64,000 nt of DNA, taken from an uncultured delta proteobacterium (GTDB lineage Bacteria; Desulfobacterota; Binatia; Binatales; Binataceae). Both the position numbers and the translations under genes were made by a program. This document shows, piece by piece, positions 1-64,000 of this stretch (position 1 is its first letter; every line of letters begins with the position of its first letter). The notes under the pieces are model-generated. The model had not been told where the DNA came from and did no database searches. It was given only the letters and a program-made list of their open reading frames with translations. The stretch covers positions 1-64,000 of the forward strand of contig CAVXXK010000005.1 of NCBI GenBank assembly GCA_963765675.1, in the 5' to 3' direction.

Positions 1-51
1 CGTATGGTGACGGTCTCGGTCCGTTCCTCTTTTCTTTTTCAGAACTCCCAT
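1..51 (-). CDS. 5' start of a small protein running off the window (possibly RHH/CopG-like DNA-binding protein)
   Basis: ATG at 51 is preceded by AAAGGAGAG. It reads MGVLKKK.. and, with one indel in the A-run, ..EERTETVTIR, resembling an RHH beta-strand. Partial only. Confidence 0.3.
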   Translation of the reverse strand, partial: MGVLKKKRGTDRDRHHT

Positions 52-119
52 TGCCGCTCTCCTTTCGAGACCAACTGTGTACGTTTCGTGCACAAGTGCT
101 TGTATGTTTTGTGTACGAC

Positions 120-1301
120 TCAGCCCTTGTACGGACCGGAAAGACGAAGTCCTCGGTCACCATCACGTTGAACTGGTAGCCCGGTCGGATCTCCAATGTC
201 GGGCCAGTACTCATTCCCTGCTCGATCGCCTGCTGCCCAACGGAACCGAATTGCGAACTCGCGGACCAGCCCGCCATCTGCGATGCCATGGCCCACTGGT
301 TTGGTTGGTAGTAACCGGTGGTCCGCCCATGCCGCCGCCGAACGCCGCCATCTGTCCCACCGCCTGTCCTGCGCTGATCAGACTCATGAGCGCTGCCGTG
401 CCGAAGGTGCGCATGTAGTGGTTGTTCACCTGATCGGTGAAGCCCGCGTATCCGGCCTCGTCGGTTCCCGGCATCTGCGGAATGTCCATGCTCGTGGTGT
501 TCGGAAAGATTAGGCGCTGCCACTGAATCTGGACGCGGCTCTGTCCGTGGCCTGCTGCACTTCGATACGAACCAATCAGCCTGCTGCCTTGGGGGATGAG
601 CAGTGATCGTCCGCCAGCGCTGTCGTAAACGTTCTGGCTGACCTGCGCGACGATCGGTCCAGGTAGGTCGGAATTGATCCCGCTGATCAACACCGCAGGA
701 ATCACGCTGCCGGTCATCACGGTGTACTGCGATGCGGGCGGATGAAGTCTCACCGACGAGGACGAGTCGTTCGAGGACTGGAAACTGTTTAACGCGAGCG
801 CGTTGTTCGCATCTCCATTCCCCGTCTGAGTCATGCTCGGGATCTGGAGCGCCGCACCACTGTGGAATGCGGAAACCATCTCGGGCGCCTCTAAGGCCTT
901 CATGTACTTGTCCTGCGCCCATTCCGCGTACCTGCTCGGTTGGCGCGGGACCGTCGGCGCCGAGGTTTGCTCTCTCGGGATGACCATGGGTGGGGGCTCC
1001 GTCGCAGGCGCAGGGAATGCGGCAGGCGTCGGATCGCCAGCGTGAGCGATGAGGTCCTGAACTTCGCTCTTGTTCGACGCGGTATCGTCTGTGCCATTAC
1101 GACCCGCAGGTTGCGCGCCCGGACCGGATGACTGCACAGCCAACGTGGGCAAGATCACCAGCCCGACCATGAGCCCCACTGCTGTGGCGGCCAGCCTGCC
1201 ATTGAGTCGTGGGCCGCCTCGTTGCGGATCTTCTCTTCGTCCTGCTGCCGCTTGGTCTCATCGACTTCCGGACGCTGCTTGCTTTCCTCGATCTCGGACA
1301 T
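120..1301 (-). CDS. trbI: TrbI/VirB10 type IV secretion core protein (frameshifted)
   Basis: GSVIPAVLISGINSDLPGPIVAQVSQNVYDS, LIPQGSRLIG and GYAGFTDQVNNHY are present. The C-terminal PTLEIRPGYQFNVMVTED and the N-terminal MSEIEESK (1301) lie in other frames. Confidence 0.92.
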
Positions 1302-1306
1302 GGCCC

Positions 1307-2275
1307 CTACCTCGCGTTGCCCGCGTACTGGATCGTCACGCGGTCCTGCTGTCGGCCAACTCCGGAAACCATTACTGCCTGACCGAAGAGGCGATCGACG
1401 ACGTAGTACTCGCCGCGGACGCGGTAATTCACCATCTGGCTTCCGCTGCCCGCCGCGACCAGCAACGCGGGCGCGTCGCTGGAACGCATGCCATTGGGCA
1501 TCTGGATGAACACATGGGTTCCATCGTCGAAGGCCCTGATTGGCTTCCACGGAACTTGTGGACCGGAGACGTCGTAATCGAAATTGAGGTGACGCGGATC
1601 GACGGAAGCGATCGGCCTGATCTCGCTCGGACTCGTCGATGGATCTGCTGCCGCAACTGTTGTGCTTTGCGCCGCGGCCTCATCGGCTTTACGCATCGCC
1701 TCCAGAAGATCGTCTGGGTAGTAGAACTCAACCTCCTGCATGGCGTGGCCGCCGCGCGATCGTAGCTGCAGGTGGTAGATATGCTTCGTCGTGTAGATGG
1801 TCAGATTCGTCGCAATCGCTGGCGCCTGGGGCTTCACGGCGAGGTGAGGCGTCGGGTTTGTCGGGTCGCCAGACGATGCCGGCGTCGCCATCCATCGCTC
1901 CGTATCGCCCATCGCAACGTCGGTGATGGTCTCACCCGCTTGTAGTTGCAGGTCGGTGGTTCGTAGCGGTTCGCAATCGACTATGGGATCGGGCCCTTGG
2001 CTGAAGGGATAGAGTACGTATCGTGGCGTCTTGTACGTCGCCCACTGGCCGTTCTGATCGTGGTCCTTGTACGCTGCCCGAACCTCCGAGGGCTGCTGTG
2101 CGAGCAGTTCCGCCCCGGTGATAGGCTTGGGCGTCGCTTCGGACTGCGGTGCGGCTTCAGGCTCGATTGGCGCTACGTTCGCGGCTTGAGATTGATTCTG
2201 GTGTCCTTGTTGTGCCGAACACCCTCCGACCGTCAGCGCCAAAGCCAAAATGCCCGCGGTGCCAATACGCTTCAT
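1307..2275 (-). CDS. trbG: TrbG/VirB9 conjugal transfer protein with lipoprotein-like signal
   Basis: PLRTTDLQLQAGE, GDTERW, TNLTIYTTKHIYHLQL, AFDDGTHVFIQM and VNYRVRGEYYVVDRLF are present. Start MKRIG with LTVGGC lipobox and a GGAGG RBS upstream. Confidence 0.92.
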   Translation of the reverse strand: MKRIGTAGILALALTVGGCSAQQGHQNQSQAANVAPIEPEAAPQSEATPKPITGAELLAQQPSEVRAAYKDHDQNGQWATYKTPRYVLYPFSQGPDPIVDCEPLRTTDLQLQAGETITDVAMGDTERWMATPASSGDPTNPTPHLAVKPQAPAIATNLTIYTTKHIYHLQLRSRGGHAMQEVEFYYPDDLLEAMRKADEAAAQSTTVAAADPSTSPSEIRPIASVDPRHLNFDYDVSGPQVPWKPIRAFDDGTHVFIQMPNGMRSSDAPALLVAAGSGSQMVNYRVRGEYYVVDRLFGQAVMVSGVGRQQDRVTIQYAGNAR

Positions 2276-2301
2276 CGAACTGACCTCCCTCCGTCGGATT
2301 C

Positions 2302-2972
2302 CTAGCTCTGCTGTTCGGCCCAGCTGATCTGCGTCACGTAAAATCCCAGCGGATTGCTTACGATCGCATCGTCGGAGCCTGGGCGGTGAAATTTGCGTTT
2401 GAAGCGCCGCTTCCCAATGCGTTGGTAGCGTCAAGCGTTGCGCCCGTGCGGTCGCGTGCCTGCTCCGTCCATCTCACTTGGAAACTGTGCGCGGACAGCT
2501 CGAGGATGGAATCGATCTGGACGGAGACCGTTTGCTGTTCAGCCTTCTTGAAGGGATTGTGCGCGAAGTTGTCGGAGTGGAAGTACTCGTCGAGGTATTT
2601 GTCAGCCGCACCTTTCGCATGCGCCAGCATGTCGTTGAGCATGTGCTGCTCGGCGCTGGGGTCGCTGCTCACTGAGCGCGAATTGCGGATGAAGCTGGCA
2701 ACCTCGTAGCGCTCCATCCGATCGACGAGCGCCGGATCCGTGCTCGGAATGAGAGGTTTGGGAACGGTAAGCCCATAGCCGAGCTTGTCGACCTCGACCA
2801 CGTATGGGATGAACCGGCTGCGGGTGCTCTGCCAGACAACTCCGGCGGCAAGAATCAGGCTCAGCAACAGCAGTCCTCCGGCGGCGATCTGCCAGTTGCG
2901 CTTGCCGAGAACGAGATCGGCGTAACGCTCGTCCCATTCGCGACGGGCTTCGACGTAGGGATTCGAGTTCAT
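2302..2972 (-). CDS. trbF: TrbF/VirB8 conjugal transfer protein (frameshifted near C-terminus)
   Basis: NPYVEARREWDERY, NWQ, one TM helix, IPYVVEVDKLG and SFQVRWTE are present. The terminal NPLGFYVTQISW* ends at 2302 in a shifted frame. Confidence 0.9.
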
Positions 2973-3168
2973 AGAACTCTCTCCTGCGGTTTGTCAGAAA
3001 AGCGAGCCGGGTGGGCACAGGGTGGGGAAAACTTCCCGGACTGAACAAGATCTGGCGAGACTCGATGAGACACTTCTCGACCAGCCCGGATGCGGCAAGT
3101 CGCACTGCCGCAAGGGTTTTCTGTCTCAAGGAGTCTTGCTAAGGTCCTAGTGTTCGCGGGCCGGAAGT

Positions 3169-3231
<63 letters not shown>

Positions 3232-3564
3232 CCGGCCAGAGCAGCACCTGTTTTTTCGCCTTCAGCCGATTAGACCGAGCCTGAAATCGAATCCAATTTC
3301 CGGTTTTTCCCAGCTTAATGGGGTGTCAATCTACAGAGACGTCGGACGGGCCCGCTCCTGCGCCACCGAGTCTCGGTAGGAATCTTCGGCTCGAACCTCA
3401 ACGATGGACTCGACGCGCAGTGGCAAGATTCACGGAAAGCGCTCGTGTACGAGCTAAAAAGGACCGTCCGATAGTGTCAGGCCAGTCGTGAAACACCGCT
3501 CGGCAGTTGTAGGCCGCCCGGAAAGCGCTAGGCTTGGAGCAGGATCGAATAAGCGGCTAGAAGA

Positions 3565-4533
3565 TTGCGACTGTACAGACCACAAACAGCGTCCGGCACC
3601 CTGACCAATGACAATCAATCAGCCATAAGGCTTTTGGATCTGGCTCCGGCAACTTTTGCCAAGGCCTTCAACCGCGAACCATTTCTGCTACACCATAATC
3701 TTGCCCACGATCCCCTGCTGCAACTCGATCGTTTGGTCGAACTCGCCCTGCGACTCGAGGCTATCCCGGGCGAGGTCTATTTCGACGTCGCGGTGGATCG
3801 GGTTGACCAGCGATGGGACCAGACCCCGCGCCCGCCGCTAACGATTGAAGACGTTATCAGAAATATTGGCGAATCGAGGGCTTGGATTATTCTTCGGCGA
3901 GCCGACCTCGACCCTCGTTACCGGGCATTGCTTGAACAATGTATGACGGAACTCAGAGATGCTGGTGGCGGCGAATGGCCCCGGAAGATGCGCGTACAAA
4001 ACGCGATCGTATTCATCACGTCTCCCGCACGCATCACGACTTACCATATCGATCGAGAATGCAACTTTATCCTCCAAGTTCGAGGAGAAAAGATGCTCTA
4101 TGTCTTCGATCAGAATGATCGCGAAGTTCTGCCCGAGGAAGAGCTGGAGCGTTTTTGGGCGGCTGACAACAACGCGGCAAAATATAAAGCTCGATACCAG
4201 CACCGTGCGAGAGTATTTCATCTGCGGCCGGGCGACGGCGTCCACGTTCCGGTGAACGCGCCGCACTGGGTCCAAAATGGAGACGATATCTCGGTTACCC
4301 TGAGTGTGAACTTTCAGTTCAAAGATACCTATCGGGCCGATAAATACCGCGCAAACTATTACTTGCGGCGGCTTGGCGTGACTCCGTTATCGCCCGACAA
4401 CTCCTCGCTGCGCGACGCCCTTAAGGTCTCGGTTGTCCGTGGTGCTTCAATACTTGCCAAGCCATTCAAAGTGTTCCGTTCCTGGGCGACAGGCGGCGAG
4501 GCTACTTCCAGGCCGATAGATCGCGCTCTATAA
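3565..4533 (+). CDS. JmjC/cupin-like Fe(II)/2-oxoglutarate oxygenase
   Basis: FITSP..TTYHIDRECNFILQVRGEK and LRPGDGVHVPVNAPHWVQNGDDISVTLS give an HxD...H triad. The start codon is uncertain. Confidence 0.8.
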   Translation: MRLYRPQTASGTLTNDNQSAIRLLDLAPATFAKAFNREPFLLHHNLAHDPLLQLDRLVELALRLEAIPGEVYFDVAVDRVDQRWDQTPRPPLTIEDVIRNIGESRAWIILRRADLDPRYRALLEQCMTELRDAGGGEWPRKMRVQNAIVFITSPARITTYHIDRECNFILQVRGEKMLYVFDQNDREVLPEEELERFWAADNNAAKYKARYQHRARVFHLRPGDGVHVPVNAPHWVQNGDDISVTLSVNFQFKDTYRADKYRANYYLRRLGVTPLSPDNSSLRDALKVSVVRGASILAKPFKVFRSWATGGEATSRPIDRAL

Positions 4534-5350
4534 GCTTTTCGAGAGCTTCAACCTCGGATCGCAACAGATCGGCAAGATGTTTCCTTGTATCCGGGCCAAC
4601 TGGAGCAAATTTCTCGCCCCCTCCGCGGCAAAACTCAAAAAAACCGCTTCGGACGAGAAGATCGATCGTTCGGTAATACTCGCGATTCTGAAGCGTCCAC
4701 CTGACCTTCAGTGCAAGCCGCGCGAGAAGCACGCTTTTAGGGGCTGACTCAAACGAATTTATGGTCACATCGTCGAGTGGGAGCGGTTGAACGTGCGGTA
4801 CTTCTATGAAATCACAAATCCGGTCCAAAAAAGCTCCTTCATTGGCACAGAGATCGTCATATAAACAGACTAACACCTGTCCGGTTTCGAAACGCTTCAG
4901 CCACCGTGCCAGGTGCGAGGCGTACCGGCTGCCGTCGATCATCGCAGGATTCAAGACCAGGGCTTGCTCGAACGTAACATCACCGAGATACGCACAATGC
5001 CGCAGCATCTTATACTGCGAGTATGCCCGGTCGACCGGGTTGCGCAGTGTAACGATTATTTTGCAATGAGGAAGATCGCGAGCGATCCGATCTAGTACGT
5101 CTTGACGGTGAAAATAAGTAGGACAAAACTCACCGATTCGCCGACCGGCCGGGCAGTTGCGAAAATAGCCAGCATACCAAGTCAGCGATCGATCGTAGTA
5201 CAAATCGAAGAATCGGCTTTCTTTGCTTAGAGGAAGGCCGACCTGATTCTTTAGTTGTTCGTGCAGCCAGGTTGTCGCCGTTCGAATTGGACCTACTCCG
5301 ATGAAATCAGGAAGTCGCGGCAAGCCGCTTTCATTCGGTATCGAATCCAT
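4502..5350 (-). CDS. PAPS-dependent sulfotransferase
   Basis: 5'-PSB-like PDFIGVGPIRTATTWL, KESRFFD and 3'-PB LRNPVDRAYS. Confidence 0.88.
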   Translation of the reverse strand: MDSIPNESGLPRLPDFIGVGPIRTATTWLHEQLKNQVGLPLSKESRFFDLYYDRSLTWYAGYFRNCPAGRRIGEFCPTYFHRQDVLDRIARDLPHCKIIVTLRNPVDRAYSQYKMLRHCAYLGDVTFEQALVLNPAMIDGSRYASHLARWLKRFETGQVLVCLYDDLCANEGAFLDRICDFIEVPHVQPLPLDDVTINSFESAPKSVLLARLALKVRWTLQNREYYRTIDLLVRSGFFEFCRGGGEKFAPVGPDTRKHLADLLRSEVEALEKLIERDLSAWK

Positions 5351-5409
5351 ATGCGGGCGATCGAGGAGCGAAAAGTGAGACCAGACAGTAACTCCTGCCT
5401 GACAGCATT

Positions 5410-6270
5410 TCAGATGGACGCTGGCGATCCTTCGCTATCGTTCCGAAAGTACATTCCGGAATAGGCCTTGACGGTGCGTTCGGGGTGAAACGGGATGATG
5501 CAGGAAAATTCCGGTGTTTCCCAGCTGTCGATTAAAGAATATCCAAGTTCTTCGAAAGCTCTAATGAAAGCGGTCCGGCCGTATATTTGGTACACACAAA
5601 TAGCCGGACCCAAATTGTGCAGCGTCGCAAAAGAACGGCCCTCGCATAACGGAGTTCGATTGATCAGAAGGTGTCGGGGTTTCGAAGGCATTTTTGATAG
5701 CGAGCGCCACAACGGAACCTCCAGAAACTGAAGCGAGCCCGACGCAAAAAGAACGTCCGCGCCTGAACCGTCTTGAATCTCGGTCGTAAAACACAACCCA
5801 TGCGTCTTCATCTGCTCCGCCAGTTTGCGTCCGTAAATCGCGGTCGCAGGAACTTCACAGACGCGCCAAACCATCCCAGCCGGGTATTCGAGGTATTTGT
5901 GAAATGAGTAGAAAGAAATACCGACATTGCCTCCGAAGTCGAACACTGTTGAATTTTCTTTGAGAAGTGGGGAAAGCCAATAGAGAATTGGATAGTCACT
6001 AGGCCAAAGCTGATCTATTTCGGAAGTGTGGCGGTTGGCCACCTCCGGATGGTCGTGTCCAACTCTGGAACCAACCGGAATGGCGTTTCGCGCCGTCTCA
6101 AAGCTGTCATATACTCCGGCAAACATTCGTGCCTTCGGACACTCATGACCAAAATGCTGTTCGTACTCAAATCGATGCCACGCGCGTAGGGGAGGTAGCC
6201 TTTCTTCAAGGGCGTTGACCAACGAACGAACCGCGCGCGACTGGAGAAGCGAACTTGCTAACTTTGCCAT
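5410..6270 (-). CDS. SAM-dependent methyltransferase (TIGR04325/LIC12133-like)
   Basis: WPSDYPILYWL, VFDFGGNVG motif I, ASGSLQFL and LLINRTP. Confidence 0.75.
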   Translation of the reverse strand: MAKLASSLLQSRAVRSLVNALEERLPPLRAWHRFEYEQHFGHECPKARMFAGVYDSFETARNAIPVGSRVGHDHPEVANRHTSEIDQLWPSDYPILYWLSPLLKENSTVFDFGGNVGISFYSFHKYLEYPAGMVWRVCEVPATAIYGRKLAEQMKTHGLCFTTEIQDGSGADVLFASGSLQFLEVPLWRSLSKMPSKPRHLLINRTPLCEGRSFATLHNLGPAICVYQIYGRTAFIRAFEELGYSLIDSWETPEFSCIIPFHPERTVKAYSGMYFRNDSEGSPASI

Positions 6271-6275
6271 TGCTA

Positions 6276-9200
6276 TTATCGATGTGACTGCGCAAGCCGC
6301 CGCATCGGACCGCCGGACTTACCCAGATTGTCTGTCTGTCCAGCTTGAAGACCGAAATGTTGGACCGAGCCGAGCGCCGCCGGAAGCTCGGATCGAGAAG
6401 GAAGTTGGCCAACCATGCAAAACTCCAGCTTTTGCGCAAGGGCTTGGGCATTGGGACCGGAGGTCATGTCGTCGTGATCGCCGGGTACCTCGTGCACCTC
6501 GACGCCTCCCGAGGCGAGTCCGCCCCAGCCTAACTGATAGTCCTTTATGCTTACCTGGGAATCCGGACGCGTGCGCAAAAGAGTCAAGTGTCCCGGATAT
6601 AACTGAGGCGTATAGTGAGCGGCAGCGAAGGCGTTGATGTCATGCATAGTTCCAATATGTTGCGGAACGGTCCGTCCCAACGCACGGTAGACTTCATAAA
6701 TGATTTTAGTGACCCGCTTCTTCACGGCCGTGCGCGCATACTGCCATCGCCCCGGGCCGCGCAGCACCATGCCGATCCGCGACCGGTAGCGATCCGATCT
6801 TCGCCCTCGCGTCCATCGATTTGAGTGACTGCCAGTGGTAGTGCCATTCGGGAGAATCTAGCAGGGCCAAAAGACCAATAGTGTCTCCTTGCTGTATTAA
6901 TTGGCGCCCCATTTCAAAAGTAACGAGGCCGCCGAACGAATACCCGGCTAGATAGTAAGGACCTGACGGCTGCTTTGTCTTGATTTCGCGAATATAGTGC
7001 GCCGCCATATCTTCCAGACGAGTCAGATATGGTTGCGACCCGTCCAGACCCGGTGGCTGCAAGGCAAACAAGGGACGGTCCGGGTGAAGGTAGCGCGTCA
7101 AGTCATTAAAGCGAATTACGTTTCCGCCAAGGCCGGAGATTATGTATAGCGGCGGGAGCGAACCACTGTGCCGGATTGCTACCAGTGACGACGACGGCGG
7201 CCTCCATCCATCCTGGCGCAAGATTTCAGCGAGCCCCTGGATGCTCGGTGTATCAAGCAGTGTGGATAGGGGCAACTTGGTCCCCCAACGCTGATTGATC
7301 CTCGAGAACAGCCGCATAGCAAGTAGCGAATGACCGCCGAGATGAAAGAAGTTGTCAGTAACCCTGATTTGTCGGACCCCGAGAACCTCCTCCCAGATTT
7401 CGATCAGCTCCGCTTCGAGCGAATCGCGATGTGCCTTGGGCAGGTGAGTGCGCTCGCTGTCGATTGCATCTTCTGTAGCCAATGCAGATCGACTTACGTG
7501 GCCATCCACATCTATCGGCAGCGAGTCTACGAATCGGAACTGAGAGACTTGAGGACCATCTGGAAAAGATTCGGCTACTCGTTTCTTCAATCGCACCTCT
7601 AGTTCGCTTAAGGGCTTCGAAAAGGCAATCCGGGCATCAACCACTGCGTAGACTTCAACCTGCTGGCATTCCGAGGCCCGCCCACATGGCACCGCTAGGA
7701 CTTCCGACAGCGACGGTTCGAGCATCAGGGCCGCTTCCAACTCGCCCACGTGGGTCCGGAAGCCGCCAATATTGACGTGTCGGCTGGACGGACCTAAAAC
7801 GTCGATTTTGCCGTCGGACAAATAACGCCCCAGTTCGCCCGTCCTGAACCACGTTCCATTGAGCGCTTTGGAAAATCGAAAACTCGCCGCAGTAGATTTC
7901 TCGTCGCCCAGGTAGCCGCTCGCGAGTTCCGGCCCTGCGATACATATCATCGCCGGCACGCCCGCGGGCACCGGCTGCATATTCTCGTCGAGCAATCGAA
8001 TCGCGAACCCTGGCGATGGAACGCCCAGAGTCAGGGCCTGATCTTCAACTCTGCCCTCGCTCCGCGCTTCAAAGATCGCCGCATGGTGCGACACTTCAAC
8101 GCCTCCGTACGACACGAGCAGACGAATCTGTCCTCGCGCGACGCGTTGAAATGCAGCCACCGCGAGTTTCGACGGTCTGTCACCATAAAGGACAATCTTC
8201 TGAACGCATTGCGGAAAATCACGTCTCTCTTTCCCACCGCGCAATATCATGCGCTGCCAGAATCGAGTCGGCAGGATCAGCACACTGCATCGATGTCCTT
8301 CAACGAACTGCCGATAACGCGCGTCTGACTCCAATACGGTCGAAGGTACAAAAACGATCGTGGCGCCAGCAATCAGCGATGAGAACACAAGCTCAACAGC
8401 AGGCGTCGAGTTAATCAATGCGATTCGATCCTCTGCGCGCAAACCGTAGGTCTCGACGCCCGTCCATGCGCGGACATCAAACGCGCGCTGGCTGACTTGT
8501 GCTAGCTTTGAGTCGCTCGACGTCGACGATACCAACTGAATGATCGCCGTACGCGCGCCGTCCTCTTTGGACGACGTTCTCAGTGCGGCACACTCCGCGT
8601 TCACGTGCGTTTCATCGACACACACCACTTGCAGCCCGCGTCGGCGAAAAAGTTTTCGCCACCTTCTGCAAGTGATGACCGCCTTGATGCCATGCTCGTT
8701 CAACGCGCCCACACCGGCATTTTTCGAATCATCCGCGGGCAACAGCATAAACGCGGCACCGGCCTTGCCGGCCGCCAGCATGCCAATCACTAGATCTGGC
8801 AAATAGTCACTACAAATCGCGATTGTTCGGCTCGGAGCCAAATCCACTTTAACTAGCCGGCTCGCGAGTTGACTCGCACGATGATCAAGTTGCCCGTAGG
8901 TTAAAGTCTCATTGCCGGATATTATCGCTACTGCTTCAGACTTTTGACGAGCGAACGATTCAATCCGACTGAGCGCCGGCTCGTGCTTCGCCGTTGCGGC
9001 GCCGAGACCGGCGCGGGAAATCATCTCGGACTCGTCAGTAGTCAGAATCGGAATTTGATTGATCCGCTGCTCCGGGTCGCAGAGAACGCAGTCTATGATC
9101 TGTTGAAAATGGCCGAGCATTCTCCGAGCCGTGCTCGCGTCAAACAAATCGGGCTTATATTCCAATCGCGCAACGATCTCTCCGTCGCGCTCAAACGTTG

Positions 9201-11874
9201 CTAAATGGAGATCGAATTCGGTTCCAGAGCAATGCCACGTGATCGGAGTCCAACGACACTCCTGAGTCTGTATGGTCTGCAAAAAGGCGACCTGATGAAA
9301 GAAATAGAATTGGAACAACGGATTGCGGCCTTGTATCTGCTCGACCTGTAGCTCGTCGACCAGATAGCGAAACGGTAAGTCCTTATGAGCCAACGCTTCT
9401 AGAGTCACCTCTCTGATGCGATGCACCAACTCGCTGAAAGAAGGATTTCCGTGAAGGCTGGTCCGCAGGCTTATCGGATACGCGAAGGATCCAACGATGC
9501 TCTCGGCGTCATCTGTCCGGCCCGACACGGGCGAACCTACTAAAATATCTTCCTGTCCGGTATAGCGTTTCAGCATCAACTTGAAGATCGCCAAGAAGAG
9601 CATGAAGGTCGTGATCTCCTCGCGTTTACAGAAGTCCTTCACAGCAACGACAGAAGCTCCGGCTATGTGGACGGTTTCGGTCGCACCTCGGGATACGAGT
9701 GCTGGCCGAAGCGGTCGGTCGCCCGGCAGATCGAGCAATGGTAGCCGGCCTTGAAGCTGCTTTTTCCAGTAGCTGAGGTACGGTTCAAAGTCGGCATTTT
9801 TGAGCCACTCGCTCTGCCAGTGCGAAAAGTCCGCGTACTGGAGAACGGAATCAGAAAGCGGCGAAGCCAAACCCTGTGAGTATGCGTCGTAGAGCGTGGT
9901 CAATTCGCGAACCACGATTCCGCTGGTCCATCCGTCGCAAACTATATGGGGCATCGTGAGCATCAAGATGTGCTCGCGCTCCTCCAGCTGGATAAGTCCC
10001 GCGCGAAAAATTGGACCTTGCGCGAGATTAAATGGCCGAACTGCCTCCTCACGAATCAATTCTTGCGCCCTAGATTCTCGCTCGGTCTCGGAGGCGATTC
10101 GGAGATCCACCACTTCTAAGCTCGCGTCGTAGGGCGGGTGAATCACTTGCATCGGTTCGTCGTTCAACACGGAAAAAGTGGTCCGCAGCATCTCGTGACG
10201 CTTCACCAGATCCGTAAGACATCGGCGAAGCACAGTCGGGTCCAAGGTACCACTGACCCTGAGCACTGCCGGCATATTGAGCATCGGATTACCCGGCATC
10301 AACTGCTCGAAAAGCCAAAAGCGCTGCTGGTTGATAGTGATCGGAAGGGCGTAGCTATCAGACGCGGGCGACTCCGTCCCATCAGAGGCGTTGAGTGCTG
10401 TGCCACAAGAAGAGGCGTCTAACGAGTCGGACGTTCCGCGATTCGGAGCTAACAGACCATCTAGAATTGCGCTCGTTCGCGTCGCCGGGAGATCAGTAGC
10501 TGTTTCCGACTTCGCTGGAACCAGCGCCAGCTGAAGTTCTGAGATCCGCTGATCTGGATTTCCTGCGACGCGCTCGAGCGTACCGCGATAGTTATCGAGC
10601 AATCCGCCGATAGTGCTAGGTTCGAATAGATCAGTATTGTATTCGCACGAGAGACGCCACCCCTCTGTGCGCATCACCAGGAAAATATTCAGTTCGTAGG
10701 GCGCGCCCTGCGATTTCGAGGGTATTGTGGTCAGCGTGATCCCTGAAAACTCCAGCGGTATGACCGCGTCGCGCTCGCAAATGAAGTTCAGCGGACAAAG
10801 GCCATGATGGCTCGGATAAACTTGAGGCTGAACCTCGGCAAGCAATTGTTCAAAGCGAAGGTTCTGGTTCACAAGCGATTCGGTTGCAGTCTTTTGTACG
10901 CGGCGCAGCAATTCGCAAAAGCTTGGATCGCCGGAAACATCGAACCGGAGAATCACCGTGTTGATAAATAATCCGACCAGCGGCTCGAGGTCCAGGCTAT
11001 CGCGTCCCGCTACTTGCGTGGACACTCCGAAGCTTGTTTGCCGCGTGTAGTGAAACACGAGGATGGCGAGGGCGGCCGCTGTAATCTGGAAAAACGTGGC
11101 ACCTTCTTGATTAGCTATATGACCAAGGGAGTCACTGAGTTCCATTGGAAGCAGCGTCGATACGATCGCGGAATTGTAGGTTGGACGTTCAGATCTTGGA
11201 CGGTCCGTAGGAAAGGTCGCAACGGGAAGTTGTGTTAGCTGTGTTCTCCAGTAAGAAAGATCATTTTTTACTTGTGCATCCTGCAAATGGTTGTGTTGCC
11301 AGATTGCATAGTCACCGTACTGAATCGTAAGTGGAGCAAGGTGCGGCTCCAGACGGTGGGAATATGCCGTGTAGAATTCTGCAAGTTCCTTTGCGATGAC
11401 GCCGATCGACCAGTAGTCAGCAATCGAGTGATGAATCGTGAGAGTCATCACATAGTCGCAATCGCCGGCCTGCAGAAGACGGGCCCGCAGCAGAGGTCCG
11501 GCAGCCAAATCGAAGTGCTGATGTGCTGCCTCGAGGCAACGGCGGTCAACCGTGTCGGCGCGCTGAGCTTCAGGGAGGTGTCGGAGGTCTTCCATGGATA
11601 GCGTCACCGCCATCGAAGGAGCGATGATCTGAGATACGCGCCCATCGACGGTCGCGAGATTGGTTCGCAGGACCTCGTGGCGCTGGACGATTCCTTGTAG
11701 AGAGCGCTCGAGTATGGCCGGATCGAGCGGTCCCCGAAGTGCAAACCGCACAGCGAGATTCCATGCCGGATTGCCCGGACTTAGGCGGTCCAATGCCCAG
11801 AAACGTTCCTGTGCGAGCGATGCGGGCAGGACGTAGGTATCTCCGTGATCGAGATTCGTCGCATCACTGCTCAT
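6276..11874 (-). CDS. NRPS termination protein C-C-A(degenerate)-T-TE (frameshift near 6790 splits the TE)
   Basis: C1 HHSIADYWS, C2 PHIVCDGWT, T FFHLGGHSLL and TE GYSFGG are present. The TE C-terminal VHEVPGDH is in ORF 6276-6770. The A domain lacks the A3 and A10 motifs. Confidence 0.9.
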
Positions 11875-11902
11875 AAACGAACCTCATACTGGATTGTTAG
11901 GC

Positions 11903-14900
11903 TCATGAGGAGCCAACCTTCTGATCCGGTACTATCGTTTGGCTTAACCTATACTTTGCGCGAGAAACTGGAACGATGGCTGGCATCGGGATGGTAGTCC
12001 CGTTTTGATTTTCGTTTTCGGCGTGCGCAAGCAACCCTTCGATCGTCCTGTACTTAAAAAACAACGGCGCAGCTACGCGCATGCCTGCCCTGGTTGCACG
12101 CGCTGCGATTTGAAAGATGTGCAGAGAGTCTGCGCCCAATTCGAATAGATCGTCCCGGATTCCGACCCTCTCCAAGTGAAGAATCTCGGCCCAGATCTCT
12201 GCCAGCGTTCTCTCAGAGGCGGTCCGTGGACCGACAAACTCATGACTGCGCGAGAATTGAACCGTGGCCGGAGCTGGGAGCGCACACCGGTCGAGTTTTC
12301 CGTTCGGCGTAAGTGGCATCGAGTCCAGACGCACCACTGCGGATGGCAGCATATAGTCGGGCAGCTTCCCGATCAGAAATTCGCGGACTGCTGTAACGGT
12401 CAGCGCCTGCTGATTGGAGACCACATAGGCAACCAGTCTCCGGTCGCCAGGGGTGTCCTCACGAAGAATTACCGCGGCACCGGTCACTCCCGGATGCTTA
12501 GCCAGCGCCGATTCAATCTCTCCGAGTTCGATGCGGAAACCGCGCAGCTTCACCTGATTGTCGAACCTGCCCACAAACTCAAGAGTACCGTCGGTCAGCC
12601 GCCGAACCCGGTCACCCGTCCGATACAGGCGCTCATTTCCGTCGACCCGGAATGGATCTCGGATAAACTTCTCCGAGGTCAGCGCCTGCTGGTGAAGATA
12701 TCCGCGCGCGACGCCGGCACCGCCGATATACAATTCGCCATCACATCCTATCGGAGCGAGCTGCCCAGCTTGGTCGAGCACATAGAACTGCGTATTATCG
12801 ATCGGGAATCCAATTGGCACAGGACCCGGTCCAGGTTCAACTCGGATCGCGGACGACCAAATCGTAGTTTCGGTCGGACCGTACATATTCCAAACGGAAC
12901 TCGTCCGCTCCAACAACTGGGTTGCCAGCTCGCGGGATAGGGCCTCGCCGCCACACAAAACCTTAAGCGTAGAACGTTCCGCCCATCCTGCTTCGATCAG
13001 GAGTGCGAACGTAACTGGGGTTGCCTGGATTGCCGTTGCGCCGGACTGGCGCAGGCGAGCGAGGAGCTGACTGCCATCGGACGCCTCCGCACGACTCGCA
13101 ATGACCATTTTCGCTCCGACCGTAAGGGGCAGGAATATTTCCAGCGCCGCGATGTCGAACGAGAGCGTAGTGACCGCGAGCAACGTATCGTGGCAGCCGA
13201 GACCGGGGGTCTTGCTCATCGAGTGTAAGAGATTGACGACCGCACGGTGCGGAATCTCGACGCCCTTGGGTTTACCCGTCGAGCCCGAGGTATATATGAC
13301 ATACGCAAGGTCTTCGGAACTGACCGTGGGCCTCGGATCGTTTTCGCTGTCTTCTCGCGTAATCGCGCTCCAATGACTATCCAGGTAAAGAACCCGTCTG
13401 GAGCCCGGCGGCACGCTACGAGCCAGACTCTCCTGCGTCAATAATATCGGGACCTTCGCGTCTTCGAGCACGAAGGAGATGCGTTCTGCAGGATAGGTCG
13501 GGTCCATCGGTACATACGCGGCACCAGTTTTGAGGACGCCGAGCAAAGCCGTGACCATGTCCAGCGACCGTTCGACAAATACCCCGACCAGCATTCCGAC
13601 ACCGACGCCGAGTTTCTGCAAATGCCGCGCTAGTTGATCGGCACGGTGATTCAGTTCGAAGTATGTTAATTGCCGGCCCTCGTACACCACCGCCACCGCG
13701 TCGGGAGTGCGCTGGGCCTGAGCCTCGAAAAGCTGATGGACGCAGCGTTCGGTCGGAAACTCGGCCTGAGTATCATTCCAACTGGCGATGATGCGCTGAT
13801 GCTCGGCGGTCGATAGCAATGGCAGCGAGGAGATCCTCTGATTCGGATCAGCGCTCATCGCTCCCAACAAAGTAGCGTAGTGCCCCAACCAACGCTCTAT
13901 CGTTGCTTGGTCGAACAGGCCGGTATTGTAGTCGCAGTCGAGCATCAGGCCGTCGGCCGACTCAATGATGTTCAGAAATAGGTCCTGATTGACGAACGAT
14001 TTGGCATTTGGCTCGATCGTCAGCTCGAGTCCGGAAAACTCGATGCCGGAACCCATTCGCTCGAGGTTGAATTGAACCTCCGTCAGTGGCAACCGACTCG
14101 GATCGCGCTTGATCGGCAGCTTTCGAATCAAACGGCCATAAGTATAGTTCTGATGTTCGTACGCATCGAGGAGGGTACGTCTTACCTGAGCGAGATATTG
14201 CGCTGCTGAAAGACTATTCACGACCTCGCCGCGCAATGGCAGAAAATTGACACAATGACCAACCAGGCTCTCGCCGTCGAGTGCCGCCTGTCCGGCAGCG
14301 GGAATTCCGATAACAATGTCTTCCTGCCCGCTGAGGCGGCTCAGTAGAATCTGAAATGCGGCCAGTAACATGACAAATAGCGTGCATTTTTGCTGCGCGC
14401 CGGCCAGTTTGATATCTCGATAAGATTCCGCCGGAATCCGCAGACGACAGGTAGCTCCCTCATAGGATCTGGTGGCGGGTCGTGGCCGATCCAGAGGCAA
14501 CTCGAGAAAAGCCGGAAGCGTGCTGAACTGCTCCTGCCAATAGGTCTCTAGAGCGGAAAGGTTGGAGCTCTGGAAGTGCTTCGCTTGCGACTCCGCGTAT
14601 GCGCCGAAAGTCATCGGCTCTGGAAGCTCGTATGAGCGTCCCGCGCACGCCGCATTGTAGAGTCGGCGAACTTCGTCAAGAATTATATTTGTCGACCATC
14701 CGTCACACACGATATGATGCGCGGTGAATATAAAACGATACTCGCCGGGTCTGACTACTATGAGATTTGCGCGGACCAGCGGACCGCGTTCGAGATCGAA
14801 GGGCGATCTTGCATCATCGGCAATGAATTGTGCCAGCCGCTTTTCGCGTGATTGACCGTCAAGCGGTGTCAAATCCACAATCGGAATTACAAGCTTGGGG

Positions 14901-17900
14901 TCGGGCACGAATTGTTGGTATTCGCCGTTAGCGTCGAATTTCGCCCTCAGCGCCTCGTGCCGGGCAACTACCCTGTCGACGGCTGCGAGAAATGCTGCTA
15001 CGTCGAGATTGCCGCGTAGCTTCAAAGTGAACGATTCGTTGTAACAACACGACGCTTGTTCACTGAGCTTTGCGGAGAGCCAAATCTCCTTTTGTGATTC
15101 AGTCAAGGGCGCCTGCCGCACTGGAACCGTGTGCGTGTTCTCCTTGATCGAAGTCAATCCAGGTTCGGGTGGCTCCGGAGTAATGCCGTTGCCATTCAGG
15201 TGCGAAACGGAGCCATTGCGCGGCAGTTCCATGGGCTCCGAGTGCGGAGCCGGCAGGAATCCCGCAGCCTGGATCTCGAGCACGGACTCCCTGAACGCCT
15301 GAATCACCCGCGCGATATCTTCGTCGCTGTGCGCGGTGGTCAGAAACAGAGGAAACCCTTCTTGAATATGTACTCCGCGTGCGCGCAAATAATAGTACAG
15401 CAGGCCTGCATGGATCAGTTCAGCAGGTAGCGTGAAATACGCAATTGATCCGAAGGTATCAACATGCGCCTGAACCTCCCGCTCTTCAAACAATGCATTC
15501 AAGGCATCGGCCATGTGCGTGGTTTTATTCGCGAGGTGCTCCCATAGTTCAGGTCCCGCGGTGTTTAAGTGATTGAGTACTGCAAATGCCGCGGCCAGGG
15601 CGAGTGGATGTCGCACGAATGTTCCTGCGAAGAACGTCACGCCCGTCTCAGGATATGAATTGTCGCCGTAGTTCCACGTTCCACCGTCGAGCGCGTCCAT
15701 AAAGGCGCTTGTGCCAGCAAGGACGCCAATTGGCAGTCCGCCACCCAGAACCTTTCCGTAAATCGCGAGGTCGGCCTTGATTCCGAACAGCGCCTGACAG
15801 CCTCCGCGATGCACCCGAAACCCTGTAACTACTTCATCGAAGATGAGCGCGGTTCCTGATTGCCGCGTGATACGTCTGACCTCCTTCAGAAAGTCGATCG
15901 GCTGCAGCGCGGGATGGCGGCTCTGAACTGGCTCAACCAGAACCGCCGCGAGTTCGCCTGCGTGAGCTTCGATGTAGCGCAGAGCTTCGGGCGTGCCGTA
16001 GTCAAGGACGATTACGTTCTCAACTTTTTCGCGCGGAATGCCGGGCGCCACGGGCAGTGAGCGCGGCCCATTTGGACCGTTGACGCCCTTGACCACTACT
16101 TCGTCGAACATTCCGTGATAGGCGCCCGTAAAGAGGACTATCTTGCTACGGGCTGTGATAGTGCGTGCCACCCGTAACGCCGCGGTCACCGCTTCCGATC
16201 CGGTATTGCAGAAGGTTACACGCTCCATCCCGGTCATGTCGCAGATAAGATCAGCGACCTTGCCGGCTAACGGCGATTGCGGTCCGGTCTCATAGCCATG
16301 ATCGAGCTGTTCGCGAATCGCCCGATTGACGAAATCCGGCGCATGGCCAAACATGATAGGGCCGTATCCGTTTACCAAGTCGATATACTCATTCCCGTCA
16401 ACGTCCCAGAGCTTCGAGCCGCTGGAACGAACGGTCACGATCGGGTAAACGATTTCCTTCCACTGCAGGCGAAATCCCGCGGCGACTCGAGGGTCAGCCA
16501 GGTGGCTCCGATGCTGCTGTGTCAGCCGCTTGGAGCCTGCGGTCTTCCTGCTGTAACTCTCCACGAGTGCGCGCAGATGTTGTGATTGAAGAGGAGTTAG
16601 CTCCCGGGCTTTCCCTGCTTCAACCGGTACGAATGGAATAAATTTTCTCGGAGTAGGTCCGTGTAGTTTGACGGCCGCGGAGCCGTTCAATCCGTCCACA
16701 GGTTCTCGTTGCGCAGTGGCTACATGGACAGTTCTCGGGTCTGTGATCTGGTCAGGCACCGCGACGAATGCCTTGGTTTCCGTGTTCCTGAGAACCTCCA
16801 ACTGTTTCGCCATCAGGTCCGAAAGCGTCTGAAGTTGGGTTTTGAATAGAAGCTGAAGATCCGGGCCGCCTCCAGCAGACGCAACAGCCGCATCTGCAGG
16901 GCGCGTCGCTGCGCGAGTTCCGCCCGCTGGCCCAGCTTCATTAGAGCACGGCAATTGGTGTTCGGAACGCGAGCTTTCTAGTTCGGCAATATCCGAAGCC
17001 CCTGAGGGTAGAGCTTGTGGCGGCAGTTTCTCATCAAGGTAGGCGGCCAGCGCGTCGAGAGTAGCCAGTTGATCGAGTAGTTGTCTGAACGTGATCTTCA
17101 GGCCAAACTCGGCGTGCAACATTTGCGAGACCTGGGTCAAAAATAGCGAATCGAATCCGAATTCGAGAAAAGTAACCCCGCTGGCTGCGTCGCCGAGTCT
17201 GAGACCCGACAAATCCTCGAAAATACATTCCAGCCTCGACAGGATTCGTGCCTTGCGAGTCTCCAGTCGGGGCGACTGGATCGCCGTACCTTCTGAACTA
17301 CCGGCCGCGCGCGCATCTTCGGGTCGCTGCCCATTAACAGATGCATGGAGGGAAGCCTTGTAGCTCTCAAGATCAGAACCAGATTTTTCGGTTGAGCTGG
17401 TCCGGGATGAATCTTCTTGGCCCGCAAGTGTGTCCGCGTTTCGCGCGGCGGGTCGCGGGCCGCACCAAAACCGCTTGCGTTCGAACGGGTAGAGCGGCAG
17501 CGAAACCCTGCGCCGCGAGTCGCCCGCATAGATTTGCGACCAGTTGGGTTGAGCCCCGTGCAGCCAGAGTTGGCCGAGAGCGTTCAGCACCGATTCCTCT
17601 TCGGTTTGCTGACCGTTACGACCGGGCATCGACGCAATCACGAGTTGATCAGGATTGTTCGCCTGATGCTGTCGCGCGAGCACCGACAGAGTGTTGCCCG
17701 GCCCGACTTCCAGCAGGGCGAAGTCTTCGGCCCGCAGTTTGGCTGCGCCGATTGAGAATCGCACCGGTAGCCGAAGATGATTCGCCCAGTATTCCGGATC
17801 GGTCGCTTCACGCGCCGTAATCCAGTCGCCAGTCACACTCGATAAAAACGGAATCTCGGGAATACTTATCCGCACCGGATCCAGTAACCGGAGGAAGGGC

Positions 17901-20107
17901 TCCCGAGCCGTATCCATCATGCTCGAATGGAACGCGTGAGAGGTCCGCAGCCGCTGGCAGACGATTCCCTCGCTCCCAAGCCGCTGCTCCAGTTCCGCGA
18001 TCGCTTCGCAGGGCCCCGCGACCACGGTGAGTGATGGACCATTGACCGCCGCGAGGTTCGCAGCGGGACCGATAAAGCGCGCGACATCATCCTCGCTCAG
18101 TCGGACCGATAGCATCGCTCCCCGAGGAAGGTCGTGCATCAAGGCGCCGCGCCCGGCGACCAGCTTAAGCGCGTCCTCGAGAGAAAAAACACCTGCCATG
18201 CATGCTGCGACGAATTCGCCAATGCTATGGCCGATCATTGCCTGTGGACGAATACCTAATTGAAGCCAGAGCTGCGCCAATGCGTATTCGACGACAAACA
18301 GCGCAGGTTGCGCGATGGCAGTATCGTTGATTTCTTCGTCGGTTGGCAATGTATAGTTGGAATCAAACAGATTTCTCAGATTCGGTCCCGAGCCTGCGAC
18401 GAGGATCTGCAGACAAATGTCGACTTGCTTCCGAAACTCAGGCTCGGCGAAGTATAGTTGCCGCCCCATCCCAACGTATTGCGATCCCTGTCCAGGGAAC
18501 ATGAATGCGACCGCGAGACGATTAGACGGTGTGATCCGTGTGAGTACTCGTCGGCTGCCGCCTGCCAGCACCGTTACCGCGTCAGCGGTGTCGTGAATCA
18601 CGGTCATTCGACGGGCCTCGAAAGAATGACGGCCCATCATAAGTGTATATGCAACGTCGGCTAATTCAGCAGTCGGATTGGCCACCAGACTATCGGCCAA
18701 GTTCGACGTCGCCGCGTTGAGTGCGGCCTCGGTTTTGGCGGACACCAATATCAGGTGGGCCCCACGCCTCGACTTTGTGGCGAGAGCTTCCGGCGCCTCT
18801 TCCATGACTACATGCGCGTTTGTGCCGCCGATTCCAAAGGCGCTCACGCCCGCGCGTAGGGGCGTGGTGCCGCGCTGCCACGGCGAGAGGGCCGTGTTCA
18901 CATAGAACGGCGAGTCTTCCAGATTCAGTTTCGGATTGGCGCTCTCGAAGTGCAATGTCGGCGGCAACATCCGATGATGCAGCGACATCGCGGTCTTAAT
19001 CAGCCCGGTCACTCCCGCCGCAACGTCCAGATGCCCAACGTTGGTCTTTGCCGTACCCAGCGCGCAGAACTGCCGCCGCGTGGTCGAACGTCGAAAGGCC
19101 TGTGTCAGTGCGGCAATCTCAATCGGATCGCCGAGCGGAGTTCCAGTGCCGTGCGCCTCGATATATGAGATCGAGGCCGGGTCCACGCCGGCCGCGGAAT
19201 GTGCCATCGCGATTGCGCTGGCCTGGCCGTCGACTCCTGGTGCGGTAAAGCCGACCTTTGCGGCGCCATCGTTGGTTACTCCGAATCCTTTAATCACGGC
19301 GTAGATCCGATCCCGGTCGGCAACCGCCTCCTGAAAACGTTTCAGGAGAACCACCGCGGCGCCATCACCGAAAACTGTGCCCTGGCTCGCGGCGTCGAAG
19401 GTTCGGCAATGACCATCGGGCGATACCATCCCTCCCGGCTCGTATAGGTAGCCGCGCCTCTGCGGAAACGTGATCGAAACGCCGCCGGCTAGCGCCATAT
19501 CACATTGATAGTTCTGCAGGCTGAGACATGCCTGCGATACGGCGACCAGTGAAGTAGAGCATCCGCAGTTAAGTGAGAATGCAGGTCCGCGCAAGTTCAG
19601 TTTGTAAGCGACCCGGGTCGGCAGAAATTCGAAATTGCTGCCCAGCGTAGTAATAAAGTTACTTACCTGATAACCGGCCGTATACTGAGAGATGTCATCG
19701 CGATTCGAGCATACGTGTTGTGCGAAGTAGCTATTGAAACTGCACCCCGCGAACACCGCGGTAATACCCGTGTACACCAGCGGGTCATAGCCGGAATCTT
19801 CGAACGCATGCCAGCAGCACTCCAAAAACATCCGCTGTTGAGGGTCGATCAGCTCAGCCTCTTTCGGATAAATGCCGAAGAACGCGGCATCAAACTTGTC
19901 GGCATCCTCGATGATCGCGCGCGCGCGCACGTAGTTGGGCATCCCGGAAACCGCTGCGGCGTCATCGATTTCGAGCTCCCCCGGCGCAAAGTGAGTGATC
20001 GATTCAACGCCCGCGCATAGGTTGCGCCAGAACTCGTTGATGTCCCGAGCTCCCGGGAATCTGCCGGCCATCCCGATAATCGCGATGTCAGTCAGAGCGT
20101 CACTCAT
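11903..20107 (-). CDS. Hybrid PKS-NRPS KS-AT-ACP-aminotransferase-C-A(Gly)-T
   Basis: KS: CGCSTSL, EAHGTGT, NVGHLD. AT: GHSIG and HAFHS (malonyl type). ACP: GFDSL. Class III aminotransferase: FDEVVTGFR, YGKVLGGG. C: HHIVCDG. A: YTSGSTGKPKG, hand-read code DILQLGMIWK. T: LGADSL. Confidence 0.95.
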   Translation of the reverse strand: MSDALTDIAIIGMAGRFPGARDINEFWRNLCAGVESITHFAPGELEIDDAAAVSGMPNYVRARAIIEDADKFDAAFFGIYPKEAELIDPQQRMFLECCWHAFEDSGYDPLVYTGITAVFAGCSFNSYFAQHVCSNRDDISQYTAGYQVSNFITTLGSNFEFLPTRVAYKLNLRGPAFSLNCGCSTSLVAVSQACLSLQNYQCDMALAGGVSITFPQRRGYLYEPGGMVSPDGHCRTFDAASQGTVFGDGAAVVLLKRFQEAVADRDRIYAVIKGFGVTNDGAAKVGFTAPGVDGQASAIAMAHSAAGVDPASISYIEAHGTGTPLGDPIEIAALTQAFRRSTTRRQFCALGTAKTNVGHLDVAAGVTGLIKTAMSLHHRMLPPTLHFESANPKLNLEDSPFYVNTALSPWQRGTTPLRAGVSAFGIGGTNAHVVMEEAPEALATKSRRGAHLILVSAKTEAALNAATSNLADSLVANPTAELADVAYTLMMGRHSFEARRMTVIHDTADAVTVLAGGSRRVLTRITPSNRLAVAFMFPGQGSQYVGMGRQLYFAEPEFRKQVDICLQILVAGSGPNLRNLFDSNYTLPTDEEINDTAIAQPALFVVEYALAQLWLQLGIRPQAMIGHSIGEFVAACMAGVFSLEDALKLVAGRGALMHDLPRGAMLSVRLSEDDVARFIGPAANLAAVNGPSLTVVAGPCEAIAELEQRLGSEGIVCQRLRTSHAFHSSMMDTAREPFLRLLDPVRISIPEIPFLSSVTGDWITAREATDPEYWANHLRLPVRFSIGAAKLRAEDFALLEVGPGNTLSVLARQHQANNPDQLVIASMPGRNGQQTEEESVLNALGQLWLHGAQPNWSQIYAGDSRRRVSLPLYPFERKRFWCGPRPAARNADTLAGQEDSSRTSSTEKSGSDLESYKASLHASVNGQRPEDARAAGSSEGTAIQSPRLETRKARILSRLECIFEDLSGLRLGDAASGVTFLEFGFDSLFLTQVSQMLHAEFGLKITFRQLLDQLATLDALAAYLDEKLPPQALPSGASDIAELESSRSEHQLPCSNEAGPAGGTRAATRPADAAVASAGGGPDLQLLFKTQLQTLSDLMAKQLEVLRNTETKAFVAVPDQITDPRTVHVATAQREPVDGLNGSAAVKLHGPTPRKFIPFVPVEAGKARELTPLQSQHLRALVESYSRKTAGSKRLTQQHRSHLADPRVAAGFRLQWKEIVYPIVTVRSSGSKLWDVDGNEYIDLVNGYGPIMFGHAPDFVNRAIREQLDHGYETGPQSPLAGKVADLICDMTGMERVTFCNTGSEAVTAALRVARTITARSKIVLFTGAYHGMFDEVVVKGVNGPNGPRSLPVAPGIPREKVENVIVLDYGTPEALRYIEAHAGELAAVLVEPVQSRHPALQPIDFLKEVRRITRQSGTALIFDEVVTGFRVHRGGCQALFGIKADLAIYGKVLGGGLPIGVLAGTSAFMDALDGGTWNYGDNSYPETGVTFFAGTFVRHPLALAAAFAVLNHLNTAGPELWEHLANKTTHMADALNALFEEREVQAHVDTFGSIAYFTLPAELIHAGLLYYYLRARGVHIQEGFPLFLTTAHSDEDIARVIQAFRESVLEIQAAGFLPAPHSEPMELPRNGSVSHLNGNGITPEPPEPGLTSIKENTHTVPVRQAPLTESQKEIWLSAKLSEQASCCYNESFTLKLRGNLDVAAFLAAVDRVVARHEALRAKFDANGEYQQFVPDPKLVIPIVDLTPLDGQSREKRLAQFIADDARSPFDLERGPLVRANLIVVRPGEYRFIFTAHHIVCDGWSTNIILDEVRRLYNAACAGRSYELPEPMTFGAYAESQAKHFQSSNLSALETYWQEQFSTLPAFLELPLDRPRPATRSYEGATCRLRIPAESYRDIKLAGAQQKCTLFVMLLAAFQILLSRLSGQEDIVIGIPAAGQAALDGESLVGHCVNFLPLRGEVVNSLSAAQYLAQVRRTLLDAYEHQNYTYGRLIRKLPIKRDPSRLPLTEVQFNLERMGSGIEFSGLELTIEPNAKSFVNQDLFLNIIESADGLMLDCDYNTGLFDQATIERWLGHYATLLGAMSADPNQRISSLPLLSTAEHQRIIASWNDTQAEFPTERCVHQLFEAQAQRTPDAVAVVYEGRQLTYFELNHRADQLARHLQKLGVGVGMLVGVFVERSLDMVTALLGVLKTGAAYVPMDPTYPAERISFVLEDAKVPILLTQESLARSVPPGSRRVLYLDSHWSAITREDSENDPRPTVSSEDLAYVIYTSGSTGKPKGVEIPHRAVVNLLHSMSKTPGLGCHDTLLAVTTLSFDIAALEIFLPLTVGAKMVIASRAEASDGSQLLARLRQSGATAIQATPVTFALLIEAGWAERSTLKVLCGGEALSRELATQLLERTSSVWNMYGPTETTIWSSAIRVEPGPGPVPIGFPIDNTQFYVLDQAGQLAPIGCDGELYIGGAGVARGYLHQQALTSEKFIRDPFRVDGNERLYRTGDRVRRLTDGTLEFVGRFDNQVKLRGFRIELGEIESALAKHPGVTGAAVILREDTPGDRRLVAYVVSNQQALTVTAVREFLIGKLPDYMLPSAVVRLDSMPLTPNGKLDRCALPAPATVQFSRSHEFVGPRTASERTLAEIWAEILHLERVGIRDDLFELGADSLHIFQIAARATRAGMRVAAPLFFKYRTIEGLLAHAENENQNGTTIPMPAIVPVSRAKYRLSQTIVPDQKVGSS

Positions 20108-20149
20108 TGCAATCGATTCCGTTTGGACTCCATCATTTGAATCCGCGGA

Positions 20150-22252
20150 TCACCCCGCGCGTCGCGACAGCATTTCGCGCTGACGCCGAGCCCGAAGTTG
20201 CAGATCGTTGCCGACCGGCGAAAATTGGCTGTCGCCGCTCAGATGCTCGGCGAGGGTCGCAACGGTCGGGTATTGAAACAGATCCGTGATTATCAACTTT
20301 TCGGCGAGCAAGCGCTGCAGTTTGGAGTGGACCTCGATCAGTTGCAGCGAATCACCACCGAGGTCGAAGAAGCTCGTGTCCACCTCAACCGCCGGCAGAT
20401 GCAGGACATCGCGCCAGACCGAAGAGATTGTCGTTTCGATTTTGCTCAACCGCCCCGTGGGTTCTCGATTGGATTGTGAGGCCACCGCGTCTTCGCGAAG
20501 CCGCACGAGCGCATCACGATCGATCTTGCCATTGCGAGTCAGCGGAATTTCAGCGACCGCCACGAACGCCGCCGGGATCATATAGTGCGGCAGCTTCTCC
20601 ATAAGAAATGCGCGCAATTCTTGCTGCGCGGGTGCAGGGAACGAATGCGGCGTTACATATGCGACCAACCGCTTTTCCTCGCAGGTATCTTTTTCCGCCA
20701 CGACCACGGCATCGCGGATGGCCGGATGCTGGCGCAGGGTCTCGGCAATCTCACCGGGTTCGATTCGATATCCAAATATTTTGACCTGATCGTCCATGCG
20801 TCCCAGAAATTCAAGGGCGCCATCGGCGCGATACCGGACGAGATCGCCGGTGCGATAGAGGCGCTGCGAGGACTCCGCGGCCCAGGCGGGCACCACAAAT
20901 TTTTCCGCAGTCAGATCGCCCTGGTTCAAGTACCCTCGAGCGACTCCATCACCACCGATGTAGAGCTCTCCAACTTCTCCCACCGCCACCTGATTGAACT
21001 CGGAATCCAGCACCCACACCGGGGTTCCGGCGATCGGAAATCCGATTGGAACCGAAGGTCCTTCCAGATATTCCGGGTGCGCAGTAAGACACACCGCAAA
21101 GGTCGTCGCCTCTGTCGGGCCATAACCATTTACGAGCCGGCAACCGGGCAACGCCGCGACCGCGGTGCGAAAATGCGCAAGCGATCCCGAATCGCCGCCA
21201 GTTACTAACTGCTTGAGTCGGCAGAGTGCATCTGGATGATGATCGATCATCAGATTGAACAATCCCGCCGGAAGCCAGACTGTGCTGATTTCATAACGGC
21301 GAATGGCCGCCGCGATATCCTCGAGCGCCGGCGTCCCCGGCGGCAGGAGCACCAGGCTGCCCCCGTTCAGCAAGGGTCCCCAGATTTCAAGTGTTGCCGC
21401 ATCGAAGCAGACTGGCGCTAACTGCATGAACCGCTGGCCGGCGTCGAACGATAGATAGTCCGTGTTTTTCACCAGGCGAATGACGCCGCGATGTTCGATC
21501 AGGACGCCCTTGGGCGAGCCGCTCGAGCCCGAGGTGTACATCACGTAGACAAGGTTGTTAGCAGCGACCCGTGCATTGAGATTAGCTCCGTCGCGTAATC
21601 CGATCGCGGCTGCTTCGCGATCGATTAGCAACAGCTTTGAGAGCTCATCCGGCAGTGACCCGATGCATGAGGAATCGGTGATCACGATCGGCGCGCGCGT
21701 ATCCCTCAGCATGAATGCAAGGCGCTTGCGGGGATAATCGGGATCAAGCGGAACGTAAGCGCCACCGGCTTTGAGTACCGCGAGCATGGCGACCACTAAG
21801 TCGAATGAACGGCGCAGACAGACGCCGACCAATACTTCAGCCTGCACGCCCTGTGGGGCCAGATGGCGGGCCAGGCGATTGGCGCGCTCATTCAACTCAC
21901 GGTATGTGATTTGCTCATCGCCCAGGATCAGCGCGATAGCCTCGGGGTTGTGAGCGGCCTGCTGCTCAAACCATCCATGGACCGTAGCGAGATGACTCTT
22001 TTCCGTACGCCGCCCGATGTCAGCCATTCGGCATTGGCCGTACCTCGATAGTGACGCTGACGATTCCGCACCCTTTACCATGCGCACGCTACGGCCCCAA
22101 TTTGCCCGCGGTCTGTTCGCGTTCAATTCCGAAATCGCTTCTGACATTTCCAGCTCTAGCGACGCGGGTACGGTCTGCCCGACTCGGCAAGACTCTCTCC
22201 TTGCACCCGAATAATCTCTCCGCGACGATGCCGCGTTGGCAGGCCGTTGCAA
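20150..22252 (-). CDS. NRPS loading didomain A-T (Val-like specificity)
   Basis: YTSGSSGSPKG, NGYGPTE, YRTGDL, NGKIDR and T FFDLGGDSL are present. Hand-read code DALWVGGTFK. The true start is probably downstream (~22147 or ~22020). Confidence 0.9.
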   Translation of the reverse strand: MQRPANAASSRRDYSGARRESCRVGQTVPASLELEMSEAISELNANRPRANWGRSVRMVKGAESSASLSRYGQCRMADIGRRTEKSHLATVHGWFEQQAAHNPEAIALILGDEQITYRELNERANRLARHLAPQGVQAEVLVGVCLRRSFDLVVAMLAVLKAGGAYVPLDPDYPRKRLAFMLRDTRAPIVITDSSCIGSLPDELSKLLLIDREAAAIGLRDGANLNARVAANNLVYVMYTSGSSGSPKGVLIEHRGVIRLVKNTDYLSFDAGQRFMQLAPVCFDAATLEIWGPLLNGGSLVLLPPGTPALEDIAAAIRRYEISTVWLPAGLFNLMIDHHPDALCRLKQLVTGGDSGSLAHFRTAVAALPGCRLVNGYGPTEATTFAVCLTAHPEYLEGPSVPIGFPIAGTPVWVLDSEFNQVAVGEVGELYIGGDGVARGYLNQGDLTAEKFVVPAWAAESSQRLYRTGDLVRYRADGALEFLGRMDDQVKIFGYRIEPGEIAETLRQHPAIRDAVVVAEKDTCEEKRLVAYVTPHSFPAPAQQELRAFLMEKLPHYMIPAAFVAVAEIPLTRNGKIDRDALVRLREDAVASQSNREPTGRLSKIETTISSVWRDVLHLPAVEVDTSFFDLGGDSLQLIEVHSKLQRLLAEKLIITDLFQYPTVATLAEHLSGDSQFSPVGNDLQLRARRQREMLSRRAG

Positions 22253-23780
22253 GGAGCCGGTCTGATTCCACTATTGGATTGGAGAGATGGTCGTAGCGAA
22301 TACTGCTGACGAACTGGAGCCACGGCTCCTGGCCCATCGCATATACGTAGAGCTCCCGGCAATTGAATTGCTCAACCAGGCCAAGCGCGCTCGAGTAGTC
22401 TGACGCGTTGGCTCGCCGCGACTGATCCATCGCTCGTTCCAACCGGCGGGTCAGCAACGGACCATAGATCCAGCTTAGCGGTGCGCCGTCACATTCCATG
22501 CCGATGAACATCGTCTCGACATCGCCAATTTGATCGTGCACGTTCCGATACAGCGCGGGACTCAGGTTGCGCGAGTCCGCCAATAGCAGCATCGAATGGC
22601 AGCCACCCCGAACCAACCATGCGGTTTTGCTTCGGATAGCAAGGTCGCAGTGTTCACCAGTGAATGGGATTGACTGGATGGAGCCGGAACCTAAGTCGAT
22701 CGTTTCCATTTCGTCGATTTCGCGCACGTGTTTGAAGCCGCATGCCTCAAGGATCAGTTTCAGCGAAGGATCCTGAAGGGCACCGCCCGAGTTTTTAGGT
22801 ACCAGGATGGTCCCGATTCGGTCCCGCAACTGGAGCAAAGTTTCCAGCAGGACATGATCTTGATGCGCGTGCGTGAGCAGGACAAAGTCGATCGATTCAG
22901 GCAGGTCTGCGTAGGTGAATCGCTCGGACGCACCGTCGAAAGCGTAACCGATCGCCGGATCGGTGAGAATCGAGAAGTCACTGCTTTCAATAAGGACACA
23001 TGCATGGCCGAAATATTTCCAGCTAACACCGGGCCCTTTATAGCTTGTAGATTTGCGGGGCTTTTCGTCTGTCAGGAATGACCTCAGGATAGCGTTGTTA
23101 TGCTCTGATAGACCCAACACATCCCGAATTTCGCTGAAGGATGCCGGCTGGGACTTGAGGCGATATAAAGCGTCCACTGCGGCGCCGGCAAAGCGCACCC
23201 TCCAATTGATCGAATCCGGACTGGCGAGCCGCGGGGTGCTGAAAATGAACGGCCGACCGTCGTCCTTGATTGCCGAAAGCATCAAGCTCTGGCCGTTCGG
23301 ATCGTAGTATCGACTTGCATAAAGCAGCCGTTCGATAAACCTGTACGACGCCTGATTTTGAAGATCGTAGCCGAGCTCAACGTAGCCCTGGAGCGCGGCC
23401 GGGACTAAACGATACAAGGGCTCCAGCGAGTACCCTTTCGCGTGATCGGTCAGCAATGAATCGAGCTGGCCAATCGCGGCGGATAGCTCAATCAAATTAT
23501 GCCGCGCAGCAATCGTATGATCGCGCAAAGCGGAAATTTCGGCGATTCGGGCATGCTCGAAACTCATGAACGGGCCGCCCGCCAGGTTTGGATCGCGTGC
23601 CGCTGCCGCGTGGCCATCTGGGTTGCTTAAGTAAGACTCCATTATCCGCAGATGACGCTCAGTCAGATTGCGGGCGGAGGTTGCAGGCGCGACCAAATGC
23701 GGCCAAGCGTACCACTGATCGATCAGCGGTTCGACTGCGATATTTGGCCGCAGGTATAGCTTGTCGGTACTACGATGCAC
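22089..23780 (-). CDS. CmlA-like diiron metallo-beta-lactamase-fold beta-hydroxylase
   Basis: N-terminal LRPNIAVEPLIDQWYAWPHLVAPAT, YFGHAC, THAHQDH, GEHCDL, LADS, GMECDGAPLSW and YVYAMGQEPW. Confidence 0.85.
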   Translation of the reverse strand: MHRSTDKLYLRPNIAVEPLIDQWYAWPHLVAPATSARNLTERHLRIMESYLSNPDGHAAAARDPNLAGGPFMSFEHARIAEISALRDHTIAARHNLIELSAAIGQLDSLLTDHAKGYSLEPLYRLVPAALQGYVELGYDLQNQASYRFIERLLYASRYYDPNGQSLMLSAIKDDGRPFIFSTPRLASPDSINWRVRFAGAAVDALYRLKSQPASFSEIRDVLGLSEHNNAILRSFLTDEKPRKSTSYKGPGVSWKYFGHACVLIESSDFSILTDPAIGYAFDGASERFTYADLPESIDFVLLTHAHQDHVLLETLLQLRDRIGTILVPKNSGGALQDPSLKLILEACGFKHVREIDEMETIDLGSGSIQSIPFTGEHCDLAIRSKTAWLVRGGCHSMLLLADSRNLSPALYRNVHDQIGDVETMFIGMECDGAPLSWIYGPLLTRRLERAMDQSRRANASDYSSALGLVEQFNCRELYVYAMGQEPWLQFVSSIRYDHLSNPIVESDRLLATACQRGIVAERLFGCKERVLPSRADRTRVARAGNVRSDFGIEREQTAGKLGP

Positions 23781-23900
23781 CGTGGTTTACGCCTTACTTC
23801 GTCATTAGAAACCTGATCTCATAAGCCATCCTCTGTCGCAGTTCCGCACCACGTGCCGCCCGTCCTCAGCGGATTGCAGACAAAGCTCCTCGAGCGGTGC

Positions 23901-24758
23901 CTAACGCGCCGCCGATGCACCAACGGCTCGGGAGGGTCGTACAAGTCGTGAAGGATCAAGCTGCGTGAGCGGTTGCCGCCTCTCGGGCTTTGAATAGGCG
24001 GGCACGGCCTGAACCTGGCTTCCGACCTGTGTTTGGTTCCCGTTTGTGCCGAAGTTCCACTTGTTCAGCAAAAGGTATTGCTTCCCGCTGCGGCTCAGCA
24101 GTCCTGCTTCGGCCATTTCTGCGACCAGGCGGCTGACCATTGGTCTCGAGCACCCCATCATCTCAGCCAAATCCTCATGTGCGAGGTCAGGAATCAGGAT
24201 GGTTCCGCGGGCATCCTTTACCCCGAACCGCAGCGCCAGATCGCTCAGCACCACCTCAAGGCGCTGCCAGAAAGGCAGGTTGAGCAGTGTCGCGAACCAA
24301 CGAAGATTCTGTGACCAGAAGGTATTTAGCGCCTGCAGAATTTCCACCAGCACCTCAGGTTCCAAGCCGCGTAGCAGGCGCGCCACTTGGTCACGGTTGA
24401 TCAGCGCCACCGTGCATTTGCTCGCGCTTTGCACCTCGAAGAGCTGCGCACGTCGCGCCTTGGTATCGATATAATCGGCGTAGCCGATCAGTTCACCAGG
24501 TCCAGCCAAGCGCACCAATGTGCGGTTGCCGTCAGCGACCGAGCAATAGACCTTGACGAAGCCGCTGAGAACGCAACCGAACAGATCATTGGTCGAGCCC
24601 TCGCTCAGGACCAAGACGCCTTTCTCGAAATTGACCGCTAAGTTGCGCTCGACGATTTCGTCCGTGAATTCGGCGGAGATACCCCACGTAGCAAGATTGT
24701 TCCGAAGATGGGAAAACGCGTCGGCATGCATGCGGTTTGGGTTTGAGTTCAACTTCAT
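23901..24758 (-). CDS. Crp/Fnr family transcriptional regulator
   Basis: cNMP barrel (VLSGFVKVY..LAGPGELIG) and HTH LAHEDLAEMMGCSRPMVSRLV. RBS GGAGGAG precedes the ATG at 24758. Confidence 0.85.
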   Translation of the reverse strand: MKLNSNPNRMHADAFSHLRNNLATWGISAEFTDEIVERNLAVNFEKGVLVLSEGSTNDLFGCVLSGFVKVYCSVADGNRTLVRLAGPGELIGYADYIDTKARRAQLFEVQSASKCTVALINRDQVARLLRGLEPEVLVEILQALNTFWSQNLRWFATLLNLPFWQRLEVVLSDLALRFGVKDARGTILIPDLAHEDLAEMMGCSRPMVSRLVAEMAEAGLLSRSGKQYLLLNKWNFGTNGNQTQVGSQVQAVPAYSKPERRQPLTQLDPSRLVRPSRAVGASAAR

Positions 24759-25365
24759 TTTCGCCTCTCCTCCAAGCGCGATTATTTCAATTTTGGCATT
24801 TCCACCTCCACCTCCACCTCGTTGGCTTAGAGCGCCTATAAATACCTTTGAATGCCTATCACTTCTATTAGCGGCCTTACGGCTGCACACTCTACCTCCG
24901 AACTGCTTTGTATGTCCACGGTTAACAGTGGCTCTTCGATACCGCAGCATTAAATAGATAGATTTAGCTCCCCGTGTGACTAAAGGTGACGATAATGAGT
25001 AAAGTAAATCCAGCCTAACGGATCGAGCCGGATAGTCAATGAAAAATTTACGTACATCGTGACCATCAGACCTCAGAATTTAGTGAAATATGACAGAGGA
25101 ATTAGCGTCATGTTTCGAAAAGAGCTCCTGTCGGCTCGAGCCTGTCATCGTCTTGGTCTCCTCTGCTTGAAGCGATTCTCCTCAGCTATCCGCTCGCGTC
25201 GCCTACGCCGCGCAGCGTAGCCCTCAAGCTCCATAAAGCCCGCAGCTTCATGGCGGACTGCCAGACATTGGATCTCAACGGCGGGTATTGTTAAGGCAGA
25301 GGAGCAACGGCGATTTTTGCTCAAAGTAGCAACGCCGAACCCGTCCGGATTTGAAGGAGCCAACG

Positions 25366-25755
25366 ATGACGCCAGTTCCGAGCGGAACAGAACTCGCCCG
25401 CCCATTTATGCCGGCGAAAGACTTTGATCTCTCGAAGAACTTCTATGAGACGCTAGGCTTCGAAAAACTTCTCGACGGAGACGTGGCGATCTTCAGGGCC
25501 GGATCCAGTAGTTTCATCCTTCAGCGCTATTATCAGAAGGACTGGGCTGAAAACTTTATGATGCAGCTCATGGTTGACGATCTTGATGCCTGGTGGACGC
25601 ACATTGAGCGGCTTGATCTGCCGGGAAAATTCAAGGTTAAGCCTCCGCGCGCCCCGGCTATGCAGCCATGGGGCCTTCGGGTCGCTTATGTTTTCGATCC
25701 GTCCGGAGTGCTCTGGCACATCAGCGAACGGCGCGATGGCGCAATACAGGACTGA
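25366..25755 (+). CDS. VOC/glyoxalase family protein
   Basis: RPFMPAKDFDLSKNFYETLGF and QPWGLRVAYVFDPSGVLWH. Confidence 0.85.
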   Translation: MTPVPSGTELARPFMPAKDFDLSKNFYETLGFEKLLDGDVAIFRAGSSSFILQRYYQKDWAENFMMQLMVDDLDAWWTHIERLDLPGKFKVKPPRAPAMQPWGLRVAYVFDPSGVLWHISERRDGAIQD

Positions 25756-25785
25756 CGACCTGGCGCTCGCGAGAGTCCTGCTGAT

Positions 25786-26055
25786 TCAGGTTCCGAATCT
25801 TTCTGCGGCGCGAGCCTTCGCTTTTGCGGCCTCTTCTTCGCGATTTCTCAAGGGTGCAGCGGTTTCGAGCGAGCGAAGGAGACGCGCCGATATCCCCGCG
25901 ATTTCATCAACCGCAGTCAGGAAGGTGGCTTCGTTCGCCTTCGACGGTTTATTGAAGCCGCTGATTTTTCTCACGAACTGAAGCGACGCAGCACGAATCT
26001 CTTCAGACGTGACCGGCGGATCGAAATTGAAGAGGATTTTGATATTTCTGCACAT
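25786..26055 (-). CDS. DUF2277 family protein
   Basis: MCRNIKILFNFDPPVT.EEIRAASLQFVRKISGF signature. Confidence 0.85.
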   Translation of the reverse strand: MCRNIKILFNFDPPVTSEEIRAASLQFVRKISGFNKPSKANEATFLTAVDEIAGISARLLRSLETAAPLRNREEEAAKAKARAAERFGT

Positions 26056-26145
26056 TTCCTTCCCGCTCTCCGATGTCGCCTGCTATATCACCGATAGTGA
26101 ATTAACGTCGATAGTGGAGCGCTGTGACGCCGGAGACGATACGCG

Positions 26146-27154
26146 ATGCGCAAGATAAAGGTTGGTTACCAGCTCGATTTCCGCAATCCCCCCGGCTCGT
26201 CGATTCCATCCCCGGAGCTATACCGCGAGATGCTTGGACAAGTGGAAGCCGCCGAGGCGTTTGGGTTCGATTCGATTTGGCTGACCGAGCATCATTTCAC
26301 CGACGACGGCTATCTGCCTGCGATGATGCCGGCGGCGGCAGCGATCGCCGCGCGCACGCAGCGGATCACTATCGGCACGTTCGTGCTGCTCGCGCCGATG
26401 CAGCATCCGCTCAGGCTGGCGGAGGACGCGGCGGTGGTCGACGTGATCTCCAACGGACGGCTGCGCCTGGGGATCGGGCTCGGCTACCGCGCGGAGGAGT
26501 TCGCGGGTTTCGGCGTACCGCGCGCCGAGCGTCTTGGCCGCACGCTGGAGACGCTCGAAATATTGCGCCGCGCATGGACCGGCGAGCGCTTCAGCTTTGA
26601 GGGCAAATATTTCAAGTTCGCTGATGTCCGGATACTGCCGCGCCCCGCAAGCCGGCCCTATCCCGAGTTGCTCTGGGGCGCGGGCACGGCGAAAGCGATT
26701 CGGCGCGCCGCGAAACTCGATTTGGGATTCGCGTGCGTAGGCGGCCGCCGCGAGATCGGCATCTACCTCGACGCGTTAAAGGCCGAAGAACGCGATCCCT
26801 CGCGCTACAGCATCATCAACAGCAGAGTCGTCTATGTTGCCGACAGCGAGGCCGAGGCGTGGAACGATACGCGCGACGCGCTGATGTACCAGGCGGAGCT
26901 CTACGCCAAATGGCTCAGCGCCTCATCGGGTGCCGACCCGTCGCAGCGTGCTGATTCGCCCCGATCCGGAGCGACTCAAACGCACCAGTATTCTGGGGCC
27001 GCCAGATTTTGTGCTCCACCGTCTGGCCGAGATTGTCGATTCCGTTCCGATGACCGAGCTGAACGTTGCGATGCAGCTTCCGGGCCTCGATCCGGCGCGC
27101 GCGCGGCGCTCGCTCGAACGCTTCGGCCGCGAAATTCTCCCGGCGATGAAGTGA
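26146..27154 (+). CDS. LLM-class flavin-dependent oxidoreductase (frameshift ~26940)
   Basis: GFDSIWLTEHHF and HPLRLAEDAAVVDVISNGRLRLGIGLGY. The C-terminal SLERFGREILPAMK* is in ORF 26930-27154. Confidence 0.88.
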
Positions 27155-27177
27155 CCTGTCGCAACCGGGGAGGTCGC

Positions 27178-27346
27178 TCAGGCGCGAATCTTCTCGATCC
27201 AGGCGGCGAACCGTCGATCCGATCTCGACGATTTCGAGCCCGAGCTCCGCGGGCGCAAGCGCCGCGAGAGTCTTCGCAACCAGACGATTATACGAACCCT
27301 TGCGAAGACTCCCGACCAGCACTGCTACTTCCCGTCTGGCGCTCAT
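27178..27346 (-). pseudogene. Internally deleted NADPH-dependent FMN reductase (ChrR-like) remnant
   Basis: N-terminal VAVLVGSLRKGSYNRLVA..EIVEIG is joined directly to the typical C-terminal FAAWIEKIRA*. The central part is absent. Confidence 0.7.
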
Positions 27347-27358
27347 CGATCTCACCAG

Positions 27359-28324
27359 CTAGAACGAAAAGCGTTCGCCGACCATTTCTTCGCTCTTGCG
27401 CCATAGATCGTTCGCATGCGCGAGGTTGAGCGCATACGAGCGCACCCCGACGCGCGAGGTCGCGTCGTCATTCACCTCGCACACGTGGCAATCTTCGGCG
27501 TAGCGCCCGCCGACCGCGTCGGCAGGCGCGACGAAGCCGCTCCATACGGACGTAGCCGAGCCCTGAGGCACCGTCTTGAAACGAAATGTTGGCGTTCCGC
27601 CACTCGCACCCTGGTTTATTCTGGCCGTCAGTTGCTGGATAAGCTCCGGCGTGAGATGCCGCCCGAGCTCGGTCTGGATTCCGCCCGGATGCAATGCGGT
27701 CGCGCGCACGCCGCGTCCTTTGAGCCTGCTGTCGAGAGCCACTGCGTACAGGATATTGGCGGTCTTCGAGCGGCCGTACGCGGTAAACGGCTGATACTCA
27801 GTCCGCTCAAAATTTGGATCGTCGATATTGACGTCGCTCTGTTGATGACCCGCCGAGGAGAGCAGCACGATTCGCGCGCCCGGTTTCAGCAACGGCACCA
27901 GCCGGTTGACGAATACGAAATGCCCCAGATGATTGGTTCCGAATTGCGTTTCGAAACCGTCGTGAGTCTTGCCCTTGGGGCACGCCATCACGCCGGCGTT
28001 TGCGATGATCACGTCGAAGGGTTTGTTGCGCGCCAACAATTCGCTCGCCGCCTTGCGCACGCTCGGGAGTGACGCGAGATCCATTTCGACCAGCTCGATC
28101 GGTTGATTCTCCGGCTTTTGCTTGAATGCTTCCGCGAGCGCGCGGCGCGCCTTGTTCAGATCGCGCGCCGTGCCCACCACCGTCGCGCCGTGCGCGACCA
28201 GCGAGCGCGCGGTTTCCACGCCCAAGCCAGCCGACACGCCGGTCACGAGCACGCGCTTGCCAGAAAGATTGACGCCCTCGAGGACTTCATCCGCAGTTGA
28301 TTCCGCTCCAAAGGTTTTTGCCAT
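27359..28324 (-). CDS. SDR oxidoreductase (retinol dehydrogenase-like)
   Basis: TGVSAGLG, NAG, FGTNHLGHF and YGRSK. Confidence 0.9.
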   Translation of the reverse strand: MAKTFGAESTADEVLEGVNLSGKRVLVTGVSAGLGVETARSLVAHGATVVGTARDLNKARRALAEAFKQKPENQPIELVEMDLASLPSVRKAASELLARNKPFDVIIANAGVMACPKGKTHDGFETQFGTNHLGHFVFVNRLVPLLKPGARIVLLSSAGHQQSDVNIDDPNFERTEYQPFTAYGRSKTANILYAVALDSRLKGRGVRATALHPGGIQTELGRHLTPELIQQLTARINQGASGGTPTFRFKTVPQGSATSVWSGFVAPADAVGGRYAEDCHVCEVNDDATSRVGVRSYALNLAHANDLWRKSEEMVGERFSF

Positions 28325-28549
28325 TCTGATTCTCCCAATTTCGAAATTCGTTGGATGAAAGTGAACGCCGCCTCGTGACGCTCAAGCGATTCGCAGCAAG
28401 CCGCGAGGGGTTTCAATTCGCGGTTCCGTTTCGTGCGCCCAAGTTACAATACATGGCGCGATGCCTTAAGGGAGACAAGCCTGCGCGGCGCCCCCACCGC
28501 TGCGTCCGCGGTTTCTGATTATGCCGACATAAGTGGTAAGAAAACATTT

Positions 28550-29527
28550 ATGGAAAAGCGCAAACTTGGAACGCAGGGATTGGTCGTGTCGGCGATCGGG
28601 CTGGGATGCATGGGGATGTCACAGAGCTATGGAACGCCTGACGAGAATGAATCGATCGCGACGCTGAATCGCGCAATCGAGCTCGGGATCGATTTCTTCG
28701 ACACCGCCGACGTGTACGGGAACCATCACAACGAAGAACTGGTCGGCAAAACGCTCAAGCCCTTTCGCAGCAAGATCCAGATCGCGACCAAGTTCGGCAA
28801 CGTCTTCGCCGACGGTAAGCGCAGTGTCAACGGACGCCCGGAATACGTGCGCTCAGCTTGCGACGGATCGCTTTCGCGCCTCGGCGTGGACCATATCGAT
28901 CTTTATTATCAGCATCGCGTGGACCGCAACGTACCGATCGAAGAGACCGTAGGTGCGATGGCGGAGCTCGTGCGCGCGGGCAAGGTGCGGTACCTGGGAC
29001 TCTCGGAGGCGTCGGCCGCAACTATCCGCCGCGCGCAGAAGGTCCATCCGATCACCGCGGTGCAATCGGAATATTCGCTATGGACGCGCGACTACGAGGA
29101 CGACGTGATCCCCACCCTGCGCGAGCTCGGAATTGGGTTCGTTCCGTTCAGTCCGCTGGGGCGCGGGATGCTGAGCGCCACGATCCGCTCGATTGACGAG
29201 TTCGGCACCGGCGACATGCGCGCGCGGATCTCGCCGCGGTTCGAGCGCGAGAATTTCGAGCGCAATCTCGGTGTCGTAGATCGGCTGAAACAGATCGCTG
29301 ACGAAAAAAGAATCACGCCGAGCCAGCTCGCGCTCGCATGGGTGCTCGCGCAGGGCGACGACATGGTGCCGATTCCGGGGACCAAGCGCCGCAAGTATCT
29401 GGAGGAAAATGCCGCGGCGGCGAGCGTGAAACTCTCGAAGAGCGATCTGGCGCGAATCCAGGAAGTCGCGCCCAAAGGATTCGCCGCCGGCGACCGCTAC
29501 TACGACATGCGCCCGGTTAATGTTTAG
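28550..29527 (+). CDS. Aldo/keto reductase
   Basis: [31 protein letters not shown] and PIPGTKR. Confidence 0.92.
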
Positions 29528-29546
29528 TGGTTGAGGAGGTCTGTTT

Positions 29547-29928
29547 TCTGATCCCTCGCCCTGAAGAAACTGTCGATAAATGCCGAATTCTTGTCCGTCA
29601 TCCTGAACGAAGGCTGCCCCTTTCGGCGTTGCTCAGGGCAGGCTCTGTGAAGGATCTCCGCGAAGCGATTAGTGCGAAGCCGTCGCGTTGGTTGCACTAA
29701 TCGCTTCGCGGAGATCGTTCGCCTACGGCTCAGGATCACAACGGCGGCGGGTTTGCGAGAAAATCGACATCCTCCTGAAAGGGAGAGGTAAGGTGAGGGA
29801 CCTTTTCCAGCGCGGCGCGAGCGCCGCGCGATCAAAAGATCAGAGCAGCACCCTCACCCACGCGTCACGATGCTTGCGAAGAAAGCGCAAGCATCGCGCC
29901 GCGTCGCCCTCTCCCGGAGGGGAGAGGG
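29547..29928 (+). repeat. Palindromic intergenic repeat, copy A (interrupted by a MITE)
   Basis: Shares TCCCTCGCCC..GGGAGAGGTAAGGTGAGGGACCTT..CAGCGCGGCGC..GCGCCGCGCGAT and CCCTCACCC..CCCTCTCCCGG..GGGAGAGG with the copies at 44604-45026. Confidence 0.85.
29566..29774. mobile_element. MITE-like insertion with 5-bp target-site duplication CTGAA
   Basis: CTGAA at 29561-29565 and 29775-29779. Imperfect TIRs GAAACTGTCGAT / ATCGACATCCTC. Internal REP-like palindrome GTCATCCTGA..GAAGGATCT..AGATCGTTC..CTCAGGATCAC. Confidence 0.7.
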
Positions 29929-30092
29929 TATCGAGCGAAACGGGTGCGATTTATTTTTCCGCGGATGCGAATGACGCTTCGCGTCGCCGACGGGCCGTCG
30001 GCATCCACTGGCAGACATAAGATGAGAGAGCCATCAGGACCGGCGTCGCGCCGGTCTCTCCTGAGCGTCGAGCGACATAGAATCCGCAATAG

Positions 30093-31839
30093 CTACTTCT
30101 TCGTGAAGGCGAAGTGTTCGTCCATCCGGACCTGCACCTCGGTCAGATGGTTGCAATACTGGAAGAAGCCGCCGTTGTAGTTGCCATCCTGACGGCGCTG
30201 GAACTCGCCCTCGAAGTTGTAGTAGCCGGGAGTGCATTCCTGGTTGCGATTGGTCTTGCCGCGATGCTCGATCACTTCGCCGACCCACCATTCCTCGGCC
30301 TGCGGAGTCGCATCGAGCGACTGGTAGCCGTGGCGGCGCGCGTAGTCGATGCACGCGGCGATATGATCGCCCTGCGCCTGCAGCATGTCGGTCAGGTTGA
30401 ATTGGAATGAAGCCTGGTAGCCGCCCATGATGAAAAGATTCGGATAGCCCTGCGAATGAATTCCCAAGAGCGTGCGGATACCCTCGCGATACTTGTCGTT
30501 CAGCTCGAGGCCGTTCTCGCCCCTGATCTGATTGTAGATGCCGGTCTTCTGCACCTCGAAGCCGGTCGCGTAGATCAGGACGTCGAGCTCGTACTGCTTG
30601 CCCTCGAACACCGGACCCTTTTCGGTGATCTCGGTGATCCCCTTGCCGTTCGTGTCCACCAGATGAACGTTGGGCCGGTTGAAGGTCGGCAGGTAGTCGT
30701 TATGAAAGCACGGCCGCTTGCACATCAGCATGTACCACGGCTTGAGCGCCTCGGCGGTGGCTTTGTTTTTCACAATCGAATCGATGCGCTGATGGATTTT
30801 CATCATCGCTTCGATATTCGCGTTCTCCTGGCGGCGAATCTTTTCCTCGGGCGACATCGCGGCCTGCTTGGCGCGCTGCTCTTCGCTTAGCTGCGGCGCC
30901 ATCCGGGCGCGTTCGCGCCGTCTCGTCTGCCATCCGGGAGGAAGCCTCCGCGCCCAGTTGGGATCGGTCGGCCAATCGTCGCGAACGTCGATCGATGACG
31001 GCGTCCGCTGGAACACGTACAGCTCCTTGGCCGCCGCGCCGAGGCCGGGAATCGCCTGGACCGCCGTCGCTCCGGTGCCGATGATGCCGACGACTTTGTC
31101 TTCCAGTCCCGAGAGATCAGGCTTGGTGTAGGCGTAGTCCCATCGCGAAGTGTGAAAGGAATGGCCCTTGAACGTTTCCAGGCCTTTGATCTTCGCGAGC
31201 TTCGGCTTCGAGAGAGTGCCGTTGGCGCAGATGACGAACCGCGCTTTCATCCGATCGCCACGGTCGGTCGTGAGGTTCCACATCTGCTCGGTGGGATCCC
31301 ACACGGTCGAGGTCACGGTAGTCTGAAAAGTCGCCAACTCGTAGAGATTGTATTTTCGGGCGATCGCCTGGCAGTGCGCGAAGATCTCCGGGACCCTTGG
31401 CGTAGTGGTCCTTCGGCACGTAGTCGAGCTCGTCGAGCAGCGGCAGGTAGTCATACGCGACCACGTCGCACGCCACGCCGGGGTAGCGATTCCAATACCA
31501 GGTGCCGCCGACGTCAGCGCCGCGCTCGACAATCCTGATGCTCTCGACGCCACGCTCACGCAGCCGCGCGGAGGTCAGCAGCGCCGAGAATCCGCCGCCG
31601 ATAAACAGGACCTCGACGGTATCGTTGATCGGCTCACGCGGCTTGATCTCGCCTGCGTATGGATCGACTTCGTACTTGGACAACGCACCGCTGAAGTCCG
31701 ACGTGTACTGCGCGGTGCCGTCGGGACGATAGTTCAACCTGAGGTCGCGTTCCTCGGCGAACTTCCGCTTGATCTCGTCGTAGAATTCCTGCGGCCGCGT
31801 GGGTCTGGCCGCGAGCCCGATAGGCTTTTCCTGCGCCAT
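30093..31839 (-). CDS. Baeyer-Villiger (flavin-containing) monooxygenase (frameshift ~31391)
   Basis: [17 protein letters not shown], fingerprint [18 protein letters not shown] and YATGF. Confidence 0.9.
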
Positions 31840-31954
31840 GTATCTACTCTCCGTGCGTGGTGGTCATTGCGATGCTTTCAGCAGTGGTCAATGCCAACGA
31901 ACCCCTTCCGATCGCAGCTTGCCACGAGATCGGGGCGATTTTCCAGCGCGCCCT

Positions 31955-33505
31955 TTAGTGCGCAACCGGGCCGGGCGAGGCGCGGACAGCGCGCTGGAAG
32001 GCCCATTGCCGGATGTGATTGATCTGCTCCTTCATCGAGCGCGAGAGCGGCACTCCCCCGACCGCCGCGTTGACCAGATCGTCCTCGGTCAGGTCGCGCT
32101 CGGCCAGGCGCGCTTTGGTCAGCGCTGAGATCACGCACTGCTCGATCTCGGCGCCGGTCCATCCGCGGGTGAACTCGATGATCTGTTGCAGGTTGAACTG
32201 CGCGGGATCGACGTTGCGGCGGCTCAGATGAACTTTGAAAATCGAGATCCGCTCGTCGTCGTGCGGCAGGTCAACGAAGAAGACTTCGTCGAAGCGCCCC
32301 TTGCGGATCATCTCGGCGGGGAGCAGATCGATTCGGTTCGCGGTCGCGGCGACAAACAAGGCCCGGAAGCCTTTATCCTGCATCCACGTCAGAAAGAATG
32401 CGAAAATACGGCCCTGCTGGCTGCCGGTCTCCGAGGCGGTGATGCCCATCTCGATCTCGTCGAACCACACGATCGCGGGCGCCATGCTCTCGAGCGTGCG
32501 GCACGCCTCTACGAACGCCGCTTCGGGATTACCATGCCTGCCGGAGAAAATTTCGATCATGTCGATCCGGTAGAGCGGGAGCTCGAAGCACGACGCGATC
32601 GCCCTGACCGACAGGCTTTTGCCGCATCCGGGGATTCCCATCACCAGGACGCCTTTGGGCACGATATCGGCGCTCAACTTGTCGCGCTGCTGAAATAATC
32701 GGCGGCGCTCGAGCAGCCACTTCTTGAGGTTCTCGAGACCGCCGATTTCTCCGATATCGGTGCTCTCCGCGACGTAGTCGATAACGCCGCTGCGCTTGAT
32801 CAGGACGCCTTTTTCCTCGAGCAGCGCCGGCATCGATTCGAGTCCCAGCCCGTGCCCGGCCGAGAGAGCGCGGCGAACGGCGTGGCGCGCGTCGTCGAGC
32901 GTCAGTCCCTGCAAAGCTCGCGCGAGCTGGTACAGAATTTCTTCGCTGGTGTCTGCTTTCTTTCCGTTCGGCGAGTTCTGCGCGGTCTCGGATCTGAGGA
33001 ATTCCATCAGCTCGGTCAGGTCAGGCGGCAGAAGGTCGATAACGGCGAAGATCCGCTCGACTTCTTCCGGGATTGCGCGCACCGCCGAGGTGATCACGAT
33101 GAACTTCTGCCGGTCCAGGCAGATCTGGTAGAGGTCGCGGATACGGCGGCGGACTTCCGCGGAGCTTCGCAGCGGTTCGTGAAAATCCTTCAGGTGAAAG
33201 ATCGCAGGTTCGTTGTGCGACGCGATAAAGTCCAGCGCCTCGCGCGGATCAGAGGTGCCGGCTTCCGCCGCGTTGCGCAGCGCGTGGTCGCCAGCCTGTG
33301 CTTCAGCCGCGTCACTGCACAGCCCCTCGGTCAGGCTCCACGTCCAGACCGGAATTGGCTTCGATCCGCCCATCTGCCGCCCGACGTAGCGCAGCAGATC
33401 GCCCACTCGATCCTCTTCCGCGGAGCGCACATAGACCAGCGGCCGTCCGGACGTAAAGATTTCCAAAAACGATGCGGCCGCGCGGCTATTAGCGGGATTT
33501 TCCAT
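31955..33505 (-). CDS. Ycf46-like AAA ATPase
   Basis: IGGLENLKKWL, Walker A GIPGCGKS, Walker B WFDEIE and ATAN..LPAEMIRKGRFDEVFFVDLP. Confidence 0.88.
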   Translation of the reverse strand: MENPANSRAAASFLEIFTSGRPLVYVRSAEEDRVGDLLRYVGRQMGGSKPIPVWTWSLTEGLCSDAAEAQAGDHALRNAAEAGTSDPREALDFIASHNEPAIFHLKDFHEPLRSSAEVRRRIRDLYQICLDRQKFIVITSAVRAIPEEVERIFAVIDLLPPDLTELMEFLRSETAQNSPNGKKADTSEEILYQLARALQGLTLDDARHAVRRALSAGHGLGLESMPALLEEKGVLIKRSGVIDYVAESTDIGEIGGLENLKKWLLERRRLFQQRDKLSADIVPKGVLVMGIPGCGKSLSVRAIASCFELPLYRIDMIEIFSGRHGNPEAAFVEACRTLESMAPAIVWFDEIEMGITASETGSQQGRIFAFFLTWMQDKGFRALFVAATANRIDLLPAEMIRKGRFDEVFFVDLPHDDERISIFKVHLSRRNVDPAQFNLQQIIEFTRGWTGAEIEQCVISALTKARLAERDLTEDDLVNAAVGGVPLSRSMKEQINHIRQWAFQRAVRASPGPVAH

Positions 33506-33783
33506 TTTAAGTCCTGAACCCAATCGCAATAATCAAATCTAACCCTCCGACCGAGCCTGTTCCACTCGACCAGACGCCTCGGCCGGGCTTTGGTTGCTAC
33601 TATCTTACCTCATTCCGAGATGGCGCCTGTCACGGTCGTGGCGTAGACTGCGGCCCAGATTAAGCCGAGGCAATCCTCTCTTCGAATTTCCGCCCGTACA
33701 TAAGCACTTCTCCTTGATGGAATGCGAAACGATGGCTCATGATGCTATCTTCCCGTTAGGCGCACACGGCGGAGGGATCGTTG

Positions 33784-34561
33784 ATGGCGGAATACGTCGA
33801 CATAGAAAAGGCGAGAAGCCTGCCCGGACTGCGAGTAGTCCTGCCGCCGGGAATCCCGGGACCCTGGGGCGAGGCGATCAAGGGCGTCCTGCACGTCAAG
33901 AAGATTCCCTTCATCAAGGTCCGCCACGATCGAGTTGACTACTCTCCGCTCATCCGATGGACCGCACAGGCGAGCACGCCTGTCCTGGTTTACAACGACG
34001 AACGCCCGCGCAGCGTGTGGAACGATCAGATTAACTTTCGCCGAGCGATTGCAGCCCAACCCGCCGCTGGTTCCAGCGGCTCTCGACGATCGCGTGCTGA
34101 TGTTCGGCCTGTGCAATCTGCTTGCTGGCGAGAACGGCTTCGGATGGACGCGGCGGCTGATCATTGTTCAGGGGATGCTGAAAGAATCGGGCGCCGACGA
34201 AGCCGCGCGCAATGCATCGCTCGCGTTCGGAGCCAAGTACGGCTACTCGCCGGAGGCGGCTTTAGCGGCGCCCGCAAAATGCGCGGACATGATCGCGGTC
34301 TTTGCGCGCCGCCTCGAGCGTCAGCAGGCGCTCGGCAGCCGCTTCTTTATCGGCGACCGGATCTCCGCGCTGGATATCTATTGGGCCGCGTTCGCCGCAG
34401 TGATCAAACCGCTCCCCCACGAGCTGTGCCCGATGCGGCAGGGAATGCGAAAGGCTTACGACTGCGCCGATCCTCTGATTCTCGGCGCGATGACGCCGCA
34501 GCTCATGGCGCATCGCGACTTTATCTACCGCGAGTACCTCGAGCTGCCGGTCGATCTGTAG
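33784..34561 (+). CDS. Glutathione S-transferase-like protein (frameshift ~34037)
   Basis: PGPWGEAIKGVLHVKKIP and PVLVYNDE at the N-terminus, with the C-terminal GST motif FFIGDRISALDIYWA. Confidence 0.7.
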
Positions 34562-34637
34562 CTCGCGCAAGCTCCGCCGCTTTGATCGTTCCCCCTGTAG
34601 AGTCGCGGCTGCTTTTCGGTAACATCGATGGATTCAG

Positions 34638-35381
34638 ATGGAGCCCGCGACTGCCACCATGCGATTCATGCCGATAATTCTCGCGTCGGTGACGTTGGTC
34701 TCGACCGGGCTCGGCGGGATGGCGGCGGTCAGGTTTCGTGATCGGCTGCATTTCCTGCTCGGATTCTCCTCCGGTGCCGTAATTGCGGTGGCGTTGTTCG
34801 ACATCCTGCCGGAAGTCTTCGCGATTCACGGCGGGGCCTCGTACATGCCCTTGGCGGCGGTCGGCTTTCTCGCCTTTTTCGGGCTCGAACGGTACACCGC
34901 GATGCATCGGGCGCGCGAACATGTTCATCGGGCCAAAGCGCATGAGCAGGAGCTTGGCGCAATGTCGGCGGCGGGGCTGGTCTTCCACAGCTTCCTCGAC
35001 GGCGTCGCGATTGGAGTTGGATTTCAAACCAGCGCGCAAATCGGACTTCTGATCGCGCTCGGAATTATCACCCACGACTTGAGTGACGGCCTCAACACGG
35101 TGACCGTGGTGCTGGCGCATGAAAATCCGCTGAGGCGCGCGATCTTCTGGCTCGCGCTCGACATGCTTGCGCCGGTGTTCGGCGCCACCGCGACGCTGCT
35201 ACTTAATCTGCACGGAGTGCTGCCCTGGCTGCTGGCCTTTTTCGCCGGCTCGTTCTTGTATATCGGAGCGTCCGACCTCCTGCCGGAAGCCAAGGAGCAC
35301 GATTCGCCATTGGTTGGCGTAGCAACCGCGGCGGGGATGCTCGCGATCCTGCTCGCGACGCGAGCGCTGCACGCCCTTTGA
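34638..35381 (+). CDS. ZIP family divalent metal transporter
   Basis: HSFLDGVAIG, HDLSDG, His-containing loop and AGSFLYIGASDLLPE. Confidence 0.88.
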   Translation: MEPATATMRFMPIILASVTLVSTGLGGMAAVRFRDRLHFLLGFSSGAVIAVALFDILPEVFAIHGGASYMPLAAVGFLAFFGLERYTAMHRAREHVHRAKAHEQELGAMSAAGLVFHSFLDGVAIGVGFQTSAQIGLLIALGIITHDLSDGLNTVTVVLAHENPLRRAIFWLALDMLAPVFGATATLLLNLHGVLPWLLAFFAGSFLYIGASDLLPEAKEHDSPLVGVATAAGMLAILLATRALHAL

Positions 35382-35482
35382 AGCGGACAGCATCTGCCTT
35401 GACCGGCAGGGAACGGTATGGGACTAAGGTCGGGTTTTAGGCGCACGCGTATTCGAATCTGTCTTCCCCGGAGGATCGATAA

Positions 35483-36400
35483 ATGGCCGCTAAAATGGGT
35501 GTCCTGCCACGGATGTCGAATCCCAAGACGGTAACGTATAGCGACGGTCATCCACTCGACGAGGTTCACTATCTCGAATGCAAGCTGATCCTGAAGCCCG
35601 ATCGCTTCATCGCCCCGCCGAGCTTTCACGACTACTCCAAGATCGTGCGGCGTGCGGCCGAAGAGACCGGCGTGGATTTTTCAACCTCGGGCTTCAAGAA
35701 TCTCAAACCGAAGATCAGGGAAGTGGTCTTCCTGGATACCAGGGATTTCGCGCTCTACAACCACGCGTTCATCCTGCGCCGGCGTATCACGTATGAAGAC
35801 GGCTTTCCGATTGGCGAGCCGGAAGTGGTCTTCAAGTTTCGCCATCCGGATTTCGACACCGCGGCGGAACTCGATGTACGCCCGAATATCCGCGGCGAAT
35901 ATCGAATCAAGTTCAAGGCCGAGGCGTTGCCGCTCAAGAACAAGCTTGGCGGCCAGCGAATGCTGTTCTCTCACAACGTGGAATTCGGCCTGAACCAGGC
36001 GCGCGGAGTCGATTCGGCATCGTTGGCGACGCTGGTGAATCTGTTCCCGCTATTGGCGACGCTGAGGAAATCCGGAGCGCAAAAGATCGAGCTCGTGAAC
36101 CACGAGATCGTCGAGGAAGTGCTGCAGGACCTGGGCGAGCTCGATTTCGGCAAAGGCGTCACCGCAAAGTGCAACGCCGCATTGTGGCGGCAACGAGGCG
36201 ATCACAAGCTGCTGGTCGGCGAGTTCTCCTACGAGTGCAAGTTCAAGCGCGAAAACGAGCTTCACGAAAAGGCGATGGAACGATGCAAGCGATTTTTCGT
36301 CGCGCTGCAGCAAATCGGCCGCGAATGGGTCTCGTTAGGCACGACCAAGACCGGCATCGTCTATCGACTGAAAGGCAACCCTCCGCAAGCGCACGAGTAA
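35483..36400 (+). CDS. Hypothetical protein, possibly CYTH/triphosphate-tunnel-like
   Basis: N-terminal YLECKLILK, FLDT..LY...ILRRR, FKFR, EFSY and terminal TKT follow a CYTH-like pattern. The family call is tentative. Confidence 0.5.
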   Translation: MAAKMGVLPRMSNPKTVTYSDGHPLDEVHYLECKLILKPDRFIAPPSFHDYSKIVRRAAEETGVDFSTSGFKNLKPKIREVVFLDTRDFALYNHAFILRRRITYEDGFPIGEPEVVFKFRHPDFDTAAELDVRPNIRGEYRIKFKAEALPLKNKLGGQRMLFSHNVEFGLNQARGVDSASLATLVNLFPLLATLRKSGAQKIELVNHEIVEEVLQDLGELDFGKGVTAKCNAALWRQRGDHKLLVGEFSYECKFKRENELHEKAMERCKRFFVALQQIGREWVSLGTTKTGIVYRLKGNPPQAHE

Positions 36401-36416
36401 CGGCGCTCGCGAATGC

Positions 36417-38039
36417 CTAGTAGGCGGTGTAGGGACCGTTGCCGAGCGGCGAGGACGTGCCCGCCATGCCGATATACACCGAGCGTCCGAAGAAAAACGG
36501 CAGGCCCCAATCAAAGCCGTCGTAGCTGCTGCCGCCGTCGTAGGTTCCGCCAAGGTCGTCGAACGCGGCGTCGTCCGTGTCGAACAGCGTGTTGGCGTCG
36601 GCGACGTTGAAATCGACCACGCCCGTCACCGACGAACCGACGCTCTGGTTGGTCGCGCTCTCAGAGAGCGTCGAGGAGGGGCAGTAAAATCCCGAGCCGT
36701 CTGAGCATTCTTTGATTGAGTTGTCATTGAAGAAGTATCCATTCGAGCCGGTATCGAAGAAGCCGCCCGCCGTGCTGCCGCTAAAGACTGTGTTGATATC
36801 GAGGAAGTTCTCGCTCTCGGTGTCGGAATTTGCCTGGAAAGTCTTTACCGAACCCGGCTGGTTGTCACTTTCGGTCCCGATACCAAAGTAGAGCGTGCCG
36901 CTGGCCGTCGCTTCGCCGCCGGCGGAAATCGACGGCAGGCTCACCATCACGCCGTTGTTATCAACCGGGAATGCCGCGATCGGGTTTGGAACGATGTCGC
37001 CGTTGGGCGCGCTGTCGAGAAGCGAGCAATCGCCACCCGAGCAATCGAAGTACTCAGTGAAAATGGCGTCGTTGGAGTACGGGCCGATACCAAAAATGCC
37101 GTTGAAGCCAGCGTCTTCCGGCGCCGCGATCAACTCCGTTCCCTCTGTGCAGTCGCGCGGCGCCGACGCGAACGCGTCGTTATCGTCCATCACCTGGATC
37201 GGAATCGTAATCTTGGGTTCACCCGCGACGGTTACATCGACGGTCGAGACCGCACCCCAGGTCGATCCAGAGCCGAAGAACGCGCATTCGCCGACCTCTT
37301 CACCCTTGTTGCTGTTCGGAACAATACCCAGACCGCTGATTTGCGATCCGTAAATACGCAATCCGAACGATCCGGTATCGACCAGTACGTTGTTGACCGT
37401 CGTACAATTGCTGCTTCCCGTCGCACAGATTGTCAGCGACACGAATGGCATATCGACCGTGCCGTAAGGTCCCGGGTTCACCGACATCGGGAGTGCGTTA
37501 GACGTCATTGGCGAAGGCGTTGCGGTCGGCGTCGGCGTCGGACCGCCCGGAGTCGGAGTAGGACCCGACGGGGTCGGCGTCGGACCGACGAAAGTTGGTG
37601 TCGCGACCGGTCCCTTCGCGTTGCCGTGCAGATGAACTATCTCGAATTCGTTTGCGGGTTTGCATCCGCTGCAATCGACCTCGAGCTCAGCTTCCACCGG
37701 GCCCTTGGCGGTCGGAGCGAACTCGATCGAGATAGCCTCCTCGGCGCCCGGTGCCAGCGAATACGATCCTCCACCCGCGACTAAGCTGAACGGAGCAGGC
37801 GGCTCGCTCACTGTGACGTTCGCGTCGATATCGCCGGTGTTCCTGATCGTCAGCGATTTGATCGTCGCGACTTTGACGATTCCGAATCCGATCGATTTCC
37901 GCGAAAACGCCAGATGCGCATTGGAGGTCTGCGCGGCTGCCGTATCGGCTCCGGACACGTGCTGCGCGAGCGCGGCAGTCGCGATCATCGCGGAGCAGGT
38001 AACTAACACGAACGCTGCCCGGGCAATCGATCTCTTCAT
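36417..38039 (-). CDS. Secreted DUF3443 protein with N-terminal Ig-like (ASH/choice-of-anchor D) domain and Pro/Thr linker
   Basis: Signal peptide, PTPTP linker, PFVSLTIC, VLVDTGSFGLR, FFDTGSNGYFF and FDWGLPFFFGRSVY. Confidence 0.85.
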   Translation of the reverse strand: MKRSIARAAFVLVTCSAMIATAALAQHVSGADTAAAQTSNAHLAFSRKSIGFGIVKVATIKSLTIRNTGDIDANVTVSEPPAPFSLVAGGGSYSLAPGAEEAISIEFAPTAKGPVEAELEVDCSGCKPANEFEIVHLHGNAKGPVATPTFVGPTPTPSGPTPTPGGPTPTPTATPSPMTSNALPMSVNPGPYGTVDMPFVSLTICATGSSNCTTVNNVLVDTGSFGLRIYGSQISGLGIVPNSNKGEEVGECAFFGSGSTWGAVSTVDVTVAGEPKITIPIQVMDDNDAFASAPRDCTEGTELIAAPEDAGFNGIFGIGPYSNDAIFTEYFDCSGGDCSLLDSAPNGDIVPNPIAAFPVDNNGVMVSLPSISAGGEATASGTLYFGIGTESDNQPGSVKTFQANSDTESENFLDINTVFSGSTAGGFFDTGSNGYFFNDNSIKECSDGSGFYCPSSTLSESATNQSVGSSVTGVVDFNVADANTLFDTDDAAFDDLGGTYDGGSSYDGFDWGLPFFFGRSVYIGMAGTSSPLGNGPYTAY

Positions 38040-38554
38040 TTCACTACCGCTTCGGGATCGACGCCCGACGGAACCAGGCTCGGCGCGTAGGCGCGGCCGG
38101 TCAGGTTGCCCATATGGCCGGTTAGATAAACGACGGAATTAGGACCCGCGATCACAGCGTGATGCAGCCCGATCGGACCCTTATGTGCCCGCGCCGCCGC
38201 TTGATATTCCGGATAATACGAGCCCAGCAGCACGCTCAGATCGGGCGGCCGGTGCCCTTGCCATGCGACGCCGAATACCGGACCGGAGCGAGCGGAATAT
38301 TCGCGCACCGTGACTCCGTTGCCGGTGACAAATGATTGAGTGGAGAACTTCGCGGGCTGTGCCGACTGAGTTGTAGCGGCCGATTGCGAAACCGCCGGCG
38401 ACATTTTACCCGCCATCGCGGAGGCGTCGGCCGTGACCGATGCGGCATCGCCGCCTAGTCCGGCACGCGCGGGAATCGATCCGATGATTAGAACGCTCCC
38501 AGCCAGAAGCGCTGCGACAGCAAGTTTTCCGCCCCGTACACCGACCGTCTTCAT
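38036..38554 (-). CDS. DUF2844 family secreted protein
   Basis: Signal peptide ARAGLGG, VREY, VFGVAWQG..PDLSVLLGSY and GHMGNLTGRAY. Overlaps the DUF3443 start (ATGA). Confidence 0.85.
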   Translation of the reverse strand: MKTVGVRGGKLAVAALLAGSVLIIGSIPARAGLGGDAASVTADASAMAGKMSPAVSQSAATTQSAQPAKFSTQSFVTGNGVTVREYSARSGPVFGVAWQGHRPPDLSVLLGSYYPEYQAAARAHKGPIGLHHAVIAGPNSVVYLTGHMGNLTGRAYAPSLVPSGVDPEAVVK

Positions 38555-38749
38555 TTTCAAACCTGCAACGCCGAGCTGTCGGCGTGGTAGCACATGGTCT
38601 CTAGAGAAGACGTTCGGGATTGAGCTTTCGTTGCACCTCGCCGGAGAAAAAAACTACCTTCCGTTTTTTATGAATGAAATTTAAGTTACTGAGTATTTTT
38701 TTCTTTCGCGGATAATCTTATGTATTCTGCGGCTCAAATTTCGTCATAG

Positions 38750-39559
38750 TCAGCGCAGATCGGCAGGGGTTTGTCCCTCGACGACGCGCTTGGCGATTTT
38801 CACGACTACCGAGCGCGGCGCCAGGCGCACGAAATTTGCGCGCACCCAGTTGAACCATCCCGAGATTACCGACGGATGCTTTCCCAGCGCGTCGAAGGTC
38901 ACCCGCACGACGTTCTCCGGCGGCTCGCCGTGGTTGGGACCGACGCTCTCTCCCGCGACCTGCTGAAACTCGGTCGCGGTCGATCCCGGCTCGAGAACGA
39001 TCGCGTCGACGCCGGTCCCGCGCAGCTCGCCCCATAGACCCTCGCCGAACAGCAGATCGAATCCCTTGGTCGCGCTGTACACCGCATGCAGCGGGAGCGG
39101 TTGGCGTCCCGCGACCGAGCCTACGACAATCACCGCGCCGCGCCCGCGCTTCAGCATCCCGGGCAGAATCCTGCTGGTCAGGACGACCGGAACCTCGCAG
39201 TTGACGCGGACCATCATCCGAAGGCGCTCGGTGTCGAGCTTGTCGAAACGGCCCGCGTAGCCGAAGCCCGCGTTGTTAACGAGGATCGCGATCGGCAAAT
39301 CCGCGACCGCACTCGCGAGCCGGTCGGCGCCATCGACGGCGGCAAGATCGGCGGCGACGACGCGAGTCTCGATTTTGTATCGATCGCGCAGCTCGGCCGC
39401 GAGCGCGTTCAGCCGATCCTCGCGGCGCGCGGTCAGCACCACGGACAGGTTCTCGCGCGCGAGCGCGCGGGCGAATTCGAGCCCGATTCCGGCAGACGCG
39501 CCCGTGACCAGAGCCCAGTCGCCATAGCGCTGCCGCAGGTTCCATCGTGATTCAGCCAT
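38750..39559 (-). CDS. SDR oxidoreductase (DltE-like)
   Basis: TGASAGIG, NNAG and YSATK. Confidence 0.9.
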   Translation of the reverse strand: MAESRWNLRQRYGDWALVTGASAGIGLEFARALARENLSVVLTARREDRLNALAAELRDRYKIETRVVAADLAAVDGADRLASAVADLPIAILVNNAGFGYAGRFDKLDTERLRMMVRVNCEVPVVLTSRILPGMLKRGRGAVIVVGSVAGRQPLPLHAVYSATKGFDLLFGEGLWGELRGTGVDAIVLEPGSTATEFQQVAGESVGPNHGEPPENVVRVTFDALGKHPSVISGWFNWVRANFVRLAPRSVVVKIAKRVVEGQTPADLR

Positions 39560-39815
39560 TCGCGATGCCTCCGATTTCCCGTCTCAGATTTCTCCCCCAT
39601 TGTCTGACATGGGCAAGGATTAAAGGAGGGGGTGCAGCAACAAATTTAGCTAGATGCAAACTCGACAGAAACTGTGAATCTCTGCTTTACCAGCCACTGA
39701 CTATCTGAAGCTTCAGCTCCGCCTCGATTGGATATACGTGCAGCTCCAGGAGGTTCGACAGCGCCGGTGGCGTTCGGGTAAGAGTAGCTGAGCGATACAT
39801 CGGAGGCTCATCCAT

Positions 39816-41405
39816 ATGGCATCGGCTACTCTGCGCGAGGCGCAACCGGTCGTCGAAACGACCTGCGGCAAAGTTCGCGGAAAAATCGCCGGGGATGTCA
39901 GCGTCTTCAGAGGAGTTCCGTACGGCGCTTCGACCGCGGGCAAGAATCGCTTCATGCCGCCGGTCGCGGCGCCCGCGTGGACAGGTGTGCGCGACGCGTT
40001 CGAGTACGGACCGAGCGCGCCACAGAATCCCTCCTCGATGCGCGGCAAGGTCGATCCGCGTAGCGGGTTCGCCGCGTATGGCGATGCTGACGGCATCGCG
40101 GAAAGCGAAGACTGCCTTGTTCTCAATGTATGGACGCCCTCACCGGGCGACGGCGGCAAGCGGCCCGTGATGTTCTGGTGCCACGGCGGCGGTTTCGCGG
40201 CGAGCTCGGGTTCGCCCCTGATGTACGCCGGGGAGAGGCTGGCCAGTCGAGGCGACGTGGTGGTGGTGACCGTCAACCATCGCCTCGGCTCACTTGGATA
40301 TAGCTATATCGCGGGAGTTGGTGGCGAGCGGTTTGCCTCGTCGGTCAACGTCGGGATGCTCGATCTGGTCGCGGCGCTTAAGTGGGTCCGCGACAATATC
40401 GCGCGGTTCGGCGGCGACCCGGGTTGCGTCACGATCTTCGGCGAATCGGGAGGAGGCGCGAAGGTCTCGACTCTGCTCGCGATGCCGTCGGCCAAAGGAC
40501 TCTTTCATCGCGCGGTGATCCAGAGCGGTCCCGGCTTTCGGATGCTCGAGACCAATAGTGCGATCGAGACCGCCGACATGCTGCTCGGCGAGTTGGGACT
40601 CGACCGCGCCCGCGTCGGCGAAATCCAGAACCTCTCGGTGCATCGGATTCTCGCGGCCGAGGCCGCGGTCGAGCGCAAGCTCGGCCGGCGCGTCGTCGGA
40701 TTCCGGCAAGGCTTCGCACCGGTGGTCGACAGACAGACGCTCGAACAGCATCCGTTCGATCCGAAAGCGCCGGCGATATCCGCCGGCGTGCCGGTGATGA
40801 TCGGATACAACCGCACCGAAACGACGCTGTTCCTGGCCGGCGACCGCGAAGCGTTCTCCCTCGACGAGGCGGGGCTTCAGCGCCGCGTCAAGTTTTTGCT
40901 GCGCGACAATTCCGAACGCGTCATAGAGGAGTTCCGCGCCGCAAATCCGGGCGCGACCGCGTCGGAACTTTTCTTCCTGATCGGCACCGAATTTCCGACC
41001 GGCGCGTTCTCGCGCAAAATCGCGCAGCGCAAGAGTGAGCAAGGTGCTGCTCCGGCTTATCTCTACCGCTTCGACTGGGAGACGCCGATCGCGGGCGGCA
41101 GAATGAAATCGCCGCACGCGCTCGAAATCACTTTCGTGTTCGATCACGCGGGCGAGCCGCTCGCGCCACGGCTTGCGCCCGACAGTCCCGAGGTTCACGC
41201 CCTCGCGGCCGAGATGAGCAGCCGCTGGATCGCGTTTGCGCGCAGCGGCAATCCGAACACCGGAAATGCGCCGCGCTGGCCCGAGTATTCCGCCGACGGA
41301 CGCGCGACGATGATCTTCAATAGCAAGAGCAGGGTCGAGAACGATCCTGCGCGCCAGGAGCGGCTCGCGATCGATCGCGTCCTGTTCCCGTCGGAAACCG
41401 CGTGA
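39816..41405 (+). CDS. Type B carboxylesterase/lipase
   Basis: SEDCLVLNVWTP, HGGGF, FGESGGG and PHALE. Confidence 0.92.
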   Translation: MASATLREAQPVVETTCGKVRGKIAGDVSVFRGVPYGASTAGKNRFMPPVAAPAWTGVRDAFEYGPSAPQNPSSMRGKVDPRSGFAAYGDADGIAESEDCLVLNVWTPSPGDGGKRPVMFWCHGGGFAASSGSPLMYAGERLASRGDVVVVTVNHRLGSLGYSYIAGVGGERFASSVNVGMLDLVAALKWVRDNIARFGGDPGCVTIFGESGGGAKVSTLLAMPSAKGLFHRAVIQSGPGFRMLETNSAIETADMLLGELGLDRARVGEIQNLSVHRILAAEAAVERKLGRRVVGFRQGFAPVVDRQTLEQHPFDPKAPAISAGVPVMIGYNRTETTLFLAGDREAFSLDEAGLQRRVKFLLRDNSERVIEEFRAANPGATASELFFLIGTEFPTGAFSRKIAQRKSEQGAAPAYLYRFDWETPIAGGRMKSPHALEITFVFDHAGEPLAPRLAPDSPEVHALAAEMSSRWIAFARSGNPNTGNAPRWPEYSADGRATMIFNSKSRVENDPARQERLAIDRVLFPSETA

Positions 41406-41452
41406 GGGGCTGAGTATCTAGTACTGAGACGCGTCGCAATCTGAGAATCCGC

Positions 41453-43219
41453 TCAGCGCAGGAGCGACGAGTTATCGCGATGCTCGAGGATTGCGATCGT
41501 TTGCCGATAGCCTTCGTCGATCGCGCGCCGGTACCCCTTCCAGTCGAGCATCCCCATCGGCTCGATCCGCGGCTCGATCAGCAGATCGACCTGCGGGCGC
41601 AGATGACGCACCTGCGCTTCGCTGCCCACCGTTCCGGCGCGCATCAGCAATGCGACGATATTAGGCGAACCGCGACGCGCGGGCCGCAGCATGTTGAAAA
41701 GGCTCAATTCCTCGAGCGCCTGGGCGGCGGCGGCCAGCGCGTGGTCGCGCATCACGTCGACGGCGACGACCGGCCCGCGGCGCATCGCCAGCATCAGGTC
41801 GATTGGCATGTTGTTGAGCACCCCACCGTCGACCAGGATATGGCCGTTTTCGATCACCGGCGTGAGCACGCCTGGAATTGCAACACTGGCGCGCAGCGCC
41901 TTCCAGATCGGACCGCTGCGAAAAATCCGCACCTGCCCGGTGGTCAAATCCGAGGCGGTGCAAACCAGAGTGCGCCAGCATTCCTCGAGATTTACGTCGC
42001 CGAAATGCTCGCGCAGCCGCCGCGACACTTTGCGTCCGCGAGCGAGCGCGATGATTGGAATCGTATAGTCGCTGAGCGGGTTGCTTTCGACGAAGGCGGG
42101 CACCAAGTGCTTCAGCGTCTGCTCGCGATCCCATTCGAGCGCCGCGGTGGCGGCGATGATCGCGCCCATGCTCGCGCCGGCGTAGAGATCGATCTCGATT
42201 CCCGCTTCGTTCAGCGCCGCGATCACACCCAAATGTGCGAAGCCGCGCGCTCCTCCGCCCGACAGCACGATTCCGACCGCGTGCCCCGCGATTAGCCGCG
42301 CCATCCGCGCGAGGTCCGACGCGTTGCCCTCGCGCACGTGCGAATGATCGGCCTCGGGGAAGCGCTGCACGATCGCGGCGGTATGCGCGGCGCGAGGTGA
42401 GTCGCGCGGATGCAGGATCACCAGCTCGACGCCGGCGTGCCGGCGCGCTTTGATCATTGTCTCAATCGGAGTGCTGTCGCGCGCGGCGGCAGACTCCGGC
42501 GCGGCGCGAACGATCGCGAGCACGCGATCGGCCTGCCGCAGGCATTGCCCGGTCCATGCGGTAGGCTCACTCTCGCCGACGTAGAGGACCAGATCGTGCG
42601 CCTCTTCCAGTTGCGCAAACCATTCGGTTCCGCGGCCGGCGTCGGCCGCTCCCGTGATGGCCGCCTTACCCCCGCGAGCCTCAATCGCGCGGGCCAGATC
42701 GCGGGCGAATGCAGCAGCGTCGACGTCGGGGCCTAGCGGCTGGATCGCAAGCGCGCGCGGCGCGTCGGCGCTCGCCGGCCGGCGCGAGGTGTTGCGCAAG
42801 CGGCTAACCAAAAGGCCGTTCATGAAGCGCATCGCCGCGGGGCTCGAATCGATCAACTGGTCGAACGCACCCTTCGGCATCCGCAATAGTTCCGTATCGC
42901 GCAGCGCCTCGACCCGCGCCGAGCGCACCTCGCCCGAGAGCATCGCCATCTCGCCAACCGTCTCGCCGGCGCCGATCTGCGCGATAACATGCTGGCCATT
43001 TTCGGCCGTGTTTGCGATCACGACCAGCCGCCCGGAGAGCACGATAAACATCGCGTCGCCAGGCTCCCCCGCGTCGAACAAGGTCCATCCTCCCGGCAGG
43101 CTTATCCATTCGAGCTGCTCGCAAATCGAGTCGCGGACCGCGGGCTCAAGGTCTTTGAAAATCGCAAGCGGAGCGATCTTCTCGGCGACAATCCGAACCA
43201 GGCCGGGATCATTCATCAC
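41453..43219 (-). CDS. cNMP-binding + patatin-like phospholipase (NTE-like)
   Basis: cNMP GETVGEMA..RSA, and patatin GGGARG, GASMG and DGG. Confidence 0.9.
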   Translation of the reverse strand: MMNDPGLVRIVAEKIAPLAIFKDLEPAVRDSICEQLEWISLPGGWTLFDAGEPGDAMFIVLSGRLVVIANTAENGQHVIAQIGAGETVGEMAMLSGEVRSARVEALRDTELLRMPKGAFDQLIDSSPAAMRFMNGLLVSRLRNTSRRPASADAPRALAIQPLGPDVDAAAFARDLARAIEARGGKAAITGAADAGRGTEWFAQLEEAHDLVLYVGESEPTAWTGQCLRQADRVLAIVRAAPESAAARDSTPIETMIKARRHAGVELVILHPRDSPRAAHTAAIVQRFPEADHSHVREGNASDLARMARLIAGHAVGIVLSGGGARGFAHLGVIAALNEAGIEIDLYAGASMGAIIAATAALEWDREQTLKHLVPAFVESNPLSDYTIPIIALARGRKVSRRLREHFGDVNLEECWRTLVCTASDLTTGQVRIFRSGPIWKALRASVAIPGVLTPVIENGHILVDGGVLNNMPIDLMLAMRRGPVVAVDVMRDHALAAAAQALEELSLFNMLRPARRGSPNIVALLMRAGTVGSEAQVRHLRPQVDLLIEPRIEPMGMLDWKGYRRAIDEGYRQTIAILEHRDNSSLLR

Positions 43220-43322
43220 GCGCGATTGTACAATAGATAGTGCGCTTCATACATTGCGAAACGTGATTGCCCCAGGCGGCACACGCAGTTACGATCAAGC
43301 ATCACGCGCCGGAGGTGTCTCG

Positions 43323-44570
43323 ATGAAGACCGAGCGGCCCGACAATAGATTCGATCGGCGTGAGTTCTTCAAACGCGGAGCGGTCGCGGGAATCGGTATC
43401 GCGCTCGCCCCTTTCGCTGCGGCGGCGGCGGAAGCCAGCACTCCACCACCTGGTCCTCCGGAAGTCCGGCGCTACGTGACGCTCGGAAACACCGGCATGA
43501 AAGTCTCCGACATCTCGTTCGGTTCGAGCCGGCTTCGCGCGGGCGAGGAAGCTATCGTCCTTCACGCTTTCGACGCCGGGATTAACTATTTCGATTCCGC
43601 CAATGAATACGGCGGTGGCGAATCGGAGACTACCATCGGAAACGCACTCAAGGGCAAGCGCGACAAAGTATATTTGACCTCGAAAGTGATTACCGCGCCA
43701 GATACTCCGCGCGGCGAAATGATGAGCGCGCTCGAAGCGAGCCTTAAGCGCCTGCAAACTGACTATGTGGATGTTTACTTCAATCACGCGGTGAACAATG
43801 TCGAGCGGCTCAAGAACCCCGAATGGCACGCATTCGTTGCCGACGCGCGCAAGCAGGGAAAGATTCGCCACGTCGGGATGTCGGGGCACGCGGGGCATCT
43901 GATCGAATGCCTTGATTACGCAATCGACAACAACCAGGTTGACGTGATTCTGGCGGCCTATAATTTCGGGCAGGACCCGCGCTTCTACCAACACTTCCTG
44001 GGCGGATTTGATTTCGTCGCACGCCAGCCCGATCTGCCGCGCGTGCTGGAGAAGGCGCATAGCAAGGGCGTCGGCGTGGTAGTGATGAAAACCCTGATGG
44101 GCGCGCGGCTGAACGACATGCGGCCCTACGAGAAAGACGGCGCGTCATTCGCTCCCGCGGCCTTCCGATGGGTGCTCTCGAATCCCAACGTGAACGCGCT
44201 GATCGTGTCGATGACCAGCAATGAGATCATCGACGAATATCTGGGCGCCTCCGGATGGCGCGCCACCGCGGCGGCCGACTTGCCGCTGCTCCGGCGCTAC
44301 GCGCGGATGAATGGAACCTCGTATTGCCGCCACGCGTGCGACGCATGCGAGAGCTCGTGCCCCAACGGCGTTCCGATCGCCGACGTGATGCGTACGCGAA
44401 TGTATGCGAATGACTATGGCGACGTGCGCTTCGCGCGCGCCGAATATGCGATGCTCGCGAGCAACGCCGCCGCGTGTCTGTCGTGCACGGCAAAACCCTG
44501 CGCAAGCGCCTGCCCCCACGGCGTGCCGGTAGCCCAGCTCACGGCGCCAACGCATCAGATGCTCGCGTAG
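43323..44570 (+). CDS. Tat-signal aldo/keto reductase with C-terminal Fe-S Cys cluster
   Basis: DRREFFK twin-arginine, LGNTGMKVS, YFDSANEYG and LKRLQTDYVD. C-terminal CRHACDACESSCP and CLSC..PCASACP. Confidence 0.88.
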   Translation: MKTERPDNRFDRREFFKRGAVAGIGIALAPFAAAAAEASTPPPGPPEVRRYVTLGNTGMKVSDISFGSSRLRAGEEAIVLHAFDAGINYFDSANEYGGGESETTIGNALKGKRDKVYLTSKVITAPDTPRGEMMSALEASLKRLQTDYVDVYFNHAVNNVERLKNPEWHAFVADARKQGKIRHVGMSGHAGHLIECLDYAIDNNQVDVILAAYNFGQDPRFYQHFLGGFDFVARQPDLPRVLEKAHSKGVGVVVMKTLMGARLNDMRPYEKDGASFAPAAFRWVLSNPNVNALIVSMTSNEIIDEYLGASGWRATAAADLPLLRRYARMNGTSYCRHACDACESSCPNGVPIADVMRTRMYANDYGDVRFARAEYAMLASNAAACLSCTAKPCASACPHGVPVAQLTAPTHQMLA

Positions 44571-44603
44571 CTATTGCGCATCAGCGCAGTCTCTCGCCCC
44601 CTG

Positions 44604-45026
44604 TCTGATCCCTCGCCCAGTATGGGAGAGGTAAGGTGAGGGACCTTATTCAGCGCGGCGCAAAGCGCCGCGCGATTAGAGAAAGGAACCTACGCATCCA
44701 GCACGATCCACGATCGAGCAAGGCCGCCCTCACCCGCGCGAGGCTTCGCAACGCGAAGCCTCACGCGGCCTCTCCCGGGGGGAGAGGCGCAATCATTGTC
44801 TGTACTCTCCGGGCGGTGGGAGAGGCTATTCTGCCCCTCGCCCTCCGGGAGAGGGCAAGCGGCGCGATGCTTGCGCTTCTTTCGCAAGCATCGTGACGCG
44901 CGGGTGAGGGCGGCCTTGCTCGATCGCGGAGGCGGCTGAATACCCCGTTTCTTTCTTTAATCGCGCGGCGCTGCGCGCCGCGCTGAATAAGGTCCCTCAC
45001 CTGGCCTCTCCCTTTCAGGGCGAGGA
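44604..45026. repeat. Two inverted copies (B 44604-44787 +, C 44834-45026 -) of the intergenic repeat forming a ~420-bp imperfect palindrome
   Basis: GGTGAGGGACCTTATTCAGCGCGGCGC pairs with GCGCCGCGCTGAATAAGGTCCCTCACC, and CGATCGAGCAAGGCCGCCCTCACCCGCGCG pairs with CGCGCGGGTGAGGGCGGCCTTGCTCGATCG. It lies between convergent genes. Confidence 0.9.
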
Positions 45027-46481
45027 ATTTAATAGTTGATCGCCGGGGATCCAGATTGTGTGGAAGCCTACCGGGACGCGTTGCGGAATCTTCACGCGGG
45101 CTAACGGACCCTTCGCGATGTCCTTTGCGTCGAGGATTACTACTTCGCCGGAGTCTTTCGCATTTACGTCGGAGACGAAGGCTACTACGTAACCGTCGTC
45201 TTCGTCGCGCGCGCCTACGCGCGGCGCGAATGGACATTCGTTGGCGGTGCGGCCCGCGCCGAATAGATACTTCTCGGTCGAGTTGCGCTCGAGGTCGTAC
45301 TTAACAATTCCCTCAAAGTGCGGGACCAGCGAATTGTATGCGTAGCGCGAGCGCCTGCCCATCCGGCCGCGATTGATCGTCGGCCATTCGGTGCGGGTGT
45401 CGTCGAGCTGCTCTTCCTTTACCTCACCCGTCCCGAGATTAAAGCGCCATCTGCATACCTGCGCTTCGAGCCGCAGGAACGCGCGCATCCGCGCCAACTC
45501 GCCCTCACCGCGCTTCGCGCCCGGCTCGGGCTGGATGACGCGGCACGCGTCCATCACGATCACGTCGTTGCCGGCCGTGTCCTTTTCTTCCCACGAATTG
45601 ATCACGTGATAGATGTAGCACGGCGACGCTTCGAACCATCGCACGTCGCGATTGGTTCCGAATCGCGGCAGGATACCGAAGCGGCTCGGCATCTCCGGAT
45701 AGTAAGTTACTTTATGCACTCCGCGCTGAAGCAGTTCCGGATCCCAGAACAGCGGCAAATCCATCAGGACTGAGTATTTTTCGGTAAATGCCATATCGTG
45801 CGGCAACCGCGGGCCGGGAATCTCGATCGGCGCATGATGCGTCAATTCTCCCGCCGCCGAAACGACGTTGTAGGTCATGAATGGAGCGGCGGTCGAATAG
45901 TCAAAGAACAATAGCTCGTTGGTTACCGGATCAACCTTCGCATGCGCGGAGACCGTACGCTTTAGGCCGCCGCGAAAAGTCTCGACGCCCAGAGTCTCGA
46001 GCGTGCGCGCATCGACCTTGTAGGGCAATCCGCACTGGTACCAGAGCGCGAGCGCGTAGCCGTTATGAAATACCACGTCGGTATTCGCGGTATCTTTGAG
46101 CCATCCGTCGGAACCCGCGCCTTTTGGCGCGCTCGGGTCGGGACGGTCCATCAGTCCGGGCCAGATAGCGTGCCCGGCCTCGCGCTCAGTGCGAAAACCG
46201 TCAGTGCGAATCCATCGGTTGCGATACGAGGCTTTGCCGCCTTCAAAATGAATCGCGTGGATCATCCCGTCGCCGTCAAACCAATGGTAGCGGCCGCGCG
46301 GCTGAAAAATCGGATTAGGTCCGTTGCGCAAATAGACGCCGGACAAGTCGTCGGGAATCTCGCCGACGACCTCAAGTGCGTCAGCAGTTATTTCGCGTCC
46401 GATCGGTCCGAAGACTCCGCGCAGAAACGGATTCTCGCCCGGCTCGATATTGATCGGAATTTCGTTTTCGATTTTCAGCAT
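45015..46481 (-). CDS. Carotenoid/lignostilbene cleavage oxygenase (RPE65 family)
   Basis: GVYLRNGPNP, HWFDGDGMIH and four His ligands (SAHAK, PHDM, IYHV, GFH). Confidence 0.92.
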   Translation of the reverse strand: MLKIENEIPINIEPGENPFLRGVFGPIGREITADALEVVGEIPDDLSGVYLRNGPNPIFQPRGRYHWFDGDGMIHAIHFEGGKASYRNRWIRTDGFRTEREAGHAIWPGLMDRPDPSAPKGAGSDGWLKDTANTDVVFHNGYALALWYQCGLPYKVDARTLETLGVETFRGGLKRTVSAHAKVDPVTNELLFFDYSTAAPFMTYNVVSAAGELTHHAPIEIPGPRLPHDMAFTEKYSVLMDLPLFWDPELLQRGVHKVTYYPEMPSRFGILPRFGTNRDVRWFEASPCYIYHVINSWEEKDTAGNDVIVMDACRVIQPEPGAKRGEGELARMRAFLRLEAQVCRWRFNLGTGEVKEEQLDDTRTEWPTINRGRMGRRSRYAYNSLVPHFEGIVKYDLERNSTEKYLFGAGRTANECPFAPRVGARDEDDGYVVAFVSDVNAKDSGEVVILDAKDIAKGPLARVKIPQRVPVGFHTIWIPGDQLLNSSP

Positions 46482-46648
46482 CGCTCGTCGCCCTCGATTA
46501 CAATCCGACTGCGCCGTCGATGCTAGCATAAGCGAGTATTTGCCAGTAGGACCGGCGCGCGCAGGTCTTTACCCCGAGGCGTCAGTGGAACTAGGATCGG
46601 GCACAGAGTGATCACAGACGCGATCGACACGCGAGGGAGACAGCCCCG

Positions 46649-47872
46649 ATGAGCGAGCATCTTACCGAAATCGATCAACCGAACCGCTGGCGGCTCGAAA
46701 CCCCTGGGCATCAGGGATGGAAGCGCACCGCGCGGCCAGACGATCCCAACAAGTACTTCATGGTCTCGGCCGATTGCCACGCCAACGAGCCCGGCGGCTT
46801 GTGGCATCAGCGGCTCGAAAAAGAATACGCAAAGCGCCTGCCGCGAATCGAGGTCGATGAGAACGGCGTCAAGTGGCAGGTCTCCGAAGGATGGGCGCGC
46901 TCGCGGCTGCTCGACAACCGCCTCGAAGGCGAGGATCACGTCCGCTCGAAGGCGGGCGCCGATCCGGCCGAGCGGCTCATCGATCTGGATCACGACGGCG
47001 TCGATGTCGAAGTCATTTTTCCGAACAAGGGACTGATGATGTGGGCGACGTCCGACGTGAAGTTCGCGGCGGCGCAGTGCCGCGTCTGGAATGATTGGGC
47101 CGCGGAGACCTACGGGCCGTATCGGGACCGGATGGTGCCGATGGCCTCGATCGCGACCGGCGACCTGGAAGGATGCGTCGGCGAGGTCGAGCGCGTGGCC
47201 AAGCTGGGCTTTCGCGGCGTCACCCTGCCGTGCAAGCCGATCTTCGGAGCGCACGACGCGCGCCATCCTAACTACAATCTGCCGATCTTCGATCCGCTGT
47301 GGGCGGCGCTGCAGGACCTGAACCTGTGCGTGACCTTCCACGTCTCGACCGGACGCGATCCGCGCGCGGCGCGCAAAGACGGCGGCGCGGTAATCAACTA
47401 CGTATCGCATTCGCTCGCGCCGACGATCGAGCCGATCGCGAATCTGTGCGCGTCGGGCGTGATCGAGAAATATCCGAAGCTGCGCTTCGCCTCGATCGAG
47501 GCGGGCATCGGATGGGTTCCGTGGGCGCTGCAGGCGATGGACGAGGCGTACAAGAAGCATCACATGTGGGTGTTCCCAAAGCTGAAGCATCTGCCGAGTG
47601 AGTATTTCCGCAGCAACGGTTTCGCGTCGTTCCAGGAAGACGCTCCCGGGCTCGACCTCGCGCCGAAGTACGACCTGTGCGGCAACTTCATGTGGGCCAA
47701 CGACTATCCGCATCATGAAGGATCGTGGCCGCATTCGGCCGAGGCGATCGAACGCCAGATGGCGCATCTGAGCGACGAGCAGCGCGCGCAGATCCTCGGG
47801 CTCAACGCGGCGCGGATGTTCAACCTCGAGGTGCGCCGCCGCGTGCCGATGCCGGCCGCGCGCGCGAACTGA
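46649..47872 (+). CDS. Amidohydrolase_2 family protein
   Basis: SADCHANEP, FHVSTG, EAGIGWVP and WANDYPH. Confidence 0.9.
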   Translation: MSEHLTEIDQPNRWRLETPGHQGWKRTARPDDPNKYFMVSADCHANEPGGLWHQRLEKEYAKRLPRIEVDENGVKWQVSEGWARSRLLDNRLEGEDHVRSKAGADPAERLIDLDHDGVDVEVIFPNKGLMMWATSDVKFAAAQCRVWNDWAAETYGPYRDRMVPMASIATGDLEGCVGEVERVAKLGFRGVTLPCKPIFGAHDARHPNYNLPIFDPLWAALQDLNLCVTFHVSTGRDPRAARKDGGAVINYVSHSLAPTIEPIANLCASGVIEKYPKLRFASIEAGIGWVPWALQAMDEAYKKHHMWVFPKLKHLPSEYFRSNGFASFQEDAPGLDLAPKYDLCGNFMWANDYPHHEGSWPHSAEAIERQMAHLSDEQRAQILGLNAARMFNLEVRRRVPMPAARAN

Positions 47873-47889
47873 GCGGGAGCCACGCGCCG

Positions 47890-48585
47890 TCAGAACAGTC
47901 GCTGGCCGAAGAAGAAGGCGTTGATGTCGCGTTTGCTGCCCTGTACTGCCGCGACCGGCTTCTTCGCAAGACGCCCGGCGAGCGCGCGAGCCTCGGATAT
48001 CAGCTCTTCGCGCTTGACGATGCGGTTGATAAGGCCCATCGCGAGCAACTCTTCAGCACGGTAGTGGCGGCATTCGAGGATCGCCTCGCGCGCGCGCCAC
48101 GGTCCCATCCGCGCCGCCATCAGTTGCGCGGGAGCGCCGCGATAAGGCACGCCCATGTCGACCTCGGGCACCCAGAACTCCGCGCCCTCGGCCACCAGGC
48201 AGAAGTCGAACGCGAGCGCGAGCGACCATCCCCCGCCGACCGCGTAGCCGTTGATCGCGCCGATCGTCAGCGCGTCGAGATGAGTAATCGCTTCGAACGC
48301 GCGCCCAATCAGCCGCGGAAAGCGCCCCGCGGTCTCGCCCGTGATTCGCGCGCGCTCGCGCGGTTCGGTCACGCCGCGGGTCGCGGAGAGATCGGCACCG
48401 GCGGAAAATGCCGCGCCGGTGCCGGTCACGATCAGCACGCGGACCTCGCGGTCGTCGCGCACCTTATGGATGAGGCTCTCGAGCTCGAGGATGACCTCGT
48501 CGTTCAGAGGGTTGCGCTTCTCGGGCCGGTTGAAAGTGATCGTGACGATCGCGGCGTCTTTTTCAAAAGTGAAATGTGTCGGCAT
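47890..48585 (-). CDS. Enoyl-CoA hydratase/isomerase family protein
   Basis: FNRPEKRNPL, FSAGADL, AINGYAVGGG and PEV. Confidence 0.9.
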   Translation of the reverse strand: MPTHFTFEKDAAIVTITFNRPEKRNPLNDEVILELESLIHKVRDDREVRVLIVTGTGAAFSAGADLSATRGVTEPRERARITGETAGRFPRLIGRAFEAITHLDALTIGAINGYAVGGGWSLALAFDFCLVAEGAEFWVPEVDMGVPYRGAPAQLMAARMGPWRAREAILECRHYRAEELLAMGLINRIVKREELISEARALAGRLAKKPVAAVQGSKRDINAFFFGQRLF

Positions 48586-48705
48586 CTCGGTTCCTTGCGC
48601 GGATGGCGCGGCGTCGATGCTAGCGCCGCGCGCGATTTCCCGCGATAGCCCGGGCGCGAGCCGCGTGCTCTACTTGATCGCGGTAACCTCAAGGAGCGCA
48701 GCGCG

Positions 48706-49236
48706 ATGGACGTCAGCAAGATCACGCCGGGGCGGAACCCGCCCGACGAAATTCACGTGGTGGTCGAGATTCCGCAGGGCGGAGTGCCGATCAAGTACGA
48801 GCTCGACAAGGTTTCGGGCGCGCTGTTCGTCAACCGCTTTCTGCACACCTCGATGTACTATCCGGCCAACTACGGCTTTATTCCGAACACCCTCTCCGAG
48901 GACGGCGACCCCGCGGACGCGATGGTGCTCTCGCAGGTTCCGGTGGCTCCAGGAGCGGTCATCCGATGCCGTCCGGTTGGCGCACTGCTGATGGAAGACG
49001 AAAACGGCGTGGACGAGAAAATCCTCGCGGTGCCGGTCGATGAACTCAATCCATACTTCGACGGAATCAACGAACTGGCGGATATGCCGCCGATCGTGCG
49101 CGACCAGATCGATCACTTTTTCCGCCATTACAAAGATCTGGAAAAAGGCAAATGGGTAAAGGTCAATGGATGGGTCGATCGCGCCGCCGCGCGCGAGCTG
49201 ATCAATCAGGCGATCGCGCGCTATCCAAAGAAGTAA
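48706..49236 (+). CDS. ppa: Inorganic pyrophosphatase (family I)
   Basis: IKYELDK, YPANYGFIP, DGDPAD, MEDENGVDEK and HYKDLEKGKWV. Confidence 0.95.
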   Translation: MDVSKITPGRNPPDEIHVVVEIPQGGVPIKYELDKVSGALFVNRFLHTSMYYPANYGFIPNTLSEDGDPADAMVLSQVPVAPGAVIRCRPVGALLMEDENGVDEKILAVPVDELNPYFDGINELADMPPIVRDQIDHFFRHYKDLEKGKWVKVNGWVDRAAARELINQAIARYPKK

Positions 49237-49273
49237 CGGTGCGCCCCGCCCCGCTCGCCGCGCAATATCCACG

Positions 49274-50173
49274 ATGCCGGAATTGCCTGACATTACCGTG
49301 TACGTCGAAGCGCTTCGGGAGCGAATCTGTGCCCACACACTGAGCCGCGCATCCGTCAGATCTCCATTTTTGTTGCGTTCGGCCGAGCCTCCGCTTAGCG
49401 CCGCGTACGGCAAGACAGTCCGCGAAGTCAGACGGCTCGGCAAGCGAATCGCGATCGGACTCGACGACGGTCTATGGCTCGTGTTGCATCTCATGATCGC
49501 GGGGCGGCTTCATTGGGACACAGCCGCGCCCAAAGCAAAGGGCCGGAATATCCTCGCGGCGTTTGAGTTCGACAACGGATGGCTCTGGCTCACGGAAGCA
49601 GGCACGCAGCATCGCGCCTCGCTGCACTTGATCGCCGGGGAAGCCGCGCTCGCCGCGCTTAGTGCGGGCGGACTCGAGCCGCTCGCGGCCAGCCTGGACG
49701 AATTCGCCGCCGCGCTGCGCTCGGAAAACCACACGCTCAAGCGCTCGCTTACCGACCCGCACATCTTGAGCGGAATCGGCAACGCGTATTCCGACGAGAT
49801 ACTCCATCGCGCGCAACTCTCGCCGATCGCGATGACGCAGAAGCTCGGCGAGGCGGAGATCGCAAGGCTGTACGACGCCACGCGCGTGACACTGGTCGAA
49901 TGGACCGATCGCCTGCGCGCGGAATCCGCCGGCGCATTCCCCGAAAAGGTTACGGCCTTTCGCCCCGAGATGGCGGTGCACGGCCGCTACGGTTTGCCGT
50001 GTCCGCGATGCGGCGCCAAGGTTCAGCGCATCCGCCACGCGAACAACGAGACCAACTATTGCGCCCGATGCCAGACCGGAGGCCGCTTGCTCGCAGACCG
50101 CGCGCTCTCGCGCCTCCTGCATGAGGACTGGCCGCGCACTCTCGACGAGATGGAAGCGCGCAAGCGTCGATGA
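49274..50173 (+). CDS. Fpg/Nei family DNA glycosylase/AP lyase
   Basis: N-terminal MPELP, GK, HLMIAG, H2TH SGIGNAYSDEIL and zinc finger CPRC..CARCQ. Confidence 0.92.
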   Translation: MPELPDITVYVEALRERICAHTLSRASVRSPFLLRSAEPPLSAAYGKTVREVRRLGKRIAIGLDDGLWLVLHLMIAGRLHWDTAAPKAKGRNILAAFEFDNGWLWLTEAGTQHRASLHLIAGEAALAALSAGGLEPLAASLDEFAAALRSENHTLKRSLTDPHILSGIGNAYSDEILHRAQLSPIAMTQKLGEAEIARLYDATRVTLVEWTDRLRAESAGAFPEKVTAFRPEMAVHGRYGLPCPRCGAKVQRIRHANNETNYCARCQTGGRLLADRALSRLLHEDWPRTLDEMEARKRR

Positions 50174-50570
50174 ACCTAGAGTAGTCAGTCCGTCCTGAGT
50201 AATGATCGAATGCCAGTTCGCGGACTGTCAGAGCCGCCGCACTGACGACAAGCTAGTATCCACGCAGGATCCGGGTCTGCTGATAAAGCTCAATTCGGTG
50301 GGTTCGTTTGGTATCTTTTGGGGTCGCCATCAAGACCCCGAAAGCAGTTTTTGCCTTGAAATCATTGGCTTTTCATTTCGCCGTTGGCTTCGTTTGGTCG
50401 ACATTTTGGATAGTTAATATTTCCTTTCGCCGCTCGATCGCTTTACGCAATACCTACTCAATTCGTTCGCCATTCATCTCGCCCTCGCACCGCATTACTC
50501 AGTATACACGTTTAGTGCCAAATAGCAAGATTGATCTCATCCAGGATGAATCAAACATCGACTCGTTGTG

Positions 50571-50606
50571 ATAGTCCCTCTCCCCGAAGATTGGGGGAGG
50601 GACTAT
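50571..50606. terminator. Strong hairpin downstream of the GST gene (terminator or REP-like)
   Basis: ATAGTCCCTCTCCCC-GAAGATT-GGGGGAGGGACTAT inverted repeat, with no clear U-tract. Confidence 0.45.
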
Positions 50607-50647
50607 CCAACGCGCGCCAGTGCGAGGACGAAGCGGCGATCGACGGC

Positions 50648-51274
50648 TCAATTGCCCAGGTTGTACGCGCCGCCGCGTTCCAGCGCTTTCTTGTAGGCGG
50701 GGCGTTCGTGCAGGCGCTTGATCCATGCGTCGAGGTTTGGGTACGCAGCGCGCACTCCAAATGCACCTGCTACCTCGGCGACAAAACTCATCTGGATGTC
50801 CGCGCCGGTCAGGCTATCTCCAACCAGAAATTGGCGGCCGGCGAGCGACTTCTCGATGTACCCGAGATGATTCGCGATCTCGCTGTCGATCCGCGGGCGC
50901 AGCGCGGCGCCGGACTCTCCCAGACGCGCGACGTAGAGATTTAGCATCAGCGGCAGCATCGCGGAGCCTTCCGAGTAGTGCAGCCATTGCTGGTACTCGT
51001 CGTAGGCGGGAGTGTTGGCGGGGGGCTGCAGGCGGCCGCCCCCATGATGGCGCAAAATATAATCGACGATCGCGCCCGATTCGATAATCGTGCGTCCATC
51101 CTCGGTGATAACGGGAGATTTGCCAAGCGGATGAATCTCCTTCAAGGCCGGAGGCGCAAGGCGAGTCTGCGCGTCGCGTTCATACTTCTTGATCTGGTAG
51201 GCGAGTCCAAGTTCCTCGAGCAACCACAAAATCCGCTGCGACCGAGAGTCGTTAAGATGATGGACAGTAATCAC
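50648..51274 (-). CDS. Glutathione S-transferase
   Basis: HHLNDSRSQRILWLLEEL, HPLGKSPV, ESGAI and GDSLTGADIQMSF. Confidence 0.92.
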   Translation of the reverse strand: MITVHHLNDSRSQRILWLLEELGLAYQIKKYERDAQTRLAPPALKEIHPLGKSPVITEDGRTIIESGAIVDYILRHHGGGRLQPPANTPAYDEYQQWLHYSEGSAMLPLMLNLYVARLGESGAALRPRIDSEIANHLGYIEKSLAGRQFLVGDSLTGADIQMSFVAEVAGAFGVRAAYPNLDAWIKRLHERPAYKKALERGGAYNLGN

Positions 51275-51842
51275 GAAATTTTCTCCCTCAGCATAATCTG
51301 GCGTTAACAGATTCCTCTACGATCGCAGCCATAGCAACAAAGCCCCCCGGAATCTCGCGCTCAAGGCGTGGGCACCGGCCGGGTATCCAGGTTGGACGAG
51401 ACACGCCGGTTGAGGATCGTTCGGGCTCGAACCGGCGATCGAATACTGCCCGTATTCTCGATTTCGGCAGAACCAGGTCTGCGCCTCCACAAAGACACGA
51501 CCGCGGTCAGCACGGCGAGGAGGCCCACTGAAACCAAGAGAGGATTCGAGTGCAGCGCTCCAGTGCCGCCGGTTGTTCCTCGCTAACTATGCGAAACTAT
51601 TGACTTTATTTCCAAATTTATGCATAAAATGTGTAAATGTGTGTCTAGAATTTGAAAAGCGGTTCTATGGCACTAAGAACGGATTAAACTATGATTTTGA
51701 GTGTCAAGTCCACGCCGAACATCGCATTTGCATATCGTCTGACCCGATGCGAATCTGATCGGCATTCAAATTGGAAATTCCGATCTGGTTAGTGCTGGTT
51801 TACCCGGGGAAGAAGAAAGTGGGCAGGTACGGAGAAAAATCA

Positions 51843-53628
51843 ATGACCTCGGCCATTGCGCCCCCCACCATGGTTCCCACGCCTTCGAATCGCAAGGCAG
51901 AGCGGGCTTATAGGATAGCGGGCGGGTACCCGATTCTCGTAGGCGCTCTGCTCCTATTACTCTCCGGATTTGGCAGCAGCGCGTGTGCGCAAACCGTGGC
52001 GGTTATCAACTGGACGAATGCTCACCAGATTATCGACGGCTTTGGAGGAGCTGATACATTGGTCGGCCCGTTCACGCCGGCGCAGCAAGCCTTCTTTTTT
52101 GGGACAGGGGCAGGGCAGCTTGGACTGTCTTTACTGAGAACCCAAGTTCCCAACAATGGCGACGTTTCCGGAAATTGTTCGACGGTCAACGCAGGATGCG
52201 CCGGTCCGTACGTTAGTGATATGAAGGCGGTCATTGCGAACGGAGGAAGAGTCTATTCGTCTCCCTGGACACCGCCCGCAATCTACAAAACAAACGGGCT
52301 CGCGACCTGTACCGGCGGTGGCGGCAATGGCGCTTTGGTAACTGACGACTATGCTGCGTATGCGACCTGGCTGGCTAATTATGTCCAGAGCTTAAAAACC
52401 GAAGACAACATTACTCTCTACGCGATATCCATCCAGAATGAGCCGAATATATGCACTAACTACGATAGCTGTTACTGGACCGCGTCCGATATCGATACTT
52501 TCGTAGCGATCAATCTGGGTTCCACGTTTGCGTCGGCTGGGTTATCCACGCTGATTTTCGCGCCGGAGGGCAGCGGCTACAACGAGACGAGTTTTTTGAG
52601 TAGTACCTGTGCTGGCGATTCGTCCTGTACTCAGTACGTCGCCGGCATCAATTGGCATGACTATGATGCCAATCTTAGCGGAACAAATACAATTGCCGCG
52701 GATCCCTACCCTTCCTACTGGCCTTCGGGCAAGAAATATTGGGAAACAGAAGCCTCTTGTTATACTGGAGGTGGACCGAGCTTCTGCCAAGCCGGGGTCC
52801 ACAATGACATGGCAGATGCGCTCAATTGGGCGGCGGTGGTTGACCAGCGGATGGCCGTCGACGATGCGAATGCATGGCTTTATTGGTGGCTGATCAACAT
52901 CGGCAGCGACGATGACGAAGGTTTAGTGACCAAAGACGGCAGCATTGCAAAGCGTGCCTACATGATGGGGCAGTACAGCAAATTTGTGCGGCCCGGATAT
53001 TACCGTATAGATGCGACGCATCTTCCAGAACCTCAGGTCAGCGTCTCGGCGTACCAGAACACTGCCACTAGCACCCTGGCCATCATTGCGACCAACTACA
53101 GCGGTTCTGAAGTATCTCAGAAATTCACCATCACCAACGCTCCGGCATTTTCGAGCCTGACTCCGTGGATTACTTCCGCGAGTTTGAGTCTCGCCGAACA
53201 AGCTAGCGTACCGGTATCATCCAATTCGTTTACCTATACATTGCCTGCTGACAGCATTACGACGTTTTCCACGATCGCACCCGACGACTACTGTCGATGC
53301 CAAGCTCGAGATTTCGCCCAAGGTCTTGAAATTCGGCAAATCGGTCAAGGTCAATTCGGTCAGCAAGCCGAAGAAGGTGACGATCAAGAACGCGAGCTCG
53401 AGGAAATCCGCGATTACCGTATCCATCTCCGGTGAGACCTCGGTCGCGCCATTTGCGGTCGCCAATCAATGCATTACGTCATTGGCGCCGGGACAGAGCT
53501 GTAAAGTTCTGGTGACCTTCAGTCCTACGAATACCGCGGCACAGAGCGGGGAGTTGATCATCAATGACGACGAGCAGGGAGCGCCACAGCAGATCCCGCT
53601 GTCCGGTACCGGCAAGGCACCGAAATAA
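51843..53628 (+). CDS. Secreted GH30 glycoside hydrolase with C-terminal Ig-like ASH domain (frameshift ~53280)
   Basis: QIIDGFGG, LGLSLLR, SSPWTPP, SIQNEP (acid/base), WETE (nucleophile), GQYSKFVRPGY and TLPADSITTF. The domain in 53326-53628 reads CITSLAPGQSCKVLVTFSP..LSGTG. The start is uncertain. Confidence 0.85.
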
Positions 53629-53659
53629 CGGATGTCGCGAAAATGTGAGGCGTGAATCT

Positions 53660-54517
53660 CTAGCCGAGCTTCATCGCCTCAAAACCTCCGATCATGTCCA
53701 GTATCTCGGTAGTGACGGCCTCCTGACGCATCCGGTTCATGGTGCGACTAAGTTCCGTCGCTTTGTTGGAGATATTTTCGTGCGCCGCCTCCATTGTGCG
53801 GAATCGTGCGGCGTTCTCGCTTGCGAATGATTCCATCGCGGCTGACTCGAGGATTGCGAACATGTATTCCTCCGCCAGCTCGTCGAGGAGCCGGCGCGGC
53901 TTCATGTTCACGATAGGAGGCAGCCCGTTTTGATTTTTTTCGACGGATGGCGTTTCTAACGGCAGAAGTTTCAATCTGACAAGCTCGGCGTGCTGACCAG
54001 CTGCTTCGCGAGTGAAGATCGCTTCGACGCTCGTAAGCGTTCCAGCGATGAACATCCGGTATAGCTCGGCCGCCACCCGGCGGGCCGTCGCGGTGACGCC
54101 CCCGCTATAAGTGGCCATAGGAAGTATCAGCGCGGGTACGAGTCCGCACTCGGAGGCACGCTGCGCTCCGCGGGTCCCGACGAAGATCAACCGGAGATTC
54201 GGCTCGGTCCGGGACGCGTTTATGGCGGCACGGATGACGGACTCGTTGAAGGCGCCGCAAAATCCATGCTCCGAGCAGAAAACGACGAGGCCGGGCTTCA
54301 GCACACTGCTGATGACCGAGGCAACATCTTTGTCTGGGACCAAAATCGCTGCCTCGCCAACTGCACTGCGGATTATGATGGAGTAATCGCGAATCGCATC
54401 GAGCGAGCGCTGGCTCTGCTGCATCTGCACCGCGGCCATCGCACGGAGTGCCGCGACTATCTCAAGCAACTCCTTGAGCGAGGCGATTTGCGTGGCGATG
54501 TCCTGTGCTCGTGCCAT
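53660..54517 (-). CDS. atpG: N-type ATPase gamma subunit
   Basis: SEHGFCGAFN, ASENAARFRTM and RQEAVTTEI. Confidence 0.92.
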   Translation of the reverse strand: MARAQDIATQIASLKELLEIVAALRAMAAVQMQQSQRSLDAIRDYSIIIRSAVGEAAILVPDKDVASVISSVLKPGLVVFCSEHGFCGAFNESVIRAAINASRTEPNLRLIFVGTRGAQRASECGLVPALILPMATYSGGVTATARRVAAELYRMFIAGTLTSVEAIFTREAAGQHAELVRLKLLPLETPSVEKNQNGLPPIVNMKPRRLLDELAEEYMFAILESAAMESFASENAARFRTMEAAHENISNKATELSRTMNRMRQEAVTTEILDMIGGFEAMKLG

Positions 54518-54524
54518 CGTAGTG

Positions 54525-56084
54525 TCATTTTGTGGGAGCCTGCGTGATAGCGGAGCCGCCCAGATGCGCGATCAATTCCGCCATCAGACATCGCAGAGCC
54601 ACATGTGTATCGTCGTCGAGTTCACCGGTCGATTTAATCCGTTCAATCAGCGCAGCATTTGTTTCGCCAAGCTTTTGCGCAAGCGAGTTGCGGAGTTCGG
54701 TCACCTTATTCAAGGGCAACGGATCGAGCATCGCCTCGTTGAGGGCCAGAAGCAGCGCAACTTGATGAGGCATCGCCAACCCCGAGAATTGCGGCTGTGT
54801 CAGGACGGCGCGGATCCGGCGGCCGTGTTCAATGATGCGGCGCGTACGCTCGTCAACCATACCGCCGAAGCGCGTGAAAATCTCCAGTTCGAGAAACTGC
54901 GTATACTCAAGGCGCAGGTTCTCCGCCAGCTTGCGCAAGGCCGGGGCCTGGGTTTTGCCGCCCACGCGCGACACGCTTTTTCCGACATTGATGGCAGGCT
55001 TCTGGCCCTCCTGAAAAAGCCGGGGCTCGAGAACGATCTGCCCGTCGGTAATCGAAATCAGATTGGTCGGAATGTACGCCGAGATGTTGCCCTCTTCGAT
55101 CGCGGCAATCGGGAGCGCCGTGAGCGAACCGCCACCGCGCTCGTGGCTCAACTTCGCCGCGCGTTCGAGCAGGCGGGAATGGATATAGAAGATGTCTCCC
55201 GGGTAAGCTTCCCGTCCGGGCGGATTCCGTAACAGCAGCGAGAGCTGCCGATAAATGACGGCGTGGCTGGTGAGATCGTCGATAACGAGCAGCGCATCGC
55301 CGCCGCGTTCGCTGAAATACTCCGCCATCGTGCAGGCAGCATACGGCGCGAGCCATTGCAGCCCCGGAGGATCATCCGATGCGGCGATCACGAAGATGCA
55401 TCGCTCAGGCGCACCGTAACCTTTGACCGCTTCGATTACCTGAGTGACGGAAGAGATCTTCTGCCCGACCGCGCAGTATACGCATATAACGCCCGAGTCG
55501 CGCTGATTGACGATCGTATCGAGGGCGATCGCGGTCTTGCCGGTCTCGCGGTCGCCGATGATCAGCTCGCGCTGGCCCCGTCCAAGCGCGAGCATGGAAT
55601 CGATCACCACCAGCCCGGTCTGGAGCGCCTGGCTCACGAGGTCGCGCTCGATGATGCCCGGGGCGGCCCTTTCGACCGGTTCGAAATTTTTGAGCTTTAG
55701 TTCCGCGCCGCCGTCAAGCGGAATACCGAGTGGATTAACCACGCGCCCCAGCAGCATCTCTCCAACCGGCACTCTGGCGACCGCTCGAGTTCCGCGAACG
55801 CGATTGCCCGCCGCGATTCCTTCCGCCGGGCCGAGCATGGCACAACCGATTAGATCGCGATCCAGCGCGAGCGCCATCCCCGTTACAGGTTGGCCGCCGT
55901 CTTTTCGTTCGAACAGCAGCAACTCATTGAGTCGCGTCGTTGGCAGGCCGGATACCGTCGCAACCTCGTCGCCGATGCTCTCGACGCACCCGAGCAGATC
56001 GACCGTTGGCGCGGGAATGAGATTCTCAACGCGCCGCGCGGCTTCATCCAACCGTTGCCTCACATTCTCAGACAGCGTGCTCAT
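54525..56084 (-). CDS. atpA: N-type ATPase alpha subunit
   Basis: GRGQRELIIGDRETGKT, PPGREAYPGD and PTNLISITDGQI. Confidence 0.95.
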   Translation of the reverse strand: MSTLSENVRQRLDEAARRVENLIPAPTVDLLGCVESIGDEVATVSGLPTTRLNELLLFERKDGGQPVTGMALALDRDLIGCAMLGPAEGIAAGNRVRGTRAVARVPVGEMLLGRVVNPLGIPLDGGAELKLKNFEPVERAAPGIIERDLVSQALQTGLVVIDSMLALGRGQRELIIGDRETGKTAIALDTIVNQRDSGVICVYCAVGQKISSVTQVIEAVKGYGAPERCIFVIAASDDPPGLQWLAPYAACTMAEYFSERGGDALLVIDDLTSHAVIYRQLSLLLRNPPGREAYPGDIFYIHSRLLERAAKLSHERGGGSLTALPIAAIEEGNISAYIPTNLISITDGQIVLEPRLFQEGQKPAINVGKSVSRVGGKTQAPALRKLAENLRLEYTQFLELEIFTRFGGMVDERTRRIIEHGRRIRAVLTQPQFSGLAMPHQVALLLALNEAMLDPLPLNKVTELRNSLAQKLGETNAALIERIKSTGELDDDTHVALRCLMAELIAHLGGSAITQAPTK

Positions 56085-56823
56085 TACGAATCAATTCCCG
56101 TTGCGCGTCGGCTAAAGCGTCGCGCCAACTGAAATGCAGAACCGCATGAGGAAACTTCAGCTCCGCGCCGGCAATCAGATCCTTGTCAGTGGCAAACGTG
56201 ATTTGCGAATGCCCGAGTCGTTCACTCAGTGCCGCGCGCCATTTGGACTCACCCGCTGGGCTCAGCGGATATGCGGTCGTCACGATCAGTTGCGCGCCGT
56301 CGCGTCCGAACTCGCTGGCAAACGCTGCGCGGTCAGCCGCCGCCAGATGGTCCAGATGATCAAGCACGCGTTCCAGGAATAGTTCGTCGAGACCCGGCGC
56401 AAAGAACTGCTGCAAGAGTCGTTGCGCGAGTCCGACGGCAATTTGTATCGAGCGTTCGAACAGTTCACGCGACGCGGTGTCCCGTTCTTCCTCCACCCGC
56501 TTGGAGGCGGCAGCTTTCAGCTTCTCGATGTCGGTGCGCGCCGCTTCGATCAAATTCGCACGTTCGGCGGCAAGCTGAGTACGTGCTTGATCGATAATGG
56601 CTTGCCGTTCGGACGCGATTTGAGCCTGGCGCGACTCGAAATCCTTACGCGCCGCTTCGGCGCTTTGGCGAGCGGTTTCCGCCTCGGACTGAACCCGAGC
56701 GATTTCCGTTTTGCGCTCGGCAACGATCGCGCCCACCGGCTTGAATAGGAAGCGCTTGAGCAGCCAGACCAGGACGAGAAAGTTAATCGCCTGCAGCGCA
56801 AATGTTGTCCAACTGAAAGACAT
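56068..56823 (-). CDS. atpF: N-type ATPase b subunit (extended b/delta-like)
   Basis: WTTFALQAINFLVLVWLLKRFLFKPV, coiled coil and C-terminal DLIAGAEL. Confidence 0.9.
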   Translation of the reverse strand: MSFSWTTFALQAINFLVLVWLLKRFLFKPVGAIVAERKTEIARVQSEAETARQSAEAARKDFESRQAQIASERQAIIDQARTQLAAERANLIEAARTDIEKLKAAASKRVEEERDTASRELFERSIQIAVGLAQRLLQQFFAPGLDELFLERVLDHLDHLAAADRAAFASEFGRDGAQLIVTTAYPLSPAGESKWRAALSERLGHSQITFATDKDLIAGAELKFPHAVLHFSWRDALADAQRELIRNEHAV

Positions 56824-57068
56824 CAGCGGACGGCGAAAGGATTGGCGAACAGCAGCAGCAATGCCACGACCAGGCAGTAAATGGCCATCGTCTCGATCAT
56901 GGCCAGGCCTACGAAGAGCGTGCGCGACAACGCACCCGCCGATTCCGGCTGCCGTGCGATACCCTCCATCGCCGCCGCAATCGCGCGCCCTTCGGCGAGG
57001 GCCGGACTGATCGAGCCGACCGCGACAGCCACCACGGCGCCAATTATGCTGATCACCTGCACGGTCAT
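56823..57068 (-). CDS. atpE: N-type ATPase c subunit
   Basis: [14 protein letters not shown] and [21 protein letters not shown]. Confidence 0.95.
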
Positions 57069-57084
57069 AACTGATCCTCCATTA

Positions 57085-57753
57085 CTACTTCTCGATTGAA
57101 CCGACTGCGCCACCGATATAGACCGCCGCCAGCACCGTGAATATGTAGGCCTGCACGAGGCCAACCAGGATTTCGAACGCCATGAACGGAATTGGCACCA
57201 GCAATCCAGCCAGCGCCACTACTATCGCGATGACGAGTTCGTCACTCATGATATTGCCGAACAGCCTCATCATCAGCGAGAACGAACGGGTGAATTCCGA
57301 GAGTATGTTGAGTGGCAGCAACAGCGGATTGGGCTTCAGATAGCCCTTGAGATAACCTCCGAGCCCATTCTGCTTCACGCCGAAAACATGCACGGAGAAA
57401 AAGACGATTACGGCCAATGCCGCCGGGGTTTCGATCACAGCGGTAGGTGCGCGAACTCCGGGCAGGACGCCCGAGAGATTAGCTACGACAAGAAACACGA
57501 ATAGCGAGCCGAGCAGCGGCACAAACGGCGCTGGGTCGCGATTGACTATTCCTCGAACCTGCTCCTCGATGGCGCCCACGAGCGTCTCAATCATCGCCTG
57601 CACGCTATTGGGTACCGCGCTCAATCGGCGCGTCGCGAGACGGCACGCGATAGCCAATACCGCTATCAGCACCCAGGTCGTGACGACAGGACCCGTAATC
57701 GGAACCGGGCCGATGCGAAACACGACCATCGCTTCGAGGGGAGAACCGATCAC
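57085..57753 (-). CDS. atpB: N-type ATPase a subunit
   Basis: [15 protein letters not shown] and [16 protein letters not shown]. Confidence 0.95.
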
Positions 57754-58034
57754 GACACCCCCTCTAACACCGCAGTTTTCGTAATGATGGCGAAAATCCT
57801 CACCAACTGAAATCCGGCCAAGGCTGAAAACAATGGCGCGGCGCCTAATTCGGCAAATCCAAGGAAAACTACTGCGATGACGACGAATCGCGTCAGGTGA
57901 ATGAACGACGCAAGCCGGGTTGCGGCGTTCCTGCTATAGAGGCGAACGTTCCATTCGAGCGCGCCGAAGAATGCCGCCCCGAATGCCGCTCCCAGGATGA
58001 GACAACCCAATAGTTTCAGATCAAGGATATTCAC
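57750..58034 (-). CDS. atpR: N-ATPase AtpR subunit
   Basis: Small 3-TM protein (FFGALEWNVR, HLTRF, AGFQLVR) between atpQ and atpB, with a GTG start overlapping the upstream stop. Confidence 0.8.
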   Translation of the reverse strand: MNILDLKLLGCLILGAAFGAAFFGALEWNVRLYSRNAATRLASFIHLTRFVVIAVVFLGFAELGAAPLFSALAGFQLVRIFAIITKTAVLEGVS

Positions 58035-58339
58035 GCGTCCGCCTGCATCCTTTTCCAGACCATGTAAAAGCCCACCGCCGCACCGAGGAAGACAAGAGTT
58101 GCGCTCCAGAAAACTCCGGAGTGAAAGGTCCGGTCCAGCCATCGGCCAATGAAAGCGCCCAGTAACGTTGGACCAACTATGGTCCATCCGAACCTACCCA
58201 TCATCCCGAGGGCACGTCCGAGCGGCAGTTCGCCGGTTCGTTTCCAGTATTCGTGTCTGGCACTGATTTGATCGACAACGTTCACCAGCTTGCGTTCCTC
58301 CGGGTCGGAAGGTCCGCCACTTTTGCCATCCGGCGTCAC
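58031..58339 (-). CDS. atpQ: N-ATPase AtpQ (AtpZ/AtpI-like)
   Basis: LGMMGRFGWTIVGPTLLGAFIGRWLD. Confidence 0.85.
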   Translation of the reverse strand: MTPDGKSGGPSDPEERKLVNVVDQISARHEYWKRTGELPLGRALGMMGRFGWTIVGPTLLGAFIGRWLDRTFHSGVFWSATLVFLGAAVGFYMVWKRMQADA

Positions 58340-58764
58340 GGTTTGCGCACCAGCGGATCCCGTCGCTGCTCGCCGGGACGCAGATAGCGATAAAGCTTCT
58401 GAATCGCGGCGCGCTGCAGGCCCAAAGCTCCGAACCGCGCGGCCTGTTCCGTTTCCGCGTTTTTCTTCATGTGCGCTAGAACGACCTCGCGAAGATCTTT
58501 GAGGTTCTCGCCGAGAACGGCCTCGCGCGTCGCAACCTCCACGGAATTGCCGTTACGCGCACGAAAAACGCCGCCACGAACCGCTGCCCAACGTTCCAGG
58601 CCGGTCGCGTCACGCCAGGTCAGCACGCTGATCGCGAGTGCGGTCAGGAAATCCGCGTGTTCCTGCTGTATCCCGAACGCTCCGGTCGAATCCTCGGCGC
58701 GCACGTAGCTGACATTGTCAGCGTCCACTACGATCGCGGTGGGTGTGGTGATGACTAGTTTCAT
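58336..58764 (-). CDS. atpC: N-type ATPase epsilon subunit
   Basis: MKLVITTP, RAEDSTGAFGI..HADFLTAL. Confidence 0.88.
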   Translation of the reverse strand: MKLVITTPTAIVVDADNVSYVRAEDSTGAFGIQQEHADFLTALAISVLTWRDATGLERWAAVRGGVFRARNGNSVEVATREAVLGENLKDLREVVLAHMKKNAETEQAARFGALGLQRAAIQKLYRYLRPGEQRRDPLVRKP

Positions 58765-58774
58765 CGGGACTTTT

Positions 58775-62763
<3,989 letters not shown>

Positions 62764-62828
62764 GTATCATCAGTCTCCACGATCGATATTCAAAACCATG
62801 AATTGAATACATTTTGATATTCCTGGCC

Positions 62829-62844
62829 AGCAATCCGTATGCCG
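62829..62844 (-). promoter_or_regulatory. Sigma54-type -24/-12 promoter for the glgP-atp operon
   Basis: The minus strand reads CGGCATACGGATTGCT: GG-N10-GC with TTGCT. Confidence 0.6.
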
Positions 62845-63030
62845 CCATCCTTGCAACGATTTGCATATCGCATAGCCCGATTTCTCACCATCACGCGCCG
62901 GTCAAGATAAATCGGCGCTCTTGCCGAGAATGTATCCGAACGCGCCATAACGCGGATTGACTGATTCCAATCGAGACGCTTGGATCGGCGGTAGTCCGGG
63001 AATCTAAGCATCCGGGGATCAGGACTGGCG

Positions 63031-63046
63031 TGGCAACCTAATTGCT
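63031..63046 (+). promoter_or_regulatory. Sigma54-type -24/-12 promoter for the cytochrome c gene
   Basis: TGGCAACCTAATTGCT: GG-N10-GC, close to the TGGCAC-N5-TTGCW consensus. Confidence 0.65.
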
Positions 63047-63136
63047 CGTTGTTGAAACGATTTACGATGATTCGAATCGCAGGACTCAATCGCCGGGAGA
63101 ACCAAGGCATGACGAAGCAGAATTTCAACTCGCCTG

Positions 63137-63574
63137 GTGCGCGGTCGCGACTTGGTAGCCGCGATCCGCATATGCGCGCCTGGCGCTATCGGCATAGCTG
63201 CGATGCTCACATTGGCGACCGGTACGGTGAGCGCCACTGAGCCTCCCGGGAAAGCCGATTATCAGCGTTACTGTGCCGATTGCCACGGCCAAGACGCGAA
63301 AGGAAATGGACAGCTCAAGACAATGGTTCCGATGACGCCGCCGCCGAGCGACCTGACCTTGCTCGCGAGCGAGCACGGCGGAAAGTTTCCATTCGATGAA
63401 GTGGTAAATGCGATCGATGGGCGAAAGGCGATTCCTTCACACGCACGTATCCAGATGCCTTTCTGGGGCGTAACCCTTCAAAAACCCGGCGAGGAATTCA
63501 CACCTCCGAGCGATGCCGAAGTAAAACGCAGGATCGATGCGATGGCAACATACATAGAAAGCCTCCAACGATGA
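63137..63574 (+). CDS. Periplasmic c-type cytochrome
   Basis: Signal peptide, CADCHG..AKGNG, PSDLT, IDGR and MPFWG axial Met. The start is uncertain. Confidence 0.88.
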   Translation: MRGRDLVAAIRICAPGAIGIAAMLTLATGTVSATEPPGKADYQRYCADCHGQDAKGNGQLKTMVPMTPPPSDLTLLASEHGGKFPFDEVVNAIDGRKAIPSHARIQMPFWGVTLQKPGEEFTPPSDAEVKRRIDAMATYIESLQR

Positions 63575-63662
63575 GTATTGCGTCGCGAAGGCGGCAAGAT
63601 TGGCATCCGTCAAGTTTCCGGGGCTTTTTCTTTGCAATAGTTCATCGAGTGCCAGACTTCCT

Positions 63663-64000
63663 TTATTTCGCAGCCGTAGATCGCGCGCCGATTCGACCTC
63701 GAGACACCGCCAAAAAAACCTCGGCGACCTGATCGCGTAGCTGCCAATTAACTCCGCCACGAAGCGGCCGTCCCGCCTCATACGCCAGATCGTCCAGCGA
63801 GAGGACTCCAACGAGTTTGCCGTCCGGCCCAATCACCGGCAGGCGGCGAACATGCTTCTGGCCCATCAGCCGCATCGCGTAGTCGAGTTCATCGCTGACC
63901 TGGCAGCAAACAACTTCGCGAGCCATCGCGGCTTCGACCGTGATTGCGTGTATGGGCTTGCCTTGAGTGTAGGCGGCCATGCAGATGTCTCGATCGGTTA
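63663..64000 (-). CDS. CBS domain protein (5' end outside window)
   Basis: TDRDICMAAY and VRRLPVI..GKLVGVLSLDDLA. Confidence 0.85.
   Translation of the reverse strand, partial: TDRDICMAAYTQGKPIHAITVEAAMAREVVCCQVSDELDYAMRLMGQKHVRRLPVIGPDGKLVGVLSLDDLAYEAGRPLRGGVNWQLRDQVAEVFLAVSRGRIGARSTAAK

Follow-up and report, generated by a model that had tools for sequence, protein, structure and literature searches.

Within the 64,000-nucleotide stretch of DNA analysed here (the window), positions 3565-24950 hold a hybrid NRPS-PKS gene cluster that, judged from its genes and motifs, is a real biosynthetic operon and an orphan. Its architecture is not rare: megasynthases of this kind form a large family found in several phyla. 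We think it rather probable that the operon represents this widespread, uncharacterised family and would follow a pathway in which a Val-type starter is extended with malonate, transaminated in line and joined to Gly. Pfam and NCBIfam place all genes on the minus strand, closely spaced, except for one convergent JmjC/cupin-8 gene; the minus-strand order is Crp regulator, CmlA-like enzyme, A-T, KS-AT-ACP-AMT-C-A-T, C-C-A0-T-TE, TIGR04325 methyltransferase and sulfotransferase. The genes and domains that an earlier note had read from this DNA are all present where it put them and, by Pfam, in the domain order it gave. The ORFs of 2734, 1722, 700 and 563 aa are all open. A syntenic orthologous cluster, with a terminal NRPS intact at 1878 aa, lies in G005, a genome of the same genus. 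The features are listed below.

23901..24950, minus strand: Crp/Fnr-type regulator (Pfam cNMP_binding 2.3e-11, HTH_Crp_2 6.9e-10; NCBIfam)
22089..23780, minus strand: CmlA-like non-haem diiron beta-hydroxylase (Pfam CmlA_N 1e-83 and metallo-beta-lactamase fold)
20150..22252, minus strand: stand-alone A-T, loading module (Pfam; TIGR01733 431 bits, cut-off 317; GGDSL carrier motif)
11903..20107, minus strand: hybrid PKS-NRPS, 2734 aa (Pfam)
18944-20089, minus strand: KS (Cys in GCSTS; HGTGT at 319; NVGH at 356)
17669-18505, minus strand: AT (GHSIG and HAFH motifs)
about 17018-17257, minus strand: ACP (Pfam/motifs)
15359-16444, minus strand: class-III aminotransferase, AMT (Aminotran_3 1.4e-50, residues 1222-1583)
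13790-15115, minus strand: C (HHIVCDG)
12296-13729, minus strand: A2 (code DILQLGMIWK, Gly; TIGR01733 450 bits)
12023-12208, minus strand: T (Pfam)
6811..11874, minus strand: terminal NRPS, first reading frame (Pfam; Ca, Cb, A0, T and TE N-terminal half)
10525-11874, minus strand: Ca (HHSIADY)
9019-10347, minus strand: Cb (PHIVCDG)
7435-8961, minus strand: A0, degenerate (TIGR01733 181 bits, cut-off 317)
7222-7410, minus strand: terminal T (GGHSL)
6811-7152, minus strand: TE N-terminal half (GYSFGG; Pfam/motifs)
6792..6810, minus strand: frameshift interval (+1 nt) splitting the TE (alignment to G005 DNA, one extra base here)
6276..6791, minus strand: TE C-terminal half in the second frame, GDH motif (translation)
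5410..6270, minus strand: SAM-dependent methyltransferase of the TIGR04325 family (3.9e-59, 199.7 bits, cut-off 80)
4502..5350, minus strand: PAPS-type sulfotransferase (Pfam Sulfotransfer_3 4.1e-14, Sulfotransfer_1 1.2e-13)
3565..4533, plus strand: JmjC/Cupin_8 oxygenase (Pfam; HID at residue 161, later His at 234)

The code of the stand-alone adenylation domain (A1), DALWVGGTFK, is of the Val type. In the accessible part of one study DALWIGGTFK is a commonly met Val code and DILQLGMIWK, the code of A2, a Gly code (PMC12283262), and that of another gives DAFWLGGTFK for Val (PMC9113097), so that these code assignments back both the Val-like starter that the earlier note had proposed and the Gly that it placed next. 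The A-T gene, whose true start is probably near 22081, directly past the CmlA stop, adjoins the KS gene directly upstream, and because 12 of the 78 KS-bearing ORFs of relatives encode the two as one fusion (L067, for example, has a single protein A-T-KS-AT-ACP-AMT-C-A-T-TE), we take it to be the loading module of the KS.

The CmlA-like gene lies next to A-T both here and at 13 related loci, and its product is expected to act on the carrier-bound amino acid. The CmlA_N match covers positions 1-231 of 232, the best solved relatives are 8a90 (1.1e-132, aligned over residues 5-529) and CmlA (4jo0, 2.5e-122), the HxHxDH metal motif reads HAHQDH at residue 304, and the G005 orthologue is 82% identical. 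The Crp regulator, which likely starts at the Met at 24758, the end coordinate of the earlier note, has two orthologues in tandem in G005 (79% and 78% identity).

In the megasynthase the Cys-His-His triad of the KS is present, and the AMT domain, which sits between ACP and C, has as its closest solved relative the aminotransferase domain of MycA (6kfm/6kfu, 2e-137), as the earlier comparison with embedded class III aminotransferases of the MycA kind had anticipated. The 11 Pfam families that the 2734-aa protein matches include no KR, DH or ER, so the beta-keto group should reach the AMT; that the megasynthases have no KR, DH or fatty-acyl ligase had also been claimed before, and Pfam reported none. 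This protein is 77% identical over 2733 residues to its G005 orthologue. Catalytic residues are kept in KS, AT, ACP, C and T, as are the TE Ser and the HxHxDH of the CmlA-like enzyme, with the TE His lying in the shifted frame.

The terminal NRPS is less regular. Its listed ORF (6706-11874, minus strand, 1722 aa) continues out of frame down to 6706, and the first reading frame is 57% identical to the intact G005 orthologue. Both Ca and Cb keep the second His, and each departs from HHxxxDG. A dehydrating or recruiting role for Ca found no support, as its best PDB sequence matches are ordinary C domains (Txo2, Txo1, TycC) and those to AMB-type C domains are far weaker (AmbE, 5.7e-8). Of the motifs of a working adenylation domain (A3 P-loop, A5, A7 and A10 with Lys517), A0 has SSTSSDSK at A3, YGGVEV at A5, FRTGE at A7 and, at A10, His replacing Lys517; judged by these motifs, A0 cannot adenylate and the terminal module cannot load itself. 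The intact orthologues in G005 and L014 also have a degenerate A0 whose Lys517 is replaced, which makes the degeneracy a family trait rather than a sign of decay, even if A0 here is more degenerate than that of G005, which keeps TSGSSGGPK. We also considered A0 as a decayed Gly domain and rejected this, since its best non-Binataceae matches are cyanobacterial terminal A-like domains and not Gly-coded ones. Among relatives, terminal modules of the forms C-C-T-TE and C-T-TE, without any A domain, also occur.

Among the tailoring genes, the TIGR04325 methyltransferase, which has no Pfam match, is 72% identical to its G005 counterpart and has homologues in 13 of the 80 related loci. The JmjC gene, which converges on the operon and extends 32 nt across the sulfotransferase stop, occupies the same position in G005 (74% identity) and has homologues in 24 of the 80; its protein has no solved relative at E<=0.01 and falls only into generic JmjC/Cupin_8 clusters in the protein atlas. 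The sulfotransferase carries IRTATTW at 22 and RNPVDR at 103, which we take to be the 5'-PSB and 3'-PB motifs. Its in-cluster orthologues are 74% (G005) and 75% (L014) identical, every other paralogue reaching at most 47%, and among solved structures it comes closest to heparan-sulfate 3-O- and N-sulfotransferases (about 2e-13 and weaker). Given this likeness to carbohydrate sulfotransferases and the several paralogues per genome in the lineage, the substrate need not be the peptide. The sulfation and hydroxylation of the product that the earlier note proposed, and its methylation as well, are read from gene presence only. A PPTase, which in G005 sits between sulfotransferase and methyltransferase, is missing from the cluster here; one of 38% identity lies on contig C3 of this genome.

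Related loci occur in Binataceae, Acidobacteriota, Gemmataceae, Bradyrhizobium, Chelativorans and cyanobacteria, and 109 of the 120 metagenome homologues listed share the KS+AT+PP+Aminotran_3+C+A architecture. The conserved core of the family is an A-T followed by KS-AT-ACP-AMT-C-A-T. Among the 80 related loci, 70 have a starter code that could be read, of which 39 are Val-like; the code that follows is Gly-like in 35 of 73, and 17 of 66 combine the two. CmlA homologues were found in 14 of the 80 loci, 13 of them with a readable starter code (nine Val-like, four DAFFFGVTFK; the fourteenth, L012, gave none), and in none of the eight with a Thr-coded starter. Many relatives have JmjC and the TIGR04325 methyltransferase but no sulfotransferase. 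Sugar transferases, a GT4 and a DegT aminotransferase lie close to certain Acidobacteriota loci; such genes are not conserved across the family, and the idea of a product on a surface glycan was dropped for that reason.

As no product was found for any family member in the searched literature, we infer every chemical step of the pathway that we favour. A1 would load a Val-type amino acid onto its own carrier, where the CmlA-like diiron enzyme would hydroxylate it at the beta carbon; the KS, with its triad present, would extend it with malonate (AT motif HAFH), and the MycA-type AMT, with no KR before it, would turn the beta-keto group into an amine, giving a 3,4-diamino-5-hydroxy-5-methylhexanoyl thioester. 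The C domain would then join this diamino acid to Gly loaded by A2, and the chain would pass to the terminal C-C-A0-T-TE, whose carrier, as the A0 motifs are lost, would either be charged in trans from A1 or A2 or only relay the chain to the TE. Finally, the JmjC oxygenase, TIGR04325 methyltransferase and sulfotransferase may decorate the product by hydroxylation, methylation and O- or N-sulfation. The A1 and A2 codes, the KS and AT motifs, the lack of a KR, the MycA-like AMT and the A-T loading together point to a 3,4-diamino acid followed by Gly; this claim of the earlier note, in its Val-derived form, is a reasonable and straightforward collinear prediction, if an unproven one. Several points count against the pathway. 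A gamma-amino-beta-ketoacyl thioester with a free alpha-amine would be expected to lactamise readily, and no obvious protecting step was seen in the operon; the tandem C domains have no explanation, A0 is dead, the TE is frameshifted and the PPTase is missing from the cluster. The sulfotransferase may act on something other than the peptide, and a gene for an exporter was not seen among those of the operon.

The nearest precedents for this logic are MycA (mycosubtilin/iturin), McyE, NdaF and the microginin synthetase, which share the KS-(AT)-ACP-AMT-C-A-T order with the cluster. MycA-type systems likewise convert a beta-keto into a beta-amino group with no KR, but they start from a fatty or polyketide acyl unit and make a beta-amino fatty acid, whereas the amino-acid A-T here (431 bits) would lead to a vicinal (3,4-) diamine; no fatty-acyl or polyketide starter unit (FAAL/ACP or upstream PKS) was found, and the operon has no FAAL. 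CmlA of chloramphenicol biosynthesis and 8a90 resemble the cluster enzyme in CmlA_N, metallo-beta-lactamase fold, HxHxDH and an adjoining stand-alone A-T; the CmlA substrate is p-aminophenylalanine, in contrast to the Val-type one predicted here. The terminal carrier without its own working A domain recalls the last module of yersiniabactin HMWP1, which is A-less and loaded in trans, but unlike it the Binataceae retain a degenerate A-like domain and have two C domains in tandem. Val hydroxylation by a CmlA-type enzyme appears in print as a hypothesis only, for the cryopeptin enzyme CrpA, in the accessible part of PMC12181424. A line like that of the family has been described as an orphan PKS/NRPS of Pseudanabaena galeata CCNP1313, for which the accessible part of its paper gives putative Val, malonate (GHSI/HAFH), AMT, NRPS and TE steps (PMC11356792), the same logic as in our cluster and, as far as that part shows, equally without a known product. 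The Pseudanabaena loci L051, L053 and L054 have the same fused C-A-T-KS-AT-ACP-AMT protein as this line, which, from that same part, differs from the cluster in its starter C domain, a working A in all modules, no CmlA and no sulfotransferase.

Could the A-T and CmlA-like enzyme instead supply beta-hydroxy-Val in trans to the terminal carrier, with the KS starting from acetyl or malonyl to give 3-aminobutyryl-Gly-(OH-Val)? A working A domain is lacking in the terminal module, and NRPS systems are known in which a stand-alone A-T and a tailoring enzyme serve a module elsewhere in the line, as with SyrB1/SyrB2/SyrC of syringomycin. We nevertheless judge this improbable: A-T is fused N-terminally to the KS in the 12 of 78 relatives, it precedes the KS also where all later modules have their own A (for example in cyanobacterial loci), and the KS has Cys and not the Gln of decarboxylating loading KSs. 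Both uses of the A-T, priming of the KS and loading of the terminal carrier, could also occur side by side. A sulfazecin-like monobactam pathway, in which the beta-amine is N-sulfonated, the TE closes a beta-lactam and the oxygenase and methyltransferase add a methoxy group, is highly improbable. The trio of sulfotransferase, oxygenase and methyltransferase beside a beta-amino NRPS does mirror SulN/SulO/SulP, which lie beside the sulfazecin NRPS, and the solved relatives of the sulfotransferase include N-sulfotransferases; yet this likeness is one of gene presence, and the trio is not a conserved unit, since JmjC and the methyltransferase often recur without the sulfotransferase. Moreover, the cluster has a PKS module, its amine-bearing residue is not C-terminal, with Gly and a further module following, its TE nucleophile is Ser (GYSFGG) and not the Cys of SulM, and its codes are Val-type, Gly and dead, none of the Dap type; the combination of a C-terminal Dap module and a Cys TE is thus absent.

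We also give little credence to the idea that the family has a characterised member that was missed, making the cluster a homologue of a known pathway. Large as the family is, with the cultured genera Bradyrhizobium, Chelativorans, Nostoc, Pseudanabaena and Pedobacter among its members, no characterised match turned up in the searched literature (subscription-only papers and about 1.7 million PMC articles lay outside it), no NCBIfam equivalog of a named synthetase reached its cut-off, and the P. galeata paper, in its accessible part, treats its family-like line as hypothetical (PMC11356792). That the earlier note called the cluster an orphan agrees with these searches.

A further question is whether the copy here still produces anything. 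The TE is broken in this assembly: the last conserved residues of the first frame end at 6811 and the first of the second frame start at 6791. That the cluster is a decaying, non-producing remnant, with a real TE frameshift, a dead A0 and no PPTase in the operon, is unlikely in our view, if to be taken seriously. In the read check, the runs found consist of contigs of small length and depth, the best sharing 0.33 of the sampled words; their lay-down has no indel row near 6792-6810, and run X1 covers the 6334-7000 bin partly (depth 1.74). A contig spanning the interval, if there is one, would agree with the frameshift. The PPTase of the G005 cluster is absent and A0 is more degenerate than in G005, but its degeneracy with Lys517 replaced also occurs in the intact G005 and L014, the remaining ORFs are open, and the TE half in the second frame has kept 71% identity to the C-terminal end of the intact G005 protein (121 residues aligned), much as the other parts of the operon have. 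On contig C7 another NRPS cluster has an A domain interrupted by a like 1-nt insertion; this suggests that the consensus of this assembly contains indel errors, of which the TE frameshift may be one.

Returning to the diamine pathway, we tentatively extend it to the family, which would, over several phyla, make beta,gamma-diamino-acid peptides by amino-acid starter, malonate and in-line transamination, with a sulfated product in Binataceae and a non-canonical last step on a Lys-less pseudo-A and tandem C domains. No beta,gamma-diamino acid building block was found described from any characterised pathway in the searched literature. If this is true, a simple route to peptides with a vicinal diamine, which is a valued motif of chelators and enzyme inhibitors, is common to Binataceae of soils, Acidobacteriota, some Alphaproteobacteria and many cyanobacteria. 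In that case the product could be a small peptide, widespread in soils, that binds metals or targets proteases. Taken alone, this window is of lower value: such orphan clusters are many, and this one comes from an uncultured genome and has a TE that may be broken; cultured carriers of the family stand behind the Bradyrhizobium, Chelativorans, Nostoc and Pseudanabaena records of L031, L041, L053 and L055. The series C-C-A-T, C-C-A0-T-TE, C-C-T-TE and C-T-TE also offers natural material on how NRPS modules lose or outsource adenylation.

The cluster is accessory and was probably acquired horizontally. The AMT-PKS occurs in only 10 of 151 family genomes, and the genes flanking the G005 cluster have their counterparts on another contig of this genome. 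ARAGORN found no tRNA in 1-30000 and Rfam at gathering thresholds nothing in the window; T4SS genes and a tRNA-Ser fragment, the latter picked up only by a permissive Rfam scan, adjoin the cluster, whose GC content is 0.52-0.59 compared to 0.60-0.62 in the flanks.

The stretch at about 3565-24950 is a real biosynthetic gene cluster. The gene list of the earlier note was borne out by ORF listing and profile searches, and intergenic spacing within the cluster is tight (5 to 120 nt). Profile search of the megasynthases reported no KR, DH, ER or fatty-acyl ligase domains. By sequence comparison, the same operon occurs in G005, a genome of the same genus in which the terminal NRPS is intact (L011 in our locus scan is the same stretch, and the pair was counted once).

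Genes of the cluster, from profile searches, with identity to their G005 counterparts
3565-4533, +, JmjC/Cupin_8 protein, convergent; 74%
4502-5350, -, sulfotransferase; 72%
5410-6270, -, methyltransferase (TIGR04325, 3.9e-59; no Pfam match); 72%
6706-11874, -, terminal NRPS, C-C-A-T-TE, 1722 aa; 57%
11903-20107, -, PKS-NRPS, KS-AT-ACP-AMT-C-A-T, 2734 aa; 77%
20150-22252, -, stand-alone A-T; 71%
22089-23780, -, CmlA-like diiron hydroxylase; 82%
23901-24950, -, Crp-type regulator, likely start 24758; 79% and 78% (two tandem copies in G005)

The G005 version also carries a PPTase between the sulfotransferase and methyltransferase genes and, past the JmjC gene, a carbamoyltransferase, a further A-T and a KS-AT.

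Motif inspection found the KS with an intact Cys-His-His triad (Cys in GCSTS), the first C domain with HHIVCDG, and the carrier Ser kept in the ACP, both megasynthase T domains and the A-T carrier. The AT motifs are GHSIG and HAFH, the latter a mark of malonyl-CoA specificity. The closest solved relative of the embedded class-III aminotransferase (AMT) is the MycA aminotransferase domain (6kfm, 2e-137), and the CmlA-like hydroxylase, which keeps HxHxDH, matches 8a90 (1.1e-132) and CmlA (2.5e-122) over its full length. The TIGR01733 scores are 431 bits for A1 (the A domain of the stand-alone A-T), 450 for A2 (that of the PKS-NRPS) and 181 for A0, the degenerate A domain of the terminal NRPS, against a cut-off of 317. 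Profile alignment, with positions set by GrsA numbering and the conserved motifs as anchors, gave DALWVGGTFK for A1 and DILQLGMIWK for A2. In PMC12283262, DALWIGGTFK is one of the commonest codes among the domains collected there that activate Leu, Ile or Val and is cited under Val-domain sequences, and DILQLGMIWK is included for Gly; a Val code listed in PMC9113097 is DAFWLGGTFK.

The best-supported reading of the line is collinear, with a Val-type starter on the A-T that would be extended with malonate, transaminated and followed by Gly; we infer all of these chemical steps from domain content and motifs. Like MycA and McyE, the line has a PKS module with an embedded aminotransferase, but it would start from an amino acid whereas theirs start from a fatty acyl, and on the starter the likeness breaks down; because of this difference, a vicinal diamine would arise. 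An analogy to sulfazecin does not fit the TE nucleophile or the position of the amine-bearing residue. The orphan status claimed earlier agrees with our searches: no characterised relative was found in the literature searched, and no NCBIfam equivalog reached its cut-off. A similar Pseudanabaena line is treated as hypothetical in PMC11356792.

The cluster gives access to a family that is widespread and uncharacterised. Among the 120 best metagenome proteins, 109 combine KS, AT, PP-binding, Aminotran_3, Condensation and AMP-binding domains at 52-78% identity, and a species-genome scan returned 80 related loci in Binataceae-like MAGs, many Acidobacteriota, a Gemmataceae MAG, Bradyrhizobium rifense, two Chelativorans, Pedobacter and many Nostoc, Pseudanabaena and Microcoleus. 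Their conserved core is [A-T][KS-AT-ACP-AMT(-C-A-T)], and in 12 of 78 ORFs with a KS the A-T forms a single protein with it, a fusion that marks the A-T as the loading module of the KS. The starter code is Val-like in 39/70 readable loci and the code after it Gly-like in 35/73, with both together in 17/66. CmlA homologues occur in 14 of the 80 loci; 13 of these have a readable starter, Val-like in nine and DAFFFGVTFK in four (that of L012 is unreadable), and none of the eight loci with a Thr-coded starter has a CmlA homologue. This distribution suggests that part of the family calls for a beta-hydroxy starter. JmjC homologues are found in at least 24 of the 80 loci and TIGR04325 homologues in at least 13, cyanobacteria among them, both counts being lower bounds as loci span only 10 kb on each side. 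In five loci from Acidobacteriota and Bradyrhizobium (L016, L027, L030, L031 and L032), the TE is followed by a PAF-acetylhydrolase-like alpha/beta hydrolase of about 487 aa.

An in-cluster sulfotransferase is found only in the window, G005 and the related locus L014, with 72-75% identity among the three and at most 47% to the paralogues, of which genomes in the lineage have several each. The window's own genome, G000, has four such paralogues on contig C6 (40511-46013 and 494722-495540), three of which are arranged in tandem; they are 41-46% identical to the cluster enzyme. Similar arrays occur in most family genomes, with a match in 23 of the 24 searched. The unpublished genome G010 enters only this tally and its list of hits, and none of our claims depends on it.

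The TE of the window copy may be broken. The 1722-aa ORF stops within this domain and the remainder lies in another frame (6276-6791), whereas the G005 orthologue is one protein of 1878 aa; by DNA alignment the window has an additional base somewhere from 6792 to 6810, and the TE half read in the other frame retains 71% identity to G005. The alternative, a consensus indel error, is plausible because a second NRPS-PKS cluster in the same genome, on contig C7 (about 18400-33400, -), also has at least one 1-nt insertion, at about C7:23100 in the middle of an A domain. That cluster is split into five ORFs in different frames, through indels of the assembly or through decay of the cluster itself. 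Public runs sharing words with the window gave only short, low-depth contigs; aligned to the window, these list no indel at 6792-6810, where their coverage is not evident. Because its TE may be broken, this single locus is worth less.

Several features fit an accessory, horizontally moved island. The AMT-PKS is patchy (present in 10 of 151 genomes of the family and, counting G000, in 2 of 11 of the genus), the genes flanking the G005 cluster map to contig C1 of G000, away from the window cluster, and cluster GC is 0.52-0.59 versus 0.60-0.62 to its right. Directly to the left, at the contig start, lie conjugation (T4SS) genes (TrbI-like, 2-922, -; CagX/VirB9-like, 1307-2434, -) that suggest an integrative conjugative element, whole or in remains. 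Between these and the cluster, at about 3175-3237 (+), is a 3' fragment of a tRNA-Ser(GCT) that runs from the anticodon loop through the long variable arm and T arm to the acceptor end and looks like an attachment-site remnant; ARAGORN called no whole tRNA there, and an opposite-strand Rfam match over the fragment (RF04351, 54 bits, below the gathering score of 68) is read as the antisense of a tRNA-Ser.

To the right, where GC is higher than in the cluster, 26146-31559 encodes a luciferase-like monooxygenase, an SDR, an aldo-keto reductase and a flavin monooxygenase-like protein, a redox block that probably does not belong to the cluster because it is not conserved beside that of G005. Farther along are a patatin-like phospholipase and cyclic-nucleotide-binding fusion (41453-43219, -), an RPE65-type carotenoid oxygenase (45015-46529, -) and two ATP-synthase alpha/beta-type subunits (54525-60349, -), and between 50 and 54 kb, in the surroundings of a GH30-like gene, GC drops to 0.54-0.56.

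After the Gly module, relatives carry C-C-A-T, C-C-T-TE or C-T-TE, and only the Binataceae versions (window, G005 and L014) keep an A-like domain in the terminal module; Ca, one of the tandem C domains, resembles ordinary C domains in sequence searches. A0 has lost its P-loop, A5 and A7 motifs, and its A10 Lys is replaced by His. Outside Binataceae it matches best the A-like domains found in the terminal modules of cyanobacterial loci (about 170 bits, versus 110 and 82 bits to A1 and A2 of its own cluster), with which it shares an insertion with an LPTxFW motif and which mostly lack Lys517 (Q, D or N there). Because of these matches, the shared insertion and the absent Lys517, A0 seems to be a diverged representative of a separate class of A-like domains rather than a random wreck. 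The cyanobacterial domains themselves, partly degenerate in the P-loop and otherwise well conserved, may form a conserved Lys-less, A-like class. In L059-L079 and other Nostoc loci, the third A domain lies at about 17-20 kb into the locus and has codes such as DTENMGALTQ.
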